From the NCBI GenBank assembly GCA_028868375.1, contig JAGWUP010000008.1, positions 4,751 through 68,750 on the forward strand: a stretch of DNA of 64,000 nucleotides. Direction: 5' to 3'. The notes beneath the pieces were generated by a model. That model worked only from the letters and a program-made list of their open reading frames with translations. It was not told the origin of the DNA and ran no database searches. How positions within the stretch are numbered: the first letter of the stretch is position 1; the number at the start of each line of letters is the position of its first letter. The DNA is from Elusimicrobiota bacterium (lineage in GTDB: Bacteria > Elusimicrobiota > Elusimicrobia > UBA1565 > UBA9628). The position numbers and the translations under genes are program-made. Below, one piece after another: positions 1 to 64,000 of this stretch.

Positions 1-121
1 GGCGCACGGGTAATTGCCGCGGCAAACGAGCAAAGAAAGAAAGTTTCCGATGCCACGACTGCGCTTTCAGGCTTGCAATGATGTCGTTTCGCGCCGGCTC
101 ATGCGCCGGGAATCAGACGTC

Positions 122-131
122 TAGGTCCTTT
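122..131 (+). promoter_or_regulatory. TAGGTCCTTT motif (preceded by AGACGTCT palindrome) ~45 nt upstream of the 1055-aa secreted-protein gene
   Basis: Read directly: gacgtctaggtcctttggccc. Near-identical decamers occur upstream of the two giant genes at 3371 and 15283. Confidence 0.3.
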
Positions 132-176
132 GGCCCTTGCCGGATTTCTCGCGGAGGCGTACTCTTGCGGTAATTC

Positions 177-3100
177 ATGAGCCACGATACCCCTCAGAGC
201 CTATCCCGAATCGCTTGGCTGGCCTGCGCGCTGCTCTTGGGCTTCGCCGCGCGGGCGAGGACGGCGCCCCCGCTGCCGCCGATGCACGCCTGGGCCGTCA
301 TCCACGCCGGGCCGCAGGTCTATTACGTGGACGCGGACAAGGACGGGGCGCGCTACCAGCGGATGCTCAAGCATCAGTTCGGCGGGCCGATCTCGCTGTA
401 CGTCGAGGAGCAGGAGACCGCTCAAGGCAAGCTGAAGACGGTCAAGGCCCCCTCTCATGCGGCGTTGTTCTGCGACGGAGCCGGCGACGATTGGGCCTGC
501 CGAATCGTCGTCAACAAGGGCTCCGGCGGCAACTTCAGCGTCTCGGTGAACATCAACGGCAAGCAGCCGGCGATCGCGCCGACGCTGCTGGCTCCTGCGG
601 AGCGCCGCCCGGAGGGCATCCAGAGGGCGGTTTGGGCCGTCGTCGTCAATTTGGGGCTAAAGGAAAAATACTGGGCGCGCGCGGCCGGGGTGCTGCAGCA
701 GGCGCTGGACCCGAAACGGAACAAGAACGCGGCGGGCTTGAGGGCGGCCGACGCCACCCAGATGTCCGCCTTGTTTAGCGGCATACTGGCCGATTTGGTC
801 AAGCCCGATTCCCCCGACAAGAAGATCGAGAAGAAGATGGTCCAGTACCTGATCGCCAATTCCCCCAAGGCCGCCGCGCCGCCGCGGCCGATCGTGCCCA
901 AGGCCCATGGAGCGCCGGTGGGGCCGGCCGCCGGCAAGCCCGAAGACAAGAAGAAAGCCGAGGACAACGCGATCAACACCCTGGCCTTATTGCTGAAGCA
1001 GCGGCAGCCGCAGGCCGACCTGGCCGGCCGGATCATGGCCTACCTTAAGGCGCCGCAGGGCGCGGCGGCCTTCATCGAGCTGCCCCAGGCGCGTCGCGAG
1101 GCGGGGCTTAAAATGCTGTCCGGCGCCGTGTCGGCTTGGGTGACGAGGGCGGCGAAGACCGCGCAGGGGCGTGGCAAGGAGGCGGGGCTCTACTACGTCC
1201 TGGGCGATTCGCCTAAGGCTTGGTTTGCCGGCCATCCGGTTCTCGACGCGCTCGCAAAGCCCAACGCCGCGCTCCCGGATTTCGACCGCAAGATGGCGAT
1301 CTTCACGGTGGGCGGGGCCAAGCGCGCCCCGGCCAACGCGGGGCCGTTCAAGGGCGACATGGCCTGGCCGGCCGCCATGCTCGAGACGGCGACGGAGTTC
1401 GCGCGGCAGGCGATCAACGACCGCAGGCTCGCCCCCCAGGTCAAGGCCAGCGTCGACACGCACGACCAGGGCCTGCCGGTGCCGGGAGGCCCCGGCGCTC
1501 CGGGCGGCGGACTCAAGCGCGGTTTCAGCGCGCGCGGCTTCAACGTCGCGGACCTCTACGAGAAGGGCGGCGTAACGCAATTTTGGAATATCGATGGCAC
1601 CGAGCCGCCGAAGCATTTGATCTCGATACGCGTCTACTCGAAGGTCTCCAGTTGGGGCCCGCCGCCGCGGATTAGCGATCGCATCGGCATCTTCGACATA
1701 AACCCCGATGAGTTCAAGCACCCCAGCCCGGTCCACCACCTTGTCGGCCAATACTTCTCATTGAACCAGACCGGCGACTCCACATTCCAGTTGGGCAGCG
1801 GGAAGTCGGGCACCTTCAAGCTGAGCATGGGGGCCGACGAGTCGATCAGCCTGGTGCCGGTGGACTCCCAGTCCAAGGAGCCGATTTCCGATCCGCTGAC
1901 GACCAGCATTTCGGCGCTTTTCGCCGCGCGCAAAGGGCTGGCGGCCAGCGAGGGCTACTACGAGAAGATCAACGGCCAGGGCTTCCGCGTCATCGGGCAG
2001 GGCGGCGAGCGCGGCGCGCTGCTCTACTACGCGGTCGGCGCGGACGGCCGGCCCTTGAGCGACGACCCCTCCCTCATCGCCCAGGTCAACGAGGTCAGCG
2101 ACGGCCGCACCCAGCCCCTCTCCGGCGACCGCCCGCTGGGCTACGTCGGCATGAAGGCCGACGGCAAGACTCCGCAGGCCTACGGCTTGGCCTGGAACAA
2201 TGAGACCAAGACCTTCGATCCCAAGGAGATCGACTCGGACGCCCTGGGCGATGCGCCGGGCGCCAGCAGCACGACGGTGGCCTCCAGCGACGGGGCGCCG
2301 GCGGACAAGGGGACCACCGCCGACACCGACGACGACAAGGGCGGCGCCGGCAAGGCCGGCGGCGGCAAGGCCAAGAAGGAGGAGGCCGGCAACGGCGCCG
2401 ACGTCGGCGGCGAGCTGGCGCATTGCGACTACAAGGAGAAGCCGACGGACTATCCAGACGCCGTCTGGTACCACAAGCCGGCGGCGGGCTGGGGCCACGG
2501 TTGGCAATTCTACACGCCGCAGGTGCCGCTAAATCCCAAGACGAATGCAGTCGACTATACGATGGCCAACGCCACCTATATCTGCGTCTACGGCAAGTAC
2601 ATGCTCTTCCTCTCCCAAGGCTTGGTCGCGGACGGCGACATCTCGGTGGAAGGCGACAAGGATATCCTGGACATCCGGACGGCGGTGCCCGACGCCGACA
2701 TCAAGACCAAGAATCTTTTCATCAAGCCCGAGCTGCTGCAGAAAGGCCTGAAGGTGGAGGGGCGCACGCTGGTCTACGGTGGCGGCCTCCGAAGGCCGAT
2801 CACAAGCACTGTCGTGCCATCAACGGAATACTTCATTAAATTGCGCGATCTTAAGAAGCTGCTGCAGCTTTGGGGAGACCGGAGCAGCGTGTTCGCCGCG
2901 GGAGTCAAGAAGGTGGCATGGGTCAGCCGCAACCGCGAGTGGGAGAGCGCCGAGGCATCGGAGGCCTTCACGGTCTATTGGCGGCCGCAGGAGACTCGGC
3001 AGGAAGCGCTGGCGGACATCACCGAAGCGCTTAAGAAATTCATCCCGCATGTAGCGGATGAGAACTACTGCCTAAAGGACGGCAGCCTCCGGCCGGAGCT

Positions 3101-3344
3101 GGCCGATTACCTAGACGACGTGCTGAAAAATCCCGGGGCGAAGAAATGGCTCAACGTTCAGGACAGTTCGCAGAAAGACGATCCTGGCTTCACGCCCCCG
3201 TCCGTTGCCTTCCACTGTTTGAATACTAATGATAGTGCCGACTGGTGGGTTGTGGCGTCCGCCCCGCCCAGTTGGAAGCACATCGGGAGATTGAAGGCGG
3301 TTCCCCAGGATGACGGCACGACGATCCTTAAAACGGCGCCTTGA
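177..3344 (+). CDS. hypothetical large secreted protein (1055 aa), no recognisable catalytic motif
   Basis: Single uninterrupted 3.2-kb ORF. N-terminal signal-peptide-like segment (LSRIAWLACALLLGFAARA). Coding-like composition. The C-terminal 600 nt is lower in GC than the surrounding sequence. Confidence 0.6.
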   Translation: MSHDTPQSLSRIAWLACALLLGFAARARTAPPLPPMHAWAVIHAGPQVYYVDADKDGARYQRMLKHQFGGPISLYVEEQETAQGKLKTVKAPSHAALFCDGAGDDWACRIVVNKGSGGNFSVSVNINGKQPAIAPTLLAPAERRPEGIQRAVWAVVVNLGLKEKYWARAAGVLQQALDPKRNKNAAGLRAADATQMSALFSGILADLVKPDSPDKKIEKKMVQYLIANSPKAAAPPRPIVPKAHGAPVGPAAGKPEDKKKAEDNAINTLALLLKQRQPQADLAGRIMAYLKAPQGAAAFIELPQARREAGLKMLSGAVSAWVTRAAKTAQGRGKEAGLYYVLGDSPKAWFAGHPVLDALAKPNAALPDFDRKMAIFTVGGAKRAPANAGPFKGDMAWPAAMLETATEFARQAINDRRLAPQVKASVDTHDQGLPVPGGPGAPGGGLKRGFSARGFNVADLYEKGGVTQFWNIDGTEPPKHLISIRVYSKVSSWGPPPRISDRIGIFDINPDEFKHPSPVHHLVGQYFSLNQTGDSTFQLGSGKSGTFKLSMGADESISLVPVDSQSKEPISDPLTTSISALFAARKGLAASEGYYEKINGQGFRVIGQGGERGALLYYAVGADGRPLSDDPSLIAQVNEVSDGRTQPLSGDRPLGYVGMKADGKTPQAYGLAWNNETKTFDPKEIDSDALGDAPGASSTTVASSDGAPADKGTTADTDDDKGGAGKAGGGKAKKEEAGNGADVGGELAHCDYKEKPTDYPDAVWYHKPAAGWGHGWQFYTPQVPLNPKTNAVDYTMANATYICVYGKYMLFLSQGLVADGDISVEGDKDILDIRTAVPDADIKTKNLFIKPELLQKGLKVEGRTLVYGGGLRRPITSTVVPSTEYFIKLRDLKKLLQLWGDRSSVFAAGVKKVAWVSRNREWESAEASEAFTVYWRPQETRQEALADITEALKKFIPHVADENYCLKDGSLRPELADYLDDVLKNPGAKKWLNVQDSSQKDDPGFTPPSVAFHCLNTNDSADWWVVASAPPSWKHIGRLKAVPQDDGTTILKTAP

Positions 3345-3370
3345 CCGGACCCCGCGCCGGTCTAGGCCTA

Positions 3371-3380
3371 TAGGTCTTTA
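3371..3380 (+). promoter_or_regulatory. TAGGTCTTTA motif plus CCTATAGG palindrome in a low-GC leader ~30 nt upstream of the giant gene
   Basis: Read directly: ctaggcctataggtctttagtcctattccctctagggcc. It lies in the 64-nt AT-richer gap before the ATG at 3409. Confidence 0.3.
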
Positions 3381-3408
3381 GTCCTATTCCCTCTAGGGCC
3401 TACAGCCC

Positions 3409-6400
3409 ATGGCCGAGGGCCATCCGGCCTGTTACACTCGCTGCATGAAGGCGGCGCTCTGCCTGATCCTGTCGGCGGCCCTGATCCTTTCTTCCGGGGG
3501 GACGTCGCTGCTGGCCAAGCCGGTCACGCACTGGGATCCTCTCTACAGGCGGCTGCGAGTCAGCGACGACGGCGCCTCCACGCCGATCGCGCGCGTCGCC
3601 CGGATGATCGAGCATCTGCCGCCCAAGCTGAGGGCCGCGGCGCTTCAGATCGGCGGAGATCAGAGGCTGTCGCAGGCGGAGCGCGAGCGCGCGCTCGCAT
3701 TTTTGGTGCGCTATCGCCCGGCCCTGGCCGGCGACCAGAAGGCCGCCAAGGAGATCGACGCCACCCTCCACGACTTGCGCGACCCGGAGATCGATCCCGG
3801 CTTGACCTTGGCGCGGATGTTCGATCATCTCTCGCGGACGGCCCGGATGGCCGAGAGGGATCGCACCGACGTGCAGTGGGAGGGGGACCCGAGTCATGAG
3901 GCGACCGCTGTCGTCTCCAATTCCCTGATCGGCAATACGACGTTCATCCAGCATACGGTGCGCAAGGACGCGGACAACTCGATCCGCACGATCACGCGGC
4001 CGGCCGATCCCGACGATCCCTCCTCGCCGCAGCAGTTGGAGGCCGTCGTCTTGGAGCAGAGGCGGGGCGCCGACACCTTGCAGCGGGTCTGCTACAACCG
4101 CCGCATCCACGTGCTGCTGCGCAACCTGCGCAAGCTCTACTACGACCAGTGCTCCCTGGTGCGCCGCGTCAACAACGGGGAGCTGCTGCTGCAAGACACC
4201 CCCTGCCAGGACGCCAAGGGCTGGCGCGACGAGAAGCTGACGCCGGAGGTCCGGCGCAAGCTGCAGGCCTTCTACGACGGCAACCGGCGGCGCTTCCCGC
4301 CGGAGCTGCTGGATTACCTGGACTACCTCGACCGCATGGAGAAGCAGGGCCGGCTGGGCAACCTGCGCGACTGGCGCAAGCTGCAGAGCATGCAGCGCCT
4401 GGCCCTGGCCTTCTACAACGACAACCAGCTCCAGGTCTACCAGCGCGCGGTGATCATGGAGATCACCAATTATTTCTCGCAGTTGACAGGGGTGCAGCCC
4501 AAGCAGAAGCGGGGCGAGGAGATGCTGGACATCGGCGCGCGCAAGCTGGAGGATTTCCAGCGCCTGCTCGATCAGTTCCACAAGGGGCGCATGGAGGGCT
4601 ACTCAAGCTGGCTGGCCGAGCTGGGATTCTCCAAGCTCGACATCAAGAACCGCCGCGACGCCACCAGCCAGGCCATGGACATCGTCTCCGAGGCCTTCGC
4701 CGACGTGGCCTACGCCTACCAGGCCCAGCAGCGCCTGCTGGACCCGGACGCCGAGCTCTCCGGAGCGGAGCGCGACGCCGCCATCGCCGAGACCAGCCAG
4801 TGGCTGCAGCTGGCGCAAATCCAGGTGACGCGCTTCGAGATGCTGACGGAGTCCACCAGCCTGGACCATCTGGCCGCCGGCACCCTGCGCGGCATCGGCA
4901 TCCAGCGCTACGACGAGCAGATGAAGGGCCAGGCCCGCAGGCTGGCCAGCGCCGCGCGCCGGCAGTACTACCCGGCCATCGCCCAGGCCAGCCGGCAGGC
5001 CAAGCGGGAGCTGCTGCGCCAGACGGTCTCGGAGCTCTTCACGACCTTCAACGCCGCCTCCACCTCCTGGCAGTTCCGCCGCCCGCTGAGAGAGAAGCTG
5101 CGGCTGTTGGCGGCCAAGGCCGACCAGTTGCTGCAGCTCTACCTCTCGGCGCAGTTCGAGGCGGCGCGGGACAACCCCTCCTTCCAGCGCGACTTCACCG
5201 AGTCGCAGCGCGTGGAGGGCAGCGAGTACGCTTATTTCCTAAGCCATCTGCCCGCCAACTGCCGGCATGTCCGGGAGCTGGTGTCCTCCCTTAAGGAGGG
5301 GCTGCTGGCCCTGCTCAAGGAGCGGGAGGTCGGCTCCGTCCGGCAGGGCTTGGCTCCCCTGCGCGCGCGCTTTGCCGCCGTCGCGCGCGCCATCTTCGGC
5401 GACGGGGACATCCCGACGCCGCTGCAGATACAGCGCGAGTCCCAGGCCCTCTCCGTGCGGCAGGGCCGGCTCTTCGCCGCGGCCGCCCAGTTCGCCAACA
5501 AGATGCGGCTGTTCGACGCCATCAACGAGCTGGACATCTACGTCGACAAGTACGCGGACAACACGAAGTGGCTGCAGACCGAGAACGACGGCTTTTGGAC
5601 CCAGTTGACCAGCTTCCAGTGGCTTAACTACGCCTTCGGGAAGGTCCCCGGGCGCGAGGCCGCCGCCGACGCGATGCTTCGCAACGCGCACATCGATGCC
5701 ACCCTGCCGCTGCTGGGCGAGGTCCGCGTCGACTACAGGCGCGCCTTCGAGGAGCTTCGGGGCCATCCCGAGCGCCGCTTCAAGATCGACCAGGCCCTGC
5801 GCGAGGGGCGCTTCGACGACGCCTACCGGCTGGTGGCCAAGATCGATCCCGAGGGCGCGCAAAAGGCCGAGAAGGAGGCGCGGCTGGACAAGCTCGACGA
5901 GGACCCCGCCGACCTGCTCGATTTGGACGGCCTGATGAGCCATCAATATCAGGACACCGCCCAGACCCGGGCCTTGGGCAGCATCCAGGGCGCCTTCGTG
6001 CAGTTGCCGAAGCTCATCACCGGCTACGCCCTCGCCACGGCCGTCACCGACACCGTGATCAGCGCGGTGGCCTCGGCGGCGATCATGCCGGTGGCGCCGG
6101 TCTTGTTGGGCGGCCTGGGCGAGGCGACCCTCGGCGTCGGCAGGTTCGTCGAGCTCGTTCCGGCTTTGGACGAGACCGCCTCCGTCGGCCGCATGACGCG
6201 GATTATCCACGGCATCGCCAGCCTTTTCAACGCCGGGAGCTGGGCGGTGGAGTATCCCGGAAAGGTGATGATCTCCACGGCGCGCACGGCCCGCAAGGCC
6301 ATCGGCATGGCGGCTCCCCTGGAGGAGCGCAGCGCCTGGGTCCAGGCCGCCGCGATGTACTTGCCGGGCAGCGGGCTCTACGCCAACGTCGCCTGCGCCT

Positions 6401-9400
6401 CCATCGGCAGCACGGCGATCATGGGCCTGGTCTCGGGGGGGATGAGCGCCTTCACCTACGCCAGGGATCCCGAAACCTCGCGCTACGAGAACGCCGGGGA
6501 GGCCTTCATGCAGGGCCTGGCCCTGGGAGCCTCCTTCGGCTCCAAGGCCGGCATCATCACCCATATCAACCTGGTTCCCGTCTCCGCCTTTCGCGGGTGG
6601 GTCGGCGCCACGATGCGGACCGTCGCCGAGACCCCCGGGCCGGTCAGCCTGGGACTGCAGACCCTGGCCAAGGTGGTCCCGGGCTGGTCCAAGTCGATGC
6701 TGGCCGAGGCGGGGCCGCTGGGCGCCCTCTCCAACGGCGCCTTGGCCCTCAACCCCGTCCTCTACACCCTCGGCAAGGCGGCCGTCTGGGGCGGGGCGAT
6801 GATCGACGGCACCGTCAAGTACATCGGCATCGCCTGGCTGCCGCAGCAATTGGCCCAGGTCGGCATCATGCTGACGGGGCAGTTCAAGGACGCCCATGGC
6901 CACCGCGACGCGACGCTCGAGACGGAGGCGGGCGACACCGCCTTCATGGAGCGCCTGTCCGCGGCCCAGCAGTTCAGCACGAGCTTGGCCCAGTTAAGCT
7001 GGGTGCTGATGCCCTCCAACCCGGCCTTCAGCCACAAGGAGATCTCCGACCAGTCCCGAGCGGCGGCCGCCTTCAACCGAATCGCCCAGGACCCGGAACT
7101 GCTCCGCGTCGTCGAGTCGGCGCCGAAGGACTTCGCCATGCCGGTGGAGCTGCCCTTCTATTACCGCTCCCTGGGCGAGAACGCCCGCGCCGTCCTCGGC
7201 GCCGTTCCGCTGCTGGGCCGGGTCTTGGAGGAGCTGGGCCTGCGCAAGCCGGCCTCCACCGTCGAGTTCCAGGTCACCGAGCAGTGGCGGCAATTGGCCG
7301 CGCGGGAGAGGATGAGGAGGCGATTTAGCACCGCCGAGATCATGGCGATGGCGCTCATGCCCTCGGAGGCGGTCGGCCGGCTATTGGAGCGCTCGCGTCT
7401 GGGAGAGGTCCTGCGCGACCGCAAGGCCTTCATCGAGGAGTCCCTGGCCGACAAGGGCCCGCGCCGCGCGGGCGAGGACGGCCGGCCGCTGATCCTCACC
7501 CCCGCCACCCGCGATCCCGTCGACGTCCGGGTGTTCCGCTACCGCGATCCGGCCACCGGGCGCTGGCGGGACGCCCGGGAGGGTGAGGTCCGCCTGGTCT
7601 GCGCCGCGCCGGTGCCGCTGGGCCAGGCCAGGGGCCGCGATATCCTGGAGGTCGTCGATCCGCAGACCGGACACTGGGTGCCGGCGGGCACACCCGGCTC
7701 TCCCGCGGCGATGGTCCTTCCTTCGGCCAGGCCCGACCAGGTCCGCGTCACCAACGAGGCGATCATGGCGGCGCGCGACGAGCTGTCGGCGCGCTTGCGC
7801 GGGCGTTCCTGGCTGAAGAGGGCTTGGGACGGCCTGCTCGGCCGCGAGGTCTTAGACGGCGCGGCCTTGCGCGGCGAAATCCTCCTCTCCGAAGACGCGC
7901 TGGACTTGGGCAACGGCTGGCAACTCTCCGGCGAGCGGCTGGCGGACTTAAAGAAGGAGGCCGCCTTGGTCCAGCTCGACGCGATGCCGGCCACGCGCAA
8001 CCCGATCGCCTGGGCCCGCGACATGGTCCAGCGCGGCTTCGACACGGTGTTTAGGGGCCGCAAGCTGGAAAGCCAGCAGCAGCGCTGGATGCGCGGGCTG
8101 CGCCCGCAGGTGGAGGCCGACGCCAGGCGCCTGGCCGAGTCCGAGAAGGGCAGCCTGGGCGCGGTGCGCGAGCAGATCCTCGATCTGCTGGGCAAAAACG
8201 ACGACGGCGGCGACATCCTGACCGACGCCGGGGATCGCGCCGTCCTCCAAAGGGCGCTGGACGTCCTGGGCGGCCGCGGCCGCCTTTCCGACCGCCTGGA
8301 AAGCGCCGCTGTCCTGCTCGATGAGGCCGCCGCGCGCAAGGGGCAGGAGAAGGCCGGCCTGCCGCCGAACGCCTTCGCCAGCCTCTCGCGCTCACTGCGC
8401 GGCGAGGTCACCGCCGACTTGCTGATGACGGCCGCCCGCCGCCGCCTTCAGCGCCGCATCGACGCGGCGGGGCCGCTGGACCGCGCGGCCCTGGAGGCCC
8501 TGCGTCAGCCCCTGGAGACCGACGCGGCGCGCCAGGTCGTCATCGCGGAGATGCTCAGGACCTTCGGCCGCGACCGCCTGGCCGCCCGGGATGGGGAGCT
8601 GGACTCTGCCTCGGCGCGCGAGGGCGGCGAGCTCGACCGGGCCCTGGACCTTTACATGGACGTCTGGGAGCGCGCCGTCTTGGGCCAGATGGCCGGCGAG
8701 CGCGTCGCCGCGGTCAAGAACGGCCGCGATGTCCTCGAGTGGAGCATCCCGGCCCGGCGGCAGTTCAAGAATCGTTTCGGGGCGACCATCGGGGAGTTTC
8801 GCGCCTTGCAGAAGCGGGTGATCAAGGAGACCTTGGGCTTCTTCGCCGGCGGCTCGACCCTGGTCTTCGGCGCCATGCCCACCGGCTCCGGAAAGACGCT
8901 GACCAACTGCGTGCTGGCGGAGTTCCTAGACACCATGGCCCGCTCCCGGGGCCGCGACGGCGTGATCTATCTGACCACCAACCCCGACCTCGTCGCCCAG
9001 GCCTACGAGGACTACGTCGGCTTCTTCGGCAAGAAGCCGCCCTTCGAGATCATGACCTACAGCGACCTGTCCGCGCGCGTGGCCCAGGCCAAGGAGCAGG
9101 GCCTGCCCTCGCCGCTGGAGCGCAATTATCTGATCGGCGACGAGGGCGACGCCCCGGCCGGCCAGGTGCCGACCTCGGTGGGCGTCTTCAACGGCCGCAT
9201 GAGCAAGGCCCGCATCGATCCGGTGCAGCAGGCGATGCAGGGCGTCGCACGGCGCTTCGCCGACGGCGACCCCGCCTTCTGGGCCGAGGCGCGCGCCGCC
9301 CACGGCCTGGGCGGCGAGGGGCCGGTGGAGGGGCCGCGGTACGAGGAATTGATGAAGGACGAGGCCTTCCGGCAGCGCATCCTGGAGGGCGAGGGCGGGG

Positions 9401-11196
9401 GCTTCCGGCGCCTGCAGGCCCACTACGGCCTGACCGGGGTGATCGACAAGGATGCCTTCAGGAGGCTTAAGAAGAACGAGGCCTTCATGCGCGACTTCGA
9501 GGATTACGTCCAGGAGGCGGCCGAGGCCATCCGGGAGGCCGCCGTGACCTTGCGCAGCAAGAGCTTCCGCGACGGCATAGACCTGACCCAGTATCCCGAC
9601 TATTACGCCATGGCCGGGGGGGACGCCCAATTGGCCCGGCGCCGCTTGCAGGACCGGATGATCGAGGAATATGATCATATGGTGGCTTCCGCCAAGGCGC
9701 TGCACGGCAGCCTGGAAGGGCGCATGAGGATGTTCCTGGAAGGCGGCATGGAGTTCGCAAGCCTTCCCGAGCGCTCCAAGAAGATCGTTCCCGATCCGGA
9801 CGTCGAGCGGGACGTCTTGAACTTCAACAACGGCATCGCCTACGACAACTTGAGCACGCCGGTCGGCCCCTTCGGCTCCGCCTACTTCGGCCGCAACATC
9901 TCCAACGAGTTCGAGTCGGCCGGGCAGCTCAACTTCGCCCAGTTGATCGAGGAGGCCGTGGCCAACAAGGCGGTCTTCTTCTTGACTTCGGGGACCTGCC
10001 CCTTGAAGGTCCGCGAGCTTTTCCAGGGGCGCTACAGGGCCAAGTTCACCGGGGAGGTCTCGATTCCCGATCCCTTCGAGCCGCGCCTGGCCACCGGGGA
10101 GCTGGCCCAGGTGCTCGACATCGACGCCAAGATCGCGGACGCCAGGGCCGGCGAGCTGCAGATACAGTACGTCCACACCCTGCCGGAGCAGCAGGAGGTC
10201 CTGCGCTTGCTGGAGGAGCGCGGCGTCGACATGAGCCGCGTCTCGGTGCTGGTGCGGCCCGCCTCGGCCCTCGAGAAGCAGGAGCGCCTGGACATGGGGG
10301 TGCGCGCCGAGGCCAACGCAGAGGGCTTCAAGGGCCACAACGTGGACTTCGTCCTGCTGGTCGGGGCCGCCGGCCTGCGCGGCCTGGAGATGAACCTGAA
10401 GGACTACGCCGGGCGCTCCGCGCGCATGGACATACTCGACCCCCAGGAGCTCGACACGGGCAGCTTGACGCAGCTGATCGGCCGCCTAAGCCGCGGCCGC
10501 GCCTGGATGCTCAATGTGCGGCGCTTCACCAGCGTCACCCGCCTGGAGCGCCTGGAGCGCTCCGTCATCCTGCCGCAGGCGGCTGGGGATCTGGCCGGCC
10601 TGGTGGCGGAGGCGGCGTCTGACCGTTCCCCGACCGTCCAGGAAGCCGCGCTCAGGCTCTCGCAATCCATTCGCGCGGACTCGCCGGTCAATCCCATGTC
10701 GGTGACGCCGCAGGACATCATCGAGGCCGTGCAGCGGCACGACGCGGACACGCAGCGCTTCCTGCGCGCCGCCGAGGAGGGGAGGGGCGAGGGCTTCGTC
10801 GCCCAGCGCAACGATCTCTACGACCGCATCCTGCTGCCCATGCTCAAGAATCCCAATCTACCCACGCGGATCACGCGCTACCTGGATTTGATCTCCGAGG
10901 TCGGCCTGCTGCGCCGGGGCTTGAGCTCCCGGCAGCTGGAGTCTGTCCTCGGCGCCTCCGACCCATCGGCCGCGGCGATCCGGCTGTTCAGCGACCCGGC
11001 CGTCCTCTCCCAGCCGGGAGTGCTCGACGTGCTCATCGCCAGCCTCGGGCGCCGCGAGCAGGACCTGGCCATACAGTCCTCGGGCATCCTCGACGAGAGC
11101 AGGCCCTCCGCCCAAAACGGCCCGACGCTGGGCAAGCTGCTGCGGCCCGGCGGCTTGCGGGCCGTGACGCCGCGGGCCCTTCCCGGCCTTCCGTGA
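3409..11196 (+). CDS. giant protein (2595 aa): signal peptide, long helical N-terminal region, hydrophobic/Gly-rich core, embedded SF2 DEAD-box-like helicase core
   Basis: 7.8-kb ORF. An alternative start at ATG 3445 (MKAALCLILSAALILSSGGTSLLA) gives a cleaner signal peptide. Hydrophobic segments lie around aa 880-1200. Helicase motif I is AMPTGSGKT (8872-8898), motif II is LIGDEGDA (9139-9150), motif V-like is VGAAGLRGLEM, and motif VI is QLIGRLSRGR (10471-10500). Confidence 0.7.
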   Translation: MAEGHPACYTRCMKAALCLILSAALILSSGGTSLLAKPVTHWDPLYRRLRVSDDGASTPIARVARMIEHLPPKLRAAALQIGGDQRLSQAERERALAFLVRYRPALAGDQKAAKEIDATLHDLRDPEIDPGLTLARMFDHLSRTARMAERDRTDVQWEGDPSHEATAVVSNSLIGNTTFIQHTVRKDADNSIRTITRPADPDDPSSPQQLEAVVLEQRRGADTLQRVCYNRRIHVLLRNLRKLYYDQCSLVRRVNNGELLLQDTPCQDAKGWRDEKLTPEVRRKLQAFYDGNRRRFPPELLDYLDYLDRMEKQGRLGNLRDWRKLQSMQRLALAFYNDNQLQVYQRAVIMEITNYFSQLTGVQPKQKRGEEMLDIGARKLEDFQRLLDQFHKGRMEGYSSWLAELGFSKLDIKNRRDATSQAMDIVSEAFADVAYAYQAQQRLLDPDAELSGAERDAAIAETSQWLQLAQIQVTRFEMLTESTSLDHLAAGTLRGIGIQRYDEQMKGQARRLASAARRQYYPAIAQASRQAKRELLRQTVSELFTTFNAASTSWQFRRPLREKLRLLAAKADQLLQLYLSAQFEAARDNPSFQRDFTESQRVEGSEYAYFLSHLPANCRHVRELVSSLKEGLLALLKEREVGSVRQGLAPLRARFAAVARAIFGDGDIPTPLQIQRESQALSVRQGRLFAAAAQFANKMRLFDAINELDIYVDKYADNTKWLQTENDGFWTQLTSFQWLNYAFGKVPGREAAADAMLRNAHIDATLPLLGEVRVDYRRAFEELRGHPERRFKIDQALREGRFDDAYRLVAKIDPEGAQKAEKEARLDKLDEDPADLLDLDGLMSHQYQDTAQTRALGSIQGAFVQLPKLITGYALATAVTDTVISAVASAAIMPVAPVLLGGLGEATLGVGRFVELVPALDETASVGRMTRIIHGIASLFNAGSWAVEYPGKVMISTARTARKAIGMAAPLEERSAWVQAAAMYLPGSGLYANVACASIGSTAIMGLVSGGMSAFTYARDPETSRYENAGEAFMQGLALGASFGSKAGIITHINLVPVSAFRGWVGATMRTVAETPGPVSLGLQTLAKVVPGWSKSMLAEAGPLGALSNGALALNPVLYTLGKAAVWGGAMIDGTVKYIGIAWLPQQLAQVGIMLTGQFKDAHGHRDATLETEAGDTAFMERLSAAQQFSTSLAQLSWVLMPSNPAFSHKEISDQSRAAAAFNRIAQDPELLRVVESAPKDFAMPVELPFYYRSLGENARAVLGAVPLLGRVLEELGLRKPASTVEFQVTEQWRQLAARERMRRRFSTAEIMAMALMPSEAVGRLLERSRLGEVLRDRKAFIEESLADKGPRRAGEDGRPLILTPATRDPVDVRVFRYRDPATGRWRDAREGEVRLVCAAPVPLGQARGRDILEVVDPQTGHWVPAGTPGSPAAMVLPSARPDQVRVTNEAIMAARDELSARLRGRSWLKRAWDGLLGREVLDGAALRGEILLSEDALDLGNGWQLSGERLADLKKEAALVQLDAMPATRNPIAWARDMVQRGFDTVFRGRKLESQQQRWMRGLRPQVEADARRLAESEKGSLGAVREQILDLLGKNDDGGDILTDAGDRAVLQRALDVLGGRGRLSDRLESAAVLLDEAAARKGQEKAGLPPNAFASLSRSLRGEVTADLLMTAARRRLQRRIDAAGPLDRAALEALRQPLETDAARQVVIAEMLRTFGRDRLAARDGELDSASAREGGELDRALDLYMDVWERAVLGQMAGERVAAVKNGRDVLEWSIPARRQFKNRFGATIGEFRALQKRVIKETLGFFAGGSTLVFGAMPTGSGKTLTNCVLAEFLDTMARSRGRDGVIYLTTNPDLVAQAYEDYVGFFGKKPPFEIMTYSDLSARVAQAKEQGLPSPLERNYLIGDEGDAPAGQVPTSVGVFNGRMSKARIDPVQQAMQGVARRFADGDPAFWAEARAAHGLGGEGPVEGPRYEELMKDEAFRQRILEGEGGGFRRLQAHYGLTGVIDKDAFRRLKKNEAFMRDFEDYVQEAAEAIREAAVTLRSKSFRDGIDLTQYPDYYAMAGGDAQLARRRLQDRMIEEYDHMVASAKALHGSLEGRMRMFLEGGMEFASLPERSKKIVPDPDVERDVLNFNNGIAYDNLSTPVGPFGSAYFGRNISNEFESAGQLNFAQLIEEAVANKAVFFLTSGTCPLKVRELFQGRYRAKFTGEVSIPDPFEPRLATGELAQVLDIDAKIADARAGELQIQYVHTLPEQQEVLRLLEERGVDMSRVSVLVRPASALEKQERLDMGVRAEANAEGFKGHNVDFVLLVGAAGLRGLEMNLKDYAGRSARMDILDPQELDTGSLTQLIGRLSRGRAWMLNVRRFTSVTRLERLERSVILPQAAGDLAGLVAEAASDRSPTVQEAALRLSQSIRADSPVNPMSVTPQDIIEAVQRHDADTQRFLRAAEEGRGEGFVAQRNDLYDRILLPMLKNPNLPTRITRYLDLISEVGLLRRGLSSRQLESVLGASDPSAAAIRLFSDPAVLSQPGVLDVLIASLGRREQDLAIQSSGILDESRPSAQNGPTLGKLLRPGGLRAVTPRALPGLP

Positions 11197-12929
11197 GCGC
11201 GGCCGCCGCGCTGCTGGCGCTGCTCTACGCGGGGCTGATGGCCGACGGCTTGCGCCCGGATTGGGCCTGGGCCGTCGGCGGATTGTGGCTGGGCGGCTGC
11301 CTGTGGGCTTGCCGGCGCCGAAGCGCCCGTCCGCTGGCGGTCTGGCTGCCTTATCTGGCCTGGGCGCTGCTGTCCGCCGCGGCTTGCGGGGGCAGGCTGG
11401 CCGGCCTTGGCGCCCTCTCGCGCTGGGCCGGGGCGCTGGCCTTCTACGCCGCGGCCGTGACCTTGTGGCGGCCGCGCCACCGGCGCCGGTGGCTTAAGAT
11501 CTTGCTCCTGGCCGGGCCGCTGCTGGGCTTGGCCGCCCTGGCCACCGGCTGGACCCAGGTGCGGGTCTACGGCTCCGGAGAGTCGATGACGGGTTTTCTG
11601 CCGCCCTATTACAACTACACCTGCTTCGTCCTGGCGGCTTGCGGCGCGGCCGCCTTGGGGGCATTGGGCGGCGAGGCGGAGGCCGGCGGCTTGCTCGCCC
11701 GCCCGGCCTTGGGGGTCGTCGCCGGGCTCTGCGCGTCCTTGCTGGTGGTGGCGCGCGCCCGCTCGGCGCTCTTGGGGCTTCTGGCCGGCGCGGTCGTGGC
11801 GGCCTACCGCCAGCATAGCGGCCGCGTCCTCAAGCTGGCCGCGGCCCTGTTGGGCGGCAGCGCCGTGGTCTTTACGGCCGCGATGATGGCCCTGCACGTC
11901 AGCGGCCCGCTCTTGATGCTCAAGCTCGACAAGGCCAAGGCGTTCAAGCGGCCCCAGTTGTGGCTGGCGGCCGCCCAGGTGATCGCCGACCATCCCGTCC
12001 TAGGCGAGGGGCCGGGGCAGTTCGAGAGCGGCTTCCGGCGCCATGTCTTTGCGGCCGGCTACGGGGTGGCGCGCTACCGCTTCACGACGGCCTACGCCCA
12101 CAGCGAGCCGCTGCAGTTGGCGGCCGACACGGGCCTGGTCGGCGCAGTACTCTGGGCCGGCGGTTTGTGGGCCAGCCTGGGTCCGGCCGGCGCCTCTCTA
12201 GAGGCCCAGGCGGCCGTGGCGGCCGCGGCGGCGATGACGGTGCCGCTGGCCTTCGACAATATGCTGCAATTGCCGGCGCTGGCCTTCCTGTTCTTCTCGG
12301 CTCTGGCCGTGGGATTTTCCGACGAGCGCCGGCAAGAGGATCGCGCGGCCCCGCGCGGTTGGGCCGCCGCGGCCCTCTTGGTCGGCGTCCTGGCCCTGGC
12401 GGCCGCGGCGGCCGCCCGCGTCCGCGTGGAGCTTTCCAAGGAGTCCGGGCCGCCGGCCGCGCGGCTTGCGCGCGCGCGCCGCCGGGAGGACTTATGGCCG
12501 CGCGACCCGGGGGGCTTTCAGGCGCAGGCCCGAGCGGACATGGGCATGCGCCCCGCGCGCGTCGAGGAGGCCTTGTCGGCGCTGCGGCGGGCCTCGGCCC
12601 TGGCCCCCTACGACGCCTTCGTCCTGGTCTGGGGCGCCGAGCTTCAGCGCGCCCGCGGGGCCTGGCCGCAGGCGCGGAAGCTGGCCTTGCGCGCGCTGGA
12701 GCTGGAGCCGGATTTTCTCCAGGCGCGGCTCTTGCTGGCGGAATCCCTGCTCAGGCAGCGCCCGGCTGCGGCGCGAGCCGAGCTTTCGGAGCTGGAGCGC
12801 CGCCGCGCCGCGCTGCGCGCGGAGGGCCTCTACGGCCCGGAGCGCTCGCGCTTCACCGACTACGACCGCCAATTGGGCTCGCTCGACCAACGGCGCGAGG
12901 CCCTTCTTCGGGCAGCGCTTCATTCGTGA
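11193..12929 (+). CDS. O-antigen ligase family (Wzy_C / WaaL / PglL-like) polytopic membrane protein with C-terminal TPR-like repeats
   Basis: About 10 predicted TM helices. Large loop with TAYAHSEPLQLAADTGLVGAVLW (a Wzy_C-like H/E/R loop). C-terminal LALRALELEPDFLQARLLLAESLL TPR-like helices. The GTG start overlaps the TGA of the giant gene (GTGA). Confidence 0.6.
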   Translation: MSAAAALLALLYAGLMADGLRPDWAWAVGGLWLGGCLWACRRRSARPLAVWLPYLAWALLSAAACGGRLAGLGALSRWAGALAFYAAAVTLWRPRHRRRWLKILLLAGPLLGLAALATGWTQVRVYGSGESMTGFLPPYYNYTCFVLAACGAAALGALGGEAEAGGLLARPALGVVAGLCASLLVVARARSALLGLLAGAVVAAYRQHSGRVLKLAAALLGGSAVVFTAAMMALHVSGPLLMLKLDKAKAFKRPQLWLAAAQVIADHPVLGEGPGQFESGFRRHVFAAGYGVARYRFTTAYAHSEPLQLAADTGLVGAVLWAGGLWASLGPAGASLEAQAAVAAAAAMTVPLAFDNMLQLPALAFLFFSALAVGFSDERRQEDRAAPRGWAAAALLVGVLALAAAAAARVRVELSKESGPPAARLARARRREDLWPRDPGGFQAQARADMGMRPARVEEALSALRRASALAPYDAFVLVWGAELQRARGAWPQARKLALRALELEPDFLQARLLLAESLLRQRPAAARAELSELERRRAALRAEGLYGPERSRFTDYDRQLGSLDQRREALLRAALHS

Positions 12930-12964
12930 GTAAAAACCGGCCCCGCGTTATATAGAATCCAACC

Positions 12965-13990
12965 GTGGAACAGTTGGCGCGGGTCCGCCGCCGCATCGCC
13001 ACGCTGCTGGGAGTGATCCTCGCCGTCCTGGCCGGCGGGGCGGCGGGCTACCATTTCCTGGAGGGCTGGCCGTGGCTGGACGCGGTCTACATGACCGTCA
13101 TCACGCTGGGGACGGTCGGCTACGAGGAGACCCATCCGCTCTCCAGCGGCGGGCGGGTGTTCACGATGCTGCTGATCTTGGGCGGCATCGCCCTGATGAC
13201 CTACGCCTTCTCGACGATCACCGCGATCATCGTCGAGGGAGAGCTTGCCGGGGCGTTGAAACGGAGGCGCATGCAAAAGGAGATCGGCCGCTTGTCCGGC
13301 CACTACATCGTCTGCGGCAGCGGGCATGCCGCGGGCGTGATCGGCTCGGAGCTGCTGCACACCCGCAGGGAGTTCGTCGTCATCGACGTCGACCAGGAGG
13401 CCCTGCGCCGCTTCTCGGAGCGCCTCGGCGCCGGGCGCTATTTCACGGTGGAGGGCGACGCCGCCGCCGACGAGACCCTGCGCGCGGCCGGCGTGGCGCG
13501 CGCGGCCGGGATTTTCGCCGTCCTGCCCCGAGACCAGGACAACGCCTTCGTGGCCCTTTCGGCCAAGGGCTTGAATCCCGGCATCCGGGTGGTCAGCGCG
13601 CAGAAGGAGCTGGGGGTGCGCGAGCAGTTGCTGCGCAGCGGGGCCGACCGCGTCGTCAATCCCGAGTACATCGGGGGCTTGCGGATGGTCTCCGAGATGA
13701 TCCGCCCCGCGACCGTGGGATTTTTGGACGCGATGATCCGCGAGCGCGGCCAGACCGTCCGCTTCGAGGAGGTCGGCGTGCCAAGCGGCTCGCCCTTCGT
13801 CGGCCGCCCCTTGGAGGCCCTGCGGGCCGCGGCGGCCGGCCCGCTGTTGGTGGCCCTGCAGCCCGCCGGAAGCGGCTCCTACGAGATCAATCCGCCTTCC
13901 TCCAGGCCGATCGCCGCCGGCGACGCCCTGGTGCTGCTGGGAGAGATCGGGCAGCTCGAGGCCCTGCGCCGCGGCGTGGGGGGACTTTAA
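12965..13990 (+). CDS. two-TM potassium-channel family protein with a C-terminal RCK/TrkA-N domain (MthK/Kch-like); selectivity filter is TVGYE
   Basis: TM1-pore-TM2 layout with TVITLGTVGYEETHP (filter codons 13112-13126). Rossmann motif IVCGSGHAAGVIGSEL follows. GTG start. Confidence 0.75.
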   Translation: MEQLARVRRRIATLLGVILAVLAGGAAGYHFLEGWPWLDAVYMTVITLGTVGYEETHPLSSGGRVFTMLLILGGIALMTYAFSTITAIIVEGELAGALKRRRMQKEIGRLSGHYIVCGSGHAAGVIGSELLHTRREFVVIDVDQEALRRFSERLGAGRYFTVEGDAAADETLRAAGVARAAGIFAVLPRDQDNAFVALSAKGLNPGIRVVSAQKELGVREQLLRSGADRVVNPEYIGGLRMVSEMIRPATVGFLDAMIRERGQTVRFEEVGVPSGSPFVGRPLEALRAAAAGPLLVALQPAGSGSYEINPPSSRPIAAGDALVLLGEIGQLEALRRGVGGL

Positions 13991-14130
13991 ATCAACATCT
14001 AAATTAGTTAAACTCAGGCACTAAGCTGGCGTAGCCGGCTTGCGTCTGACCGCAGGGAATGGTTTGACTCCGAAGAATTCGGGAAGAAAACCATGGCCGG
14101 ATAGGGAAAATGCGTCAGGCCATGACGTCC

Positions 14131-14349
14131 GGCGCTGCCACGCAATAACATGAACATTCTGGAGGCCCGAGCTTGAGACGATTTCAAGGCGCGAAGAGAG
14201 GGCATGGCGGTAGTCATGCGGGCGATGAGCAACGCGGAAATCGGCCAACCTCGGGCTTCCCCACAGAGCCGGGCCGTTTTTGGGCTGCGCCTTCGTCGCC
14301 CCGCTCCAAAATCGCGCACGGCAGAGCGACCATCTTATTGCGTGGCAGC
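14131..14349. repeat. ~219-bp element bounded by a perfect 18-bp inverted repeat (GGCGCTGCCACGCAATAA ... TTATTGCGTGGCAGCGCC); MITE-like or structured-RNA element
   Basis: Arms at 14131-14148 and 14332-14349 are exact reverse complements. The interior is lower in GC. The right arm ends 5 nt before the transposase-like ATG. A related element is at 58934-59153. Confidence 0.5.
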
Positions 14350-14354
14350 GCCTA

Positions 14355-15257
14355 ATGGGCCGCCCCCAGCGCTTGCAGCTTCCGGGAGCTTGCTATTACG
14401 TGCTGCTCGAGGGAAACAACAGGCAGGATCTCTTCCTGTCGAGCCAGGACCGCCGCCAGTTCTTGGCCCTGCTGCGCTCCTGCAAGGAGCGCCACGAGCT
14501 GAAGGTCTACGCCTATTGCCTGCTGCCGCAGAAGGTCCACTTGCTCGTCGAGACGGACCGGCCCAACCTCGCCGCCGCCATGCAGAACCTGGGCAGCGTC
14601 TATACCAAGCGCTTCAACGCGGCCCACGATGTCTCCGGGCACCTTTTCGCGGGCCGCTACAAGGCCTGGCTGCTGGACAAGGAGCGCTTCCTGGCCGAGG
14701 CCACGCGGGCCATCCACCTGCAGCCCTCGCGCTCCGGCCTCAGGGACAAGCCTTGGCGCTACCCCTGGTCCAGCTGCTCCGCCTACGTGGAGTCCGAAGC
14801 GGGGGAACCCCTGATCGATTCCCAGCCCGTCCTGGCCCTGTTCGCCTCCGGGCGCCTGAAGCAGTCGGTGCGCTACATGCAGTATCTCAAGGACAGGCTG
14901 AAGTCCTCTTCCGCCGTCTTGCTGCCGGTGGCCCGCGGCCAGGTCATCGGCGGAGAGGAGTTTCTGGCGCGCATGCGAGCCAGGGCCGGGCGAGTCGAGC
15001 CGGCCCGGCCATCCCCGGAGGCGGAGCGCCAGGTCCTGGCGGAGGTCGCCAAGCGCCACGGCCTGGAGCCCGAGGAGCTGACGGGGCCCGGCCGGCGCCG
15101 CAGGGTGGCGGCCGCCAGGCGAGAGGCGGCCTACCGTCTGTCCAAGGAATTGCGCCTGGGCGTGGCCGAATTGGGGCGCCTGTTCCACCGCACTCCCAGC
15201 GCGCTCTGCCAGGCCCTGCGGACGGCTGAAATATCAACTAAAAAACTTAACTCCTGA
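14355..15257 (+). CDS. IS200/IS605-type Y1 (HuH) transposase-like protein fused to a DnaA-C-terminal-like HTH domain; HuH motif degenerate (K-V-H)
   Basis: N-terminal YYVLLEGNNRQDLF, then VHLLVETD, then a Tyr-region YTKRFN, match the Y1_Tnp fold. The C-terminal VAAARREAAYRLSKELRLGVAELGRLFHRTPSALCQALR resembles the DnaA C-terminal DNA-binding domain. The first His of HuH is replaced by Lys (14532-14540). Confidence 0.6.
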   Translation: MGRPQRLQLPGACYYVLLEGNNRQDLFLSSQDRRQFLALLRSCKERHELKVYAYCLLPQKVHLLVETDRPNLAAAMQNLGSVYTKRFNAAHDVSGHLFAGRYKAWLLDKERFLAEATRAIHLQPSRSGLRDKPWRYPWSSCSAYVESEAGEPLIDSQPVLALFASGRLKQSVRYMQYLKDRLKSSSAVLLPVARGQVIGGEEFLARMRARAGRVEPARPSPEAERQVLAEVAKRHGLEPEELTGPGRRRRVAAARREAAYRLSKELRLGVAELGRLFHRTPSALCQALRTAEISTKKLNS

Positions 15258-15265
15258 CACTGACC

Positions 15266-15293
15266 CTAGGACCTAAAATAGCGTAGGTCCTTT
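15266..15293 (+). promoter_or_regulatory. AGGACCTA-N8-TAGGTCCT inverted repeat including TAGGTCCTTTA, ~65 nt upstream of the 4939-aa gene
   Basis: Read directly: ctaggacctaaaatagcgtaggtcctttaatatc. The same TAGGTC(C)TTT decamer occurs at 122 and 3371. AGGAGGAG lies further downstream. Confidence 0.35.
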
Positions 15294-15358
15294 AATATCA
15301 GAGGAGGAGCCAAGGGTTCCTACCGCTTTGGCGCCGCCAAAGCTACTCTAAGGGCCTG

Positions 15359-18300
15359 ATGAAGCGCCTGCTGCGCCAGGCCGTGGCCTGCCTGACCGTC
15401 GCCAGCCTGCTGATCACGGCTCCCGGCCTGGGCCTCTACAGCGCTCTAGCCGCCCAAATGGGGGAGGCGGCCGGCGATATCCCCGAGGGCCTGCCGCCGC
15501 GATTGCCGGGCTCGCCGATCGGCCCGGCGGGGGGCGTCGGCATTTCGGCGCAAGCCGCGGCGAATTGGCGGCGGCGTTTGGATGCGGCACGAGCCCTTGG
15601 AGGAGCCGGCGCCGTTTCCCAACCGGCCCCGCCCCAATCGGCCCAATCGGCACCTGCTCAAGCCTGGCGATCGCTACGAGCGTCGGTCGCCGCGGGCTTG
15701 GTCCCGCCGGGCCAGGGCGGGCGGCAGGCGGCTGCGTCTCCGGCGGCTGCGGCGCAGAGCGGCGCAAGCCCCGAGGCCGCGTCGGGATTGGCGGCCAGGC
15801 TGTTCGACCACTTGAAAAATCTGGGCGGCGGACTGCGCCGCTTGGTGTTCGATTCCGAGGAGGAAGAGCCGGCGGAGGAAGTGCCAGCGGCGGAAGTGCC
15901 AGCGGCGGAAGTGCCCGCTGCGGAGGGGCGGCGGTCGCCCGCTTTAGCGCCCGCCCTGGCGCCGGCATCCGAGCCGGATCCAGCGCAGCCGGAGCCGGCG
16001 CAGCCGCCGGCCGTTGCGAAGCCGGTCGGCGCCAGGCATTGGCTGGGAGCCGCGGGGATGACGGCCCTGTCCGGGGCGATCACCTGGAAATTCGGCGCGC
16101 CGAAGCTGGCGGGCTGGGCCGCCGCCTTGATCCACGCGCCGGCCGCCGCCCCGGCGATCGCGGTGGCGCTGACGGCGCTGCTGACTTACAGCACCGCCAA
16201 GCAGCAGTTCGGCGCGCTCTTGGAGCGCCGCCGGGCCCATCGGCTGGCCGAGATCCGCGAGCGGGAGGGCGAGCTGGCCGCGGTCGATTGGGAGCTGGAG
16301 CAGGCGCCCCGTCCCGCTCCCAACACGGCGCCGCACGAGATCGTCGGCTTGGCCTTGATCGTCGCGGCGGCGGCGGCGGGCCACGCGCTCTGGAGCGGCC
16401 CGGGAGCGGTCGGGGGCTTTCTGCTGGGGGCGTGGTTCTCGGATCGTTGGCTTAGCTTGCGACGGGATCGTTTCAAGGAGGACCGGCAGAAGCGCGACGA
16501 GCTCTTGCGCCGGCGCAAGGCCTTGGGCGGCTCCGAGGCGCAAGAGGCCTCGCCGGACGGCCCCGTCGCGGACGCGCTCGAGCCGCCCCTGGGCGGCTCG
16601 CCGCCCAGGGGCCCTCCCGCCGGGCTGTCGCCTCCGGGAACGGAGCCCTCAGCGGCTTCGCAAGGTCCTCGCGTCTTCGAGGACTTTTTCGGTTTTAGGT
16701 GGGTGCGCGGCCGGCTCCACGAGCCGGCCGCCGAGCCCTCTTCGGGACGGCTAGAAACGCTGACGGCCGGAGCGTTGATCCTGGGCTCGGCCTTCGCCGG
16801 CTTCGCCGCCTTCGGCCTGCTTGGGGCGGCGGGGGGATTGGTCGCGGGCTACGCCCTGGCCTTCCATCGGCAGGCCCGGCTGGCGCGCGGCAGCGCCCGC
16901 GAGGTCCTGCCGCTGTCGGCCACGACGGAGCAGGTCATTCGGGCGCTGGCTCGGGACGGGGGCTGGACGCGCCAGCGCTTGCTGGAATTGATGGCGCCCT
17001 TCGGCTTGGGCGAATCCAGCCCGCTCGACGCTTGGCTGGCGGTCCATGATTGGCTGCGCGTCCACGGCGACCGCGAGCAGTTCAAGCGCTTCGACCATGA
17101 GAAGTCCGACCATTCCTGGCGCGAGCTGGCCAATGTCCGCTACAGCGAGGGCCGGCGCGGCGCGCTCGAACGCCTGGCCGAGGTCCAGAAGCATTCCGCC
17201 GGGGCCTTCGTCCGCTTCCCGTACCATCTCTTCGACCTGTTCGTGCTGGGCTATTTCCGGCAGAACATGGCCTACGAGCTGTTCCATTCCGGGGAGGATT
17301 TCCTGGGCGCCCTCCAGCCGGGCCTGCGCGAGAAATACCTGCTCCATGCCGCAAGCCAGGCGGTGGCCGCGCGCGGCTTCAAGCGCTCGCTGCGCGCCCA
17401 GCCGATCTACCGCGCCTTGGACCGCTACCTGTGGACGCCGTGGCTGGGACCCCTGGGGCAGTTCTTGTCGCGCCGCCTGACCCTGGCCGTCGCCTCGGCG
17501 GTGGCGATGGGGGTGCTGGGCGGCTTGGCCCCGGTGCTGACCGTCTTCGGCCTGCCGCTGTTGTCTCTGTCCTTGACCACGATCCCGCTGCTGGGCCCCG
17601 CCCTCATCGCGATCGTCAACGCCCTCCCGGTGCTGGTGGGCTGGCTTCCGTTCTGCGGCCATGCCCTAGCCCCGGTGGCCGCGGCCGCCGCGCAGAAGCT
17701 CTTGGCCGACCTGGTCGTAGGCCCGATGCTCAACACCCTGATCCTGTCGAGCTTCCTGACCTTCCCGCACGCGGTGCGCCAGAGGCTGGCCGAGCTGGAC
17801 GCCGCCGACCCCGCCCGGCGCCGCGGCCTGCGCTCCCAGGAGCTCTGCGCGGCGGCGCTGGCCGTGGCCTCGTCCTCGGCGTACTGGCGCGCCAACTTGA
17901 AGTCGTTCCTGGCGATGATGACGGTCGGCGCCGAGATCGAGGGCATCATGACCTACGCGGACGTCGCCGATCAGGCGGCCAGCGCCGTCAGCGGCGCGCA
18001 CGTGACGCTGTTCCACGCCCTGGGCTCGGCGGTGGAGCGGCCCCGCGGAAAGAGCCTGATCCCCTTCGGCGGGGCGATCACCTGGGGCAACGTCCTGCTT
18101 TACAAGGCGCAGAATTGGCTGGGCTTCAACCTCTCCGACGCGGTGGCCCATGGCGTCTCCGTTTTCATCGGAGACCGGCTGCCGGGGGTGGTCCATGCCC
18201 AGACCCTGCTGGCCGTGGCCGAGGGGCGCTACCGCGGCGCCCGCGGCCCCAAGCCCGCGCCCTTCGACAAGACCCTCTATCGCAAGTCTCCGGGCCAGGT

Positions 18301-21300
18301 CTGGCGGCGCTTGAAGGACCTGGCCAGCCGCGGCGGCGACCTAGAGTCCCGGATCGCCCAGGCCAAGGCGCGGGCCGAGGCGGCGAGGCGGGAACTGGCG
18401 AGCGAGCGCAAGCGCTTCGCGGCGCTGGAGGCTTCCCTGCCGCCCTCGGTGACCCCCGCCCAGCGCGCCGAACTGGAGCGCTTGAACGCGCGCTACGCCT
18501 CCGCCCGGGACGAGGACTACGCCCGCGGCAAGCTGGCGGAGGACGGCGACCTGGCCGCCGCCCCGGACGCGGCGCGGCTGGCGCGCTTGCGGGCGCTCAA
18601 GCAGAGTTACGCGGACGATCTGGTGGCGCGCGACGGGCGGCGCCCGGCCGTCTCCGACGCGCTGGCCGCGCGCCGGGCCCAGCTGCTGGCGCTGGAGCGC
18701 AGCCTCTCCTCCGTCGTGGAGAAGGGGACGGTGGCGCTGCCGAATGGGACGGCGGCCCGCCTGCCGGACGCCACCGTGACGCAGATCGCCCAACTGGTCA
18801 AGACGATCGAGGACCTGCGCTCCCAGGCCAAAGGGGAAATGGCCAACCGCGACGCCGAAAGCCGGCTCTTGGGAGTGCTCGCGCAGGCGCGGCACAACGC
18901 CCTGCGCGAGCGCCGCAACGGGCGGGGGATGAGCGATTTTCACCGCAACCTGGCGCGCCTGGACACCGTGATGAGCCTGGCCCTCTCCCTCAACGAGATC
19001 GCGGCGGCCGAGCAGGCCATCCACCAGATGATGGCCCTGCTGGACGCCAAGATCGCCAAGATCAACGCCGCCGCGCAGCAGAACCAGCAGAACCTGGCCC
19101 AGGCCCAGCAGAATCAGCAGCAGACTCAAAAGTGGAAAGACGAGGCCAACCAGGTCATCAGCGCCGACCAGAGCACCCAGAAGACGATCGTCGACTACGA
19201 GAACCGCACGGCCCTGGCCGCGGAGCGCGTCGGCTCCTTCCAGCACGACCTCTCCGCGCTGATCGGCGTGATCAACGCCCGCGACGGCGGCCAGAGCCGC
19301 GACGCGCTGACGGAGTACGCGCGGCGCCTGGCCCTGCTGCCCCAGGTGGCGGACTGGCGGACCAACGGCAATCCCAACGATTCCTCCGCATTCTCCCTGA
19401 AGACCTTCCAGGACGACCTCTCCCAGGTCGACGGCTATATCCAAAAGGTCCAGGACGGGATCGGGCAGCTGCGCCAGACTCCCCTGGAGGCGGCCGGAGT
19501 GGCCATCATCCTGGTGCCTGGGCCCGACGTGACGATCCACAATCCGACCAAGGAGCAGACGCTGCAGATACTGGCCGACCGCAAGACCTATTGGCAGAGG
19601 CAGTCCCAGCAGTACCGAGACGACCTGGCGCGGATCAATCGGATGATGGATCCGGGCAACACGAACACGACGACCGACGAGTTCGGCGATTCCGCTCCGG
19701 AGTCGCTGCCGCGCTACCTCAGCCAAGAACAGGGCATCGAGCAGACGGCGCGGGCCAATGTCCAGCAGTACGCGGCCCAGATCGACGCGGCCGCCGACCA
19801 GATCAACTCCGTGGCCGGCTCCAACCTGCCCCATCTCTCCGGCCTGCCGCTCGACCAGCTTGAGAGCGTCATCACGAATTACGGCAACCTGGCGCGCGCG
19901 GTCAAGCTTCCGGACAGCGGCGGCAACGACGCGGCCTACCTGGCCTCGATGAACATGCTCTCCTTGGCCAAGCTCATCCCCTACGCGGCCGACAACGTGG
20001 TCCAGTGGGCCAAGGCCGACGCGACGATCACCTCGATCAACTCGGCGATGGCCACGACCCTGCCGCAGGCCAAGACGCGCCTGACGGCCATCGTCCAGGT
20101 GTTCGACGACGTCCTGGCCGACGACGACGCCGACGTGGCCTACGTCACCCATGGCGGCGACCCGCAGGCCCTGCTTAACCGCAAGATCGATCTGCTGCAG
20201 AACAAGGTGCTGCCCGCGCTGCAGGGAGCCGACGATCTGCTGCGCAACGTGCTGATTCCCTACCAGCGGCAGAGCATCGCCCAGGTCCAGGTCGACGCCT
20301 CGGCGCCGCTCTACCAGCTTCTGACCAGCCAGCAGACGCTGGCCCAGAGCGTCTCGCAGCTCTACAACTCCGACGTGGCCTGGGCCCTGGCCAGCTTCGG
20401 CGGCAGCAAGAGCGACCCCGCCGGCAGCCGCGCCAGCATCGCGGCCTGGAAGAAGACGATCGAGCAGAACTTGAACGGCTACGACGACGCCCAGGGCCAC
20501 CATGAGGGCGTCAACGAGTACATCGTCGAGGTCCAGCATCGCAAGGATCCCAACTACGCGGGGCCGGAGACGACGGACTATTTAAAGGACCCCAACTATC
20601 CGGACGGCGGCCCCTTCAGCCTGCCGCGCAAGATCGCCCTATACTCCGCCGAGCGCGCCCAGCGCGTCGCCCAGCTCAACGCCCAGGACGCCCAGATCAA
20701 CGACATCCTAAGCCATATCGAGACCGTCTCCAAGGGGCGCTACAACCTGCAATCCTTCCGCCTGCCCACCGACCTGACCGGCGACGCCGCCGGCGCCAGC
20801 CGGGCCCAGGCGCTGTTCGACTCCAACCTGATCCAGAACCTCGGCGGAGAGCTCCAGCAGATCGCGGCCGACAACCAGTCCTCCGGCGCCGGAATCTCGG
20901 TGGCGGACCAAGGCTCGGCCGGGCCTCCGACCGGCACGCAGCCGCCGATCACGGCCTCCGACGCCCAGACCCTTTCCCTGCTGGCCTTGGACGCGGCCAA
21001 GCGCATCGTCCCGTCTTCCTTGCAGCAGCCGCAGACCGCGCCGGCCTCCTACGCCTTGGCCCGCTTGCTCTACTCCAACGGCACCCTCTCGGCCGCCCAG
21101 GACGCCCTGACCAACCAGATCCCCGTGGCCGAGACGGTCCTGGCCCATGCCCAGGCGGTGCTGACGGCGGCGGACGACACCAGCAAGGACGAGGCCTACG
21201 TCGACTCCAATGGGACCAGCGAAAGCGCCGACTCCGTCTACGCGCGCAAGGTGGCGCTTTTTAGCAGCCTCAACGCCTTTTTGCAGGAGGGGGCCAACTT

Positions 21301-24300
21301 CTTCAACCTGAAGGGGCAGTGGGACATGGCCTCGCTCAACACCGTCGACCAGGTCTCCCAATATTACGGCGGACTGGGCACGATCTACGGCGGCGCCTCC
21401 AGCACCACCAGCGGGGAGCTGCAGGCGGCCACCCAGATGAAGGCGGCGCTGCAGACGACGCTGGACGGCCTGGAGCAGAGCAGGACCAAGGTCAAAGGCT
21501 GGATGTCCCAGCTCGACGATCCGCACGACAGCGCCCTGGCGCGCGTCAGCGAATCGGTGGCCACCCTCCAGGACCAGACCCGCAAGGTCCTGGAGGCCAA
21601 CGTCCAATGGCAAGGCGTCCGAGACCAATTGCGGCGCAGCGACGATATCGTCGCGGCCAAGTTGGGCGAGCTCGACGAGGCCCAGCAGCGGCTGGTCCGC
21701 CTGCTCGACCGCCCCGACGTCAGCGGCGGCGGCTTGCCGCCGGACTTGATCAACCGCATCGAGGCCCTCCGTCTGGCCGGCGGAAGCTGGGCCTGGGGCG
21801 GCTCCGACGGCAGTCCCGAGGCGATCGCCGTCAAGAAATCGGACTTCGGCGGCTTCGTCGAATCTCTCCTTGACGCCCTGGGCGCGCGCGGCTCCTCGGA
21901 GAACCTGCCGCTGTTGCGCCAGGACCTGCTCTCCAACCCCGGCGGGCTCTCGGCCCTGCTGCCGGACGCCAAGATGCTCGAGTTCGGCGGCGACGACGGC
22001 TTCTACTTGATCTATCAGTCCCGCTTCTCGGTGCCGAACGGCCTTGAGACCGGCACCGACGTCACCCTGGGCAACGCGGCGCGCCTGGGCGGCAACAACA
22101 TCTCGGTGGGGGGCTACCAGCTCGCCAGCCAGCCCAGCGACGCCAGCGCCCCCTACGGCGACAAGGGGGCGTGGGTGCAGGTGGAAAGCCTGCGGGGCAA
22201 GAACTGGGTCAACTACCTCAACGTCGACCTGCACCGCTTCATCTTCGACATCCCTCCGGACGCCAAGCCGATCTCGCAATTGCGCGAGAGCCGCCTCCTG
22301 GTCTTCGACGACTTCGCCATGCTGCTCTTCGGCGACCGCCTCTACGTCGGCCTGGCCGGCTTCGCCGACCGGGCCGTCGACCAGCCCGGCCAGCACCCGT
22401 CCTATTACGGCGGCAACCTCAAGACCTCGATCCGCCTCAACGGGGTCATGCGCCTCAACGCCGAGCAGAGGGAGCTTTTCGCCAACGATCCGCGCAAGTT
22501 CCTGGAGACGGTCAACCTGGACTTCACCGGCTTCGATCCGGACTTAAACCAGACCTTCGCCATCCAGGCCCACGGCGACAACAAGCATTACTCGCGCACC
22601 CAGGTCGGCCCCAGCTTCGACGTGGGCAAGCTCTTGGGCAGCAAGGACGCCTTCACACTCGACCTCTACTGGGCCAAGACGACGGGCAGCGACGACATCC
22701 ACCAGGAATCGCTGGGCGTCTCCATCCTGAAGGGCTTCACCCTGGCCGACGCCGACGGCAAGCCCTGGGCCGTCATCGACAACCAGGCCAACGCCGAGCT
22801 GGGCCAGCAATACCCGGCCTACCGGGACCGCCTGTCGGTGACCCTGCCGCGCCAGGGCATCGTCGTCAGCGGCCAGGGCCAGATCCTGGGCCCCACCAGC
22901 GCCTATTACGGTGAGATCTCGAAGAGCTTCGGCGACCACTCGACGGTGAGGGTGGGCTACGGCTCGCGCTACGTCGGGATCAAGGACCGCCTGTCGCTGG
23001 AGATGAACACCTCCTTCACCCTGCGGCAGCTCTATGAAGCGGTGCTCGCCCACGGCCGCTCGCAGCTCAAGGGAGGCCGGCAATTAAGCCGCTTCAACAC
23101 GGATATTAAGAACTTCTTCGACTCCGACCGGGACGGCGGCGGCTCGGGAACGCGCGTGGAGGCCTTGCGCCGCGTCTTCGATCAGGACGTGGGCCGCAAG
23201 CTGCTGACCCAGGACATCGGAACCTTGCGCCGGGACATCGACCAGTTGCGCGGCGCGGGCGCCTTCCTTGATAACACCCGCGTGCAGGGGATGATCGGCT
23301 TCATCTCCAATCCCGTCTCCAGCGACCAGGCCGACGTCACGGTCGGCGGAGGCCCGGTGGCCGCCACCCAGACGGAGCTGACGCTGACCCGCTCGCAGAA
23401 GGCGCTGATCCAAGCCAAGACCCAGGCCCTGTTCTTGGACGGCCTGCGCCTGCAGCAGCGGCTGCTGGAGCTGTCGCGGCGCTGGCAGGAGGACGTGGCC
23501 CAGATCGCGCGCGCGCAGTGGGACTTGAAGCTGGCTTCCTTCATGCGCCAGAACGCCGGCACCGAGGCCCTGCGCCGCCAGGCGGGAGTCCTGGCCGCGG
23601 ACGCCTCGGACCGGCTGCACCAGGCCCTGCTCGACTATAACGCCTTGTCCGGCCGCTCGCCGGACGCCCCGGTCCCGTTCAAGGATCTCAGTGCCTCCGA
23701 CCTGCGCGAGCTGACGGCCGCCATCCGCGGCACGCTGTCCGGCGGCGACCGCCTCAAGGCCATCCTCCACGAGCTCGATCCGGCTCAAATGAAGGAGCGG
23801 CTGGGTCCGGAGGCCTTCAACCTCCTCGACTGGCTGCCGTTTCTCGATCGCATGACGCTGAGCATCGGCGCCCAGCTTCAGGACTCCCTGGCCAACCAGG
23901 CGATGACCGTCGGGGTCAGCTTGCGCATACCGGTCTACGATCCCTCCTCCGGGCACGCGGACAAGGCCTACCGCCTGGAAAGCCGGGCGACGATCGCCCA
24001 GATGGCCGAGCTGCAGGCGGAGCGGCGGCTTGAGGCCGATCGCCAGGACGCGCAGGCCCGGCTGAGCGCCGGACAGGCCAAGGCCGCCCAGGCCGGCCTG
24101 CCTCGCGCCGCGCGCGCCTTGTCCTTGGCCATTCGAGCCTACCGCAACGGCTTGATCGGCGAGGCCGAGCTGCAGCAGGCCTTCGATACCTGGCGCTGGT
24201 ACGCGCGCGAGGCCTTGGACGGCGAGATCGAGTCCTCCCTGTCCGCCGCCTGGGCCGCCTCCGGCCGATACCTGGCCGGCTCGACGGACGACGGGAATGG

Positions 24301-27300
24301 GGACGGGAGCGGGAACGAGAACGGCAGCCTCGCCTTGGGCTCGCTGGACGAGGCGTTCTCGCAAGCCGAGTCGCGCTCGGGCAGCCTGGCCGAGGTGGCG
24401 CTGCGCGAGCAGGCCGCGGCCGAGATGGCGCGCGACAACGCCCATCGCATCCAGAAGGTCCTCCTCGATTTGAACATCGGCACCGGCTTGACGGCCAGCG
24501 GCGACGGCTGGCTGCCGGCCGTCGGCCTGACCGGCTACCCGGTGATGCCGATCGTCCGCTTCGAGTTCAAGCCGGAGGAATTGCGGGAGCTGCAGGCCGA
24601 GGAGGGGCGCGGCCAGACGGAGTACTACCGGCAGCTCAAGGCCGAGCTGGAGGGGGAGCTGGCCTTGGAGCTCTATCAGAGCGTCGTCGCCTATCAAAGC
24701 GCCTCCGCCGCCGTCTCGCGCTACGACGACTCCCTGCTGCCGGGGCTGCGGGAGCGGGCCGAGGTCGAGGGGCAAGGCAGCGGCGGGGCCGCCGTCAAGG
24801 CCCAGCGGCGCCTGGACGCGGCCTTGGAGAAGCGCGCGCAGGCGGCCTTGGCGCGGCGGCAGGCGCTGGCGACGCTGAACTTCCTCTTGGGGCGCCGGGG
24901 CGACGCTCCGTTGCAGGTGGGAATCGACGCGGACCAGGCCCTGGCCTGGCTGCGCGCCGCCCTCTCGCGGGAGAACCCGGTGGCGGCGCGGCAGCGGCTG
25001 CTTAAGGCGCGCGTTCAGACGGCCCAGGCCGTCGAGACGGTGGTCGACAAGGACCTCAGGGCCCAGCAGCTTGCCCTGGAGCCGGTCTCGCTGGTGGCGC
25101 GCTCGCTGGGGCGGCTGATCGATGTCTTGGGCGGCGGCAAGCCCGGACGTCCCCAACTGCTGGCGGAGGCCCGCGCGCAGACCTTGAGGGAGCAGCGCGC
25201 GCTCGACGCCTATCCAGGCCAGCGGCGAGCCGCGATCGCGCAGGCGAAAGCCCAGTTGAACTTGGTCCGCTCCCGCTTGGAAAGCCTCTCCAACGGCGGC
25301 GACGCCGCCCAGCGCGAGCTGTTGCTCGGCCGCGAGCGGATACTCTTGGGCGCCCTGTGCGCCTTGGGCGCCGACGGGCAGGACGCCGCCCCGCAGAGCT
25401 ACTCCGAGCTCCCGCATTCCTTCGACGAGTTGGGCGAGCGCCTGGCGCAAGCGCGACAGGACATGTCGGCGCGACAGCCGGGCTCGCCGGTCGAGCTGCT
25501 GGCGCCGGCAACGCAGCGGCAGCGGCCCGCCGGCTTCGCCCGCTATTACTACGCCCAGCAGACGCTGGGAAAGGTTGCCATCGACAAGAGCTACGTCGAG
25601 GGCTGGCTTGAGACGCGGCTGCGCGACTACGAGACCGATCCGAAGGTCCTGCTGCGCCTGGCGCAGTTGAGCGGCCGCAAGGCAGACGAGCTTCATCGCG
25701 TCGAGGTCGCGGGCTCGCGCGCCCAGGGCGAGATGCTGGCGGCCGATTTCGAGGCGGAGGCGCGGCTGCTGCGCTGGGCCGAGACCGCGCGCGGGCAGGA
25801 AGGGGCGGATTTGCGGGCCTCCCTGCTCAAGGAGCTGGAGGCACGGAGAGCCGAGATCGTCGCCCTGTTGAACCTTCCCCCGGACACCGGTCTCGACTCT
25901 CTGCTGGCCCTGGTGCCCGCCCAATCGCGGGGGGACGGCGATCCCTCCGCGCTTGCGAGCGGCTTCTCCGGGCAGATCCGCCGGCTGGGGCTGGGCGAGC
26001 TGGAGAGATCATTGTTCGCCGACGGGCAATTGGCGGGCTTGGGAACGGATGCGGACCTCCTCTCCCGCTTGCGCGCCGGCCTGCTGGCCGAGCGGATGAG
26101 CTACGACGGCCTGACCCCCGTCCTGGCCTTCGGCCTCTTCCGCGGCACGCCGACGGGCGGGGCCGTCCTCGAGGTCCCCGACCCGCGCCAGATCGAGCAT
26201 GGGTTGGACAACATGCTCTCCGAGGCGCTGCGCAAGGACTTGGAATCCTCCGGCCGGCTGCGGGAGCTGTCCCTGGGCCTGCGCGCGCTGATGGCCAAGG
26301 TCCAGGACGAGGAGGTGGAGGTCGAGCGCAGCGCCCGCCTGGTCCAGGCGGCGGAGGCGGACTATCGCGCCCAAATGGGCCTGGTGGGCGAGGGCGGCGA
26401 CCTCGCCGAGGCGGAGGCGGCGCGCTCCCGGCTGCTCAAGGCCTGGCTGGGATTCTCGCGGCGGCTCTCCGGGGCCAGGGCCGATTTCGTCGAGCTCGTC
26501 ACCGAGCTGGAGGCCCTCAATCCCGGCCGGCGGGCCGGCTTAAGGCCGCTGGTCCATCCCCTGCGCGCGCAGCCGCCGACCTTGAGGTCCGACCCCCGCC
26601 GGCGGCTCTTGTCCTATTGGACCGACCGGATGCTGGACGCGGATTTCCGCGCCGACCTGTCCCGCCGGCTGGACTTGATCGCCGCTCGCGCCTCCCCCGC
26701 CCAAGGGAAGGCCTTGTCGCAGTTGCGCCGGCGCCTGGAGGAGGACGCCGGGCTGTACTCGACCGCGGATCGGGACGCCGCGGCCGTGCTGGCCAAGGAC
26801 TTCTCGGACGCGGAGCGCCTCGACCTGCTCTCGCGCAACGATCGGGAAGGCAAGCGGGAGGCGCTGAGCTTCGATCTGGGCCGGCTCTTGGAGGCTTGCG
26901 GCGGGCTGTCGCAGCGCGACGATCCGTTGGTGGCCTTCCTGGTCCGGGACATCGACGCCCAGGCCCGGCGCGCCGCCGCAGCGCGCGACGACTTCGCCGC
27001 GCTAGACGGCGCGCTCAGGCAGGCCGCCTGGAGCGCGGACGACCCGGCGCGGGGGATCTTCCAGCGCTTGGAGGCCGCGCGCCAAACGATGGAGACGGCG
27101 CGGCAGGCCCTCTGGGCGGACGACGACGGTCTGGAAGAGAACGCGACGCGGGTGCTGCTCAAGGACAGCCGGCTGGACGACTTCTTGAAGGCGCAGCAGC
27201 GCTACGACGCCGAGGTCGTGGGGACCTTCCAATCCGAGGCCGTGCGCCGCGATCGCTCCCTGGCCTGGCGTCTCGACGCCTTCTTCGACCTCGACGCCGC

Positions 27301-30178
27301 CCTCGACCGGCAGATCGACGCCGCGCGCGGGGGCCGCGGGATGCTGGCCATGGACGCCTTGATCGCCCTGGAGCGCTCGCGCTTGCTGGCCGCGCGCTGG
27401 GAGGGCCGTCCCCCCGGCGAGCTGGACGCGCTGGCCGCCAACTTGCAGGCCCTGCGCGACAGGCGGCAGGCCTGGCGCTCCGGCGCCTCCGACGTGGAGC
27501 CGCTCTACGCGGTGACCAGGATCGAGCGCGACGGCCGCCGCCTCTGGAGCGTGGAGGGCTGGATGACGCGCCGAGAGTTCGAGGCCGAGCGCGCCGCCGG
27601 GCGAGTCAAGTCCGTCGACGGGCGCATGATCTGGAGCGGGGGGGCAGCCCCGCGCGAGTTGATCGGCGGCATCGACGCGGCGCGCGCTGACTTGGACTCG
27701 GCCCGGTCGGCCGCGCGGGACAACGGAGCGGTCCTTTCCCGGCAGGGCCTGCTGGAGCGCTACGATTACGTGCCGGATCGCCCCTTGCGCGGGGACCGGG
27801 CCCCCGCCCGCGAGGGGCTCTCCGTCGAGGATCTTTTCGGCGCCGCGGGCCTGGGCCGCCAAGGCCGGCTGTTATTCTTCAAGGCGCCCAAGCCCGGCGA
27901 GCCCGCCGGCTCCGAGCACCAGGCCTTGGACCCGATCGCGGCGCTGAGCCTGAGCCCGGACGATTACGTCGTCTACGCCTACGACGGCGGCAAGCCCTTG
28001 GACAAAGGCGCCTTCCCGAGCCTGGAAAGCCTCAAGGACTCCGAGCGCCGCAGCGATTTTGCGCGGCTGACTCTTTCCCCCTCGGGGGCGCGGGATCTGG
28101 GCGCGCGCCTGGAGCGGCAGCGCCAGGCGGAGCTCGAAGCCGGCTGGGTCGACGTCAAGCTGGACGGCTACGGCTTCGCGCGCGACGCCAAGGGCGACGT
28201 CGTCCAGATTTACCTGACCCGAGACGACTTCCGCGCCCAGCGAAAGGCCTTCGCCAACGCCGCGCGCGACTTGGAGGCGCTGCGGGCCGCAAGCCGCCGC
28301 GCCCAAGAGCGGGAGCAGCGCGCCAAGGGCGAGCTGGAGGCCCGGCGCGCGGCGCTCGAGCATGCCCGACCGGCCTACGAGGCCGCCCGGGCGCGGCGCT
28401 CAAGCGACAAGGCGGGCTTTGATTCCGCCCAGGCCGCTTTCGACGCCCTGTCGAAGGCCTCCAGCCGGGCGCAGGCGGACTATGAGGCCGCCAACGCCGC
28501 GGCGCAGAACGCCAGGCGGGCGGTGACGGAGGAGAAGAGCACATTGGCGCGGTCGAAGGCCTGGAGCCTCTATCGCAGCCGCGATCTATCCCTGTCGCTC
28601 GACGCCGACGGGACGATCGTCGCCGCGGCGGCGCAGCCCGTCTACGGCGCGCAGACCCTCTCGCAGCCGGTGGCCTCGGGAGGGCCGGTCGCCCGGGTGC
28701 TCTCCGGGGAGCTGCTGGCGGCGGCCCTGGACTCCCAAGGCCGCCTGGTCGGCTATTACCAGGACCCCGAGGCGCTGGCGGCCGACGCCCGGCGCTGGAA
28801 GCTGGTGACCGTGTCCCTGGGCGCGGGCTCCGAGCTGCCGGCGGCGGCGAGGACGGTCGATCCCCGCGCGCGCCTGGACCATTACGAGCTGCCGCTGCCC
28901 GGAGGGGGCTCGGCGCCCATCGCCCTCAACCGCCGCTACCTGATCGCCCAGGTCCAAGACGCCCGCGCCAAGCTCCATGCCGCGGACCATTACGCCGTCC
29001 TGCCTTGGCATTGGGGCGACTTGCTGCTCGAGCTTCCGCGCGGGGTGGCCGGCGCCCCGCTGGAATTATTGGGCGGCCGAGATCCCCGCCAGCAGCATTA
29101 CCTGGGCCGCGCGGCCATGTACCGGACGGAGGGCGGCTCCACGGAGCGTCAGGGTTTCTTCCGCCGGGCGGCGGGCTTGATCGACATACTGGACTTCCTG
29201 CCCGATCCGGTCGAGCGCTTCTTCGACCCCAGCCAGTTCCCGGATCATGTCGCCGTCGATTCCCCGCTGCTGCCCGGCCAGAGCGTGTTCGACAAGGGCA
29301 TGCGGACCTTGGACGGCAGAAAGGACATCCACTTCGGCGCCACGGCGCTGCGGCGCGAGCTTTCCTACTCCCTGGAGGATCTCGCCGCCGAACAACGGCG
29401 CGCCCTGGAGCATTTCCACGGCGGCGAGGAGACGCTGCTCGTCTCAAGCTGGAGGGGGCGCTCCGGCCTCTACCAGGACTCCACGCGCTCCGGCGCCGCG
29501 GGGCCGCAAGCCCTGCGCTCCGCCCTGAATGAGCCCTCCTTCTCCGCCGAGCTGCCGGACAGCCTGGCCGTCGAGGGCTTGCGGCGCGTGGTGCGGCCGC
29601 GCCTGGGCGCCGACGAGCTGGCCCAGGAGGAGGCGGCGCTGAAGGGCTATCCCGAGGCCTTCTTGCGGCGGCTGGGCCTGAGGCGCTCAAGGCAAGCCGG
29701 GCTTGAACAGCGCTCGGCCCGGGCCCAAGCGACTCTTAAGCGCGCCCAGGCGGCGCGCCGCGGGGCTCATGCGCGCGCCGAGGCGCTGTGGTCGCGGCGC
29801 GAGGCGCTGGCCGAGCGCGTCTCCGCCTACGACGCCGCGCGGACCCGGTTGGAGCGCTCGCGCGCAAGGCAGGCGGAGCTGGCCCGCAGCCTGGCGTTCT
29901 GGCGGCACGAGCTGGCGCGGCTGAACGCGCGGGCCCAGGGCTTGAGGCCCGCGGGTCCCCGGCGCGATTTTCCGGCGAAGGCATCCCCTCTTGCCGCCCC
30001 GTCGGCAGCTCCCGCGGCCCCCGCCCGACTGCCCGCCCCCGCTCCCGCGACCCATGGGGAAAAACCGGCGCCAGCCTCGCGAAGCCTGCCTTGGGGCCTG
30101 GGCTTGGCCGGCGCCATCCTGACGGCCGCGCTGTTGTGGTGGAAGCGGCGCTGGGCCTTAAGGCCTAGTCATTCATAG
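15359..30178 (+). CDS. giant envelope protein (4939 aa): signal peptide, Pro/Ala-rich linker, polytopic membrane domain, coiled coils, beta-rich region, TolC/OEP-like module, long helical C-terminal part, C-terminal TM anchor
   Basis: Single 14.8-kb ORF. N-terminal MKRLLRQAVACLTVASLLITAPGLG. At least 10 hydrophobic helices in aa 220-900. A Q/N-rich coiled coil follows. The TolC-like segment (about 23350-24900) includes VSLRIPVYD, AIRAYRNGLIGEAELQQAFDTW and LATLNFLLG. The C-terminus is LPWGLGLAGAILTAALLWWKRRW. Confidence 0.7.
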   Translation: MKRLLRQAVACLTVASLLITAPGLGLYSALAAQMGEAAGDIPEGLPPRLPGSPIGPAGGVGISAQAAANWRRRLDAARALGGAGAVSQPAPPQSAQSAPAQAWRSLRASVAAGLVPPGQGGRQAAASPAAAAQSGASPEAASGLAARLFDHLKNLGGGLRRLVFDSEEEEPAEEVPAAEVPAAEVPAAEGRRSPALAPALAPASEPDPAQPEPAQPPAVAKPVGARHWLGAAGMTALSGAITWKFGAPKLAGWAAALIHAPAAAPAIAVALTALLTYSTAKQQFGALLERRRAHRLAEIREREGELAAVDWELEQAPRPAPNTAPHEIVGLALIVAAAAAGHALWSGPGAVGGFLLGAWFSDRWLSLRRDRFKEDRQKRDELLRRRKALGGSEAQEASPDGPVADALEPPLGGSPPRGPPAGLSPPGTEPSAASQGPRVFEDFFGFRWVRGRLHEPAAEPSSGRLETLTAGALILGSAFAGFAAFGLLGAAGGLVAGYALAFHRQARLARGSAREVLPLSATTEQVIRALARDGGWTRQRLLELMAPFGLGESSPLDAWLAVHDWLRVHGDREQFKRFDHEKSDHSWRELANVRYSEGRRGALERLAEVQKHSAGAFVRFPYHLFDLFVLGYFRQNMAYELFHSGEDFLGALQPGLREKYLLHAASQAVAARGFKRSLRAQPIYRALDRYLWTPWLGPLGQFLSRRLTLAVASAVAMGVLGGLAPVLTVFGLPLLSLSLTTIPLLGPALIAIVNALPVLVGWLPFCGHALAPVAAAAAQKLLADLVVGPMLNTLILSSFLTFPHAVRQRLAELDAADPARRRGLRSQELCAAALAVASSSAYWRANLKSFLAMMTVGAEIEGIMTYADVADQAASAVSGAHVTLFHALGSAVERPRGKSLIPFGGAITWGNVLLYKAQNWLGFNLSDAVAHGVSVFIGDRLPGVVHAQTLLAVAEGRYRGARGPKPAPFDKTLYRKSPGQVWRRLKDLASRGGDLESRIAQAKARAEAARRELASERKRFAALEASLPPSVTPAQRAELERLNARYASARDEDYARGKLAEDGDLAAAPDAARLARLRALKQSYADDLVARDGRRPAVSDALAARRAQLLALERSLSSVVEKGTVALPNGTAARLPDATVTQIAQLVKTIEDLRSQAKGEMANRDAESRLLGVLAQARHNALRERRNGRGMSDFHRNLARLDTVMSLALSLNEIAAAEQAIHQMMALLDAKIAKINAAAQQNQQNLAQAQQNQQQTQKWKDEANQVISADQSTQKTIVDYENRTALAAERVGSFQHDLSALIGVINARDGGQSRDALTEYARRLALLPQVADWRTNGNPNDSSAFSLKTFQDDLSQVDGYIQKVQDGIGQLRQTPLEAAGVAIILVPGPDVTIHNPTKEQTLQILADRKTYWQRQSQQYRDDLARINRMMDPGNTNTTTDEFGDSAPESLPRYLSQEQGIEQTARANVQQYAAQIDAAADQINSVAGSNLPHLSGLPLDQLESVITNYGNLARAVKLPDSGGNDAAYLASMNMLSLAKLIPYAADNVVQWAKADATITSINSAMATTLPQAKTRLTAIVQVFDDVLADDDADVAYVTHGGDPQALLNRKIDLLQNKVLPALQGADDLLRNVLIPYQRQSIAQVQVDASAPLYQLLTSQQTLAQSVSQLYNSDVAWALASFGGSKSDPAGSRASIAAWKKTIEQNLNGYDDAQGHHEGVNEYIVEVQHRKDPNYAGPETTDYLKDPNYPDGGPFSLPRKIALYSAERAQRVAQLNAQDAQINDILSHIETVSKGRYNLQSFRLPTDLTGDAAGASRAQALFDSNLIQNLGGELQQIAADNQSSGAGISVADQGSAGPPTGTQPPITASDAQTLSLLALDAAKRIVPSSLQQPQTAPASYALARLLYSNGTLSAAQDALTNQIPVAETVLAHAQAVLTAADDTSKDEAYVDSNGTSESADSVYARKVALFSSLNAFLQEGANFFNLKGQWDMASLNTVDQVSQYYGGLGTIYGGASSTTSGELQAATQMKAALQTTLDGLEQSRTKVKGWMSQLDDPHDSALARVSESVATLQDQTRKVLEANVQWQGVRDQLRRSDDIVAAKLGELDEAQQRLVRLLDRPDVSGGGLPPDLINRIEALRLAGGSWAWGGSDGSPEAIAVKKSDFGGFVESLLDALGARGSSENLPLLRQDLLSNPGGLSALLPDAKMLEFGGDDGFYLIYQSRFSVPNGLETGTDVTLGNAARLGGNNISVGGYQLASQPSDASAPYGDKGAWVQVESLRGKNWVNYLNVDLHRFIFDIPPDAKPISQLRESRLLVFDDFAMLLFGDRLYVGLAGFADRAVDQPGQHPSYYGGNLKTSIRLNGVMRLNAEQRELFANDPRKFLETVNLDFTGFDPDLNQTFAIQAHGDNKHYSRTQVGPSFDVGKLLGSKDAFTLDLYWAKTTGSDDIHQESLGVSILKGFTLADADGKPWAVIDNQANAELGQQYPAYRDRLSVTLPRQGIVVSGQGQILGPTSAYYGEISKSFGDHSTVRVGYGSRYVGIKDRLSLEMNTSFTLRQLYEAVLAHGRSQLKGGRQLSRFNTDIKNFFDSDRDGGGSGTRVEALRRVFDQDVGRKLLTQDIGTLRRDIDQLRGAGAFLDNTRVQGMIGFISNPVSSDQADVTVGGGPVAATQTELTLTRSQKALIQAKTQALFLDGLRLQQRLLELSRRWQEDVAQIARAQWDLKLASFMRQNAGTEALRRQAGVLAADASDRLHQALLDYNALSGRSPDAPVPFKDLSASDLRELTAAIRGTLSGGDRLKAILHELDPAQMKERLGPEAFNLLDWLPFLDRMTLSIGAQLQDSLANQAMTVGVSLRIPVYDPSSGHADKAYRLESRATIAQMAELQAERRLEADRQDAQARLSAGQAKAAQAGLPRAARALSLAIRAYRNGLIGEAELQQAFDTWRWYAREALDGEIESSLSAAWAASGRYLAGSTDDGNGDGSGNENGSLALGSLDEAFSQAESRSGSLAEVALREQAAAEMARDNAHRIQKVLLDLNIGTGLTASGDGWLPAVGLTGYPVMPIVRFEFKPEELRELQAEEGRGQTEYYRQLKAELEGELALELYQSVVAYQSASAAVSRYDDSLLPGLRERAEVEGQGSGGAAVKAQRRLDAALEKRAQAALARRQALATLNFLLGRRGDAPLQVGIDADQALAWLRAALSRENPVAARQRLLKARVQTAQAVETVVDKDLRAQQLALEPVSLVARSLGRLIDVLGGGKPGRPQLLAEARAQTLREQRALDAYPGQRRAAIAQAKAQLNLVRSRLESLSNGGDAAQRELLLGRERILLGALCALGADGQDAAPQSYSELPHSFDELGERLAQARQDMSARQPGSPVELLAPATQRQRPAGFARYYYAQQTLGKVAIDKSYVEGWLETRLRDYETDPKVLLRLAQLSGRKADELHRVEVAGSRAQGEMLAADFEAEARLLRWAETARGQEGADLRASLLKELEARRAEIVALLNLPPDTGLDSLLALVPAQSRGDGDPSALASGFSGQIRRLGLGELERSLFADGQLAGLGTDADLLSRLRAGLLAERMSYDGLTPVLAFGLFRGTPTGGAVLEVPDPRQIEHGLDNMLSEALRKDLESSGRLRELSLGLRALMAKVQDEEVEVERSARLVQAAEADYRAQMGLVGEGGDLAEAEAARSRLLKAWLGFSRRLSGARADFVELVTELEALNPGRRAGLRPLVHPLRAQPPTLRSDPRRRLLSYWTDRMLDADFRADLSRRLDLIAARASPAQGKALSQLRRRLEEDAGLYSTADRDAAAVLAKDFSDAERLDLLSRNDREGKREALSFDLGRLLEACGGLSQRDDPLVAFLVRDIDAQARRAAAARDDFAALDGALRQAAWSADDPARGIFQRLEAARQTMETARQALWADDDGLEENATRVLLKDSRLDDFLKAQQRYDAEVVGTFQSEAVRRDRSLAWRLDAFFDLDAALDRQIDAARGGRGMLAMDALIALERSRLLAARWEGRPPGELDALAANLQALRDRRQAWRSGASDVEPLYAVTRIERDGRRLWSVEGWMTRREFEAERAAGRVKSVDGRMIWSGGAAPRELIGGIDAARADLDSARSAARDNGAVLSRQGLLERYDYVPDRPLRGDRAPAREGLSVEDLFGAAGLGRQGRLLFFKAPKPGEPAGSEHQALDPIAALSLSPDDYVVYAYDGGKPLDKGAFPSLESLKDSERRSDFARLTLSPSGARDLGARLERQRQAELEAGWVDVKLDGYGFARDAKGDVVQIYLTRDDFRAQRKAFANAARDLEALRAASRRAQEREQRAKGELEARRAALEHARPAYEAARARRSSDKAGFDSAQAAFDALSKASSRAQADYEAANAAAQNARRAVTEEKSTLARSKAWSLYRSRDLSLSLDADGTIVAAAAQPVYGAQTLSQPVASGGPVARVLSGELLAAALDSQGRLVGYYQDPEALAADARRWKLVTVSLGAGSELPAAARTVDPRARLDHYELPLPGGGSAPIALNRRYLIAQVQDARAKLHAADHYAVLPWHWGDLLLELPRGVAGAPLELLGGRDPRQQHYLGRAAMYRTEGGSTERQGFFRRAAGLIDILDFLPDPVERFFDPSQFPDHVAVDSPLLPGQSVFDKGMRTLDGRKDIHFGATALRRELSYSLEDLAAEQRRALEHFHGGEETLLVSSWRGRSGLYQDSTRSGAAGPQALRSALNEPSFSAELPDSLAVEGLRRVVRPRLGADELAQEEAALKGYPEAFLRRLGLRRSRQAGLEQRSARAQATLKRAQAARRGAHARAEALWSRREALAERVSAYDAARTRLERSRARQAELARSLAFWRHELARLNARAQGLRPAGPRRDFPAKASPLAAPSAAPAAPARLPAPAPATHGEKPAPASRSLPWGLGLAGAILTAALLWWKRRWALRPSHS
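15872..15925 (+). repeat. in-frame 15-bp tandem repeat (~3.5 copies) encoding (A)EVPAA
   Basis: gcggaggaagtgcca / gcggcggaagtgcca / gcggcggaagtgccc / gctgcggagg, located inside the giant gene. Confidence 0.6.
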
Positions 30179-30182
30179 GACC

Positions 30183-31499
30183 ATGGACCTGTGGCAGCGC
30201 CCGCCGATCCTGTTAGACTATGGCATGGCCCCGTTCTTCTTGGCCGCCCTGCTGGCCGTCCAGGCCAGGTCCGCCCCGCTCGTCGAAGGGGCTGGCCCGC
30301 GGCTTTTGGGTGCGGCGCCGCTGGCCGGCCCTGCGAACGTCGGCGCGGCCCGGCCGGGGCTGGGATTGCCGCCGGGCATCGATTTTTCGGCGGCGCCGCA
30401 GTTGCCGACGCTTCCGGGCAGCGAGGGGATACCGGCCCTGCCGCCCAGCGCGATCGTCGGGGACGGGATCGGGGCCGTTCCCGAAGCGGCCGGGCTCGGC
30501 GCGGCGCCGGCGGCCGCGGGCATTGGGCTGCGCGCGCGGCTTGCGGCGCCGGGGGCGGCCGCGTCGGAGGGGCTGACCGCGACAGCGGCCGGGCGGGCTC
30601 TGGCGGCATCGGCGGCCGGCCGAGAGGCGGCGCGCGCTCAAGCGGCGGGCGCTCAAGCGGCGCCGGACGGCGCCGAGGAATCCGCGGTCGGCCGGCAGCG
30701 GCGGTTTTGGGACCGGCAGGGCCCGGAGGGGAGCGATCTAGCGGCGCCCGCAGTCGCCGCCGGCGCCGCCATCGGCGCTTCGTTCGGCGGAACCTTCAGC
30801 GCGGCTCGATTGGCGCGGCCATTGGCCGCCGGCCGCCGGGGCGATTTTTCGGCGCGCGGGCGCGGGCAGAGACTTTCCGGCTCGCCGGCGTTGACGCCGG
30901 CGCCGGCTTCTTCCGGAGAGCCCGCCCGCTCGATGTCGCCGCCGGTGCCGTTGCTTTCCTTGCGGGTGGCCGGGCTGGCTTTGATCGTCGCCGAGGCTTG
31001 CGCGCAGCCGGCCGTCGTCTCCGGCTCCGCGGCCGCCGCGCGCGCCGCGCTGGCGCTGGCTGGCCGCCAAGCAGACGAGCGGGCTTCCGAAGCGCTTGAA
31101 GGCCGCGCCGCGGGCTGGTGGACTACTCTTGCTTCGGCACAAGGCCAGTTCTTCCAGGAAGCGTCGCCGGCGCGCCCCGCTGTTTTTCTCGGGAGCTTTG
31201 GTCCCGGGCCGGCGGCAAAATTGGCCGGGATGCCGGCGCGGCTCCAGAATCGGCGCCAAGCCGCCTTCCTGGAACCGGGGGTCGTCGCGGCAAGCGCGTC
31301 GAGGGCCCCCGCGCTCTCGCTGGCGGCCAACCAGCGGACGGCAGGCGCGGCAGGCAGGCTGGCGCGCGGCGCAGGCGCGGCGAACGATTCGCCGTTCTCC
31401 CCGTCGCCGGACGGCATGCCGGGGGCGGGAACATTCCCGGCCATGGCGCTGCTAACGGCGGGAGCGGTCTTGGCGTTGTCTTACCGTCGCGGATTCTAA
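30183..31499 (+). CDS. Ala/Gly/Arg-rich low-complexity membrane protein with N-terminal and C-terminal TM segments, C-terminal TM followed by RRGF
   Basis: ATG is 5 nt after the giant-gene stop. N-terminal MAPFFLAALLAVQA. C-terminal AMALLTAGAVLALSYRRGF. Extreme low complexity, so the call is uncertain. Confidence 0.4.
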   Translation: MDLWQRPPILLDYGMAPFFLAALLAVQARSAPLVEGAGPRLLGAAPLAGPANVGAARPGLGLPPGIDFSAAPQLPTLPGSEGIPALPPSAIVGDGIGAVPEAAGLGAAPAAAGIGLRARLAAPGAAASEGLTATAAGRALAASAAGREAARAQAAGAQAAPDGAEESAVGRQRRFWDRQGPEGSDLAAPAVAAGAAIGASFGGTFSAARLARPLAAGRRGDFSARGRGQRLSGSPALTPAPASSGEPARSMSPPVPLLSLRVAGLALIVAEACAQPAVVSGSAAAARAALALAGRQADERASEALEGRAAGWWTTLASAQGQFFQEASPARPAVFLGSFGPGPAAKLAGMPARLQNRRQAAFLEPGVVAASASRAPALSLAANQRTAGAAGRLARGAGAANDSPFSPSPDGMPGAGTFPAMALLTAGAVLALSYRRGF

Positions 31500-31550
31500 T
31501 CCGGGCATGCGCTCGCTCTCCGGTCTTCGGCCGAGCGTCCATGTTATTAC

Positions 31551-32117
31551 TTGACAGCGCCTTACGTCCTCACCTTCTTTCTGATCAACGCGTCGATCTG
31601 GACGGCCATGCTGCTGCCGGGCAGCGCGGGCTCGCCGCAGGCCTTCCTCCAGAACGCCGTCGCGCCGATCCTCTGCATCGCGCCGATCCTCTGGGTCCAA
31701 TACCGCCTGCTCGCCCGGATATTCCCCAACGTGCTTTTGGAGATTCTGGTCCAGTACGCCTCCTTCGCGCTGTTCATGTTTCTCAGCGGCTTTCTGATGT
31801 CGATAGGCCAGCAGGTCGGCTCCAGTTCCGCCCGCAATCCCCTGGGCTGGCTCGACGGCGGCCTGCGCGTCGCCCTGCTGGGGCAGTTTATCGGGATCGT
31901 GCCCTTAGAATTCAGGGATACGCGCCGCCGAGAGGGGCGGACGGGCGCTCGGCGCAACCCCGAGAAACGCCTTCTGTTGGTCCGCCGGAGCCAGCAGGCC
32001 CAAGATCGTCGAGCCGTCCTCCTGGCGCTCCGGCTTGACCGGCGGGCGATAGGCGGTCCTGACGTCGGCGTCGGCCGTGGTGACGACGTAGCCCCAGGTG
32101 GCGGGGTTTCCGCTTAG
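31551..32117 (+). CDS. possible small membrane protein in a low-GC island; the last ~70 codons overlap the convergent gene and look non-coding
   Basis: The first ~125 aa are hydrophobic with non-local codon usage (TFFLINASIWTAMLL...). The R-rich tail overlaps 31905-32117 of the minus-strand gene. Confidence 0.25.
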   Translation: MTAPYVLTFFLINASIWTAMLLPGSAGSPQAFLQNAVAPILCIAPILWVQYRLLARIFPNVLLEILVQYASFALFMFLSGFLMSIGQQVGSSSARNPLGWLDGGLRVALLGQFIGIVPLEFRDTRRREGRTGARRNPEKRLLLVRRSQQAQDRRAVLLALRLDRRAIGGPDVGVGRGDDVAPGGGVSA

Positions 32118-33635
32118 GATCGAGGCGGGGATCGTCACGCGCACCTGGCGGGTATCCGCGTCGGTGGCGACGCCGGGGTGGCCGACGAGGACCGGGGAGC
32201 CGAGGGACCTGGACCTATAAAGGAAGGCGCCCCAGGCCGAGATCGCCAGGGCGTATTCCCAAGCGTCCCGCGGCTGTATGAAAGCGCCGCGGTCGAACAG
32301 AAGCCTGGTCGAGCCGGCGCGCTGCACGTGGTTGAGGTCGATGTAGGTCTCCAGCAGCACCCGCCCCAGATCGGGCGCCACCCTCGGGGCCGGCTGAAAC
32401 AAGCTATTGGCGTCCAGGCGCGCCATCGTGTAGATCAGCGTCTCGCCGGCCTCGCTGGATTCGATGCGCAGGCTTTCGATCCGCCACAATGAGGACGGCG
32501 GCGCTCCGCCCTGCAGCTCCAGCCCGAGCGGGGCCAGGGTCAAGCCGTCGGGATTGTCGAATTGGATCCAACCCTGGCCCTGCTCGACGCGCAGGTCGGC
32601 GGAAACGGCGGCGCTGGAGACGGCCACGTCCAGCAGCGAATCGGGGGGAGTGCGGCCCAGGTCGCGGTAGATATTGGCCAGATGGGAGTGGAATTCCGCC
32701 GCGATCGCGGCGGCTTGTCCTTGCGGCGGCGCGCGGTAATAGCGGTTGGCTTGGGCGGCGTAGAGCTCGTTGGTGGCCTCGTCCAACTGCTTGAGGTCCG
32801 CCGTCCCCGAGTTCTGGTACTGGTCGAGCAGGCGGGCGGCCTGCCCGTACAGCGACCAGGCTGTTTGGGCGCTGGCGCTGGAGGTCCACTCCTCCAAATC
32901 GCCGGTCCATGCCGGCCAGGAGCCGGCGGCGGCGGGCGCCAGGGACCGGGAGGCGAGGGCCTTGGAGACGGTGGACCAATCGCAGGCGGAAACGGCGGAA
33001 GAGCGCAGCCAGCGCAGCAGGGAGCCTTCCGCGACCAAGCCGTCTGACTCGTCGACGACGACCGGGCCGCCGGTCAGGTCGGGGACGGCGACGGAGGAGC
33101 TGTCGGAGCGGACGGCGCGCAAGGGCACGGCGGCGACGCCGTCGTAGGAGGACCATGCGGCGTCCGGGGAATACGCTCCGGTCGCCGCCCAGCGCAGTCC
33201 CATCGAGCCCAGCGTGCCCAGCAGCTCGCGCGAGGCCGCTCCCGCGCCCGGCGCGAAGCCGGCCGGCGTAAAGCCCGCCGCCGCCTTCCAGCGCTCCAGC
33301 TCCACGGCCAGCCTGGCCGCGGGGTCCTCGGGGCGGGGCGCCTCGGCTTGCCCGGCGATCAAGGGAAGCAGCGGATCCCCGTCCAGGCGCAGGGCGGCCT
33401 CCAGGCGGCCGTCGTCAATCCATGGTTTTAGGGCGCGCAGGGCCGAGGGGTTGAGCATGTCCTCGGAGACTCCCACGGTCAGGCGCAGGCCGCGATGGTC
33501 CTTGAGCAGGGCGTCGAGCTGGCTCCAGGCGGAGAAGGAGGGCGGCGGAATCCACAGCACGGTGCATCGCGGGGCCGCGGCGGCGCGGGCCGCCAAGGCC
33601 AGCAGCAGGCAGGAGGTCAGCGCCGGCGGCCTCAT
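31905..33635 (-). CDS. secreted protein of unknown function; possibly carbohydrate-active, based on pairing with the CBM48 gene
   Basis: Signal peptide MRPPALTSCLLLALAARAAAAP. 576-aa ORF. ATGA overlap with the upstream CBM48-like gene. Confidence 0.5.
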   Translation of the reverse strand: MRPPALTSCLLLALAARAAAAPRCTVLWIPPPSFSAWSQLDALLKDHRGLRLTVGVSEDMLNPSALRALKPWIDDGRLEAALRLDGDPLLPLIAGQAEAPRPEDPAARLAVELERWKAAAGFTPAGFAPGAGAASRELLGTLGSMGLRWAATGAYSPDAAWSSYDGVAAVPLRAVRSDSSSVAVPDLTGGPVVVDESDGLVAEGSLLRWLRSSAVSACDWSTVSKALASRSLAPAAAGSWPAWTGDLEEWTSSASAQTAWSLYGQAARLLDQYQNSGTADLKQLDEATNELYAAQANRYYRAPPQGQAAAIAAEFHSHLANIYRDLGRTPPDSLLDVAVSSAAVSADLRVEQGQGWIQFDNPDGLTLAPLGLELQGGAPPSSLWRIESLRIESSEAGETLIYTMARLDANSLFQPAPRVAPDLGRVLLETYIDLNHVQRAGSTRLLFDRGAFIQPRDAWEYALAISAWGAFLYRSRSLGSPVLVGHPGVATDADTRQVRVTIPASILSGNPATWGYVVTTADADVRTAYRPPVKPERQEDGSTILGLLAPADQQKAFLGVAPSARPPLSAARIPEF

Positions 33636-34087
33636 CGCACGATCTTGACCGAGGCCTTGCGGCCGTCGATCTCCACGACCTCGCGGCTGGAGGAGTCCAG
33701 CTCCGGCTCGCCGTCCACGATAAAGAGGTAGCGCTGCCGCCCGCGCGGCAGGGGCAAGGTCAAGGTCCAGCGCCCGCCTGGGCCGCGGCGCATGGGCAGG
33801 GCGCGCGGGCTCCAGCCGTTGAAGTCGCCGACCAAGCCCACGCTCTTGGCGCGCGGCCGGCGCGCGGAGAAATCGACGAAGCTCAGGGAGGATTCCGGGG
33901 GCGGGCCGCTTGTATCGCGGTCTGGGATTAAGCGCACCCGAGTCGGCCGCAGGGCCGCGGCGTTCAGGCCGTCGACGGCGCGCTTATAGCGCGCCGCGGC
34001 CTTGAGCAGCAGGGTCGAGGGCGCCAGCAGTATCGCCAGGGCAACCGCGCCCGCGGCCCAGATCGCGGGCTTGTTGCGCTCATCCAC
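33632..34087 (-). CDS. membrane-anchored protein with a CBM48 / AMPK-beta glycogen-binding-like domain
   Basis: N-terminal TM (AIWAAGAVALAILLA). VGLVGDFNGWSP...RWTLTLPLPRGRQRYLFIVDGE matches the E-set/CBM48 fold signature. Confidence 0.55.
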   Translation of the reverse strand: MDERNKPAIWAAGAVALAILLAPSTLLLKAAARYKRAVDGLNAAALRPTRVRLIPDRDTSGPPPESSLSFVDFSARRPRAKSVGLVGDFNGWSPRALPMRRGPGGRWTLTLPLPRGRQRYLFIVDGEPELDSSSREVVEIDGRKASVKIVR

Positions 34088-34120
34088 GCTTGGATGGTAC
34101 CAAACTCCGGGCGCCGGGGT

Positions 34121-35458
34121 TTAGCGCGCCGCCCGCTTCAAGCGGGGATGTCTGCGCAGGAATTCCTTGGTGTCGCGCGCCACGAGCGGGTTTTCGCTGT
34201 TTCGATCGAGATTAAGATCGCGTCGCGTGGGGGCGGGCAATCGCCCCAGCAGCATGAGGGCCAGCGGCTTTTGCGCGGCCGCGCGGACCAGCGGATGGGT
34301 GACGGTGTATTTGCTCAGGATGCGAGCGGCGATCTTGGAGCGGTAGCTCTCGCGATCCCAGGATAGGGGGAAATACGTCGAACCTTGATAGAGGCGGCCC
34401 AGCAGCGCCATCTGGAGCTCATGATGAGCCTGGAAAGCGTAACGCTCCGTTAACAGGACTTCGAAATGAGCCTCGATCTCCCAGACGCCATCCTCCGCCC
34501 TGCGGATCAAGTTATCCTCCAAGTCGGGGGAAAGCCTGGACAGGGAGGCTCTCCAGCGCCGGGCCAGCCGCTCGATGTTTCGTTCCAGGAAGACTTGAAA
34601 GCGCACATGGGCCAGCTCATGGATCAGGACCAGGAAGCTGTCGATCTCGTCCGGCCGCTCCTCTCCATTGGCAATCAGCACCGTGTAGCGGCGCGTCGCC
34701 AGCGCGGCGTTAAACGCACTGCCAGCTTCTTGGTTGATTGTTTGGGCTGACATAGTCGAGAATTGCCTCAGGGGAGCTTCTTCCTCCGGGCGATGCATGC
34801 AGCCGAGTGATGAGTCGCGAAGCTTGAAAGAACGCCGGACCTCGGGCGTCAGATCCCGGACGTCGATGTCTTGCGCCAACGCCTTGACGAGCATTCGCTT
34901 GAGATGGGGCGGGGCGTCTTGGCGGCGCAGCAATTGGAGGGCCAGATCGCGCAGGCGCGGCACATTGGCGAGCTTTCGGGACACGAGAGCCTCTCCGTCG
35001 AAGTCGACGCGCGGCAGGGCTTGCCCGCCCCGGGAGGCCGCGGGGCCCGGGAATGCCGGCGCCAGCATCGCGTAGGCCGGCGCGGCAGGGGGGCCGGAAA
35101 GGCTTAGCGCCACGGGTAGAGCCGCCGGCAGAGCCAGCGACTGCATCGCTAGCGGCGATCGCGTCAGGGCCGCGAGGAATCCCGGGGCGGCAAGAGCCGG
35201 GTCGGGCCGCGCCCGGGCGCCGAGCGCCAGCTCTCCCGCGGCCGGCGAGCCGGGGGGAACAAGGGGAGCCTGCCAGGAGGCCGCCCGCGCCAAGGCGCAA
35301 AACAGCAGCGCGCGCGATAGTAGCACGGCCTTAAAATACCAGAAATGCCGCTCGGGGACCTGGGCCGTCCGGCCCCTCCGGCGGCGGTCTTTCGGCCCGG
35401 AAAATGTAGTAGGATGCGGGCATGAGCGCCGAAACCAAATCCCCGCTGAGAATCCCAC
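34121..35458 (-). CDS. HExxH-motif protein (putative zinc metallopeptidase-like); start uncertain
   Basis: LVLIHELAHVRF motif. A signal-like segment at about aa 45-62 suggests a later, non-ATG start. The ORF start overlaps divergent gdh by 37 nt. Confidence 0.45.
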   Translation of the reverse strand: MGFSAGIWFRRSCPHPTTFSGPKDRRRRGRTAQVPERHFWYFKAVLLSRALLFCALARAASWQAPLVPPGSPAAGELALGARARPDPALAAPGFLAALTRSPLAMQSLALPAALPVALSLSGPPAAPAYAMLAPAFPGPAASRGGQALPRVDFDGEALVSRKLANVPRLRDLALQLLRRQDAPPHLKRMLVKALAQDIDVRDLTPEVRRSFKLRDSSLGCMHRPEEEAPLRQFSTMSAQTINQEAGSAFNAALATRRYTVLIANGEERPDEIDSFLVLIHELAHVRFQVFLERNIERLARRWRASLSRLSPDLEDNLIRRAEDGVWEIEAHFEVLLTERYAFQAHHELQMALLGRLYQGSTYFPLSWDRESYRSKIAARILSKYTVTHPLVRAAAQKPLALMLLGRLPAPTRRDLNLDRNSENPLVARDTKEFLRRHPRLKRAAR

Positions 35459-36756
35459 CCATGATTCAAAAAACCGAGAAGCAACCCGCGTCGGCCGAGC
35501 GCAGGGAAGTCCTGGAGACCAACCCCTGGCACATGGCGATGCAGCAGCTCGATCGCGCCGGCACCAAGATGAACATGGAGCCCTTGGTGCTCGAGCGCCT
35601 GCGGCACTGCAAGCGCATCCTGACGGTGTCGGTGCCGGTGCGCATGGACGACGGGACGCTGCGGGTCTTCGAGGGCTACCGCATCCAGCACAACCTGGAC
35701 CGCGGGCCGGCCAAGGGCGGCATCCGCTTCCACCCGCAGGTCTCGCTCGACGAGGTCAAGGCCCTGGCCTTCTGGATGACGATGAAGTGCTCGGTGGTCA
35801 ACCTGCCCTACGGCGGGGCCAAGGGCGGCATCATCTGCGACCCCAAGAAGATGTCGATCGGGGAGCTGGAGCGCATGACGCGGCGCTACACCTCGGAGAT
35901 CTCGATCCTCATCGGCCCGGACAAGGACATCCCCGCTCCCGACGTCAACACCAACGAGCAGATCATGGGCTGGATCATGGACACCTACTCGATGACCATC
36001 GGTTATTCCTGCCCGGGCGTGGTCACCGGCAAGCCGATCGACGTCGGCGGCTCGCTGGGCCGGCGCGAGGCCACCGGTCGCGGGGTCTTCTACGTGACCC
36101 GCGAGCTGGCCTGCGCGCGCGGCTTCGACTTGCGCAAGGCCCCGGTGGCGATCCAGGGCTTCGGCAACGTCGGCTCCAACGCGGCCAAGGTCTTCGCCGA
36201 GCACGGCTGCAAGGTGGTCGGCATCTCCGACGTGGGCGGCGGGCTCTACGATCCGAAGGGCTTGGATATCGACGAGATCATGCTCTACCGCGCCAAGAAC
36301 GACACCATCGCCGACTATCCCAAGGCGGAGCACGTGGCGGCGGACAAGTTCGTGGAGCTGCCCTGCGAGATCCTCGTTCCCGCCGCGATGGAGAACACGA
36401 TCACCGCGGAGAACGCGCCGCGCGTCAAGGCCAAGTACATCGTCGAGGGCGCCAACGGCCCGACGACCAACGAGGCCGACCGCGTGCTCAATCAACGCGG
36501 CGTCGTCGTGGTCCCGGACATCCTCGCCAACGCCGGGGGCGTGACGGTCTCCTATTTCGAGTGGGTGCAGGACATCCAGTCCTTCTTCTGGAGCGAGAAG
36601 GAGATCAACGCGCGGCTGCAGGACATCATCGTCAAGGCCTTCCGCGAGGTCGAGGAGGTGGCCCAGCGCGAGAAGGTGGACCTGCGCCTGGCCGCCTTCA
36701 TGGTGGGGCTGACGCGCCTGGCCAAGGCCGTCCGCATCCGCGGCACCTTCCCTTAA
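35422..36756 (+). CDS. gdh: glutamate dehydrogenase (Glu/Leu/Phe/Val dehydrogenase family, RocG/GudB-like)
   Basis: KGGIRFHP, LPYGGAKGGIICDP, and a Rossmann-type GFGNVGSNAA motif. Confidence 0.9.
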   Translation: MSAETKSPLRIPPMIQKTEKQPASAERREVLETNPWHMAMQQLDRAGTKMNMEPLVLERLRHCKRILTVSVPVRMDDGTLRVFEGYRIQHNLDRGPAKGGIRFHPQVSLDEVKALAFWMTMKCSVVNLPYGGAKGGIICDPKKMSIGELERMTRRYTSEISILIGPDKDIPAPDVNTNEQIMGWIMDTYSMTIGYSCPGVVTGKPIDVGGSLGRREATGRGVFYVTRELACARGFDLRKAPVAIQGFGNVGSNAAKVFAEHGCKVVGISDVGGGLYDPKGLDIDEIMLYRAKNDTIADYPKAEHVAADKFVELPCEILVPAAMENTITAENAPRVKAKYIVEGANGPTTNEADRVLNQRGVVVVPDILANAGGVTVSYFEWVQDIQSFFWSEKEINARLQDIIVKAFREVEEVAQREKVDLRLAAFMVGLTRLAKAVRIRGTFP

Positions 36757-36789
36757 ACTGAAATCTAGGGTCTGACCCTAGATTTCAGT
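36757..36789. promoter_or_regulatory. perfect 33-bp palindrome (16-bp arms, 1-nt centre) filling the gdh-glxK gap; operator or terminator-like
   Basis: actgaaatctagggtc t gaccctagatttcagt. Starts right after the gdh TAA and ends 5 nt before the glxK ATG. AT-richer than its context. Contains CTAGGG. Confidence 0.5.
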
Positions 36790-36794
36790 ATGCG

Positions 36795-37913
36795 ATGCGG
36801 GTTTTAGTCGCTCCCAACGCCTTCAAGGGCAGCCTGACCGTGCTCGCGGCGGCGCGGGCCTTTTCGCGCGGAGCGCGGAGCGCCCAGCCCCGCGCCAACG
36901 TGGATCTCATGCCCATCGCCGACGGCGGCGACGGGGTCATGGACTGCCTCCTGGCCGCCAAGGGGGGAAGGCGGGTTTACGCGACGGTGCGCGGCCCCCT
37001 GGGCCGTCCGACGCGCGCGCCGCTGGCGCTCTTGAGCGACGGCTCGGCCTGCGTGGAGCTGGCCCGCGCCTCGGGGCTGGCGCTTCTGGCGGGCGCGCCG
37101 CCGCGGGTGATGAGCGCCACCTCCTACGGCACCGGAGAGCTGATCGCGGCCGCGCTCTCGCGCGGGGCGCGGAGGGTGATCGTGGGCTTGGGCGGCAGCG
37201 CCAGCTCGGACGGCGGGGCGGGCCTGGCCCAGGCCCTGGGCGCGCGGCTGCTCGACGAGGCGGGGCGGGAGCTGGGGCCGGGGGCGGCGCAGCTCTCAAG
37301 CTTGTCTTACGTCGACGCCGAGGCCTTGCGCCGGCGCCTGGCCGGAGTCGAGATCCTGGCGGTCACCGACGTCGACAATCCGCTGCTGGGGCCTTTGGGC
37401 TCGGCGCGCGTCTACGGGCCTCAGAAGGGAGCCAGCCCGGCGCAGGTCGCCGCGCTGGAGCGCGCGCTGAAGCGCTACGCCGGCATCCTGCGCCGCGATC
37501 TGGGGGTCTCGGTGGCCTACAGCCCCGGAGCCGGGGCCGCCGGCGGTTGCGGCGCCGGGCTTTTGGCCTTCTTGCGCGCCCGCGTCGTCCGGGGAGCGGC
37601 CTTCGTGCTTAAGGCCTGCGAGGCCGAGCGCCGGGTCGCCCGCGCCGACCTCGTGCTGACCGGCGAGGGCAGGCTGGACCGAACGAGCTTCTACGGCAAG
37701 GCCCCCATCGAGCTGGCCCGCCTGGCGCGGCGCCTGGGAACGCCCGTGGCCATGGTCTGCGGCTCCATAGAGCCTTCCTGCCGGCCGCGCCTTGCACGGC
37801 TCGGGGTGCGCCGCGCGGTCGCGCTCTCGGAGGCCGGCGCCACGCCGGAGGGCTCGCTGCGCGATGCGGCGCGTTGGGCCGCGCGGGCGGCCGCGTTGGC
37901 CTGCTCCGGTTGA
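36795..37913 (+). CDS. glxK: glycerate kinase (GarK/GlxK family)
   Basis: MRVLVAPNAFKGSLT, PIADGGDG, and C-terminal GKAP motifs. Confidence 0.8.
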   Translation: MRVLVAPNAFKGSLTVLAAARAFSRGARSAQPRANVDLMPIADGGDGVMDCLLAAKGGRRVYATVRGPLGRPTRAPLALLSDGSACVELARASGLALLAGAPPRVMSATSYGTGELIAAALSRGARRVIVGLGGSASSDGGAGLAQALGARLLDEAGRELGPGAAQLSSLSYVDAEALRRRLAGVEILAVTDVDNPLLGPLGSARVYGPQKGASPAQVAALERALKRYAGILRRDLGVSVAYSPGAGAAGGCGAGLLAFLRARVVRGAAFVLKACEAERRVARADLVLTGEGRLDRTSFYGKAPIELARLARRLGTPVAMVCGSIEPSCRPRLARLGVRRAVALSEAGATPEGSLRDAARWAARAAALACSG

Positions 37914-37920
37914 CGCCGGC

Positions 37921-38475
37921 TTAAAGCTGGTAGCGCGTGCCGATGAGCTCCAGCTCGTCGGCCACTTCCCGGAGGCGGGCGCGCTCTTCTTCGCCGGCGG
38001 CTTGGGCGCCGGCGGCCTTAAGCTTTTCCAGGGCGCGCGCGAGGCGGTCGCGGTCCTCCTGCAGCAGGGAGCGCAGGCCTTCCTGCATCTGCGCGAACTC
38101 GCGCACGAGCTCCTGGTGCGTGTCGGTGGAGCGGATGCGGGGGGACAGGGACAAATTGCCTTGCTTAAGCCGAGCCATCGCGGCCGAGAGCACGCGCAGG
38201 GGGCCGGCGAAGCGATGGGACCAGACCAGCGTCAGCAGCCCGGAGGCCAGGATGGCCAGGCAGGAGGAGAGGATCAGCGGGCCGCGCATCGTCTCGCGCA
38301 CCCAGTCCAGGGAGTGGACGATCGTGTGCTCCCGGAGCGAGGCCATCGACAGGGCCCGCGTGATGCTGAAGCTGACCAAGAGCAGGCTGGCCGCCACCAG
38401 GGCCAGGACGTAGCCCAGCATCCGCAGCTGAAGCGGAGCGTCGATCCAGAAGTGCTTTCGTTTGTAATGCGCCAA
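37921..38475 (-). CDS. membrane protein with a HAMP-like domain and coiled coil, no output domain
   Basis: Two TM helices followed by RFAGPLRVLSAAMARLKQGNLSLSPRI (HAMP-like). TTG start. Last gene of the pan operon strand. Confidence 0.45.
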   Translation of the reverse strand: MAHYKRKHFWIDAPLQLRMLGYVLALVAASLLLVSFSITRALSMASLREHTIVHSLDWVRETMRGPLILSSCLAILASGLLTLVWSHRFAGPLRVLSAAMARLKQGNLSLSPRIRSTDTHQELVREFAQMQEGLRSLLQEDRDRLARALEKLKAAGAQAAGEEERARLREVADELELIGTRYQL

Positions 38476-38486
38476 CCGCCGCTATC

Positions 38487-39338
38487 CTAATTAAACACGG
38501 GGATATTGTCAATCAGGCGGGTCTTGCCCAACCATACGGCCGCCAGCAGGCGCAGGCGGCCGCGCGCGCGCTCGGCCGGCCGCAGGGTGCGGGCGTCGAC
38601 CAGCTCGACGTAGTCCACCCGGGCCTGCGGGATGGAGGCCAGGATGCGGGCCCTGGCGCGGCGCTCCACCGCTTTCGGGCTGGCGCCGCCGCGGGCCAGG
38701 CCGCGCGCCGCAACGAGGGCCGCGTGGATGGCGGGGGCCAGGGCGCGCTCTCGCGGCGAGAGGTAGGCGTTGCGGGAGGAGAGGGCCAGGCCGTCCGGCT
38801 GCCGCGCGGTCGGGCAGCCGACGATGGCGACGCCGAGGTCCAGGTCGCTGGCCATGCGGCGCACCAGCGTCAATTGCTGGTAATCCTTCTCGCCGAAATA
38901 GGCGCGCTCGGGCCGGGTCGTCTCCAGGAGCTTGAGCACCACGGTGGCCACGCCGCGGAAATGCCCGGGGCGGAATTTCCCCTCGAGGCGCTCGGAGAGG
39001 CCGGAGACCTGGACGGCGGTGGAGAATCCCTCCGGATAGACCTGGGAGACGCCGGGGTGATAGACGGCGTCGGCGCCGCAGCGGCGGCAGAGCGCCAGGT
39101 CCCGGGAGAGGGCGCGCGGGTAGCGCGCGTAGTCCTCCCCGGGCCCGAACTGCGCGGGGTTGACGAAGATGGAGACGACGACCCGGTCGTTGCCGCGGCG
39201 GGCGCGGCGGATGAGCGAGGCATGGCCCTCGTGCAGGGCGCCCATGGTCGGCACCAAGCCGATCGAGAGGCCCTGCTCGCGCCAGCGGCGGACCAGCTCC
39301 GACATCCGGCGCCGCCGCGTGCAGAGGAGGAGGCTCAT
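38487..39338 (-). CDS. panC: pantoate--beta-alanine ligase
   Basis: GLVPTMGALHEGHASLIRRAR. The ATG at 39338 overlaps the upstream stop (ATGA). The ORF-track N-extension to 39413 is probably not translated. Confidence 0.85.
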   Translation of the reverse strand: MSLLLCTRRRRMSELVRRWREQGLSIGLVPTMGALHEGHASLIRRARRGNDRVVVSIFVNPAQFGPGEDYARYPRALSRDLALCRRCGADAVYHPGVSQVYPEGFSTAVQVSGLSERLEGKFRPGHFRGVATVVLKLLETTRPERAYFGEKDYQQLTLVRRMASDLDLGVAIVGCPTARQPDGLALSSRNAYLSPRERALAPAIHAALVAARGLARGGASPKAVERRARARILASIPQARVDYVELVDARTLRPAERARGRLRLLAAVWLGKTRLIDNIPVFN

Positions 39339-40228
39339 GCCGCGGCCGCCAGATGTCGTCGAAAGAAGCCCGCCACGCGCGCCTCGTACTCCAGCCCCGC
39401 GACCTGCCGGCACTTTCCGTGGGAGGCCCCGTGGATGACCCAGAGGGATTTAGGCTCCTTGGCCAGGGCAAAGAGGGCGCGCACGTCCCATTCCGGCATC
39501 AGGATGTCCTCGCTGCCGGCGATCATCAGCACCGGCCGGGGGGAGAGCTCGGAGACGAAGCGCCTCGGGCTGTAGCTGTCCACCTTCGAGGTGCCCACCC
39601 GCGCGCGCAGGAACAGCAGGGACAGCTTGACCAGCGGGAAGTACGGCAGGTGGAAGTGGTTCCAGGCGTATTGGCGCACGACTCGGCGGTAGTCGGTGAA
39701 GGGGCTCTCCAGCACGACGGCCTTGACCTCTGGATGCTTGGGCACGGCCATGCAGGCCACCGCGGCCCCCATCGAGAAGCCGAACACCCCCAGGCGCCGG
39801 GCATGATCCGGCTTGGCTTGCGCGAGGAAGCGTATCGCCGCCTCGAAGTCGAGCGTCTCCAGGTAGCCGATCGTCGTGATCTCTCCCTCGCTGTCGCCGT
39901 GCGAGCGGCTGTCGAAATAGAGGAGGTTGAAGCCCGCCTCGTGAAGGAACGCGGTCTCGCGCAGCAGCTCGCCCTTGTTGTCGCCCCAGCCGTGGCACAA
40001 GAGAAGGGTGCGGCGCTCCGCAGGCTCCGGGGCCGCAATCCACCAGCCCTTCAAGGTCAAGCCGTCGCTGGTCTTGAACTGGATGCGCTCATGGGGCAGT
40101 CCGAACTGCTCCGGAAACACCGTCAGGCGGGACATGGCGGGGGGATGCAGGATCACGCCGGCTCCCCAATAGCAGAAGAAGACGACCGTGACGACGAGGA
40201 CGAGCAGGGAAAGGGCCCAGGGAGTCAC
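39335..40228 (-). CDS. alpha/beta-hydrolase fold protein with N-terminal TM anchor, inserted between panB and panC
   Basis: GFSMG nucleophile elbow and HGWGDNKGE. TM WALSLLVLVVTVVFFCYWG. A GTG start at 40228 overlaps the panB TGA (GTGA). Confidence 0.65.
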   Translation of the reverse strand: MTPWALSLLVLVVTVVFFCYWGAGVILHPPAMSRLTVFPEQFGLPHERIQFKTSDGLTLKGWWIAAPEPAERRTLLLCHGWGDNKGELLRETAFLHEAGFNLLYFDSRSHGDSEGEITTIGYLETLDFEAAIRFLAQAKPDHARRLGVFGFSMGAAVACMAVPKHPEVKAVVLESPFTDYRRVVRQYAWNHFHLPYFPLVKLSLLFLRARVGTSKVDSYSPRRFVSELSPRPVLMIAGSEDILMPEWDVRALFALAKEPKSLWVIHGASHGKCRQVAGLEYEARVAGFFRRHLAAAA

Positions 40229-41085
40229 GCGCTGGCTTCGGGAGCCTGCGCGAAGGAGTGCTCCCGGCCGGGGAAGCTTCCGTTTCGGACCTCGCGGCAA
40301 TACTCTTGGACTGCCTCCCGCATCTGGCCGCGCAGCTCCGCGTAGCGCTTGACGAAGGTCAGGCTGGCCTCCGTCATGCCCAGCATGTCGTCTACGACCA
40401 GAATCTGGCCGTCGCAGTCCGGCCCCGCCCCGATGCCGATCGTGGGGATCCCGATCTTCTTGGTGATCTCTCCCGCCAGCTTGGCCGGCACGCACTCCAG
40501 CACCAGCGCGAACGCCCCCGCCGCCTCGAGGATGCGGGCGTCGGTGAGCAGCTTCTCGGCTTCCTGGGGCTTGCGGCCCTGGACCTTGTAGCCGCCCAGG
40601 CGCAGCACGCTCTGGGGGGTCAAGCCCAGATGGGCCATGACCGGGATGTTCACGCGGACCAGCTCCTTGACGACCGGGGCGATCTCGATGCCGCCCTCCA
40701 GCTTCACCGCCCCCGCGCCGCCTTCCTTTATATAGCGGCCAGCCTGGCGCAGGGCTTCCTTAGCGTCGATCTCGTAGGAGAGAAAGGGCATGTCGGCCAC
40801 CAGCAGGGCGCGGCCGTTGCCGCGCTTGACCGCCTTGAGGTGGTGGAGGACCTCCTCGACGGTGACCGGGAGGGTGCTCTCGTAGCCCAGCTTGACCATG
40901 CCGACGGAGTCGCCGACCAGGATGACGTCGACTCCGGCCTCGTTGAGGAGGGCGGCGGTCGGCGCGTCGTAGGCCGTCAGCGCCGTGATCCTGTGCCCCT
41001 TGCGCTTCATGTCGAGGAGCTTGGTCGTGGAGACCGCGGCGGCTTTCTGCGGGGCGTTATAAGGCATCGGCGAAGATTCTAACAC
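40225..41085 (-). CDS. panB: 3-methyl-2-oxobutanoate hydroxymethyltransferase
   Basis: RITALTAYDAPTA...ILVGDSVGMV...GAVKLEGG family motifs. Confidence 0.9.
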   Translation of the reverse strand: MLESSPMPYNAPQKAAAVSTTKLLDMKRKGHRITALTAYDAPTAALLNEAGVDVILVGDSVGMVKLGYESTLPVTVEEVLHHLKAVKRGNGRALLVADMPFLSYEIDAKEALRQAGRYIKEGGAGAVKLEGGIEIAPVVKELVRVNIPVMAHLGLTPQSVLRLGGYKVQGRKPQEAEKLLTDARILEAAGAFALVLECVPAKLAGEITKKIGIPTIGIGAGPDCDGQILVVDDMLGMTEASLTFVKRYAELRGQMREAVQEYCREVRNGSFPGREHSFAQAPEASA

Positions 41086-41551
41086 TTGAGGCGGGCGGCT
41101 TCAAAACGGCCAGGCGCGATGCCGCCGTGCCCCCGCCGGGCAGGCGCAGGGAGGGGGCGATGTCGCGGAGGGGCGCCAGGGCGAAGGCCCTCTGGCATAG
41201 GCGCCGATGCGGCAGCGTCAGCCAGGGGCCGGAAAGACGGCGCGAGCCGAAGGCCAGGATGTCGATGTCCAGCGGCCGCGCGGCCCAGCGCCTGCCGGCT
41301 CGCCTGCCGGCCAGGGCCTCCAGCCTCTTGCATTCGACCAGCAGGCCCATGGGCGAGAGTGACGTTCTCAGCGCGAGGGCGGCGTTGAGATAGGGGCGCC
41401 GGCTGGGGCCGACGGGGGCCGTCTCGTAGACGCGAGAGCGCCTCAACAGCCGCGAGCCCGGCAGGGCCGCCAAGGCGCGCTTGGCCCAACGCAAGCGCCG
41501 CAGGCGCTGGCCCTTGTTGCCGCCCAACAATAATAGCGCCGTCTCGGCCAT
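41057..41551 (-). CDS. folK: 2-amino-4-hydroxy-6-hydroxymethyldihydropteridine pyrophosphokinase
   Basis: LLLGGN...VYETAPVGP...LDIDILAFG motifs. 29-nt overlap with the panB start. Confidence 0.8.
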   Translation of the reverse strand: MAETALLLLGGNKGQRLRRLRWAKRALAALPGSRLLRRSRVYETAPVGPSRRPYLNAALALRTSLSPMGLLVECKRLEALAGRRAGRRWAARPLDIDILAFGSRRLSGPWLTLPHRRLCQRAFALAPLRDIAPSLRLPGGGTAASRLAVLKPPASSVRIFADAL

Positions 41552-41560
41552 CCAGGATTC

Positions 41561-41935
41561 CTAGCGCTTGGCGCGGCAGCGCCGGTCGGCGTCGCGGTAG
41601 AGGCGATGCAGCGCCCAGACGAGGAGCGCGCAGAGCGCCAGCGCCCCCAGGTTGCCCAGCCAACCCTCGAAGACGCCGTGATCCCAAGGGCCGCGCCAGC
41701 CGAAGTCGGCCGTGGTTTTCAAGCCCAGCAGGACTTGAAGTCCGGGCCCCAGCTTGACGAACAGCCCGCCCTCGAAGACCAGCAGGGTCCAGAGCAGCCA
41801 ATAGAGGGCTCCGACGGCGGTCAGGGTCAGCAGGAGGGCCGCCCCGAGATGGACGGGATCGTAGGCCGGCTCGCCCGGGTCGTCCTCGGCGTCGAAGGCG
41901 TCCCAAAGCTCGCGCAGCGTACGGGAAAGCCTCAT
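41561..41935 (-). CDS. small membrane protein (~124 aa), hypothetical
   Basis: The C-terminal part of the 446-aa track ORF begins at MRLSRTL with an ATGA overlap to the dapB stop. Three hydrophobic helices. Confidence 0.4.
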   Translation of the reverse strand: MRLSRTLRELWDAFDAEDDPGEPAYDPVHLGAALLLTLTAVGALYWLLWTLLVFEGGLFVKLGPGLQVLLGLKTTADFGWRGPWDHGVFEGWLGNLGALALCALLVWALHRLYRDADRRCRAKR

Positions 41936-42630
41936 CGCGGCGGGACTCCAAGCAGGTCGTCCATCCCGTAGAGGCCGGGCTTGCGCTCCCGAATCCATAG
42001 CGCCGCCTCCAGCGCGCCGCGCGCGAAGGCGGCGCGGGATTGGGCGCGGTGCGTCAGCTCCAGGCGCTCGAAGGCCCCGGCCAGGGTCAAGGTGTGCTCG
42101 CCGACGGCGCCGCCCAGGCGCTGGGAGACGATGGGGACCTGCGCGCCGTCCGAACGCCCCAGCGCGACGGCACGGCGCAGCGCCAGCGCCGTGCCGGAGG
42201 GTGCGTCCCGCTTGGCGCAGTGGTGCAGCTCGAAGATTCCGGCCTCGAAGTCGGGCAGCAGGCGGGCGGCCTGCTCGGCCAAGCGGCGCAATAGCGCCAC
42301 GCCGCGGCTGAAGTTGGGGGCGAGGAAAACGGCCGTGCCCGCGGCGGCCCGGCGCAGGCGCCGCGACTGCTCCCGGGAAAATCCGGTCGTGCCTATGACG
42401 ACCGGGCGGCCGATCGCGGCCGCGGCTTCGAGCAGCCGCAGGCTGGCTTGCGGGGTCGAGAAATCGACGGCGACGTCGGCCTTGGCCAGCGCCGAGGCCA
42501 GCGTGCGCGCGCTTGAGCCGCGCTCGATGCCGGCGACGAGCTCGAAGCGGGAATCGCCGCGCGAGAGCTTCGCCACGCAGGAGCCCATGCGGCCGCGCGC
42601 GCCGCAGAGGACCAGACGCGTTTTCGCCAC
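41932..42630 (-). CDS. dapB: 4-hydroxy-tetrahydrodipicolinate reductase
   Basis: RLVLCGARGRMG Rossmann motif, then VVIGTTGFS and ELHHCAKRDAPSGTA motifs. GTG start. Confidence 0.85.
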   Translation of the reverse strand: MAKTRLVLCGARGRMGSCVAKLSRGDSRFELVAGIERGSSARTLASALAKADVAVDFSTPQASLRLLEAAAAIGRPVVIGTTGFSREQSRRLRRAAAGTAVFLAPNFSRGVALLRRLAEQAARLLPDFEAGIFELHHCAKRDAPSGTALALRRAVALGRSDGAQVPIVSQRLGGAVGEHTLTLAGAFERLELTHRAQSRAAFARGALEAALWIRERKPGLYGMDDLLGVPPR

Positions 42631-42695
42631 GTTCCGATGATACTAAAAAGGAGTATAATCCTCTTAATCTGCCCACCGCCCCGCCACTGGAATCC

Positions 42696-43301
42696 ATGAA
42701 ACTATCCCGCTTGCCGGCCGTCCTAACCCTGCTTGTCTGCGCCGCCGCCTGGTCTGCCGTTCGCTGCCGCGCGGCGATCGCTCCCGAGACGATCGAACGG
42801 TGGACCATGGAGCTGACCGACGAGCTGGGCCGGCAGGGCTTCAATGAAGCCAGGCCGTCGCTTAAGACCGACAGGCCGAGCCGAATCCTTGGCGGCCCCA
42901 ACGTGGCCTCGGTTCATGCCGTCACCGACCATCAACTGCGAGCCCTCTTCGAGGCCTTGCGCGCCGATCGCTCCGAATTGACCTGGATGTCCGGCTACAC
43001 CCTGGAGGTCGTCGTCGACGGCGGGGGCGGCGCCTACCGCGACTCCATTCCCTACGCCGGTCCCTCCGTGCCGGCGGCGCAGGCGGCTTCGGTCTTGAGG
43101 CGCCTGGGCGGGGAGACGATCTCCGTCTACGAGCCCTTGGCCTACGTGTCCGGCATTTACCGCTTCGGCGAACGCCCCGCTTCGGACTCGAGCCTGGAGA
43201 ATCCCGCGGGCGGCTGGTCGCTGCATCAGCGCATGGTCGCTCATCCGCGCGCGGCGCAGGATTTTTATCTTATCAGGCGGTACGACGGGGAGGCGCGATG
43301 A
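42696..43301 (+). CDS. secreted hypothetical protein (~201 aa)
   Basis: Signal peptide MKLSRLPAVLTLLVCAAAWSA. TATAAT at 42654. The ORF-track N-extension from 42513 is unlikely to be translated. Confidence 0.5.
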   Translation: MKLSRLPAVLTLLVCAAAWSAVRCRAAIAPETIERWTMELTDELGRQGFNEARPSLKTDRPSRILGGPNVASVHAVTDHQLRALFEALRADRSELTWMSGYTLEVVVDGGGGAYRDSIPYAGPSVPAAQAASVLRRLGGETISVYEPLAYVSGIYRFGERPASDSSLENPAGGWSLHQRMVAHPRAAQDFYLIRRYDGEAR

Positions 43302-44713
43302 ACGGCGGCGAAACTGCGGTGGCGGTGACGGAACAGGCCGCGGCCGCTCAGGGCGAGTGGTTCGGCCACCCCAAGGGCCTCTACGTGCTTTTCCTGACGG
43401 AGATGTGGGAGCGCTTCTCTTACTATGGGATGCGCGCGCTGCTGGTTCTCTACATGACGAAGTACCTGATCCTCCACGCCGACCAGGGGATGAAGGTCTT
43501 CGGCTACGCGGCCGTCCATGCCTTCATCCAGTGGTTCGTCGGGCTCTTCGGCGTCCACGATCGCCTCTCGGTGCAGGCCTTGTCGTCCCAGATTTACGGC
43601 CTCTACACCGGCTTCGTCTATTTCACGCCCTTCTTCGGCGGCATTCTGGCCGACCGCGTCTTCGGCCAGCGCAAGTCCGTCTACATCGGCGGGGTGCTGA
43701 TGGCCATCGGGCATTTCCTCATGGCCAGCCAGCGGCTCTTCTTCTTGGCCCTGTTGTTCTTGATCCTCGGCAACGGCTGCTTCAAGCCGAACATCTCCAC
43801 TCAGGTCGGCAACCTCTATCCCGAGGGAGACCACCGGCGCGACTCCGCCTTCACCATCTTCTACATGGGCATCAACCTCGGCGCGCTGTTCTCGCCGCTG
43901 GTCTGCGGCACTCTGGGCCAGACGATCGGCTGGGACTGGGGCTTCGGCGCCGCCGGGGTCGGCATGCTGGCCGGCCTGTGCATCTACCACTTCAGCCGCC
44001 ACTTGCTGCCGCCGGACCGCATCATGAAGAAGGCCGAGAGCGACGATCAGGCGGCGGAGCAGAAGATCACGGCCACCGAGTGGAAGGCGATCGGCTCGCT
44101 GATCTTTCTGTGCATCATCAACATCGTGTTCTGGGCCGTCTACGAGCAGCAGGGCAACACCCTGCAGCTCTGGGCCGACCAGCACACGCGCTGGACCTTC
44201 TTCGGCGTCCATCTGCCGTCGAGCTGGTATCAGACCTTCAATCCCTTCTTCATCATCCTCTTCGCCCCGCTGCTCGACAAGTTCTGGGAGCGGCAGAGCG
44301 CCCGCGGCAAGGAACCCTCCAGCGTCACGAAGATGGGCATCGGCTGCGTGCTGCTGGGCGGCGCCTTCCCGATCATGATTCTCGCCTCCAAGGTCATCGG
44401 GCAGGGCCAGGGCAGCCTGCTGTGGCTGGTGTCGACGACGTGGCTGTTCACCATGGGCGAGCTCTACCTCTCGCCGATCGGCCTGTCCTTCGTGACCAAG
44501 GTCTCCCCGGCGCGGATGGTCTCGATGATGATGGGCATGTGGTTTCTGTCCAGCTTCTTCGGCAACTACCTGGCGGGGTTCATCGGGGGCTTCTACGGCG
44601 TGATGACCAAGGAAGCCTTCTTCACCCTGCTGACCGCCCTGGGCATCGGCGCCGGCCTGATCTTCTTCGCCGTCAACAAGCCGCTGCGCAAGGCGATCGG
44701 GCACGATATCTAG
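43298..44713 (+). CDS. POT/PTR2 family di/tripeptide:H+ symporter (MFS)
   Basis: ERFSYYGMRALLVLYM and FYMGINLGALFSPLVCG signature motifs. About 12 TM segments. Confidence 0.85.
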   Translation: MNGGETAVAVTEQAAAAQGEWFGHPKGLYVLFLTEMWERFSYYGMRALLVLYMTKYLILHADQGMKVFGYAAVHAFIQWFVGLFGVHDRLSVQALSSQIYGLYTGFVYFTPFFGGILADRVFGQRKSVYIGGVLMAIGHFLMASQRLFFLALLFLILGNGCFKPNISTQVGNLYPEGDHRRDSAFTIFYMGINLGALFSPLVCGTLGQTIGWDWGFGAAGVGMLAGLCIYHFSRHLLPPDRIMKKAESDDQAAEQKITATEWKAIGSLIFLCIINIVFWAVYEQQGNTLQLWADQHTRWTFFGVHLPSSWYQTFNPFFIILFAPLLDKFWERQSARGKEPSSVTKMGIGCVLLGGAFPIMILASKVIGQGQGSLLWLVSTTWLFTMGELYLSPIGLSFVTKVSPARMVSMMMGMWFLSSFFGNYLAGFIGGFYGVMTKEAFFTLLTALGIGAGLIFFAVNKPLRKAIGHDI

Positions 44714-44766
44714 ACTGGCATCGGCCGGTCTGGACCAGCCGAGTATCTTGTATAATCGACGCCTGC

Positions 44767-44838
44767 GAGCCCGTAGCTCAGGGGTAGAGCACGCGCCTTT
44801 TAAGCGTGGGGTCGTGGGTTCGAATCCCACCGGGCTCA
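44767..44838 (+). tRNA. tRNA-Lys (anticodon UUU)
   Basis: Acceptor GAGCCCG/CGGGCTC. Anticodon stem CGCGC/GCGTG with loop CTTTTAA. T-arm GTGGG-TTCGAAT-CCCAC. No encoded CCA. TATAAT at 44751-44756. Confidence 0.85.
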
Positions 44839-44854
44839 CGGTTTTCCGAATCTC

Positions 44855-44926
44855 GCCTCCATCGTCTATCGGCTAGGACGCGGCCCTTTCAAGGCTGAAA
44901 GAGGGGTTCGACTCCCCTTGGAGGCA
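44855..44926 (+). tRNA. tRNA-Glu (anticodon UUC)
   Basis: Acceptor GCCTCCA/TGGAGGC. Anticodon stem CGGCC/GGCTG with loop CTTTCAA. T-arm AGGGG-TTCGACT-CCCCT. Confidence 0.8.
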
Positions 44927-45014
44927 TTATCTCCCCCTCCTGGGTATCCCGCCTTGACAAAATTCCGTTTTTAGGCCAAGCTCTAGCATAATCCCCGTTA
45001 AGGAGAACTCAGCG

Positions 45015-48000
45015 ATGGCCAAAACCAGGAGCATCCTTTTTTGCGCATTGGCCCTTTTGGCGTGGCAAGCGCCGGCCCAGGCGGCGACCCTGCTGGTCAC
45101 CAACAATAGCGACTGCTCAACCAACGGCTGCGGCTCTCTGCGCGCGGCGATCTCCCAGGCCGCGGCGGGCGACACCATCCAGTTCAACCTCCCAGCAAAC
45201 CTCGTGACCATCTCCCTGACCTCGGATCTGCCCGCCATCAGCCAGAACGTGACCATAGACGGCTCCAACGGCGGCGCGCAGGTCACCGTCGACGGGCAGA
45301 GCGCCCATCAGATATTCACGGTCATGGCGGGCAACGTCACGATCGAGAACATCAGCGTCGCCCACGGCAAGGCCCAGGGAGCCAACGGTGCTTCGGGCGG
45401 CAATGCCGGCTATGGCGGCGGCGGCGGCGGCGCGGGGATGGGAGGCGGACTTTTCGTCAATAATAACGCGAACGTGACCCTGACCAACGTCTCCTTCGCC
45501 AACAACGGAGCCGTCGGAGGAAACGGCGGGGCGTTCAACGGCGGCCCGGCCGGAGCCGGCGGCGGCGGCGCCGGCTCGGTGAGCTCGATCGCTCAACAGG
45601 GCGGAAACGGCAGTTCTGGAAACGGCGACGCCAGCGCCGGAGGCGGCGCCAACGGCGGCTCTGCCGGCGCCGATAATGCTGCCGGCAGCGGACAGAACGG
45701 CGGCAATTTCACCGGCACCGCGGCGCAGGGCGGCGGCGGCGGCGGCGGGGGAGCCGCCACGGGCGGCGGCAGCGGCGCCGTGGGCGGCGGCGGCGGCAAC
45801 GGCGGAGATTTCAGCGGCGGCGGCGGCGGGGGAAGCACCAACTCGACGGGTCACGGCGGCGATGGCGGCAGCGGAGGCTACGGCGCCGGCGGCGGCGGCG
45901 GCGGAGCGGTGTTCGGCGGCTCCGGGGGCGTTGCCGGAGGCCAGGGCGGCGTCGGCGGCGTCGGCGGCGGAGGAGGAGGCGGCGGCTCGGCCTTGGGGCT
46001 GCCCGGAAGCGGCGGCAACGGCGGCTTCGGCGGCGGCAACGGCGCCGTTGGCGGCGGCGGCGGCGGCGGCGCGGGGCTTGGCGGCGCCGTTTTCGTGCGC
46101 CAAGGCGGCTCCCTGACGATTCATGACGGCAGCAAGATCGACAATACGAATTCCGTCACCGCCGGGTTGGGCAACGGCGGCGGCACGCAAAACGGCCAGG
46201 CCGTCGGCGGCGGCATCTTCTTGGACCGGAACGTTCAGGCAGAGTTCAATCCGGCAGCGGGCCAGAGCGTGACCGTCGGCGGCTCGATCGGAGGCGGCAA
46301 CGGGGATTCCGGCATCCTGATGAACGGCCCCGGCACGCTGGACTTGAGCCTGGGCGGGGCCAACACCTATTCCGGCGGGACGACGATCGACCAGGGGGTT
46401 GTGCGCATCGGCGCCGACAACAACCTCGGGGATGCGGCGGGGGGCCTGACCTTCAACGGCGGCACCCTGCAGACCTTCACCGGCAACGGCTCGATCACGA
46501 CCAACCGGACGATGATGATCAACGCCGGCGGGGCGACGATCGACACCCACGGCGGGACGTTCACGATGGCCGGCCAGGTTTCCGGAGTCGGCGGCCTGAC
46601 CCTGAATGATTCCGCGGCGGGTTCCGGCAAGCTGACCTTGTCCAACACCCTCAACAATTATTCGGGCGGGACCACGATCGACAATGGGATCCTGAGCGTG
46701 GCGGACGATAGGGAGCTCGGCACTGGAGGCGTCACGCTCAACGGCAATTCGGCGACGCTGCTGACGACCTCCGGCCTGACGACGGCGCGGACCATCACGC
46801 TCAACGGCGGCGGGAACCTGGATTCCGGCGGCAATACCTCGACCTTCTCGGGCGTCATCAGCGGCAACGGAGGGCTCGATATCGCCAGCTCACAGGGCGG
46901 CGGGATGGTCGTGCTCAGCAACGTCGGCAACAACTATACCGGGGACACGACGATCAACACCGGGAGCCTCAGCATCTCGGATGACAGAGAGCTCGGCGGC
47001 CTCGCCGGAAGCGTTAGGATCGGGAATAAATTCAACGAGTTGCAGTTCACCTCGGGGGTCAACTCCGCGCGGAGCATCGTTCTCGGAGTCGGCACTGCCC
47101 CCGGCGGAGGAACCCTCGACTACACCGGCGGCCAGACGAGCCTATCCGGCGTGATCAGCGGCTCCGGCGGCCTGTTCATCACGCATTCCTCGGGGAGCAA
47201 TGGGCAGATCTATCTTAGCGGGCCCAACACCTACACCGGCGACACGACGGTCACCAGCGCGGTGCTGGCGGTCGATAGGGACGCCAACCTCGGCGATGTC
47301 TCCGGCAATATCTTTTTGAATAACAAGGGCGTGCTGGTGGCGAATTCCGATAATTTTTCCAGCGCGCGAGCCATCACTCTCGGCAACGGCGGTTTCGGCT
47401 CCGGCGGCGGCGGTCTCGACGAGGACGGGCATACGGCGACGTTCTCCGGGGACATCATCGGCATCGGCGGGCTGGCGATCAAGAACTCCGGCGCCGCCGA
47501 CGTCGGCAGTGTCGTCTTGAGCGGGCACAACGCCTTCACCGGCGGCCTTACCATCGGCGGCGGCGCGACGCTGTCGGCAGCCAACGATTACAACCTCGGA
47601 TCGACCGCGGCCGGCAACGACCTGACGATCAAGGGCGGCACTCTGGACACGACGACGGGCATCGACACCAGCCGCAACCTGACGCTCAACGGCGGCGGCA
47701 CGGTCGAGATCGAGGGAGACGGCGCCATCACTTATCTACGCGGCACGGTCGGCGGCAGCGGCGGCCTGACGATCGCCAACACCACCGGCGGCACCGCGGG
47801 CGTCGTGTTGACGAACAGCAACAACTATACAGGAGACACGACGATCAACTCCGGATTTTTGGGGGTCACCAGCGACCAGAGCCTGGGAGACGTCTCGGGT
47901 GCAGTCGCGATCAACAACCACGCCACTTTGGCGACGGTCGGTGTCGTCAATTCCGCGCGCTCGATCACGCTGGGCGGCGCGGGCGGCGGGCAGATCGACA

Positions 48001-50927
48001 CGCACGGCAACGTCTCGTCGTTTTCCGGGCCCATCGGCGGCAGCGGCGGCCTGACGATCTACAGCGACAATGGCGGGGGCATAGCGGACGGGGCGATTTT
48101 TCTGTCCGGGGCCAACACCTACACGGGCGGCACGACGGTCGATAACGGCGTGCTCAACGTCAACTCGGATTCCAACCTGGGCGACGCCTCCGGGGGCGTG
48201 ACGCTCAACAACGGCTCCGGGCTCTTCCTCCAGCAGGCGATGAGCTCGGCGCGCTCGATCACGCTGGGCGCCGGCGGCGGCGTGGTGAACACGAAGGGGC
48301 ACAGTTCTTCGTTGACCGGCGTGATTGGCGGAACCGGCGGGCTGAGCGTCACCGACGACGTCGGCGGCGGCTCTTTGGCTCTGTCGGGAAACAACACGTT
48401 CACGGGCGGAGTGACGATCGACGGGGGGGCCCTGTCGGTGGCGAGCGACGCCAACCTGGGCGACGCCTCTGGCGGCGTGACGATCAATAAGGATGCGGTC
48501 TTCGAGACGGGCGCCAACATGTCCACCGCGCGGGCGTTCACGCTCAGCGGCGGCGGCAAGATCGACACGCACGGGCACGTGTCGACCCTCTCGGGCGCCA
48601 TCGGCGGCTCGGGCGGCCTGACCATGTTCAACGACTTGGGCGGGTCCTGGATCGGGGGCGGCGCGTTTTTCCTGTCGGGCAACAACACGTACACCGGCGG
48701 GACGACGATCAACAACGGAATTTTGAACATCAACTCCGACGATAACTTGGGCGACGCCTCGGGGCATGTCGCGATCAGCAATCTTTCCGGGTTGTGGCTG
48801 AATAATGCCATGACGATCAACCGTGGGATCACCCTCAACGGCGCCGGCGGCACCATCAACTCGGCCGGTCACGACTCGACGCTGGCCGGCGTCATCGACG
48901 GCGCCGGGAAGTTGCAGGTCATGGACGACGTGGGCGGGGGGAAATTGACGTTGAGCGGCGCCAACACTTATAGCGGGGGCACCTTCATCCAGGACGGCGC
49001 CCTGCTGTCGATCTCGGCCGACGACAATTTGGGCGACGCCTCCGGCGGGATCACCTTCAACGGCGGCACTTTGCAGACTTCCGCGGGGATCTCCTCCTCG
49101 CGCGGCGTCACCATGAACGTCGACGGGATCATCGACACCAACGGCTACGATTCCACCCTGTCCGGAGTCGTGAGCGGAAGCGCCGGCCTGGATAAGATCG
49201 GCGCGGGCACGCTGAAGCTGAACGCCGTCAACACCTACGGCGGAGCGACGACGGTCAACGCGGGCACGCTGGCGCTGGGCGTCGCCGGCGCCTTGCCGGC
49301 CAACGCGCTGACGGTGGCCTCCGGCGCCGCGTTGGACATGGCGGGGCACGATCAAAGCGTGGGCGCGACGGTCAACAACGGCACGATCAACGCCGGAGCG
49401 GGGCAATTGACGATCCACGGGGATCATTCCGGGACCGGCAATTTGAACGTCACGCTTCAAAGCGGCGTCACGAACGTCGTCGTCACCGGCAACGCCACGT
49501 TGACCGGCGAGACGCTCAACCCCAGCGTGTCCGCGGTTCCAGCGGTGGGCGACGTCTTCACGGTGGTCTCGGCCGGGGCCCTGAGCGGGCAGTTTACCGC
49601 CATCAACGACCCGACGGGGGTGTATCTGGTGCCCACCTACAGCGGCACCCAGCTCGTGCTGAAGGCGGCCATCCCCTCCTTCCAGCAGGCCGAGCAGGAC
49701 TCCACCTCGGGTTCCGTGGGAACCGCCCTCGACACCATGCGCGCCAACGGCGGCTTCTCCTCGCCGGACGGAACAGTCGTCCTCAACAGCCTCAATTTCC
49801 TGACATCCTCCCAGTTCCAGAAGGCGCTCAACGACATCACGCCCAACCACGCGGGGCAGGCCATGGGCGCGGCCGGGCCGACCTTCTCCGGCCTGGCGGT
49901 GGGCTTGGGCGGCGGGGGCGGCGCCTTGGCGATGCGCGCCAACGACTTGCTGCACGGCCCCTCCGGCGCGCAGGAGCCGCTGGTGGCGCACTACAGCGTC
50001 AGCGGCGTGTCCTACCCCGGAACCCTGATCGCCTACGCCAGCGACGACTTGGGCGCCCTGGGCTTGGACGCGCCCTCGGATCAGGACGGCTCGGCCTCGC
50101 GGTTGGGCTTCTTCACCTCGGCCTTGGGCTCCGAGGGACGCTTGAACGACAGCGACGGCGGGCCGGGCTACGGCTACACGGCGGGGGGATTCTCCAGCGG
50201 CGCCGACTACCGCTTCAACGACAACTTCACCGGCGGAGCGATGCTGAGCTACGTCTACGGCCGCTCGATCATCAGCCAGGGAGGCGGCGAGGTCAACAGC
50301 CAGAGCGTGCGCCTCGGCGTCTATTCCGTCAGCCGCGAAAACGAATGGTACTCGACTTTTTATCTGGGCGGCGCCAAGGATTTCTTCAGCGTCACGCGCA
50401 ACATCAACTTCCCCGGGATCGCCCGCACCGCCACCAGCTCGCCCGGTGGCCTTGAGGTCAACGCGGACTCGCAGTTCGGCTACGACGTTTCCGCGGGACG
50501 CTATACGGTCTCCCCGTTCGTGGGCCTGGCCTTCGACGAGGTGCGCGTCGGCCATTATACGGAGAGCGGCGCGGGAGCGCTGGACTTAAGCGTAGGCCAG
50601 CAGAAGGCGGACTCGCTTCGCACGACGGCCGGCATGAAGCTGTCGCCGCGCTCGAAAGCCGGCGCTCGATGGCGGCCGTACCTGAGCCTGGCCTGGCAGC
50701 GCGAGTTGCGAAACCCGGTCCGCTCGATCGACGCCCAGCTCGACAGCGGGGCGGGCAGCGCCTTCGCCTCCCAGACCGCTCCGGCCAGCGCGAACGCGGC
50801 TTTGCTGGGCCTGGGGCTGACGGCGATGCTCCGCAGCGACCTGACGGGCAAGCTCGCCTACACCGGGGATTTCCGCTCGAACTTCATCGACCACACGCTC
50901 GACGCCGAGCTGCGCTTCAGGTTCTAA
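45015..50927 (+). CDS. autotransporter (type Va) adhesin-like protein (1970 aa) with Gly-rich N-terminal region and about 20 autotransporter-associated beta-strand (PATR) repeats
   Basis: Signal peptide MAKTRSILFCALALLAWQAPAQA. Repeated LSGANTYTGGTTI(N/D)xGxL...NLGD units. C-terminal beta-barrel ending ...LDAELRFRF. AGGAGA Shine-Dalgarno 9 nt upstream. Confidence 0.85.
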   Translation: MAKTRSILFCALALLAWQAPAQAATLLVTNNSDCSTNGCGSLRAAISQAAAGDTIQFNLPANLVTISLTSDLPAISQNVTIDGSNGGAQVTVDGQSAHQIFTVMAGNVTIENISVAHGKAQGANGASGGNAGYGGGGGGAGMGGGLFVNNNANVTLTNVSFANNGAVGGNGGAFNGGPAGAGGGGAGSVSSIAQQGGNGSSGNGDASAGGGANGGSAGADNAAGSGQNGGNFTGTAAQGGGGGGGGAATGGGSGAVGGGGGNGGDFSGGGGGGSTNSTGHGGDGGSGGYGAGGGGGGAVFGGSGGVAGGQGGVGGVGGGGGGGGSALGLPGSGGNGGFGGGNGAVGGGGGGGAGLGGAVFVRQGGSLTIHDGSKIDNTNSVTAGLGNGGGTQNGQAVGGGIFLDRNVQAEFNPAAGQSVTVGGSIGGGNGDSGILMNGPGTLDLSLGGANTYSGGTTIDQGVVRIGADNNLGDAAGGLTFNGGTLQTFTGNGSITTNRTMMINAGGATIDTHGGTFTMAGQVSGVGGLTLNDSAAGSGKLTLSNTLNNYSGGTTIDNGILSVADDRELGTGGVTLNGNSATLLTTSGLTTARTITLNGGGNLDSGGNTSTFSGVISGNGGLDIASSQGGGMVVLSNVGNNYTGDTTINTGSLSISDDRELGGLAGSVRIGNKFNELQFTSGVNSARSIVLGVGTAPGGGTLDYTGGQTSLSGVISGSGGLFITHSSGSNGQIYLSGPNTYTGDTTVTSAVLAVDRDANLGDVSGNIFLNNKGVLVANSDNFSSARAITLGNGGFGSGGGGLDEDGHTATFSGDIIGIGGLAIKNSGAADVGSVVLSGHNAFTGGLTIGGGATLSAANDYNLGSTAAGNDLTIKGGTLDTTTGIDTSRNLTLNGGGTVEIEGDGAITYLRGTVGGSGGLTIANTTGGTAGVVLTNSNNYTGDTTINSGFLGVTSDQSLGDVSGAVAINNHATLATVGVVNSARSITLGGAGGGQIDTHGNVSSFSGPIGGSGGLTIYSDNGGGIADGAIFLSGANTYTGGTTVDNGVLNVNSDSNLGDASGGVTLNNGSGLFLQQAMSSARSITLGAGGGVVNTKGHSSSLTGVIGGTGGLSVTDDVGGGSLALSGNNTFTGGVTIDGGALSVASDANLGDASGGVTINKDAVFETGANMSTARAFTLSGGGKIDTHGHVSTLSGAIGGSGGLTMFNDLGGSWIGGGAFFLSGNNTYTGGTTINNGILNINSDDNLGDASGHVAISNLSGLWLNNAMTINRGITLNGAGGTINSAGHDSTLAGVIDGAGKLQVMDDVGGGKLTLSGANTYSGGTFIQDGALLSISADDNLGDASGGITFNGGTLQTSAGISSSRGVTMNVDGIIDTNGYDSTLSGVVSGSAGLDKIGAGTLKLNAVNTYGGATTVNAGTLALGVAGALPANALTVASGAALDMAGHDQSVGATVNNGTINAGAGQLTIHGDHSGTGNLNVTLQSGVTNVVVTGNATLTGETLNPSVSAVPAVGDVFTVVSAGALSGQFTAINDPTGVYLVPTYSGTQLVLKAAIPSFQQAEQDSTSGSVGTALDTMRANGGFSSPDGTVVLNSLNFLTSSQFQKALNDITPNHAGQAMGAAGPTFSGLAVGLGGGGGALAMRANDLLHGPSGAQEPLVAHYSVSGVSYPGTLIAYASDDLGALGLDAPSDQDGSASRLGFFTSALGSEGRLNDSDGGPGYGYTAGGFSSGADYRFNDNFTGGAMLSYVYGRSIISQGGGEVNSQSVRLGVYSVSRENEWYSTFYLGGAKDFFSVTRNINFPGIARTATSSPGGLEVNADSQFGYDVSAGRYTVSPFVGLAFDEVRVGHYTESGAGALDLSVGQQKADSLRTTAGMKLSPRSKAGARWRPYLSLAWQRELRNPVRSIDAQLDSGAGSAFASQTAPASANAALLGLGLTAMLRSDLTGKLAYTGDFRSNFIDHTLDAELRFRF

Positions 50928-50968
50928 GCCCGCGTCAGCGGGCTTAGGCGATTTGATATCATCGCGCC

Positions 50969-52219
50969 GTGCGCCGAGTGCCCGCCGACGGGATCAACCT
51001 GTTCCAGTCGATCTACGGCCTCTTGCGCGGCTACTCTGAGAAGACGGGCCTGCCGCCCTTGAACCTCTCCCTGGGCAATCCGGACGGCGTGCCGCCGGAG
51101 CCGATCCGCGCGCTGAAGGCGAAGTTCGCCGCCGACCCCAGGCTGGACTACCACGCCTACGCCGAGGACCGCGACCTGCACGGGTTTGCCGAGGCGATGG
51201 TGGAGCTGCACGGCGGCATACGGGTCCGGGAGCACGGCGGCTTGCGCGCCCTTCCCATTCCCGGCATCAAGACAGCCTCGGCGCTGATCCCCCTGGCTTG
51301 CGGCCTGCACCTGCCCGGCGCGCGGCGCCGCGAGCGCTTCGTCTTGGCCGTCAACGCGCCGGCCTACGACGTCGCCGGCGTCTGGGCCGCTCAGTATCTG
51401 GCCGGGCGGCGCTTGGTTTGGCCGCTGGAGAGCGCCAGCGACATGAGGCTCAAGGCGGGACGCCTGGAGCGGGCCCTGCGCGAGGAGGGCCTGGAGCGCG
51501 CGGACCTGGTGTTCGTCATCCGCCCCGGCAACCCGGCCTCCGTGGGCGCCGGCGCCGCGGAGTGGCGCGCCCTCATCGCGCATTGCCTTCGGCGCGGGAC
51601 CCGGCTGGTCAACGACGCGGCCTACGCCGGCCTGGCCGGCCCGGGGCATGTGCCGCTGGCCGCCGTGGCCAAGGACTTCCCCGGGCTGGAGTGGCTGGAG
51701 CTCTACTCTGTCTCCAAGTCCTTCAGCGATCCCGGCGCGCGCCTGGGGGCCCTCGTCGGCTCGGCGGATTTCGTCGCCGATTTCGCGACGATCAAGGGCA
51801 ACGCCGAGTCCGGGCCGGTGCCGAGCGTGATGGCGGCCTACGGGCAATTCCTGGGAGAGCGCGCCGCGGCGCGCTCCGTCCTCGAGGGCCTGCGCTCCCT
51901 CTATCGCGCTCGCCTGGACTACCTCATCCCCCGGCTTAAGGCCGCCGGCTTGCGCCCGGCCTGCCCCACGGAGGCCGGCTTCTTCACCCTGTGGCGCGTT
52001 CCGCGCCGGGTCCTGGGCGTCGACTTGGCGAAGGACCTGCGCTGCGCCGGACTGCCAGCGGCGGAGGCCTTCAACCGCTTGGTCGCCGCCGAGACCGGCA
52101 TCGTCGGAGTCCATTTCCCAGGCTTGATCCGCTACGCGGTCTGCGCCGATGTCCTGTCCGCGGACTTCCAAGGTCGTTTCGAGAAGGGGTTGCGAAAACT
52201 TCGTCCGGAATACGACTGA
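50969..52219 (+). CDS. class I/II PLP-dependent aminotransferase
   Basis: LYSVSKSFSDPGARLG (PLP-Lys region) and GNPDGVPPEP. GTG start. Confidence 0.7.
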   Translation: MRRVPADGINLFQSIYGLLRGYSEKTGLPPLNLSLGNPDGVPPEPIRALKAKFAADPRLDYHAYAEDRDLHGFAEAMVELHGGIRVREHGGLRALPIPGIKTASALIPLACGLHLPGARRRERFVLAVNAPAYDVAGVWAAQYLAGRRLVWPLESASDMRLKAGRLERALREEGLERADLVFVIRPGNPASVGAGAAEWRALIAHCLRRGTRLVNDAAYAGLAGPGHVPLAAVAKDFPGLEWLELYSVSKSFSDPGARLGALVGSADFVADFATIKGNAESGPVPSVMAAYGQFLGERAAARSVLEGLRSLYRARLDYLIPRLKAAGLRPACPTEAGFFTLWRVPRRVLGVDLAKDLRCAGLPAAEAFNRLVAAETGIVGVHFPGLIRYAVCADVLSADFQGRFEKGLRKLRPEYD

Positions 52220-52239
52220 CAAAATGCTAACCTAGCCTC

Positions 52240-52653
52240 ATGCCAGGAATTTATCGCAAGAAGCGGCGTCAAAAGGGACCAAGCAAGAACGAGGAAAAGG
52301 TCGAGCGGGCCAGGCAGGCGGAGGCCATCGCCCGCCCCGCCAACAGCCTGGCCTCGCGCTTTCCGACGCTGCGGGCCTTGACCGTGACGCTGTCCTTCAC
52401 CGGCGCCCAGGGCCAGACCTTGGGCGAGGAGACGCGCCGCTACGGGCCGCAGGACCCCTGCGATTTCTCCGTGCCCTGCCCCGGACTCTGCGGGGTTGGC
52501 TCCTTTGACCTGGCCGCCAAGATCGAGCAGATCGCGGCGGCTGGCGAGACCGATTCCGAGAGCAACGGGGTCTGCCAGGAAATCCTGCAGACCGGAGGCT
52601 CCTGCGCCTGCGCCTTGAAATGCCGGGTCCAGGCCAGCTACCTGGAGAAATGA
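52240..52653 (+). CDS. Cys-rich small hypothetical protein (8 Cys), translationally coupled to SCO
   Basis: CDFSVPCPGLCGVGSF ... GVCQEILQTGGSCACALKC. The stop overlaps the downstream ATG (ATGA). Confidence 0.4.
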   Translation: MPGIYRKKRRQKGPSKNEEKVERARQAEAIARPANSLASRFPTLRALTVTLSFTGAQGQTLGEETRRYGPQDPCDFSVPCPGLCGVGSFDLAAKIEQIAAAGETDSESNGVCQEILQTGGSCACALKCRVQASYLEK

Positions 52654-53186
52654 GCCGCCTGCTGGCGGCCTGCCTCATCGCCGTCTCATTCTGCGGATGC
52701 CGCCGCCCGCGCCCCGTCTACGGCGCCCTGCCGGATTTCACGCTGACCGCCGTCTCCGCCGGAAGACCGGCCGCGCCCCTGCGCCGGCAGGACCTGCTCG
52801 GCCGCGTCTGGATCGCCGATTTCATCTATACCACCTGCTCCGGCCCCTGCCCCGCCCTCTCCGCCGAGATGGAGCGCCTGCAAAAGGAACTGCCGGACCG
52901 CGTCGGCTTGCTGAGCTTCACGGTCGACCCGGAGCACGACGACGCGGCGGTCCTGGCGGCCTACGCCAAGCGCTTCGGCGCCCGGCCCGCGCGCTGGCTC
53001 TTCGTCACCGGCCCCAAGGACGCCCTCTCCCGCCTGCTCCTCAAGGGCTTCCTGGTCTCCGGAGGCATGACCCACAGCACCCGCCTGGTGCTGCTCGACA
53101 GCCGAGCCCGCCTGCGCGGCTACTTCGACGGCCTGGACCCCGCCTCGCGGGCCGCGCTGCGCAAGGCCGCAGAAAGCCTGGATTAG
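52650..53186 (+). CDS. SCO1/SenC family copper chaperone / thiol-disulfide protein, lipoprotein-like
   Basis: CxxxC motif TCSGPCP in a thioredoxin-like context. N-terminal LIAVSFCGC lipobox-like sequence. Confidence 0.75.
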   Translation: MSRLLAACLIAVSFCGCRRPRPVYGALPDFTLTAVSAGRPAAPLRRQDLLGRVWIADFIYTTCSGPCPALSAEMERLQKELPDRVGLLSFTVDPEHDDAAVLAAYAKRFGARPARWLFVTGPKDALSRLLLKGFLVSGGMTHSTRLVLLDSRARLRGYFDGLDPASRAALRKAAESLD

Positions 53187-53290
53187 GCCGGTTAGGACCA
53201 TCGTCCCGGCCCGGTAGGCCGAAAGGCCTCTCCGCCCTGCCCCAAAGCCCCAGGTTTTAAGGGGGCTTCCCCCGTACAATACCCGTATCA

Positions 53291-55090
53291 ATGATCGAGG
53301 CACCATCGGGGAAATGCGCGTTGCTGGCGCTGCTCTTGGCGCTGCCGCTGCCGTCCGGCGCCGGGCCCCTCGAGGGCGGGCCGGCGCGCGACTTGGCGGC
53401 GGCGGGGCCTAAGGAAGGGCTTGCGCGCTGCGCGGCCTTGACCCCCGAGGCTCTCAACTCCCTTTTGGGCGTTCGCGGCAATCCCTATCAGGCCAATGCG
53501 CTGAGCGGCCTCTCCCTGCTGCTTGGCGAGAGCTCGCCGGCGGAGCCTGGGCGGGAGCGGGCCGAGCGATTGTTGGCGCAGGCCGTCTACGTGAAGATGC
53601 TCTCGCTGTCGGCGAATGCCCTGTCCGCGCGGGCGACGCTGCCCGGGATCGAGGGCAATCTCCGGAATCTCCGGTCCCTGGGGAGGATCTTCGGCGTTCC
53701 AAACGGCCTTCAAGGGATCGAGGGGCCGATGCGGCGCCGCGCCGACATGATGCGGTCGGCCCGAGCCTGGAACCGCGCCCGCTTGATGGCCGCGGCCCTG
53801 TCCGCGCAAACCGATGCCACCTCCGAGGCGGCGATGGCGCAGAGGCTGCGCGACCTGGCCGTCCACGGCGGCGATGAGGCCTTCCAAAACCACGTCGTCT
53901 CGGCTTTGGGCGCCCGCCTGGCCCGGCATTATTCGCATCGGGGCCGGATGGTGGAGCTCTACCTTTCCCATCTGCGCGATATCGAGCGGCGCAGCGCCCG
54001 GCCCGGCGTCAAGGCGGCCGTGGCGCGCGTCCTGTTGGCGGCTAACCCGCGCGACAGGCGAGGCCTAGCCATCGTCCGGCACGCGGGCGCCAGCGCGGCA
54101 GAGCCGGCGCAGGCGGGGGCGGTCCTTCGGCTCATCGAGGCGGCTTGGGATCGGGGGCATGGCGGCCATCTGCTCTACCAGGCCGGCCTGGCCGTCGAAT
54201 CGGCGCGGCTGGCGGGGATCGCCAAGCGCGGGGGCTCTGAACCGGATCCCCAAGCCGCAAGGCTGCGGCGGCGCCACGCGCTGGGCTACTGGTCGTTGGG
54301 CTTTTTCGCTTCCGGGTCGGCTGTCTTGGCGACGACAGTCGCCACGGCGTTGGCCCGCCGGCCGTTGCCCGAGTTCCGCGCGGCCGCAGCGGCGGTTCTC
54401 ATAGTTTTAGCCTTCAAAGCGTTCACGCGCCGGCGCGCCCTTTCCACGCCCGCCTATCCCTGGAAGGAGGAGGCGTACGCGGCGAGGGCGTCCCTGCAAA
54501 CCGCGGGCAACGGAGCGAGGCTTGAGGGTTTGGAGCGCGCGCTGTTGGCCTCGGCGTCGTCGCTCGATGCGGAAGCGGCAAGGCAGCGGTTGGATGAAGC
54601 GCTCGAGGCCATCAAGACCGCCGGGGAAACCGCTCCCGATCTCGAGAGCAAGGCCGCCATCCTCGGCTTGATCGAGAAGGCTTGGGATCGGCGCCCGGCC
54701 GATGACCATGACTATTCCCGCCGATTGAGCTCGGCCGCCCGCGCCATCGAGAGCTCGCGTCTGGCCCTGCTTGAGCAGCTTGGACTTCCCCTCCCGCAGC
54801 CGCAGCCGGACAGGAGGGCGCGCTGGTTGGCGTATGCGGGGCGGATCAAGCTTTATGCGAAGTTGTCCGCGCTCATGCTCGTTTCGGCGGGGCTTGCACT
54901 CTTCATGCGAACGCTGGCGCCGCCGTCCGTGGGCGTAGCGCTTGCCGCTCTGAGCTTGCTTTCAGGCGCCGCCTTCGCCTATCAGGCGTCGAGATATCTC
55001 AAGCGCCTCAGGGGGCTTCGCTACCCATGGCGGCAGGAGGCGCGCGCATCCTTCGTCCCCGGGGCAGGCGAGCCTATCTCAAGTCCCTGA
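53291..55090 (+). CDS. hypothetical secreted/membrane protein with an internal two-fold duplication (each unit: LIExAWDR..., TM hairpin, YPW(K/R)(E/Q)EA)
   Basis: Signal peptide MIEAPSGKCALLALLLALPLP. Repeat units around aa 270-400 and 460-590. Confidence 0.5.
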   Translation: MIEAPSGKCALLALLLALPLPSGAGPLEGGPARDLAAAGPKEGLARCAALTPEALNSLLGVRGNPYQANALSGLSLLLGESSPAEPGRERAERLLAQAVYVKMLSLSANALSARATLPGIEGNLRNLRSLGRIFGVPNGLQGIEGPMRRRADMMRSARAWNRARLMAAALSAQTDATSEAAMAQRLRDLAVHGGDEAFQNHVVSALGARLARHYSHRGRMVELYLSHLRDIERRSARPGVKAAVARVLLAANPRDRRGLAIVRHAGASAAEPAQAGAVLRLIEAAWDRGHGGHLLYQAGLAVESARLAGIAKRGGSEPDPQAARLRRRHALGYWSLGFFASGSAVLATTVATALARRPLPEFRAAAAAVLIVLAFKAFTRRRALSTPAYPWKEEAYAARASLQTAGNGARLEGLERALLASASSLDAEAARQRLDEALEAIKTAGETAPDLESKAAILGLIEKAWDRRPADDHDYSRRLSSAARAIESSRLALLEQLGLPLPQPQPDRRARWLAYAGRIKLYAKLSALMLVSAGLALFMRTLAPPSVGVALAALSLLSGAAFAYQASRYLKRLRGLRYPWRQEARASFVPGAGEPISSP

Positions 55091-56582
55091 CGGCCTTGCG
55101 CCAGGCGCGATAGAGGGGGGTCGGGCGGCCGGAGTCGGGCAGCATTTGCTCTAGGGCCTGCGACCAGAAGACGCCGCCCAGGCAGCGCTCGAGGCCGCAA
55201 GAGGCGGGGGTGAGCCAAGCCAGCAGGTCCGCGCGGGCCGGCGCGCTCTCGGCGTCGCCCCACCAGTAACCCGGCGCGGGGCCGTCGGAGTAGCCCAGGC
55301 TTCCCAGCATCAAGGGCTTGCCGGGCAGCGCGCGCGCCAGGATGGCGAAGGCGCGCTCGAGCGACATGCCGACCGGGCTGTCGCGGGGCCAGAGGCTCAG
55401 GGCGACGACGTCGACGTTCTTGCCGAAGCCCAGGGGGACGTAGTTGGCCAGCCAGCCTTGCAGGGAATGCTCGGCGTCGGGGGAGGCGCCCTCCCACCAG
55501 TACAGCGTGTCGACGACCTCGATTTTGGGATCGAGCTCCTTGACTTGCGCCGAGGCGGCCGAGACGATGTCGTAGACGCGCCGCGCCGGCAGGGCTTGGC
55601 CCCGGCCGCCCAGCCAGTCCCCGTTGAGCTCGCTGCCGAGCTCCCAGCTCCCAATCCGTCCTTTATAATGCCGCACGAGATCGAGCGCCCTCCGGGAGTA
55701 GAGCTCGGGGGTGAGGCCCGCAGGCCATTGGGTGGAATCCAGCACGCAGCCCATCACGCGCAGCCCGGAGTCGTCGAGGGCGCGGACGATTGCGTCGTAC
55801 TCGTTGAAGGAGGCTTGGCGCTCGTAGGCGAAGTCTCCGGGATTAAGGCGAAAGACCAGGCGCGCCCAGTTGGCCCCGGAGCGGCGGACTTCCTTGACGA
55901 TCCAGCGGTACTGCCGGATGCGGTCGACCATGGAGCCGTCCAGGGTCAGGCCCAGGCGCAGCGCGCCGCCGGCTTTCGAGCGGGCGCGCTGCCGGCCGCA
56001 GTCGACCTGCAGCGCGCGCCAAGCTTGGGAGGTGGCGGACAGCGACCGGCCGAAGAGGCGGGCGCGCTCCGGCGGATTTTCGCCCGCGTCGGCCCTGGCG
56101 ACGGCGTCGCGCGCGGCTTGGGCCAGGCGCAGCGCTTGGCGGCCGGGCTTGCAGCCGGAGGCCTCGTGGCGAAGCCGCGCCTCCTTGAAGAGCCGGTACT
56201 GCGTCAGGGCCAGTTCCTCGTTGAGGCGGATCGTCTCGCCGTCCGCGATGCCCCGCCCGCCGCGATCGACCAGGAGCGTCGAGAAGCCCTCCGCCGGCAG
56301 GGGCCAGGGCAGGCTGAGGATGAGGCGGGGCGGCCCGTCCCAGGACAGCGCGATGCCCTGCTTGTCCTGCGACAGCTTGGGCCTGGACAGTATCGTCCCG
56401 TCCGGGGCCAGGCCCCAGAGGGCCGGGATTGCGCCGTCGCCGCGGCCGATGAAGGCGGCCAGGGCGGAGGCGTCCAGCGGCCGGCCGTCGTTGTCGAAGG
56501 CCAAGAGATGGGCCGAGCATGGGCGGGCGGCGGCGGGAGCCGGCGCGGCCAGGGCCGCGCAGAGCCAGAGGGCCAGGCTCAC
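55074..56582 (-). CDS. secreted TIM-barrel glycoside-hydrolase-like protein (clan GH-A-like), GTG start
   Basis: Signal peptide VSLALWLCAALAAPAPAAA. SWELGSELNGDW resembles the GH5/GH26 acid/base strand. The real start is GTG 56582, overlapping the upstream stop (GTGA); the 713-aa track ORF is a merge. Confidence 0.5.
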   Translation of the reverse strand: MSLALWLCAALAAPAPAAARPCSAHLLAFDNDGRPLDASALAAFIGRGDGAIPALWGLAPDGTILSRPKLSQDKQGIALSWDGPPRLILSLPWPLPAEGFSTLLVDRGGRGIADGETIRLNEELALTQYRLFKEARLRHEASGCKPGRQALRLAQAARDAVARADAGENPPERARLFGRSLSATSQAWRALQVDCGRQRARSKAGGALRLGLTLDGSMVDRIRQYRWIVKEVRRSGANWARLVFRLNPGDFAYERQASFNEYDAIVRALDDSGLRVMGCVLDSTQWPAGLTPELYSRRALDLVRHYKGRIGSWELGSELNGDWLGGRGQALPARRVYDIVSAASAQVKELDPKIEVVDTLYWWEGASPDAEHSLQGWLANYVPLGFGKNVDVVALSLWPRDSPVGMSLERAFAILARALPGKPLMLGSLGYSDGPAPGYWWGDAESAPARADLLAWLTPASCGLERCLGGVFWSQALEQMLPDSGRPTPLYRAWRKAVRDLR

Positions 56583-57223
56583 CGGTAGCGGCGGCGCCGC
56601 CAGGCTTGCTTGAGCTCGAAGGCGTGCTCGCCGCCGTAGAAGAGGGCGTAGTTGACCAGGCCGCTGACGACGGCCAGGCGGTCGACGTAGCCTCCGAAGA
56701 GCAGTATCCAGGCGATGCAGGCCCAGACCACCGCGCCGATCCAGCGGATCTTGACCGGGATGACGAAGAAGAGCAGGATGCGCACCTCGGGGCTCTCGCG
56801 CGCGAAGGCCAAAAACAGGCTCGTCACGAACATCCCGCTGCCCAGCGCCACGCCCACCGCGGTCGAGGCCGCGGCGATCGTCAAGGCGCCCAGCAGCACG
56901 TACAGCGTCAGGCGGAAGGAGCCCCACGATCGCTCCAGGCCGCTCAGGTAGGAGAAGTACAGCAACAGCCAGAAGAACAGCAGCAGGGCGGACAAGTCGG
57001 GGGGGACCAGGACGAAGGTCAGCATGCGCCAGATTTGCCCGCGCAGGACCAGGGAGGGCTCGAGCAGCAGTTGCGCGGGGAACTCCGGCTTGACGTAGGT
57101 CAGCACCGCGCAGAGCACGTTCATGCCCGCCAGGAAGGCGGCGAGGTCCGGGATTTCCAGGAAACGCAGCGGTCGCTCCAGCCGGTCGACCCAGCGCGCT
57201 GTCATGAAGCCGCATAATAACAT
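56579..57223 (-). CDS. polytopic membrane protein (214 aa), hypothetical
   Basis: Six or more hydrophobic helices. Coupled to the downstream GH-like gene. Confidence 0.5.
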   Translation of the reverse strand: MLLCGFMTARWVDRLERPLRFLEIPDLAAFLAGMNVLCAVLTYVKPEFPAQLLLEPSLVLRGQIWRMLTFVLVPPDLSALLLFFWLLLYFSYLSGLERSWGSFRLTLYVLLGALTIAAASTAVGVALGSGMFVTSLFLAFARESPEVRILLFFVIPVKIRWIGAVVWACIAWILLFGGYVDRLAVVSGLVNYALFYGGEHAFELKQAWRRRRYR

Positions 57224-57241
57224 AAATGGTAAGATGCGCCG

Positions 57242-58144
57242 GTGCCGCGGGAATGGGCCGTCGAGCTCAAGAAAAAGTTGCCGCAGGCGAGGCTCGATGA
57301 ACCCCTGGCGCGCTACACCACCTTCCGCATCGGCGGCCCCGCCGACGCCTACGTGGAGTTGGGCTGCCGCGCCGAGCTGCGCCTTCTGCTGGAGTGCTGC
57401 CGCCGCTACGGCGCGGCGCTGACCGTCCTCGGCTTCGGCTCGAACCTCCTCGTGCGCGACCGCGGGGTGCGCGGGGTCGTGGCGCGGCTGCGCGGGGAGT
57501 TCGAGTCCGTGGAGTTCCTGCCCGATCGGCGCGCGCGCTGCGGGGCCGGGGTGCGGATGCCGCGGCTGGTGACCCTCTGCGCCGAACGCGGGCTGGGCGG
57601 CCTTGAGCCGCTGGTCGGCGTGCCCGGGACGCTCGGCGGCGCGCTCGTGATGAACGCCGGCACGCGCGAGGGGGAGATCGGAGCGCTGGTCGAGGAGGTC
57701 GAGGCCCTCGATCCGGCCCGGGCGTCCGAGCTGCGCCTGGCCGGAAGCGAGCTGAGCTTCGGCTATCGCAGCAGCAACCTCGCCGGCTTGGTCGTGACCG
57801 CCGGGCTGCTTCGATTGAAGGCCGCAGGCAAAGCTGATATAATGGACCGCGTTTCAAGGCTTCAGCAGAGACGCTCCCGGACGCAACCGATACACACTTT
57901 CAACGTGGGCTCAACCTTCAAGAATCCTCCCGGCCAGTTCGCCGCGCGGCTCATCGAGCAGGCCGGGCTCAAGGGTGCCTCCGTGGGCGGCGCGCGTCTC
58001 TCCCCCTTGCACGCCAATTTTATCGAGAACTTCGGCGCGGCCAGCGCGAAGGACGTCCTGGCCCTGGTCGATCGGGTGCGCGCCGCGGTGCTGCGCGACA
58101 GCGGAGTCGCGCTCGAGCTCGAGATGAAGGTCATCGGTGAGTAG
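57242..58144 (+). CDS. murB: UDP-N-acetylenolpyruvoylglucosamine reductase
   Basis: LARYTTFRIGGPADAY, GFGSNLLV, and ELEMKVIGE C-terminus. Confidence 0.85.
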   Translation: MPREWAVELKKKLPQARLDEPLARYTTFRIGGPADAYVELGCRAELRLLLECCRRYGAALTVLGFGSNLLVRDRGVRGVVARLRGEFESVEFLPDRRARCGAGVRMPRLVTLCAERGLGGLEPLVGVPGTLGGALVMNAGTREGEIGALVEEVEALDPARASELRLAGSELSFGYRSSNLAGLVVTAGLLRLKAAGKADIMDRVSRLQQRRSRTQPIHTFNVGSTFKNPPGQFAARLIEQAGLKGASVGGARLSPLHANFIENFGAASAKDVLALVDRVRAAVLRDSGVALELEMKVIGE

Positions 58145-58943
58145 GCGGGCCCGCGTGCGGGTCAGCCTGCGGCCCAGGCAGCGCCGGCGCCGCAATCATC
58201 TGGCGCTGGCCCTCGCCGCGGCGGCGCTGCTGGGGGTCGCGGCCGCATCCGCCCTGCGCCACGACGCCGGCGGCATCGACGGTTCCTTGGCACGCTTGCA
58301 TCGCGCGCTTACGCCGGCCGCGACACGGCTGGAACTGTCCTGCCCCATCGAGCGCGTCCGCCGTTCCGCAGCCGGGCTCCTCGCCTCGCGGGGCCGGCTG
58401 TCTCCCGCCGCGGCCGCCGCCGCCATCCGGCGGAGCTTCCCGTATCTGCGCGTCGTCGTTCGCCGCCATTGGCTGCGGCGCGCGGCAAGCCTGGAGCTGT
58501 CCCTGCGCGCGGCCGTGGCCGTGACGGCCGCCCCGGGAGCGCGCCGGGACTATCTGTCGGACGACGGAATCGTCTTCGGCGCGCCGGGGGGGCTCTACGC
58601 GCTCGCCGCTCCCTTGGTGGAGACCGCGCGGGCCTCCCCGGCCCAGTTGCGCGAGGCCTCGGCCATCTGCGAGCAGGCGGCCGAGCCGGGCGCCCTTCCC
58701 TCGCCGCTCCAATCCCTGCGCCTGGCCGCCTCTCCGCAGGACGGCTGGGCGGCCCGCTTGGCCGACGGCACCGAGGTTCTTTTCGGGGACGGGCGCTGGC
58801 TGGGCCAGAAGTTTTCCAGGCTCAATCAGGTCCTGGCCGACGCGCGCGCGCGCCCCGCCGTGGCGCCGCCCTTCACGGCGGACTTGCGTTATTTCGGGGA
58901 CGGCAAGATTCTTCTTCGACCTTTAGGACCTGCGTCGCAATAA
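58137..58943 (+). CDS. ftsQ: cell division protein FtsQ/DivIB-like (N-terminal TM + POTRA)
   Basis: Position between murB and ftsA. TM LALALAAAALLGVAAASAL. POTRA-like IRRSFPYLRVVVRRHWLRRAASLELSL. GTG start overlapping murB by 8 nt. Confidence 0.6.
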   Translation: MSRRARVRVSLRPRQRRRRNHLALALAAAALLGVAAASALRHDAGGIDGSLARLHRALTPAATRLELSCPIERVRRSAAGLLASRGRLSPAAAAAAIRRSFPYLRVVVRRHWLRRAASLELSLRAAVAVTAAPGARRDYLSDDGIVFGAPGGLYALAAPLVETARASPAQLREASAICEQAAEPGALPSPLQSLRLAASPQDGWAARLADGTEVLFGDGRWLGQKFSRLNQVLADARARPAVAPPFTADLRYFGDGKILLRPLGPASQ

Positions 58944-59153
58944 TATGATGATTTTGGACGGGCGCTTTTGTAGCGAGACAAGGAGCGACGAGCGATGTGG
59001 GCGCAACCCAAAAGCGTCCGTCCCCTTCGGGGCGACCCGATGCCGGCCGATTTCATCGTTGCTCGTCGGTCACATGGCCTGCGGCCATGCTCCCTCCTCG
59101 CGCCTCGAAATCGCCACGGACTCGGGTCGCCAAAATGATCATATTATTGCGAC
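58934..59153. repeat. ~220-bp element bounded by a 24-bp near-perfect inverted repeat (GTCGCAATAATATGATGATTTTGG / CCAAAATGATCATATTATTGCGAC) in the ftsQ-ftsA intergenic region; contains nested stems and a CCCC-UUCG-GGGG tetraloop hairpin
   Basis: 23/24 complementary arms. The left arm overlaps the ftsQ TAA. It shares the CGCAATAAYATGA...TCATRTTATTGCG termini and its length with the element at 14131-14349. Confidence 0.5.
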
Positions 59154-59176
59154 GCAGCTCCTTAGCGAGGTGATCG

Positions 59177-60424
59177 ATGGCTAGCTCCAAACAGGATGTC
59201 GTCGCGGGTCTGGACATGGGCAGCGGGCGGGTGACCTGCCTTATCGGCGCCGGCGACGAGGCGGGCTGCATGCACGTGCTGGGAGGCTCCAGCGTCTCCT
59301 GCCGCGGCGGCCTCAACGGCGGAGTCGTCGTCAACATCATGGAGACCGCAAACGCCGTGACCCAGGCCGTGGAGGAGGCGGAGGCCCAGGCCAAGCGGGA
59401 GGTGCGCAACGTCTTTCTCGGGGTGCGCGGACACCACCTTCAATCCTTCAACAATCGCGGGGCCTTCAACATCGCCCGCACCGACAAGGAGATCACCGCC
59501 GAGGACGTGGACTCCGTCATCGCCAACGCGAAGGCGGTCCCGCTTTCCTCCGACCGCGAGATCCTGCACGTCCTGCCGCAGAGCTTCTCCTTGGACCGGC
59601 AGCGCGGCATCCCGCACCCCGTGGGCATGGAGGGCTCCCTCTTGGAGGTCGACGTCCATATCGTCACCGCCGCCTCCGGGCACCTCAACAACCTCATCAA
59701 GACCGTCGCCAAGGCGGGCTTCGAGGTCGTCGAGCCGGTCTACAGCCTGCTCGCCTCGGGAGAGATGCTGGTCACCGCGGAGGAAAAGGAGCTGGGCTGC
59801 CTGCTGGTGGATTTGGGAGGGCAGTCGGTGTCGATCGGGGTCTACGCGGAGGGCAGCATCCGCTACTCCAAGGAGCTGCCGATCGGCTCCGATTTCATCA
59901 CCAAGGATCTCGCCATCGGCCTGCGGACCTCCCTGCTGACGGCGGAGAAGATCAAGGTGGAGCACGGCATCGCCCATCCCTCGCTGCTCAACGGCGACGA
60001 TGAAATCGAGTTCCGGGGCCCGGACGGGCGCACGGCGCAATCGGTCAAGACCAGCTATATGATGAACCTCATCCTGCCGCGCGTCGAGGAGATCTTCTCG
60101 GTGATCGAGGAAGAGCTGCAGGCCTCCTCCTACGCCGACGTGGTCGTCCCGGGAGGGCTGATCCTGACCGGCGGCGGCGCGCTGATGCGCGGCACCCTAC
60201 AGGCCGCCGAGCAGATCCTGCGCATGCCGGTGCGCCTGGGCTTGCCGCATCCCGACGCCATCGTCGCCGAGGACCAGTGGCTGACTCCCACCTACGCCAC
60301 CGCGATGGGCCTGCTGGGCTATTCCAGGCATCTGCGCTACGGCCTGACCAACGCGCGCCAGACCGACCGCAAGAAGCCGGTCTGGATGCGGAAGCTCTCC
60401 GCCGTCTTCGAGGACCTATTCTGA
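59177..60424 (+). CDS. ftsA: cell division protein FtsA
   Basis: VVAGLDMGSGRV actin-like phosphate-1 motif. Full-length actin-fold ATPase. AGGTGA Shine-Dalgarno. Confidence 0.9.
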   Translation: MASSKQDVVAGLDMGSGRVTCLIGAGDEAGCMHVLGGSSVSCRGGLNGGVVVNIMETANAVTQAVEEAEAQAKREVRNVFLGVRGHHLQSFNNRGAFNIARTDKEITAEDVDSVIANAKAVPLSSDREILHVLPQSFSLDRQRGIPHPVGMEGSLLEVDVHIVTAASGHLNNLIKTVAKAGFEVVEPVYSLLASGEMLVTAEEKELGCLLVDLGGQSVSIGVYAEGSIRYSKELPIGSDFITKDLAIGLRTSLLTAEKIKVEHGIAHPSLLNGDDEIEFRGPDGRTAQSVKTSYMMNLILPRVEEIFSVIEEELQASSYADVVVPGGLILTGGGALMRGTLQAAEQILRMPVRLGLPHPDAIVAEDQWLTPTYATAMGLLGYSRHLRYGLTNARQTDRKKPVWMRKLSAVFEDLF

Positions 60425-61551
60425 TGCGCATCCAAGTGTCCAGGGATTTCTCCTCCGTCCGGGCCGTCATCAAGGTCATCGGCGTCGGGGGGGCCGGCGG
60501 CAACGCGATCAACCGGATGGCGGAGGCCGGCATCCAGGGCGTGGAGCTGATCGCGGCCAACTCGGACGCCCAGGACCTGCGGCGCAACTTGGCCGAGGTC
60601 AAGATCCAGGTCGGTTCCGAGGGCTTGGGCGTGGGCGGCGACCCCTCCAAGGGCCGCTCCGCGATGCTGCAGACGGAGGAGGAGGTCCGGGAATATCTGC
60701 AGGGCGCCAATCTGGTCTTCGTCACCGCCGGCATGGGCGGCGGCACAGGCACCGGGGGTGCCCCGATCGTCGCCCGCCTGGCCAAGGAGATGGGGGCCTT
60801 GACGATCGGCGTGGTCACCAGGCCCTTCGAGTTCGAGAAGCTCAACCGCGCCGCCATCGCCGACCAGGGCATCCAGGAGATGCGGCAGAACGTCGACACC
60901 CTGCTGGTGATCCCCAACCAGAGGCTGCTCGAGATCATCGACCACGACACGACGGCCGACGCCGCCTTCAAGCTGGCCGACGACGTGCTGCTGCGCTCCA
61001 TCCGCTCGATCTCGGACGTGCTGACGAGCTCCGGCCAGATCAACATGGACTTAAACGACCTGCGCGCCATCATGAAGGACGCCGGCGACGCCTTGATCGG
61101 CATGGGCGAGGCCAGCGGCCTGGGGCGGGCGCTGAAGGCCGCGAAGGCCGCGGTCCAGTCGCCTCTCCTGGAGAACGTCGTGATGGACGGCGCCAAGGGC
61201 TTGATCATCAACATCACCGGCTCCAAGGCCGGAGCGGCCAGCCTCAAGCTCTCGGAGATCGAGGAGGCGACTGCCTACATCACCGGCGCCGCCAGCCCGG
61301 ACGCCAAGACCAAGCCCGGCTACGCCTACGACGACGCCCTGGCCGACGCCATCCGGATCACGGTGATCGCCACCGGCTTTCCGGCCCGGCGGCGCAGCCT
61401 GGCCCGCCTCGGCCACCGCGCGGGCTCCGCGCTCGCGCCCAGGGCCCCCAGGCATCCGCTGGACGCCGAGCCCGCCCGCGGCGCGGCCAGCCCTCCGGAG
61501 GATTGGTCCAAGCCCGCGTTCATGAGATTGAAGGTGAGGAGGCTTAAATAG
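60424..61551 (+). CDS. ftsZ: cell division GTPase FtsZ
   Basis: IKVIGVGGAGGNAINRM and GGGTGTGGAP tubulin signature. The ATG overlaps the ftsA TGA. The upstream 49 codons of the ORF-track call are not translated. Confidence 0.9.
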   Translation: MRIQVSRDFSSVRAVIKVIGVGGAGGNAINRMAEAGIQGVELIAANSDAQDLRRNLAEVKIQVGSEGLGVGGDPSKGRSAMLQTEEEVREYLQGANLVFVTAGMGGGTGTGGAPIVARLAKEMGALTIGVVTRPFEFEKLNRAAIADQGIQEMRQNVDTLLVIPNQRLLEIIDHDTTADAAFKLADDVLLRSIRSISDVLTSSGQINMDLNDLRAIMKDAGDALIGMGEASGLGRALKAAKAAVQSPLLENVVMDGAKGLIINITGSKAGAASLKLSEIEEATAYITGAASPDAKTKPGYAYDDALADAIRITVIATGFPARRRSLARLGHRAGSALAPRAPRHPLDAEPARGAASPPEDWSKPAFMRLKVRRLK

Positions 61552-62636
61552 TGGCGGCCAATTTGCAGCAACTGCTCCAGATCCTCGTCGACCAGCGCGG
61601 CAGCGACCTGCACGTGCGCTCCGGAAGCCCGGCGTACCTGCGCGTCGACGGCCTGCTGCGGCAGGCCTCCCCGGACGTCTTTAGCCAGCCGGAGGTCGAG
61701 GCCATGCTTTCCTCGGTGATGACGCCCCATGCCCGCGCTCTCTTCGAGCGCGAGCGCGAATGCGACTTCTCCTTTCAATCCGGGGAGGCGGCGCGCTTCC
61801 GCGTCAACGCCTTCCGCCAGCGCCAGAGGCTGTGCCTGGCGATCCGCCACATTTCGGCCAAGATTCCGAGCATCCAGGAATTGGGCCTGCCGGTCGCCAC
61901 CGTCCGCAAGATCGCCGACAACAGCCGCGGGCTGGTGCTGGTCACCGGGGTGACCGGCTCCGGGAAATCCTCGACCTTGGCGTCGATGGTCGACTACATC
62001 AACGAGTCCCGTTCCGAGCACATCATCACGATCGAGGATCCGATCGAGTTCGTGCACAAGGACAAAAAGGGCATCGTCTCGCAGCGGGAAGTCGGGGAGG
62101 ACACGAGCTCGTTCGCGGAGAGCCTGCGCATGGCGATGCGCCAGGACCCGGACGTCATCATGGTCGGGGAGATGCGGGACCTGGAGACGACCTCCGCCGC
62201 GCTGACCGCCGCCCAAACCGGGCATCTGGTGCTGGGCACGCTGCACACCGTCGACGCGATCCAGACCATCACCCGCATCGTCGACCTCTATGCGCCGCAC
62301 CAGCAGCCGGTGATGCGGGTGCAATTGGCCGAGACGCTGAAGGCGGTCGTCAGCCAGAGGCTATTGCCCTGCTCCAAGGGCGGGCGCGTGCCCGCCGTCG
62401 AGATATTGATCGTGACCGCGCACGTGCGCAAGTGCATCGAGGAAAACAAGTCCAGCGAGATCGTCCAGGCTTGCGCCAAGGGCCAGTTCTACGGGATGCA
62501 GACGTTCAACCAGGCGCTGGTCAAGCTCTTCAAGGAGGGGCTGGTCAGCGAGGCGGATATTCTCGAGGCCGCCTCCAGCCCCGACGACGTCAGGCTGGCG
62601 CTGCGCGGCATCGAGCCGGAGCTGAAGGCCGGCTAG
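61551..62636 (+). CDS. pilT: type IV pilus retraction ATPase PilT (twitching motility)
   Basis: GVTGSGKSSTLASMVDYIN Walker A, DPIEFVH, and His-box GHLVLGTLHT. The GTG start overlaps the ftsZ TAG by 1 nt. Confidence 0.85.
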   Translation: MAANLQQLLQILVDQRGSDLHVRSGSPAYLRVDGLLRQASPDVFSQPEVEAMLSSVMTPHARALFERERECDFSFQSGEAARFRVNAFRQRQRLCLAIRHISAKIPSIQELGLPVATVRKIADNSRGLVLVTGVTGSGKSSTLASMVDYINESRSEHIITIEDPIEFVHKDKKGIVSQREVGEDTSSFAESLRMAMRQDPDVIMVGEMRDLETTSAALTAAQTGHLVLGTLHTVDAIQTITRIVDLYAPHQQPVMRVQLAETLKAVVSQRLLPCSKGGRVPAVEILIVTAHVRKCIEENKSSEIVQACAKGQFYGMQTFNQALVKLFKEGLVSEADILEAASSPDDVRLALRGIEPELKAG

Positions 62637-62660
62637 TCCACCAGGAACGGGAGGAGGAGC

Positions 62661-63386
62661 ATGTTTGCGGAAGGCTACATCGGCATCGCGGGCACCATCG
62701 GGGTCGGCAAGTCGACCCTGACGGTCGATCTGGCCCGCGCCCTGAACTTCGAGCCGGTTCTCGAGGAGGTCGACGGCAACCCCTACCTCGAGGGCTTCTA
62801 CGGCGACATGAAGCGCTACGGCACGATGATGCAGGTCTGGCTGCTTAATCACCGCTTCCGCCAGCATCGCGAGTTCGTCACCCGCATCAGCCTCGGCAAG
62901 ATCCGCGGGGTCGTGCAGGACCGCACGATCTGGGAGGACACCATCTTCGCCCGCATGCTCAACCGGCACCCCGACAAGATCATCTCCGACCTCGACTACA
63001 ACACCTACCTGGACCTCTTCGACAACATGGTCCTGCGCGAGCTGGTCTTCCCGCAGCTGCTGATCTATCTGGACTGCCGCCCGGAGACGGCGGCCAAGCG
63101 CATCGGCGCGCGCGGCCGCGGGATGGAGAGCGGGATATCGCTGGAGTACCTGCGCATGCTCCGGCAGAACTACGAGCAGTTCATCTCCGAGATGGAGCTG
63201 GCCGGCGTGCGCATACTGCGCGTGGACTGGGAGAGCTTCCGCCCCGTCTCCGAGGTCGTGCGGCTGGTGCACGAGTACTCCCTCAAGCCTTCCGGTTTCA
63301 CGAAATGGGTCCGTCCGCTGCGACAATTGCCGGCCGCCCAGAAGCCGGCGCCTTCCGCGGCCCCGGCCAAGCCGGTCGCGGCGTAA
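62661..63386 (+). CDS. deoxynucleoside kinase (dAdo/dCyd/dGuo kinase family)
   Basis: GIAGTIGVGKSTL P-loop. ERS-like DRTIWEDTIFA. LDCRPETAAKRI lid. Confidence 0.8.
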   Translation: MFAEGYIGIAGTIGVGKSTLTVDLARALNFEPVLEEVDGNPYLEGFYGDMKRYGTMMQVWLLNHRFRQHREFVTRISLGKIRGVVQDRTIWEDTIFARMLNRHPDKIISDLDYNTYLDLFDNMVLRELVFPQLLIYLDCRPETAAKRIGARGRGMESGISLEYLRMLRQNYEQFISEMELAGVRILRVDWESFRPVSEVVRLVHEYSLKPSGFTKWVRPLRQLPAAQKPAPSAAPAKPVAA

Positions 63387-63403
63387 GATTTGTTAGAGTT
63401 GCG

Positions 63404-64000
63404 ATGATGGTGGCCATTGAGGACCTCAACGTCCATGTCGATCGGCGCCTGGCGGAGGCGGGCTTCGCGGGCGGCGTGACGACGAGGGCCATGGGCGACA
63501 TGGCGCAGGCCGACAATCGGGCCCGCGCGCTGGAGCGCGCAGGCCTAGCCTCCTGGCCGGGCTGCGTCCTTCGCCAGAAGCACGGGAGCGTCGTGCGCGC
63601 GCTGGACGCCGAGACAGAGCAGTCGCCCGAAGGCGACGGTTGGCTGCTCGACGCCGCGGGCCGCGTCGCCCTGGTCTACGTCGCCGATTGCATGCCGATT
63701 TTCATCTGGGACCGGGGAGGGCGCGCCGCGGCCCTACTGCACTCCGGCTGGAGGGGCACGCGGGCCAATATCGCCGCCGCCGCGGTGGAGGCTCTTGCCT
63801 TGCGGGGCGTTAAGCCCGCGGAGCTGCGGGCCTGGGTCGGCCCTCATGCGGGGGCATGCTGCTACGCCGTGGGAAGCGATTTCAAGGCGCTGTTTCGCCC
63901 CGAGAGCCTCGAGCCGAGGGGGGGCAGGCTGTATCTTGATCTCGGCAAGGAGGCCGCGGCGCAGTTGCTCGAGGCCGGCTTAAGCCGCGAGGCGATCGCG
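63404..64000 (+). CDS. pgeF: peptidoglycan editing factor PgeF/YfiH (DUF152 laccase-domain protein), 3'-truncated by the window end
   Basis: VADCMPIFIWD and HSGWRG motifs. The ORF runs off the window. Confidence 0.7.
   Translation, partial: MMVAIEDLNVHVDRRLAEAGFAGGVTTRAMGDMAQADNRARALERAGLASWPGCVLRQKHGSVVRALDAETEQSPEGDGWLLDAAGRVALVYVADCMPIFIWDRGGRAAALLHSGWRGTRANIAAAAVEALALRGVKPAELRAWVGPHAGACCYAVGSDFKALFRPESLEPRGGRLYLDLGKEAAAQLLEAGLSREAIA

What the first reader, a model, noticed from the sequence alone, without database searches (positions are those of the whole stretch)
100..30178. Cluster of three giant secreted/envelope protein genes sharing an upstream TAGGTC(C)TTT / AGGACC palindromic motif
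All three large genes (177, 3409, 15359) are preceded by short AT-richer leaders. The leaders carry near-identical decamers: TAGGTCCTTT at 122, TAGGTCTTTA at 3371 and TAGGTCCTTTA at 15283. Each decamer sits beside a palindrome: AGACGTCT, CCTATAGG and AGGACCTA-N8-TAGGTCCT respectively. CTAG-containing sites are otherwise scarce in this window. This suggests a common dimeric regulator controlling a giant-protein regulon. The neighbouring HuH-DnaA-HTH protein is a candidate regulator.
Basis: seen in the sequence. Interest (0 to 1): 0.75.

Follow-up and report, generated by a model that had tools for sequence, protein, structure and literature searches.

The report
Conserved promoter-upstream boxes, giant-gene cluster
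The shared TAGGTCC motif is real: it belongs to a family of short two-part DNA boxes that sit at fixed distances upstream of the promoters of a conserved cluster of giant envelope-protein genes in uncultured Elusimicrobia, most likely docking sites for a still unidentified regulator.

Summary
TAGGTCYTT occurs three times in 64 kb (0.12 expected), always on the + strand in the spacers before the three big genes. The window alone is weak evidence (P about 0.02); related genomes decide it. The organism is an Elusimicrobia MAG, and the cluster [A][B][g1][g2][Wzy][K channel][HUH-DnaA_C][g3] recurs in distant relatives. The decamer is part of a ~15-bp dyad of two GGNCC-type boxes. Upstream of g1, a 19-mer (CTAGGTCCTTTGGCCCTTG) is identical in three genomes whose proteins are only 28-40% identical. 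The dyads lie at fixed distances from -10 hexamers that sit 6-11 nt before the start codons (leaderless-type promoters): about -42 (g1, gene 30225), -66/-68 (g2, gene 30225) and -88/-90 (g3, 15 of 16 loci measured). The g3 dyad-to-(-10) spacer is 68-69 nt in the 9 loci measured, at only ~50-65% identity. The distance to the upstream stop codon varies from 3 to 52 nt. Best reading: promoter-coupled protein-binding sites. At g3 the boxes also form a hairpin plus T-run that probably terminates the HUH gene. The HUH-DnaA_C protein is a nuclease-dead TIRYT-type transposase relic. It is a plausible but untested binder, and its own terminal repeats (CTGRCAC) differ from the boxes.

The parts
121..139 (+). 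g1 upstream element CTAGGTCCTTTGGCCCTTG.
   Evidence: The 19 bases are identical in the window, L087 and L088, while the rest of the spacer is diverged. The centre lies at -42/-43 in all three.
160..165 (+). g1 -10-like hexamer TACTCT, 11 nt before ATG 177.
   Evidence: TTGnnn-N17/18-TACnnT is kept in L087 and L088. TAnnnT lies 5-12 nt before 15 of 32 starts against 1.1% of random positions.
177..3344 (+). g1, 1055 aa, signal-peptide-like N-terminus, no Pfam or NCBIfam family.
   Evidence: homologues at 28-31% identity in L087 and L088
3363..3386 (+). g2 upstream boxes: three tandem 8-mers TAGGCCTA|TAGGTCTT|TAGTCCTA.
   Evidence: A dyad at the same place just after the g1 stop occurs in 5 lineages; TAGG.C....G.CC is invariant. 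It is 79% complementary in register with no compensatory changes. Centres are -66, -68 and -68.
3394..3409 (+). Further box TAGGGCCTA / dyad AGGGCCTACAGCCCA, centre about -43 relative to the g2 promoter.
3430..3438 (+). g2 extended -10, TGTTACACT, 6 nt before ATG 3445 (leaderless type).
   Evidence: CTGTTAC(A/C)CT is conserved in the window, L087, L088 and L090.
3445..11196 (+). g2, 2583 aa, signal-peptide-like N-terminus, with a Walker-A/ResIII-like segment near aa 1800.
14355..15257 (+). HUH(Y1)-DnaA_C gene: a nuclease-dead TIRYT-type transposase relic and the candidate DNA-binding protein.
   Evidence: Pfam Y1_Tnp + Bac_DnaA_C. More than 100 orthologue clusters at 48-63% identity. Both HUH histidines are present in 0 of 30 orthologues; Tyr is present in 28 of 30. 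The AF2 model matches the RAYT structure 4er8 and the DnaA DNA-binding domain 3pvp.
15246..15260 (+). TIR-like right flank of the HUH gene, CTTAACTCCTGACAC; it overlaps the stop codon.
   Evidence: It aligns with TTAAAGCCTG(G/A)CAC of the orthologues and with the right terminal repeat TTAAAGCTCTGACCCC of canonical TIRYT elements.
15261..15275 (+). g3 upstream dyad TGACCCTAGGACCTA, centre -88.
   Evidence: An orthologous dyad lies at -88 to -90 in 15 of 16 loci (L015: -95). The distance to the HUH stop varies from 3 to 52 nt. The dyad-to-(-10) spacer is 68-69 nt in 9 loci at 45-68% identity.
15268..15296 (+). Inverted repeat AGGACCTA-N8-TAGGTCCT followed by TTTAAT. Probable terminator hairpin of the HUH gene.
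   Evidence: A hairpin ending in GGNCC plus a T-run is found in 14 loci and the window. One-sided changes keep G-U pairs. The terminator scan did not call the window copy.
15344..15349 (+). g3 -10-like hexamer TACTCT, 9 nt before ATG 15359.
   Evidence: TA(A/T)(G/C)CT-N6-10-start is conserved in the orthologues.
15359..30178 (+). g3, 4939 aa, signal-peptide-like N-terminus, coiled-coil-like segments, C-terminal hydrophobic helix followed by KRRW.
   Evidence: orthologues at 36-45% identity directly downstream of the HUH gene in 7 loci
30153..30190 (+). Two more dyads, GGGCCTTAAGGCCTA (30153-30167, centre -66) and TAGGACCATGGACCT (30176-30190, centre -43). They overlap the end of g3 and lie upstream of TGTTAGACT (30211-30219) and ATG 30225.
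53193..53207 (+). Possible outlying member: TAGGACCATCGTCCC, centre -87 relative to TACAAT (53275-53280) of gene 53291-55090.
   Evidence: not checked in relatives

Best explanation
The decamer is the most visible part of a family of ~15-bp dyad boxes. Each box is two GGNCC-type pentamers 7-8 bp apart, roughly (T)RGGNCC-WW-NGGNCCYW, often beginning CTAGG. The boxes lie upstream of sigma-70-like promoters whose -10 hexamer (TAnnnT) sits 6-11 nt before the start codon, which implies leaderless or near-leaderless mRNAs. The boxes occupy three discrete positions relative to the inferred transcription start: about -42 (g1; gene 30225), -66/-68 (g2; gene 30225) and -88/-90 (g3; perhaps gene 53291). 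I infer that they are binding sites for a cluster-specific, probably dimeric, DNA-binding protein. This protein would co-regulate separately promoted genes of a conserved Elusimicrobia envelope cluster: [A][B][g1][g2][Wzy-like][K channel][HUH-DnaA_C][g3][next gene]. At g3 the box array doubles as the stem of a hairpin plus T-run that probably terminates transcription of the upstream HUH gene. Shown: the motif, its conservation, its dyad symmetry, its fixed spacing to conserved -10 hexamers, and the loss of the HUH active site. Inferred: the transcription starts, protein binding, and the direction of regulation. The binder is unknown. The nuclease-dead HUH-DnaA_C protein is the only DNA-binding candidate in the cluster; I put about 0.3 on it being the binder.
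For: The motif is real and strand-specific. The g1 19-mer is identical in three genomes whose g1 and g2 proteins are 28-40% identical. The g2 dyad is kept in 5 lineages; its symmetric positions are invariant and there are no compensatory changes, as expected for a DNA site rather than an RNA helix. The g3 dyad lies at -88 to -90 in 15 of 16 loci, while its distance to the upstream stop ranges from 3 to 52 nt. The dyad-to-(-10) spacer is 68-69 nt in 9 loci at only 45-68% identity. In alignment A6 the 5' arm and the 'loop' box (GTCCCA) are invariant even in L004 and L008, where the 3' arm no longer pairs. GGNCC occurs 66 times in 20 leaders against 11.8 expected, with spacing peaks at 7-8 and 15-16 nt. 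TAnnnT lies 5-12 nt before 15 of 32 starts against 1.1% at random, and the hexamers are conserved in relatives. TAGGTCCTTT occurs nowhere else in the Elusimicrobia loci fetched, beyond the window's own g3 copy and the g1 positions.
Against: There are no transcription-start or binding data; the starts are inferred as the -10 hexamer end + 7. The three position classes are not in one helical phase (-42 to -67 is about 2.3 turns). The loose dyad pattern is not enriched window-wide (16 matches against 11.4 expected), so the boxes are defined by context and conservation, not by sequence alone. The g3 loci are phylogenetically related (about 8-9 independent lineages), and L015 (-95) and L090 deviate. 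The g3 hairpin shows RNA-type wobble conservation, and the T-run is always 3' of it, so part of the signal there is a terminator. I could not scan the rest of this genome for copy number.
Confidence: 0.55

Rival explanations
1. The motifs are only the 3' arms and U-tracts of intrinsic terminators (or 3'-end stabilising hairpins) of the upstream genes B, g1 and HUH. On this reading they have no role in regulating the downstream genes.
For: All copies lie 26-40 nt after a + strand stop codon and on the + strand. In the HUH|g3 spacer, every one of the 14 loci examined and the window has a GC-rich hairpin ending in GGNCC and followed by a T-run; 7 of the 15 have at least 5 T in 8. One-sided changes in the stem are wobble-preserving: 11 of them, plus 2 compensatory pairs. 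The + strand fold is the more stable in 10 of the 15 sequences.
Against: The g1 19-mer is conserved without any stable hairpin in the window and L088. In L087 the g1|g2 spacer has a separate canonical terminator downstream of the boxes. The g2 dyad shows no covariation. The dyad position is fixed relative to the promoter, not the stop codon. The window's site 3 was not called by the terminator scan.
Confidence: 0.15
2. The boxes are relics of REP/TIR-type repeats, spread by a once-active HUH (TIRYT/RAYT-like) transposase and now without function.
For: The HUH gene is a TIRYT-type relic whose flanks align with canonical TIRYT terminal repeats. The g3 array starts directly after that flank. GGGGTCC in relatives resembles the GGGGWSAS repeat core (PMC3733652). 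Other palindromes carry CTGACCCTAG (36757-36794), and a ~230-nt hairpin repeat with CTGGCAC-like ends exists in 2-3 copies.
Against: The boxes sit at orthologous positions with fixed promoter spacing across genomes with about 30% protein identity, which means purifying selection. Copy number is low in the 68 kb available. The TAGG boxes differ from the CTGRCAC repeat core. The enzyme is dead in all 30 orthologues.
Confidence: 0.07
3. The conserved block is part of the promoter itself, as an UP-like or extended -35 element read by RNA polymerase or by an alternative sigma factor, rather than a site for a separate regulator.
For: At g1 the 19-mer runs into the TTG of the -35 hexamer, and its centre is at -42. 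A T-tract follows the boxes.
Against: The same box occurs at -66 and -88, too far upstream for sigma contacts. No conserved ECF-type -10 lies 16-17 nt downstream of GGTCC (read). The -10 hexamers are of the ordinary TAnnnT type shared with housekeeping genes. No sigma-54 pattern is present in the three leaders.
Confidence: 0.1
4. It is a chance resemblance among AT-richer, TAG-permissive spacers.
For: The in-window test gives only P = 0.018. TAGGNCY is not enriched window-wide (28 matches against 29 expected).
Against: 10 of the 28 TAGGNCY matches fall in the 296 nt of the three spacers. The comparative conservation argues against chance.
Confidence: 0.02

Closest known systems
Activator/repressor dyad sites at fixed promoter positions (CRP/FNR-type class II at about -41.5 and class I further upstream; general knowledge)
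   Same: A dyad of about 15-16 bp, discrete positions relative to the promoter (-42, -66/-68, -88/-90), several promoters of one functional cluster sharing the site, and a T-tract between the distal site and the promoter.
   Different: The sequence is unrelated and the binder is unknown. The positions are not in one helical phase. The promoters are of the leaderless type. Nothing has been tested biochemically.
Intrinsic (rho-independent) terminators
   Same: A GC-rich hairpin plus T-run after the HUH gene in the window and all 14 relatives examined, with RNA-type wobble conservation in the stem.
   Different: The 5' arm and the 'loop' are sequence-conserved and positioned relative to the downstream promoter. 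Sites 1 and 2 lack a conserved hairpin.
TIRYT / TnpA_REP subclass 2.1.2 'TIRtrons' (Di Nocera 2013, PMC3733652; Quentin 2018, PMC6006769)
   Same: The protein has the Y1/HUH fold plus a C-terminal Bac_DnaA_C helix-turn-helix domain. The gene flanks align with canonical terminal repeats (GGGGTCAG.../...CTGACCCC).
   Different: The HUH histidines are lost in all 30 orthologues, and the Tyr+4 residue that ligands metal in E. coli TnpA_REP (N119) is L/V/I here. The gene is fixed in synteny across Elusimicrobia at 48-63% identity. In one clade the left flank is a direct rather than an inverted copy.
REP elements and RAYT (E. coli structure 4er8)
   Same: This is the best structural match of the N-terminal domain. 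The elements are short palindromic extragenic sequences next to the gene, some beginning (G)TAGG.
   Different: They are not high-copy in the DNA available. There is no consistent GTAG tag. The enzyme is inactive.
MetJ met-box arrays (tandem 8-bp AGACGTCT; own knowledge)
   Same: The boxes have 8-bp phasing, and AGACGTCT at 115-122 equals the met-box consensus.
   Different: AGACGTCT is not conserved in L087 or L088, and no ribbon-helix-helix gene was found in the cluster. This is a resemblance only.
TldR, nuclease-dead TnpB-derived transcription factors (bioRxiv 10.64898/2026.09.22.753285; abstract seen)
   Same: It is a precedent for a transposon-encoded nuclease of the IS200/IS605 world losing catalysis and becoming a repressor.
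   Different: It is a different protein (RNA-guided TnpB, not the Y1 transposase). It is an analogy only.

Membership tests
Intrinsic terminator | Stable GC-rich hairpin directly upstream of the T-run | tested here: inconclusive
   Met at site 3 (8-bp stem, -9.6 to -11.5 kcal/mol) and in all 14 orthologous loci examined (-12 to -28 kcal/mol). Not met at site 1 in the window and L088, and weak at site 2.
Intrinsic terminator | U-tract (at least 5 T in 8) within 0-2 nt of the stem | tested here: inconclusive
   The window's site 3 was not called by the scan. By my reading of the tails listed, 7 of the 15 sequences meet it; the others have TTTAAT.
Intrinsic terminator | Pairing maintained by RNA-type substitutions | tested here: met
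   For the g3 hairpin clade: 11 wobble-preserving one-sided changes and 2 compensatory pairs. Not met for the g2 dyad.
Operator/activator dyad site | Dyad symmetry of the conserved positions | tested here: met
   g2 box: 79% of cells are complementary in register against 10-48% when slid. TAGG.C/G.CC is invariant.
Operator/activator dyad site | Conserved position relative to the promoter | tested here: met
   -42/-43 (g1, 3 genomes), -66 to -68 (g2, 3 genomes), -88 to -90 (g3, 15 of 16 loci). The g3 spacer is 68-69 nt in 9 loci. The transcription starts are inferred, not measured.
Operator/activator dyad site | Specific binding by a protein | not testable with these tools
   Needs EMSA, DAP-seq or footprinting.
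TIRYT / TnpA_REP subclass 2.1.2 (the protein at 14355-15257) | Y1 (HUH) transposase fold plus C-terminal Bac_DnaA_C/HTH | tested here: met
   Pfam. NCBIfam REP_Tyr_transpos scores 60 bits, below its cut-off of 80. Foldseek matches 4er8_A (E 1.4e-6) and 3pvp. The profile hits DnaA domain IV.
TIRYT / TnpA_REP subclass 2.1.2 (the protein at 14355-15257) | HUH histidine pair (conserved in all described TIRYTs, PMC3733652) | tested here: not met
   The window has K-V-H. 0 of 30 orthologues have both His. Distant homologues keep NHYHL, NHVHL or NHFHL.
TIRYT / TnpA_REP subclass 2.1.2 (the protein at 14355-15257) | Catalytic tyrosine | tested here: met
   Y102 is present in 28 of 30 orthologues and is F in 2.
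TIRYT / TnpA_REP subclass 2.1.2 (the protein at 14355-15257) | Gene flanked by terminal inverted repeats with a GGGGWSAS-like core | tested here: inconclusive
   The right flank aligns with the canonical right repeat. An inverted left copy, GTG(T/C)CAGAC, is present in L090, L017 and L018. In the L003-L016 clade the left copy is direct. In the window the left flank is occupied by the 230-nt repeat.
REP/BIME repeats | High-copy dispersed extragenic palindromes with a GTAG or CGTC tag | tested here: not met
   The 68 kb of this genome contain only the cluster spacers plus a few outliers. The boxes are preceded variously by C, A or G before TAGG. The whole genome was not available.
Sigma-54 promoter (suggested by CTGGCAC) | TGGCAC-N5-TTGC with GG at -24 and GC at -12 | tested here: not met
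   No match with 2 or fewer mismatches in the three leaders. The relatives lack GC at the -12 position, and many have CTGACAC.
ops/JUMPStart antitermination element | GGCGGTAG on the non-template strand in the leader | tested here: not met
   No + strand match with 1 or fewer mismatches in the leaders, and no NusG paralogue in the window.
Known RNA family | Rfam covariance-model match | tested here: not met
   Only two tRNAs reach the gathering score in the window. Nothing meaningful appears at E <= 5 in 13950-15400.

The most novel reading that the evidence does not exclude
A tyrosine (HUH/Y1) transposase of the TIRYT type lost its nuclease site. It was fixed across Elusimicrobia as a transcription factor that binds repeat-derived GGNCC dyad boxes through its hairpin-binding core and its DnaA-domain-IV helix-turn-helix. 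It thereby co-regulates a conserved cluster of giant envelope-protein genes that are transcribed as leaderless mRNAs. This would be a Y1-transposase counterpart of the nuclease-dead TnpB repressors.
Probability: 0.2. Interest if true: 0.7.

Novelty: new member of a known kind. Interest (0 to 1): 0.45.

Why it matters
Elusimicrobia are almost entirely uncultured, and nothing is known about their promoters or regulators. This locus gives a concrete, testable regulatory architecture: leaderless-type promoters with a -10 hexamer 6 nt before the start codon, and a dyad box held at -42, -67 or -89 over deep divergence. It marks out a conserved cluster of unannotatable giant secreted or membrane proteins, together with a Wzy-like protein, as one co-regulated unit. 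It also documents a nuclease-dead, vertically inherited TIRYT-type HUH protein, a candidate case of a transposase domesticated as a DNA-binding factor. If the link between protein and boxes were shown, it would give the large HUH+DnaA_C family (TnpA_REP subclass 2.1), which has no function assigned in the papers I read, its first assigned function.

Tried and rejected
- **Sigma-54 reading of CTGGCAC:** rejected. There is no -12 GC, GA variants occur, and the spacing to the -10 hexamer is variable.
- **ECF-type promoter with GGTCC as -35:** rejected. No conserved -10 lies 16-17 nt downstream in the three g1 leaders.
- **RfaH ops/JUMPStart:** absent.
- **Rfam families:** none found for the leaders or for the 230-nt repeat.
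- **Met-box idea:** AGACGTCT is not conserved.
- **Loose regular expression for the dyad:** too permissive in GC-rich coding DNA (16 matches against 11.4 expected). The boxes therefore cannot be defined by that pattern alone.
- **Genome-collection scan with the HUH protein:** found only one relative.
- **Homologue searches with g1 and g2:** gave 1 and 3 proteins.
- **DNA of the P0121 contig:** not retrievable. P0122 is not on record.
- **Giant-protein function:** Pfam and NCBIfam give nothing beyond a ResIII-like segment and a weak OEP hit.
- **TAGGTCCTTT in L080/L082:** this is an AT-rich, unrelated contig and the match is chance.
- **Strand asymmetry of hairpin stability:** only mildly in favour of the + strand (10 of 15).
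- **Rest of the MAG (GCA_028865065.1):** I could not obtain it, so genome-wide copy number is untested.

Full report
**1. The observation**

TAGGTCYTT occurs exactly three times in the window, all on the + strand, against 0.12 expected from shuffles of the whole window. The flanking palindromes are present. CTAG is about four-fold depleted in the window (28 against 114), and four of the 28 copies lie in the three spacers. The spacers have GC 0.60, 0.64 and 0.535 against 0.693 overall.

The motif was chosen after seeing the data, so I also asked a fairer question: how often do dinucleotide shuffles of the three spacers share any 9-mer with at most one mismatch? The answer is P = 0.018. The window alone is suggestive, not conclusive.

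**2. Where the window comes from, and the gene map**

The 4939-aa protein is found exactly in the MAG GCA_028865065.1 (contig JAGWKZ010000019.1) and in Logan assemblies. The only relative in the species-level genome collection is an Elusimicrobia MAG.

| Gene | Coordinates | Notes |
|---|---|---|
| g1 | 177-3344 | 1055 aa |
| g2 | 3445-11196 | 2583 aa |
| Wzy_C protein | 11193-12929 | |
| TrkA-type K channel | 12965-13990 | |
| HUH(Y1_Tnp)+Bac_DnaA_C protein | 14355-15257 | |
| g3 | 15359-30178 | 4939 aa |
| Unknown gene | 30225-31499 | 424 aa |

A longer contig adds two unannotatable genes upstream, A (512 aa) and B (851 aa); B's stop codon ends at window position 81. It also adds an operon promoter, TTGACA-N17-TACACT.

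g1, g2 and g3 are not paralogues of one another. They have signal-peptide-like N-termini. None has a convincing Pfam or NCBIfam family beyond a ResIII-like Walker-A segment in g2 and a weak OEP hit in g3.

The order [A][B][g1][g2][Wzy][K channel][HUH][g3], or a shortened version of it, recurs in L087, L088, L090, L091 and the P0121 contig. g3 orthologues at 36-45% identity follow the HUH gene in seven loci.

**3. Promoters**

A TAnnnT hexamer lies 5-12 nt (most often 6 nt) before 15 of 32 start codons in the window, against 1.1% of random positions. The hexamers are conserved in relatives:
- TGCTAGAAT-N6-9-ATG before the HUH gene in most of the 21 related loci printed.
- CTGTTAC(A/C)CT before g2 in four lineages, 6 nt from the ATG in three of them.
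- TA(A/T)(G/C)CT-N6-10-start before g3.
- TTGnnn-N17/18-TACnnT before g1.

I infer that each of g1, g2, g3 and gene 30225 has its own promoter and a leaderless or near-leaderless mRNA. The boxes then lie upstream of the transcription start and are not in a 5' leader. This is inference; there are no transcript data.

**4. Comparative evidence**

Upstream of g1, the 19-mer CTAGGTCCTTTGGCCCTTG is identical in the window, L087 and L088. The g1 and g2 proteins of those genomes are only 28-40% identical, and the rest of the spacer has diverged.

Just after the g1 stop codon, five lineages carry a dyad:

| Locus | Dyad |
|---|---|
| window | TAGGTCTTTAGTCCTA |
| L087 | TAGGTCGAAGGACCCA |
| L088 | TAGGCCCTTGGACCTA |
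| L090 | TAGGCCCTATGACCCG |
| L091 | TAGG-CGACGGACCAAG |

The pattern TAGG.C....G.CC is invariant. The two halves are 79% complementary in register, but variable positions break the pairing rather than compensate for it. That is what a protein-binding DNA dyad predicts, and not what an RNA helix predicts.

Downstream of the HUH gene, the alignable loci share one architecture:
1. A flank, TTAAAGCCTG(G/A)CAC.
2. A dyad such as GGGTCCTTAGTCCCA; in the window it is TGACCCTAGGACCTA at 15261-15275.
3. A further GGNCC box. The window's TAGGTCC at 15284 aligns with TGGGCC in the relatives.
4. A T-run.
5. The g3 promoter.

GGNCC occurs 66 times in 20 leaders against 11.8 expected, with spacing peaks at 7-8 and 15-16 nt. 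TAGGTCCTTT itself occurs nowhere else in the fetched Elusimicrobia loci beyond the window's own g3 copy and the g1 positions.

**5. Geometry**

I took the transcription start as the end of the -10 hexamer plus 7. The dyad centres then fall into three classes:

| Class | Members |
|---|---|
| -42/-43 | g1 in three genomes; gene 30225; a second box before g2 |
| -66 to -68 | g2 in three genomes; gene 30225 |
| -87 to -90 | g3 in 15 of 16 loci (L015: -95); g2 of L090; gene 53291 |

For g3, the distance from the HUH stop codon to the dyad varies from 3 to 52 nt. The dyad-to-(-10) spacer is 68 or 69 nt in nine loci, although its sequence is only 45-68% identical. The element is therefore positioned relative to the downstream promoter. 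This is the strongest argument for a promoter-coupled DNA site.

**6. The terminator component**

In the window and every relative examined, the g3 boxes can form a GC-rich hairpin that ends in GGNCC and is followed by a T-run. In the best-sampled clade, one-sided substitutions in the stem are all wobble-preserving. The pairing register differs between lineages. The 5' arm and the 'loop' box stay invariant even where the 3' arm no longer pairs, as in L004 and L008.

I conclude that the HUH|g3 spacer carries both a probable terminator for the HUH gene and a conserved dyad. The terminator reading does not carry over to the other sites. The g1 19-mer has no stable hairpin in two of three genomes, and L087 has a separate canonical terminator downstream of the g2 boxes.

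**7. The candidate regulator**

The 300-aa protein has more than 100 full-length orthologue clusters at 48-63% identity, nearly all from Elusimicrobia. Its model (pLDDT 85.8) matches the E. coli RAYT-REP complex (4er8) at the N-terminus and the DnaA DNA-binding domain (3pvp) at the C-terminus. A sequence profile also hits DnaA domain IV.

This architecture is subclass 2.1.2 of the TnpA_REP superfamily, equated with 'TIRYT' transposases (PMC6006769, PMC3733652). In those, the HUH motif and the tyrosine are reported as conserved in all members. Here, 0 of 30 orthologues keep both histidines. The Tyr+4 residue, which ligands metal as N119 in E. coli TnpA_REP (PMC6006769), is L/V/I. The tyrosine itself remains in 28 of 30. 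Distant homologues from other phyla keep NH(Y/V/F)HL and are flanked by true inverted repeats, GGGGTCAG.../...CTGACCCC.

The Elusimicrobial right flank aligns with that right repeat. Basal lineages retain an inverted left copy. The gene is therefore a fossil 'TIRtron' encoding a nuclease-dead, vertically inherited DNA-binding protein.

*For it as the binder of the boxes:*
- It is the only DNA-binding protein in the cluster.
- Its synteny with the cluster is conserved.
- The g3 array starts at its flank.

*Against:*
- Its own repeats (CTGRCAC) differ from the TAGG/GGNCC boxes.
- Those repeats are not seen at g1 or g2.
- L092 keeps the gene next to Wzy and glycosyltransferase genes, without g3 and without the array.

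I give this about 0.3.

**8. Verdict**

The finding is a real, evolutionarily conserved cis element. Its best explanation is a set of promoter-coupled dyad binding sites, with a terminator superimposed at g3. This is a known kind of feature in an unstudied phylum. The regulator is unidentified. The most novel reading not excluded is a domesticated, nuclease-dead Y1 transposase acting as the transcription factor.

Noticed in passing
14131-14352 (+) and 58925-59162 (-); partial copy at 31528-31562: A ~230-nt repeat that folds into one long hairpin (z = -5.3 and -9.3). The two copies are 73-79% identical, and differences in the closing stem keep the pairing. There is no Rfam match. It sits between the K-channel and HUH genes, where all relatives have a spacer of only about 46 nt, and again, inverted, upstream of ftsA. 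Its ends (GCTGCCACGC...GCGTGGCAGC) resemble the CTGGCAC flank of the HUH gene. It looks like a MITE or repeat-dimer element.
   Followed up: partly
window-wide, e.g. 12953-12958, 35410-35415, 50957-50962, 57230-57235: Leaderless-type gene starts: a TAnnnT hexamer lies 5-12 nt (mostly 6 nt) before 15 of 32 start codons against 1.1% of random positions, and many of these genes have no Shine-Dalgarno sequence.
   Followed up: partly
36757-36794: A perfect palindrome, ACTGAAATCTAGGGTC/TGACCCTAGATTTCAGT, between the glutamate dehydrogenase and glycerate kinase genes. It overlaps a TAGATT hexamer 10 nt before ATG 36795. It contains CTGACCCTAG, the same 10-mer as the HUH right flank at 15260-15269.
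   Followed up: no
14355-15257 and orthologues: The HUH/Y1 transposase-like protein has lost both catalytic histidines in every orthologue examined, yet is conserved at 48-63% identity in fixed synteny. This indicates a domesticated, non-catalytic role.
   Followed up: yes
13109-13195: ARAGORN calls a tRNA-Trp inside the K-channel coding sequence. Rfam does not support it, so it is probably a false positive.
   Followed up: partly
3445-11196: g2 is a 2583-aa protein with a signal-peptide-like N-terminus and hydrophobic stretches. It has an internal Walker-A/ResIII helicase-like segment near aa 1800, an odd combination for an exported protein.
   Followed up: no
30100-30178: g3 ends in a hydrophobic helix followed by KRRW, which resembles a C-terminal membrane anchor or sorting signal. 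A Wzy_C/O-antigen-ligase-like gene is conserved in the cluster.
   Followed up: no
45015-50927: A 1970-aa autotransporter with eight PATR repeats and long Gly-rich GGC repeats. It lies downstream of tRNA-Lys and tRNA-Glu, has a canonical Shine-Dalgarno sequence and has no TAGG boxes.
   Followed up: no
L092 10880-10945 (relative, GCA_016218545.1): In this lineage the HUH gene has no g3 downstream. It is followed by a long perfect hairpin, CTAGGAGCCTGAGCAAT...ATTGCTCAGGCTCCTAG, and its left flank has palindromes containing GGTGTCAGAC.
   Followed up: no

Follow-up and report, generated by a model that had tools for sequence, protein, structure and literature searches.

Related motor proteins and giant proteins

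SF2 motors are almost always soluble cytoplasmic proteins, and SecA represents the one well-known case in which such a motor handles proteins at the membrane; its preprotein cross-linking domain is an alpha/beta domain. UvrB and the ResIII helicases T4 UvsW, XPB and DinG act on DNA in the cytoplasm as soluble proteins with a length of 400-700 aa, and among the polymorphic toxins (CdiA and similar proteins) we know of none that contains an SF2 motor. Reports on Omnitrophota and actinobacteria describe giant proteins that possess membrane anchors and, C-terminal to these, a divergent SecA-type motor, and it has been proposed that they export themselves (West-Roberts et al., bioRxiv 10.1101/2023.11.21.568195); giants of these groups with a divergent SecA_DEAD domain are also described in 10.64898/2026.06.07.730766.

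The 64,000 nucleotides of Elusimicrobiota DNA analysed here (the window) encode a protein that shares several traits with these giants, namely its great length, predicted extracytoplasmic regions and anchors, a C-terminal motor of SecA-like layout in which the SecA scaffold and wing were not identified, and the co-existence with other giant proteins. To say that it resembles nothing known would therefore be too strong. However, the Omnitrophota and actinobacterial giants have lengths between 10,000 and over 30,000 aa, contain many recognisable enzymatic and adhesion domains and match the Pfam SecA_DEAD and preprotein-binding domains, whereas the present family of 2,000-3,400 aa from Elusimicrobiota has ResIII as its sole recognisable domain, does not match these SecA profiles and is encoded in a fixed multi-gene cluster.

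Our preferred explanation, to which we assign a probability of roughly 0.4, is that the giant protein is the N-out, C-in subunit of an Elusimicrobiota-specific envelope machine with a cytoplasmic motor, for which the reported giants provide a precedent. An SF2 motor in permanent fusion with a membrane-active core and an exported domain, conserved throughout a largely uncultured phylum and within a fixed gene cluster, would represent a new motor arrangement and, if the motor powers export or delivery, a new protein translocation or contact-dependent competition system. With its 2.6k residues the protein may also serve as an entry point to the far larger Omnitrophota giants with SecA-like domains.

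The giant gene and its relatives

The open reading frame of 2,595 codons reported before exists and represents a real gene.

3409..11196, + strand: giant ATPase gene with 2,595 codons when counted from its first ATG
11194-11196, + strand: its stop codon TGA, overlapping the GTG start of the next gene

The probable start is the second ATG at position 3445 (M13), where the homologues and the NCBI protein begin, resulting in a protein of 2,583 aa that is identical to the NCBI protein P0001 (2,583 aa). This entry is named [quoted passage not shown], and a relative (P0007) carries the same family label, which is misleading.

An exhaustive search revealed 91 relatives, mostly of 2,000-3,400 aa, and every named one belongs to the Elusimicrobiota. 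They follow a common plan consisting of a signal-like N-terminus, an N-domain with a Cys pair, a low-charge core, a linker, an SF2 motor with a variable helical insertion, the SSGI motif and a variable tail. No description of this family was found in the literature searched. No PADLOC defence model matched the giant protein at E-values up to 0.1 and it matches no standard toxin family, in line with the earlier statement that it is neither a standard toxin nor a known defence helicase.

The fusion of two or more genes by an assembly or gene-calling error, a possibility raised by the earlier note, has a negligible probability because independently assembled sequences (NCBI, ENA, JGI, Logan) contain full-length homologues with the same collinear layout, five of them close and about 45 distant, including P0002, P0003, P0004 and the locus L004. 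No observation in favour of such an error was made. The comparison of the giant with the locus L001, which yields a single tblastn HSP of 2,672 columns, likewise speaks against this artefact, and the conservation across assemblies refutes it.

The SF2 ATPase module

8626..10608, + strand: SF2 ATPase module (aa 1740-2400), starting with an N-terminal extension specific to the family, followed by RecA lobe 1 with the helical insertion and by RecA lobe 2
8872..8898, + strand: motif I (Walker A) AMPTGSGKT, aa 1822-1830; G-K invariant, T nearly so
8971..9000, + strand: motif Ia-like LTTNPDLVAQ; T, L and Q invariant
9139..9150, + strand: motif II (Walker B) DEGD, aa 1911-1914; D-E invariant, second D nearly so
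9208..9900, + strand: helices inserted into lobe 1 after motif II and before motif III (about aa 1934-2164), from the structure model
9988..9996, + strand: motif III SGT, aa 2194-2196; S-G-T nearly invariant
10354..10392, + strand: motif V LLVGAAGLRGLEM; R-G invariant
10471..10500, + strand: motif VI QLIGRLSRGR, aa 2355-2364, with the arginine fingers; Q, G, R and R invariant

Conservation of the motifs was judged on an alignment of 20 sequences with 18-52% identity, and the blocks bearing them are those still detectable across the 91 relatives. Two RecA-like lobes with the motifs I, Ia, II, III, V and VI in this order place the module in SF2. Recomputation from the translation showed that the coordinates of the motifs listed by the earlier note (I, Ia, II, V and VI) are all exact, while motif III was absent from its list. 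Motif II is followed by the conserved strand PTSVGVFNG. A conserved return segment, NFNNGIAYDNLST, leads into motif III, which belongs to conserved block 2 in the superfamily.

The order of a RecA1/RecA2 pair, as proposed previously, is thus present, but the spacing deviates from that of a plain pair because of the helical insertion, which makes up most of the approximately 230 residues between motifs II and III. The insertion corresponds to the helices H199-H378 of the AlphaFold2 model, which partly reach a pLDDT above 90. The gap between the blocks flanking it comprises 160 residues in the window protein and ranges from about 90-160 to more than 1,000 residues in the relatives. The invariant residues in motifs I, II, V and VI together with the nearly invariant motif III argue for an active ATPase, which would require a compartment holding ATP.

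The helicase motifs did not fail in profile searches, as Pfam ResIII (PF04851, cut-off 22.5) was matched with 28.5 bits by the whole protein, 31.1 bits by the domain and 43.7 bits by the family consensus as well as by five of five close homologues, the match spanning just the first ~95 of the 164 positions in the profile, which begin upstream of Walker A and extend through motif Ia. The conserved EFRxLQ upstream of the motifs is also of the ResIII type. The AlphaFold2 model of the ATPase domain (mean pLDDT 80.4) displays an SF2 fold. According to a Foldseek search with the whole module, UvrB (E 2.5e-7) and SecA/SecA2 were the best matches, SecA/SecA2 occupying 11 of the top 17 places, and the highest global TM-scores (0.43-0.45) were obtained for SecA bound to SecY. 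Helicase_C (PF00271, cut-off 23.5) gave nothing on the window protein and remained below the threshold on the family consensus (16.0-18.1 bits, around motif V) and on the relative P0030 (13.7 bits); despite this, lobe 2 has a RecA-like fold in the model. The N-lobe is ResIII-like (UvsW/XPB group), and the modelled layout of the whole module is closest to UvrB and SecA.

An assignment to the DEAD-box RNA helicases, as suggested by the previous description “DEAD-box-like”, was rejected. Pfam DEAD reached 18.5-21.0 bits at a cut-off of 26, motif II reads DEGD (DEYD, DEMD or DEAD in relatives), motif III SGT and motif VI QLIGRLSRGR, where DEAD-box helicases have D-E-A-D, S-A-T and HRxGRxGR, respectively, and a Q motif is lacking.

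Similar to SecA and SecA2, the module is a two-lobe SF2 motor. Its large lobe 1 insertion after motif II is located where SecA has the preprotein cross-linking domain, but insertions in lobe 1 are known from UvrB and DinG as well. By-eye reading furthermore suggests the shared patterns TGxGKTL, hhhTxNxxLAxxD, DExD with a conserved second strand, xSGTxx and GRGxDh. The module differs from SecA in several respects. No match to SecA_DEAD (PF07517) was obtained at E-values up to 10 with five close ATPase domains and the family consensus, nor at E-values up to 1 with four distant members, and the members searched and the consensus had no Pfam match to SecA_PP_bind or SecA_SW. In hhalign against E. 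coli SecA the probabilities were just 31%, where the motif Ia stretch pairs with SecA VHVVTVNDYLAQRDAE, and 12%, the alignments being confined to the stretch from Walker A to motif Ia. The insertion of the family is all-helical and variable in length, in contrast to the SecA cross-linking domain. None of the SecA helical scaffold, two-helix finger and wing was identified in the family, the tail having been compared by Pfam SecA_SW alone. Finally, the motor of the family is covalently fused to a signal-like N-terminus, an N-domain of 820 aa and a hydrophobic core, whereas that of SecA is not. Since SecA is a motor working at the cytoplasmic face of the membrane, the top TM-scores of SecA-SecY structures were counted in favour of a cytoplasmic motor.

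With UvrB and the ResIII helicases the module shares the best-matching profile, the Foldseek match and, in the case of UvrB and DinG, the presence of insertions in lobe 1. These enzymes differ by having neither a signal peptide nor a hydrophobic core nor an envelope context. A membrane-tethered DNA or RNA helicase or translocase of the ResIII/UvsW/XPB/UvrB kind, which would move or process nucleic acids at the envelope, for example in DNA uptake or export, appears improbable. Such a function would agree with ResIII, a family of nucleic acid enzymes, being the only significant Pfam match (DEAD and Helicase_C being below threshold) and with a match to a “DNA helicase” family in PHROGs (E 7.5e-4). 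However, the module has no recognisable FeS cluster or beta-hairpin, further accessory domains for handling DNA or binding nucleic acids were not detected, the SF2 fold matches do not distinguish between substrates, and the best global TM-scores belong to SecA chains.

N-terminus, N-domain and hydrophobic core

3445..3516, + strand: signal-peptide-like N-terminus MKAALCLILSAALILSSGGTSLLA, possible cleavage site before KP
3517..5988, + strand: conserved N-terminal domain, aa 37-860, the best-conserved part among five close homologues
4150-4152 and 4204-4206, + strand: Cys pair of the N-domain (YYDQC...C)
5992..7053, + strand: low-charge Gly/Ala/Ser/Thr-rich hydrophobic core, aa 862-1215, defined by composition
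7054..8625, + strand: charged linker of variable sequence, aa 1216-1739, showing little conservation and numerous indels in the alignments

The N-terminus (MKAALCLILSAALILSSGGTSLLA|KP) shows the n/h/c layout of a Sec signal peptide, the basic n-region, h-region and small-x-small motif being represented by MK, AALCLILSAALIL and SSGGTSLLA-KP, respectively. The segment reaches a Kyte-Doolittle 19-mer score of 1.95 and a summed Hessa dG of +0.4, and a comparable basic-then-hydrophobic stretch is found at the extreme N-terminus of at least 37 of the 49 full-length relatives. The signal peptide recognised earlier is thus upheld as a signal-like segment, which may function as a Sec-type signal. The following N-domain had no match in Pfam, NCBIfam or PDB. 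Its Cys pair is kept, swapped for another pair or lost as a pair among the relatives, which suggests a probable disulfide and hence an extracytoplasmic location of the N-domain.

The Gly/Ala-rich core, previously placed at about aa 880-1200 with a length of some 300 aa, was found at aa 862-1215. It consists of 27% Gly and Ala and contains merely 12.7% charged residues, compared to 24-31% in the other regions (31% in the linker); this low charge supports its location in the membrane. Some five segments of hydrophobic or amphipathic character are conserved in it, among them FGAK, DG..KY and SW.L.P, and it had no match in PDB. With a summed Hessa dG of about +3.5 kcal/mol, the strongest segment (aa 883-901, KD 2.06) is a marginal candidate for membrane insertion. 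The charges flanking the main hydrophobic segment show a weak bias in the expected direction (net +0.27 vs +1.0). In P0002 and P0003 no internal segment exceeds the hydrophobicity threshold used. In P0004, P0005 and P0010 the core contains one or two additional segments of strong hydrophobicity (P0010: dG +2.2), which likewise supports a membrane location. Those of P0004 form a hairpin-like pair (dG +1.2 and +2.5); as an even number, these two passes would not alter the overall topology.

According to our preferred explanation, the Sec-type signal would place the N-domain of approximately 820 residues outside the cytoplasm, the core (aa ~862-1215) would cross the inner membrane an odd number of times, and the C-terminal ~1,400 residues would remain in the cytoplasm. 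There the SF2 motor with its ResIII-like N-lobe and UvrB/SecA-like layout would hydrolyse ATP, and the large helical insertion in lobe 1 may serve as a substrate clamp. The motor could either pass its work to the membrane and periplasmic parts or drive a polymer through them, most likely a polypeptide such as the C-terminal tail of the giant itself or the neighbouring giant proteins. The paradox of a secreted protein with a cytoplasmic-type ATPase, as formulated in the earlier note, is not established, since an odd number of core passes would leave the motor in the cytoplasm. Against the N-out, C-in topology stand the finding that no core segment is clearly hydrophobic enough for Sec stop-transfer and the weakness of the bias in the flanking charges.

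The same hydrophobicity values bear on the main rival reading, according to which the protein is a wholly exported and delivered effector resembling polymorphic toxins. Of the two readings raised before, an ATP-driven envelope machine or an effector, both remain live, although we regard the effector as rather unlikely. In this scenario the signal would take the entire chain across the inner membrane and the neighbouring giants would bring it to the surface. The Gly/Ala-rich core would then insert into a target membrane like the translocation region of large clostridial toxins, and the SF2 ATPase and the tip would enter the target cytoplasm, where the motor, using the ATP of the target, may pull in the chain or act on nucleic acids. 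The conserved Sec-type N-terminus and the core segments below the usual stop-transfer hydrophobicity are consistent with such an export. However, the hydrophobic pair in P0004, the extra segment in P0010 and a tail segment in P0019 (dG +1.4) should arrest it, and to our knowledge no delivered toxin with an SF2 motor has been described, which we counted against the effector reading.

An ordinary cytoplasmic DEAD/DEAH helicase, as implied by the NCBI names of P0001 and P0007, with the N-terminal stretch forming a buried helix and the middle part a soluble low-complexity linker, is very improbable. The helicase-like module accounts for only about a quarter of the chain, and Pfam DEAD is below its cut-off. 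Furthermore, the basic-then-hydrophobic stretch lies at the extreme N-terminus in most relatives, the Cys residues of the N-domain co-vary as a pair, the core is strongly depleted of charge over 350 residues, and the neighbouring genes encode giants with export signals or membrane segments.

The C-terminal tail and the toxin-tipped form

10609..11193, + strand: C-terminal tail, aa 2401-2595, with the motif AIQSSGI followed by 35 aa ending in ALPGLP
11077-11088, + strand: SSGI, present as S-S-G-I/V in nearly all relatives

In most relatives, including the window protein, the SSGI motif is followed by a tail of 15-40 aa with a conserved ending. The variants following SSGI comprise short tails, often ending in PGL(E/D)xxR, hydrophobic hairpins, a CdiA_C toxin and an extension of 1,100 aa with an AAA_5 domain. 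Further hydrophobic segments C-terminal to the ATPase occur in at least eight relatives and would fit a membrane-tethered motor. Some tips consist of a hydrophobic tail rich in Gly and might represent membrane-active toxins.

One relative (P0093/P0014) is tipped with a CdiA_C toxin domain (Pfam E 5.3e-20), and its gene is directly followed by a SitI3 immunity gene and then a homologue of the 4,939-aa giant encoded in the window. The family resembles the polymorphic toxins in being very long, predictedly exported proteins with a conserved body and SSGI/SSSV before a variable tip. The toxin-immunity pair indicates that the C-terminus can carry a payload for another cell, which would be easier if the whole chain left the producer, and together with the variable and Gly-rich tips it speaks for the effector reading. 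On the other hand, the toxin-tipped form is so far known from two closely related MAG proteins only, and most members have a short conserved tail without a toxin domain and without an immunity-like gene thereafter. In the window protein no toxin domain was detected by Pfam in the 35 aa following SSGI, and the next gene encodes a Wzy_C/TPR protein instead of an immunity-like one. TPS, FHA, RHS, LXG or other known trafficking and repeat modules of polymorphic toxins were not found in the family. The toxin-tipped variant with its immunity gene offers a direct handle on delivery.

The gene cluster

177..3344, + strand: upstream partner, 1,055 aa, signal-peptide-like N-terminus, no known domain (Pfam)
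11193..12929, + strand: polytopic membrane protein with Wzy_C (O-antigen-ligase-like; Pfam E 2.3e-11) and C-terminal TPR
12965..13990, + strand: TrkA-type K+ channel (Pfam Ion_trans_2, TrkA_N and TrkA_C)
14355..15257, + strand: protein with Y1_Tnp (IS200-like HUH; Pfam E 2e-6) and DnaA_C-type helix-turn-helix (Bac_DnaA_C, E 1.7e-6)
15359..30178, + strand: downstream partner, 4,939-aa giant with hydrophobic N-terminus, its first 800 aa containing several strong membrane segments

The comparison of the genomic neighbourhoods revealed a cluster with giant envelope proteins that is conserved across loci. In every locus extending far enough the ATPase giant is located between an exported protein of ~1,050 aa and a membrane giant of ~5,000 aa, and it is often followed by the same genes for the Wzy_C/TPR protein, the K+ channel and the Y1_Tnp-HTH protein. 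In L001, L002, L004, L006 and L008 a homologue of the upstream partner directly precedes the ATPase giant. The start of the Wzy_C/TPR gene overlaps the stop codon of the giant gene (GTGA), as is also the case in L001 and L006/L007, so both genes may be translationally coupled. The K+ channel is 57-70% identical in L001, L002, L004 and L006 and is always encoded just downstream. Apart from its N-terminal membrane segments the 4,939-aa giant is long and rich in Ala, Leu and Arg, with a Pfam OEP match at aa 2846-2941 (24.7 bits, cut-off 22), and its homologues with 40-43% identity are encoded downstream in L002, L004, L008, L009 and L011.

This conserved cluster of giant proteins favours a machine over a lone enzyme. 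The export signals carried by all large partners would also suit an effector. As a more speculative and rather doubtful extension, we consider a phylum-specific, envelope-spanning translocation or attack machine composed of proteins of ~880 aa and ~1,050 aa, the motor protein of ~2,600 aa and the membrane giant of ~5,000 aa. Its motor subunit, in which a periplasmic domain and a membrane-inserting core are joined to a SecA/UvrB-like motor, would thread out its own C-terminal payload, which in some lineages would be a CdiA-type toxin accompanied by its immunity protein. Such a machine would constitute a new system for secretion or contact-dependent delivery.

A nucleic acid translocase might work together with the Y1_Tnp-HTH protein, whose gene is conserved in the cluster with 48-55% identity to the genes at the same position in L004, L008 and L009. 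However, the HUH motif lacks its first His in the copies of the window and of these three loci, which suggests that the protein is a regulator rather than a nuclease, and nothing else in the cluster points to DNA.

A search with the PADLOC defence models at E-values up to 0.1 gave no match for the 1,055-aa upstream protein, the Wzy_C/TPR protein, the open reading frame 14204-15226 and the 438-aa open reading frame at 30183. Long spurious open reading frames are common in DNA with a G+C content of 70%, that at 14204-15229 being an example.

Gene model and catalytic motifs

The open reading frame at 3409..11196 (+) comprises 2,595 codons without interruption and represents a real gene, though long open reading frames arising by chance are common at a G+C content such as that of the window (approximately 70%). 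A protein of 2,583 amino acids predicted from an Elusimicrobia metagenome-assembled genome in the NCBI database is identical to the product, which is referred to here as the ATPase giant. All full-length homologues, sharing 29-45% identity with it, start where the second ATG lies (3445), which makes this codon the likely start of the product, with the N-terminal sequence MKAALCLILSAALILSSGGTSLLAKP. Elsewhere the window contains ordinary chromosomal genes (glutamate dehydrogenase, glycerate kinase, murB, ftsQ, autotransporter).

The motif coordinates given in an earlier note on this DNA were all recomputed and proved to be exact; motif III had been missed.

Catalytic motifs of the ATPase giant
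8872-8898: motif I (Walker A), AMPTGSGKT, residues 1822-1830
9139-9150: motif II (Walker B), DEGD, residues 1911-1914
9988-9996: motif III, SGT
10471-10500: motif VI, QLIGRLSRGR, residues 2355-2364

A family of giant proteins in the Elusimicrobiota

A word-indexed protein search retrieved only four members of the family, and a fifth was found by scanning species-representative genomes. An exhaustive HMM search over 1.84 billion representatives was needed to expose the superfamily, which comprises 91 proteins, 67 of them detected at E <= 1e-10. Most of the full-length matches have a length of 2,000-3,400 aa, and all named matches belong to Elusimicrobia/Elusimicrobiota, their entries being annotated as 'hypothetical protein' or 'DEAD/DEAH box helicase family protein'. 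A scan of a metagenome contig collection revealed no further loci, and no paper describing the family was found in the literature searched. Since full-length relatives among the 91 proteins share the architecture, a fusion artefact of the assembly, which the earlier note had considered, can be ruled out. A basic and then hydrophobic N-terminus was detected in at least 37 of the 49 full-length members, and three blocks of the ATPase are conserved in the family.

Conserved ATPase blocks
Block 1: Walker A through DExD and the next strand
Block 2: return segment with SGT at its end
Block 3: motifs V and VI

Blocks 1 and 2 are separated by a stretch that varies from about 90-160 to more than 1,000 residues, and by 160 residues in the window protein.

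The ATPase module

The Pfam profile ResIII matched the ATPase giant at aa 1796-1879 with 28.5 bits (cut-off 22.5), the isolated ATPase domain with 31.1 bits and the consensus of 54 relatives with 43.7 bits (E 3.5e-11); all five close homologues were matched as well. The score of Pfam DEAD on the module remained under its cut-off, and Helicase_C reached only 16-18 bits on the family consensus. No match was found in NCBIfam, none of the PADLOC defence models matched, and PHROGs provided only a weak match to 'DNA helicase'. Sequence searches against the PDB using the ATPase domain, its profile, the family consensus and the profiles of the N-domain and the core returned nothing meaningful.

A first AlphaFold2 model, based on an alignment of three sequences, had a mean pLDDT of 50.7 and gave weak Foldseek matches. 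It was superseded by a second model using a 20-sequence alignment assembled after the exhaustive search (mean pLDDT 80.4, pTM 0.70), which consists of two alpha/beta lobes and a helical insertion. Foldseek aligned the whole module, with UvrB as the best match (E 2.5e-7), followed by SecA and SecA2 chains, which occupy 11 of the 17 top places; the best TM-scores (0.43-0.45) were obtained with SecA within SecA-SecY complexes.

The ResIII scores, the AlphaFold2 model and the Foldseek matches together identify the module as a genuine SF2 ATPase. The helicase motifs recognised in the earlier note thus withstand both profile and structure tests, but its description of the module as DEAD-box-like does not hold, Pfam DEAD being below cut-off. 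Judged by sequence the N-lobe is of the ResIII type. In the predicted structure lobe 1 has a large insertion, located after motif II and before motif III, and this overall layout comes closest to those of UvrB and SecA. The similarities to ResIII, UvsW and UvrB would also be in line with a motor acting on DNA or RNA at the membrane, a role that we regard as rather improbable.

A resemblance to SecA had been noticed at the level of the motifs and was hence tested. In hhalign comparisons with SecA of E. coli the probability was 31% for a three-sequence profile and 12% for a 54-sequence profile, both alignments being confined to the stretch from Walker A to motif Ia, and Pfam SecA_DEAD matched neither the members tested nor the family consensus. 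On sequence grounds the ATPase giant was therefore not assigned to the SecA family. It falls within the SF2 superfamily and, by the tests applied, outside both the DEAD-box and the SecA family; the resemblance to SecA stands only in predicted structure and architecture.

The closest described concept is that of the SecA_DEAD giants of Omnitrophota and Actinobacteria, which are known from genomics only (bioRxiv 10.1101/2023.11.21.568195). In contrast to these, the present family occurs in Elusimicrobiota, has a size of 2,000-3,400 aa, lacks the SecA signature and is located in a fixed gene cluster, occasionally with a toxin at its tip. A comparison with the gliding proteins of Mycoplasma mobile (Gli123/349/521), which was based solely on similar sizes and gene order, was dropped.

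N-domain, hydrophobic core and C-terminal tail

According to sequence inspection and hydropathy the N-terminus resembles a Sec signal peptide in its layout. In many of the relatives P0002-P0062 a Pro-Gly recurs after the N-terminal hydrophobic stretch (...LLLASPGGPGW, ...LVTGPGAQ, ...LILVGPGTPA), which may point to a signal that is specialised and differs from the generic Sec type.

The N-domain (aa 37-860) is the best-conserved region among close homologues and had no known match in Pfam, NCBIfam and PDB profile searches. It contains a pair of cysteines (YYDQC...18-20 aa...C) that in the relatives is kept, swapped for another pair or lost entirely. This behaviour as a pair suggests a disulfide and thus an extracytoplasmic location of the N-domain.

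The following hydrophobic core (aa 862-1215) contains 27% Gly+Ala and 12.7% charged residues, compared to 24-31% charged residues in the other regions, and about five conserved hydrophobic or amphipathic segments. None of these is robustly membrane-spanning on simple scales (best Kyte-Doolittle value 2.06, summed Hessa dG about +3.5 kcal/mol), and the topology measures (Kyte-Doolittle windows, summed Hessa dG, flank charges) gave marginal values. A charged, variable linker connects the core to the ATPase.

C-terminal of the ATPase lies a tail of about 190 residues with the family-wide motif AIQSSGI (EDQLRSSSV in distant members), followed in the window protein by a 35-residue end (...ALPGLP). 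The general form of this element, Q/L-x-S-S-G-I/V and then a short tail, is found at 11077-11193 (+) and at the C-termini of the relatives P0002-P0091, and may represent a docking, sorting or processing signal. The short tail is kept in most relatives including the window protein and often ends with PGL(E/D)xxR, in many distant members with (F/H)PGL(E/D)xxR at the extreme C-terminus.

Two relatives from Elusimicrobia metagenome-assembled genomes, P0014 and P0093 (L010:1-2976 and L011:27-6677), share the body plan of the window protein and are matched by the ATPase profile at E 2.5e-61. In both, SSG[IF] is followed by an Ala/Pro-rich linker and then by a toxin domain of the Pfam family CdiA_C (E 5.3e-20); directly 3' of the toxin-tipped relative follow a SitI3 immunity gene and a homologue of the 4,939-aa giant that is encoded downstream in the window. 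The tips of other relatives consist of Gly-rich hydrophobic hairpins or of a 1,100-aa extension with an AAA_5 domain. From these variants the C-terminal tip is therefore a position where payloads can be attached. The window protein itself is not a polymorphic toxin, since both a toxin domain and an immunity gene are lacking.

Conserved gene cluster

The neighbourhood comparison suggested in the earlier note revealed a gene order that is constant in all loci of sufficient length (L001, L002, L004, L006/7, L008, L009 and L011).

Gene cluster of the ATPase giant
Position 1: protein of ~880 aa
Position 2, 177-3344: protein of ~1,000-1,120 aa with a signal-peptide-like N-terminus
Position 3, 3409-11196 (+): ATPase giant
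Position 4 (closer loci only), 11193-12929 (+): Wzy_C (O-antigen-ligase-like) membrane protein with C-terminal TPR repeats; then 12965-13990 (+): TrkA-type K+ channel (Ion_trans_2, TrkA_N, TrkA_C)
Position 5, 14355-15257 (+): Y1_Tnp (IS200-like HUH) domain fused to a DnaA_C-type helix-turn-helix
Position 6, 15359-30178 (+): giant of >4,000 aa with a multi-pass N-terminal region, 4,939 aa in the window

Given this order, the ATPase giant belongs to a conserved system of several genes that encode export-signal and membrane giants. The GTG start of the Wzy_C/TPR gene overlaps the TGA stop of the ATPase giant (GTGA), as it does in L001 and L006. The Wzy_C/TPR protein also bears a weak NCBIfam likeness to exosortase-associated O-glycosylation ligases (E 0.0015, well short of the cut-off). 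No gene of the neighbourhood is better conserved than that of the TrkA-type channel (57-70% identity in four other loci), which always lies a short way downstream of the ATPase giant.

The Y1_Tnp gene shares 48-55% identity with its counterparts in L004, L008 and L009, which likewise lie between the ATPase giant and the giant of ~5,000 aa, and the HUH motif lacks its first His in all four copies. Rather than a mobile element, the product looks like a domesticated, possibly regulatory component of the cluster. ORF 14204-15229, which had been listed mechanically, was discarded as a spurious frame overlapping this gene. The 4,939-aa giant, which is better conserved than the ATPase giant (40-43% identity between loci), is hydrophobic at its N-terminus and carries several strong membrane segments in its first 800 residues, its long remainder being Ala/Leu/Arg-rich; it contains no Walker A motif and a single Pfam OEP (TolC-like) match at aa 2846-2941.

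Possible mode of action

Even very divergent family members retain intact catalytic motifs; the motor therefore presumably needs ATP and would thus work in a cytoplasm. We tentatively prefer, at a probability of about 0.4, the cytoplasm of the producer. The signal peptide would export the N-domain, the core would cross the inner membrane in an odd number of passes, and the motor would drive an envelope machine or thread a polypeptide outward, possibly the tail or payload of the protein itself or else the neighbouring giants. This arrangement is consistent with the SecA-like layout of the motor and with a hairpin-like pair of extra hydrophobic segments in the core of the relative P0004, whose even number of passes would leave the topology unaltered; extra segments were also detected in the cores of P0005 and P0010 and C-terminal of the ATPase in at least eight relatives. 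A precedent is given by the giants of Omnitrophota and Actinobacteria, in which membrane anchors are followed by SecA-type domains (bioRxiv 10.1101/2023.11.21.568195).

Alternatively, the whole chain may be exported and delivered into another cell, where the core would insert into the membrane and the motor would use the ATP of the target. The only weakly hydrophobic core and the existence of the toxin-immunity variant (CdiA_C and SitI3) point in this direction; we consider such a delivery less likely than a motor that stays in the producer.

Other genes of the window

45015-50927 (+): classical autotransporter of 1,970 aa with eight PATR repeats and a C-terminal beta-domain (E 2.7e-47)
34121-35458 (-): ORF of 444 aa with a sub-threshold eCIS_core match (E 0.013, 16.1 bits, cut-off 22)
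31905-33635 (-): signal-peptide protein of 575 aa with a Glucodextran_C (SLH-like) module

The classical autotransporter demonstrates that an outer membrane and type V secretion exist in the source organism.

Follow-up and report, generated by a model that had tools for sequence, protein, structure and literature searches.

The locus raises a plain question: why does a sequence of about 220 bp with complementary ends lie directly before the start codon of a transposase-like gene in an Elusimicrobiota bacterium, with a related sequence between ftsQ and ftsA? A preliminary description of the window, by which we mean the whole 64-kb stretch of DNA that was analysed, had left the choice between a mobile repeat of MITE or PATE type and a structured RNA family. 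Our analysis leads us to regard it as probable that the two sequences, here called e1 and e2, and a solo arm at a third locus are lineage-restricted, non-autonomous MITE-type elements of ~222-236 bp that code for nothing.

Two full copies and a remnant

The family is represented in the 64-kb window by two full copies and one fragment, with the following extents and arms.

14131..14352, plus strand: element e1, in the reference orientation; 222 bp; 247.6 bits with R1, a covariance model built from e1 and e2
14131..14161, plus strand: left terminal inverted repeat of e1, GGCGCTGCCACGCAATAACATGAACATTCTG
14322..14352, plus strand: right terminal inverted repeat of e1, ending 2 nt before the ATG (14355) of a Y1/DnaA_C gene
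58926..59161, minus strand: element e2, inverted relative to e1; 236 bp; 278.2 bits with model R1
31528..31561, plus strand: solo right-arm fragment at the third locus, in an intergenic spacer and followed by TTA

Two elements bounded by inverted repeats had been reported at the first two loci, one abutting the transposase-like gene and the other between ftsQ and ftsA, and on both counts the report was right; their length, given as 219-220 bp, has to be revised to the values above. The arms of e1 are 31 nt long and 84% complementary, with a perfect outer 18/18, and those of e2 (58925-58957 and 59130-59162, which counts one extra flanking base per side) are 33 nt long and 94% complementary. The termini of the family are terminal inverted repeats (TIRs) of 31-33 bp with the form GGnGCTGCnnCGCAATAAnATGA. 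Their core, TTATTGCG, is unchanged across all four arms, and the exact arm core CGCAATAANATG occurs in the 64-kb window in these four arms of e1 and e2 only. Aligned base for base, the termini of e1 and e2 read GGCGCTGCC.../GGAGCTGCG... at one end and ...GGCAGCGCC/...CGCAGGTCC at the other. The earlier claim that the ends are related stands, but the right-end consensus then proposed, TCATRTTATTGCG, does not fit e1, which has CCATCTTATTGCG. Both copies had also been called AT-richer than the genome, and their GC contents of 62.6% (e1) and 59.2% (e2) against 69.3% for the whole window agree with this.

The homology of the two copies extends over their whole length once e1 on the plus strand is compared with e2 on the minus strand (168/225 = 75% identity). 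For the interiors alone, local alignment against shuffles gives z 18.9 in this arrangement, and no significant similarity (z 2.2) when both are read in the same orientation. Similar interiors had been noticed before, and they are indeed homologous, but the opposite orientation had been overlooked and the subsegment AAATCGCNCACGG cited as shared is not the real homology and fits e2 only with an indel. Looking for further copies, as had been advised, yielded one extra fragment in the window, the solo arm at 31528-31561. It matches the right arm of e1 at 29/35 positions with a score of 46 (shuffles: mean 23, sd 3.4, maximum 37) and resembles that arm more than the left arm of e1 itself does; neither a partner arm nor a significant fold was found at this locus. 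The idea that the solo arm marks the place of deleted genes that are found in a relative was dropped, the flanking proteins not being homologous.

Searches of the elements for coding capacity were negative. The ORFs that cross e1 and e2 lie in different frames and none is conserved between the copies, Pfam returned no match for the ORFs of the elements, and the longest ORF, a spurious one of 79 aa in e2, has no homologue among 5.8 billion proteins.

Insertion at TTA/TAA sites

The orthologous sites in relatives are empty, which shows that e1 and e2 are both insertions. At orthologous Y1/DnaA_C loci, blastn and the covariance model found e1-like sequence in 0/7. Two of these seven share the TrkA-type channel gene upstream, and there the spacers measure 44 and 88 bp, versus 364 bp here. 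The second copy was inserted in the last codons of ftsQ, before ftsA, and this junction retains the marks of the event.

58923..58925, plus strand: left TTA of the 3-bp target-site duplication of e2
58941..58943, plus strand: stop codon of ftsQ as it now stands (TAA), which comes from the terminal repeat of e2 (CGCAATAA)
59162..59164, plus strand: right TTA of the 3-bp target-site duplication of e2
59162..59176, plus strand: relic of the pre-insertion ftsQ 3' end and the ftsA Shine-Dalgarno sequence, TTAGCGAGGTGATCG before the ATG

In relatives, ftsQ ends 1-3 bp before the ATG of ftsA (n = 3; FtsA 89%, 85% and 82% identical), and in the window 233 bp lie between the two genes. The TTAGCGAGGTGATCG-ATG that directly follows e2 aligns with the ...CTGAGGTGAC-ATG of these relatives, in which the old end of ftsQ overlaps the Shine-Dalgarno sequence of ftsA. 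Read in this way, e2 appears to have replaced the final codons of ftsQ and so altered the tail and the stop of FtsQ, leaving the ribosome-binding site of ftsA intact. Separately, we note that the FtsA entry P0121 is identical to that of the window.

A check for target-site duplications, which the preliminary description had recommended, gave a divided answer: TTA stands on both sides of e2, but the left flank of e1 is TCC and its right flank TAA. With the TTA that follows the solo arm, TTA or TAA is found at 4/5 observable flanks, and one duplication, that of e2, is complete. These trinucleotides occupy 0.42% of the positions of the window, for which the flank bias has P 1.5e-9, and 1.8% of positions in low-GC contexts, for which it has P 5e-7. 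Were the flanks a continuation of the inverted repeat, e2 would read TTA...TAA, but it reads TTA...TTA; they lie outside the repeat and thus belong to the target, which was duplicated at e2, the better-preserved copy. These results show insertion at TTA/TAA (TWA) sites, which are rare in a 69% GC genome and clustered at gene boundaries. The three loci form a coherent gradient of decay, from e2, with arms and duplication intact, through e1, the older-looking copy, with arms at 84% and one copy of the duplication lost so that none is recognisable, to the remnant at the third locus. The proposal of a MITE-type mobile repeat is thereby upheld for an element that is short and non-coding, has TIRs, is missing from its sites in relatives, and combines a TTA duplication at e2 with TTA/TAA flanks.

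A fold shared by both copies and both strands

Each full copy can be folded so that its ends pair as a terminal stem of ~30 bp, enclosing a three-way junction from which two hairpins branch, one of ~100 nt and one of ~60-75 nt. In e1 these hairpins lie as follows.

14162..14261, plus strand: internal hairpin 1 of e1, ~100 nt; retained in e2, the two copies differing by 5 two-sided compensatory changes (helices 3-5)
14268..14325, plus strand: internal hairpin 2 of e1; more variable, with a 14-nt insertion in e2

The folding and covariance check suggested earlier proved informative. Folded as RNA, the plus strand of e1 has -111.1 kcal/mol (z -5.7) and the minus strand of e2 -133.6 kcal/mol (z -10.1); the opposite strands are nearly as stable, at -110.2 kcal/mol for e1 and -125.3 kcal/mol for e2, and over both copies and both strands z lies between -5.0 and -10.1, far below shuffles. 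Nearly all pairs are G-C and A-U, with 1-4 G-U on either strand. An alignment of the two sequences has 71 shared pairs that are 100% paired, nine of them changed on both sides and none broken, and with two sequences only, DNA-level homogenisation of the palindrome arms could also be the source of these "compensatory" changes. In a control in which the partners were slid by 1-3 columns, pairing was 35-44% with 0-2 two-sided changes. Hairpin 2 holds at least one more compensatory pair that the alignment overlooked. Since pairing is intact despite 25% divergence, it has been preserved, and the equal folding of both strands points to a palindrome at the level of DNA rather than a strand-specific RNA.

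Two further readings of the fold were tried and abandoned: a hammerhead-like GAUGAG...GAAA in hairpin 1 has the wrong spacing and receives no support from Rfam, and an attC-like reading lacks an integrase and ends that fit.

The neighbouring Y1/DnaA_C protein

The gene that begins 2 nt after e1 (14355-15257) encodes a protein of 300 aa in which a Y1_Tnp domain is joined to a C-terminal helix-turn-helix like domain IV of DnaA. The RAYT-like Y1 domain reaches 60 bits with the NCBIfam model REP_Tyr_transpos, whose cut-off is 80, and the helix-turn-helix 28 bits against Pfam Bac_DnaA_C, with a profile search matching it to DnaA structures (PDB 2hcb, E 2.6e-6). This architecture is that of subclass 2.1.2, probably "TIRYT"; in that class the TIRs that flank the gene can give rise to families of dispersed repeats, in single and in dimeric units (PMC6006769, PMC3733652), and this made a REPIN-like model look attractive. 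The elements would then be REPIN- or TIR-repeat-like, moved as folded single-stranded DNA by a Y1 (HUH) transposase of RAYT or TIRYT type, with e1 beside its cognate gene. The fact that e1 abuts a gene of just this architecture favours such a model, and so does the foldability of the whole element, whose Watson-Crick pairing on both strands, scarcity of G-U pairs and compensatory changes suit recognition of a DNA hairpin; the lack of a target duplication at e1 points the same way.

The protein itself tells against this model. The motifs that define class-2 Y1 enzymes are HuH and Y---NP (PMC6006769), and here they have degenerated to K-V-H and A---QP, so that the first histidine of HuH, the catalytic tyrosine and the asparagine that binds metal are all missing. 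Across 110 aligned homologues, H-u-H is kept in 0/102 members of the Elusimicrobia clade (47-63% identical), the tyrosine in 57/102 and NP in 1/102; all eight outgroup homologues (30-34% identical) have both HuH and Y. Outside these motifs the protein is strongly conserved despite the catalytic loss, and the gene is single and syntenic, in the order Wzy_C, TrkA-type channel, Y1/DnaA_C and a protein of 4,600-5,900 aa. A single, syntenic gene whose catalytic motifs are lost has therefore been exapted and very probably does not encode a nuclease, and because both the HuH motif and the catalytic tyrosine are gone, its product is unlikely to be the mover of the element.

The DNA around the gene is no more favourable. 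The element is missing from 7/7 orthologous loci, the two e1 arms do not flank the gene but are both upstream of it, and no arm-like sequence was found downstream. As for the arms, none is a self-palindromic REP, and neither GTAG nor GGGGWSAS occurs in them. The orthologues have a conserved motif on either side, TTAAAGCCTGRCACC; in a matrix scan its occurrences in the window, at 14007 and 15246, rank 4th and 5th, but the arms of the elements are unrelated to it and rank 40th or lower. Finally, TTA is duplicated at e2, and the bias of the flanks is more readily explained by duplication of TWA than by a target on one side only. The REPIN/RAYT or TIRtron hypothesis was accordingly rejected on the loss of catalytic motifs in the 110-homologue alignment and on the matrix scan, and we consider movement of the elements by a Y1 enzyme unlikely.

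The comparison with described Y1 systems leads to the same picture. The REPIN-RAYT system (Bertels and Rainey; PMC3116915) likewise has a small, hairpin-forming, lineage-specific repeat beside a single-copy, vertically inherited Y1 gene. The differences are that the arms here are not REP hairpins and show no GTAG tag at their ends, that e2 has a target duplication, that the Y1 protein next to e1 has lost its catalytic residues, and that the orthologues of its gene lack the element. With TIRYTs and TIRtrons (Di Nocera et al. 2013, PMC3733652; Quentin et al. 2018, PMC6006769) the locus shares the Y1 + DnaA_C architecture of the neighbour and the occurrence of units both single and dimeric, with two "dimers" and one "single" in this case, but the arms do not bracket the gene, GGGGWSAS is missing, the motif flanking the orthologues is a different one, and the protein is catalytically degenerate. 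PATEs, the miniature derivatives of IS200/IS605, are also small, non-coding and rich in hairpins. IS200/IS605 elements, however, have neither TIRs nor target duplications, and this element has both; they have subterminal hairpins and insert 3' of a fixed tetra- or pentanucleotide, whereas the flanks here fit TWA duplication better. The PATE part of the earlier proposal is thus not supported, given the long TIRs, the target duplication, and a neighbouring Y1 protein without catalytic residues.

The position of e1 is better explained by the target: it would adjoin the Y1/DnaA_C gene because the start codon offers an AT-rich site (TAATG), and few such spots are available. Its arrival may have had consequences for the gene. 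In orthologues the ATG is preceded, at a distance of 7-10 nt, by an extended -10-like box (TGCTAnnAT), and e1 leaves neither such a box nor a Shine-Dalgarno-like sequence beside the start codon. To judge from these sequences, e1 would have cut the gene off from an ancestral leaderless-type promoter, and with both signals gone its expression is probably lowered.

RNA and operator readings

The suggestion of a structured RNA family takes e1 and e2 to be small RNA genes or cis-regulatory leaders whose functional unit is the three-way-junction fold. Its best arguments are the very stable folds (z -5.7 and -10.1), the nine two-sided compensatory pairs with zero broken, and the location of both copies in probably transcribed regions, a 5' leader and the ftsQ-ftsA spacer. 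Yet e1 and e2 are oppositely oriented with respect to their flanking genes, so that co-transcription would read opposite strands, and the two strands fold about equally well with 1-4 G-U pairs, as is typical of DNA palindromes. The Rfam scan proposed in the preliminary description brought no relevant match: at gathering thresholds the whole window was empty, and at E up to 10 the two loci gave two noise matches only, of 13-14 bits against cut-offs of 50-65. Scans for sigma-70 promoters and terminators found no signals bracketing either copy. The element is also absent at the orthologous loci of all sampled relatives, and the target-site duplication, the TWA flank bias and the existence of a solo-arm remnant count against an RNA family too. 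On this evidence an RNA family is disfavoured, and we would be surprised if it proved to be the explanation.

Weaker still, and very improbable in our judgement, is the reading of the arms as dispersed operators of the catalytically dead Y1/DnaA_C protein, which would act on its own gene via e1 and on ftsA-ftsZ via e2: the protein has kept its DnaA domain-IV-like helix-turn-helix and is otherwise strongly conserved, e1 lies directly at its start codon, and the TTATTGCG that is invariant in four arms starts like a DnaA box (TTAT...), but TTATTGCG fits the DnaA box TTWTNCACA (PMC6006769) in its first half only, orthologues conserve the protein without such arms and have a different conserved flanking motif, only two sites stand behind the idea, and the insertions, the duplication and the conserved interior are left unexplained. 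The broader proposition that the three-way fold and the invariant TTATTGCG cores are functional and not relics of a selfish element, either in a single-stranded DNA element moved by an HUH enzyme or as operators for the Y1/DnaA-HTH protein, seems to us improbable as well. If the operator reading were true, an exapted transposase and its former dispersed substrate would form a circuit that reaches ftsQ-ftsA-ftsZ.

Further copies and a parent element

Searches outside the three loci returned nothing that belongs to the family. With model R1, neither the window nor 12 related loci yielded another copy; apart from e1 and e2 the model matched only short GC-rich hairpins of at most 16 bits. A pattern of paired termini that required 170-200 bp between the arms, and is thus blind to full-length IS, gave 22 matches in 185,579 species genomes, all with unrelated interiors, and three unrelated matches in JGI metagenome contigs. 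The source genome is absent from both collections, since neither scan returned the copies of the window itself; the scans do not bear on copy number within a genome. An arm scan of IMG/VR viral contigs gave 30 single matches, which is the level of chance, and blastn against plasmids and phages gave none. The genes of the 64-kb window, which is part of a metagenome-assembled Elusimicrobia genome, are housekeeping genes; a transposase with a DDE domain was found neither among them nor in the fetched loci.

The assembly record offers a hint of more copies. Contigs from three independent sequencing runs all end at one and the same base, position 39 of e1, and the inverted repeat of e1 is too imperfect to break an assembly graph; the shared end therefore hints at other copies or variants. 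Such a recurrent break within e1 is also relevant to the quality of metagenome-assembled genomes. A locus identical to that of the window is present in GCA_028865065.1.

Discussion

The elements described here are a new family, in Elusimicrobia, of a well-known kind of element, the MITE. Their movement would depend on a cut-and-paste DDE transposase of IS5/PIF-Harbinger type that acts in trans on the terminal repeats and may be encoded elsewhere in the genome or have been lost; the neighbouring Y1/DnaA_C protein would not be this enzyme. Such an enzyme is suggested because TWA duplication is its signature. Some bacterial groups of the IS5 family also make 3-4-bp TNA/YTAR duplications. The IS5 terminal repeat, GGAAGGTGCGAATAAG, may loosely resemble the arms of the element, with gaps needed to align them, a weak likeness that serves as a lead only. 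The published precedent is that of PIF/Harbinger elements, in which a 3-bp TTA/TAA duplication beside TIRs is the signature and whose transposase resembles bacterial IS5 (PMC2213677). The likeness to PIF/Harbinger-Tourist and IS5 extends to miniature non-autonomous derivatives, which are common there; the differences are that the TIRs here are 31-33 bp and theirs 14-25 bp, and that neither a DDE transposase nor a full-length element with these TIRs was found in the window and the fetched loci. A DDE mechanism alone leaves the pairing of the interior hairpins, beyond the termini, unexplained. Most likely, copies that keep the symmetry of the stem and two hairpins would be those that stay mobile or are tolerated in transcripts.

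Among bacterial MITEs, the Correia/NEMIS elements of Neisseria and the ERIC elements of enterobacteria are close counterparts. They too are short, non-coding and bounded by TIRs, lie between genes or at their ends in either orientation, are co-transcribed with their neighbours and form long hairpins, are present or absent among related genomes, and make a short target duplication. There is, however, no sequence similarity, the host phylum is different, the duplication here is TTA (3 bp) and theirs TA, and theirs is a single foldback in place of a three-way junction with two internal hairpins. Correia and ERIC elements are nevertheless the analogy for what e2 might do in its present location. 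Judging by its predicted fold, e2 would separate ftsQ from ftsA by ~230 nt that form a very stable hairpin (-125 kcal/mol as RNA); its 33-bp stem, if transcribed, could serve as a processing site that uncouples the two genes.

The most interesting by-product of this study is the exapted, catalytically dead and strongly conserved Y1/DnaA-HTH gene. It also carries a warning for annotation, as proximity to a dead Y1 "transposase" would by itself wrongly suggest a REPIN-RAYT system. For the biology of these genomes, the family illustrates how an element that targets TWA is, in a genome of 69% GC, steered to gene boundaries, and e2 is a natural experiment in how much the normally tight junction of ftsQ and ftsA, in the division and cell-wall cluster, tolerates.

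The Y1/DnaA_C gene and other genes of the window

The transposase-like gene that begins 2 nt after element copy e1, here called the Y1/DnaA_C gene, has orthologues in seven loci from relatives (L005, L006, L007, L009, L038, L039, and L041). It is listed here with other genes of the window.

14355-15257, + strand: Y1/DnaA_C gene
15359-30178, + strand: giant gene for a 4,939-aa protein, with no Pfam family on record
3409-11196, + strand: giant gene whose 2,595-aa product matches ResIII helicase weakly
45015-50927, + strand: giant, glycine-rich ORF of 1,970 aa, with repeats
44767-44838, + strand: tRNA gene (Rfam, 72.5 bits)
44855-44926, + strand: second tRNA gene, adjacent to the first (Rfam, 56.4 bits)

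The Y1/DnaA_C protein combines a Y1 domain of RAYT/TIRYT type with a fused helix-turn-helix resembling DnaA domain IV. Its catalytic signature is gone, with K-V-H in place of HuH and A---QP in place of Y---NP, and strong conservation extends across the remainder of the protein. The H-u-H motif is kept in none of 102 homologues from the Elusimicrobia clade, whereas all eight outgroup homologues retain it. The gene is single and syntenic, with a protein of 4,600-5,900 aa encoded directly downstream; the 4,939-aa gene, one of three giant genes in the window, keeps this place in relatives. The Y1/DnaA_C protein has the appearance of a transposase domain that was exapted and is no longer catalytic; a literature search found no report of it. 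The repeats building the 1,970-aa ORF (families D2, D4, D5, and D7) are spaced about 290 nt apart.

Sequences flanking the gene and the element copies

Upstream of the start codon (L005, about 3305-3319; L006, about 9985-10000; L038, about 1462-1481), six orthologues (L005, L006, L038, L039, L041, and L009) have an extended -10-like box (TGCTAnnAT) only 7-10 nt 5' of the ATG and lack a Shine-Dalgarno sequence. This arrangement is suggestive of leaderless transcripts. The exception is L007, where a leader carrying GGAGAG replaces the box. In the window, e1 sits at this position.

Just past the stop codon of the Y1/DnaA_C gene in the window lies a further feature.

15267-15300: hairpin TAGGACCTA-N8-TAGGTCCT, then TTTAAT

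TAGGACCTA recurs downstream of the L005 orthologue (about 4217-4245), and the left junction of the other full element copy, e2 (58924-58931), is the same 8-mer as in the hairpin, TAGGACCT. The hairpin is probably a terminator, and the shared 8-mer chance.

The hexamer ACGTCC abuts e1 on the left (14125-14130) and recurs at 31564-31569 on the right side of the solo arm (a right-arm fragment of the element), immediately after the TTA there. Its presence beside both is an unexplained coincidence, and no rearrangement model that we tried fits.

Perfect palindromes of 15-32 nt, e.g., TTACGCAACACTGGTGTC/GACACCAGTGTTGCGTAA, occur near the orthologue and elsewhere in L006, a related Elusimicrobia genome (9897-9933, 9965-9979, 10888-10937, and 19147-19214), and may represent a different, REP-like repeat family of that lineage.

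A motif, TTAAAGCCTGRCACC, is found both upstream and downstream of the orthologues in L039, L041, L038, L007, and L009, partly inside palindromes. Two sites surround the gene in the window.

14007-14024: TTAAAGCCTGRCACC site
15246-15263: TTAAAGCCTGRCACC site

They rank fourth and fifth among all positions in a scan with a matrix from whose training both were left out. TTAAAGCCTGRCACC is possibly the true recognition site of the Y1/DnaA_C protein family.
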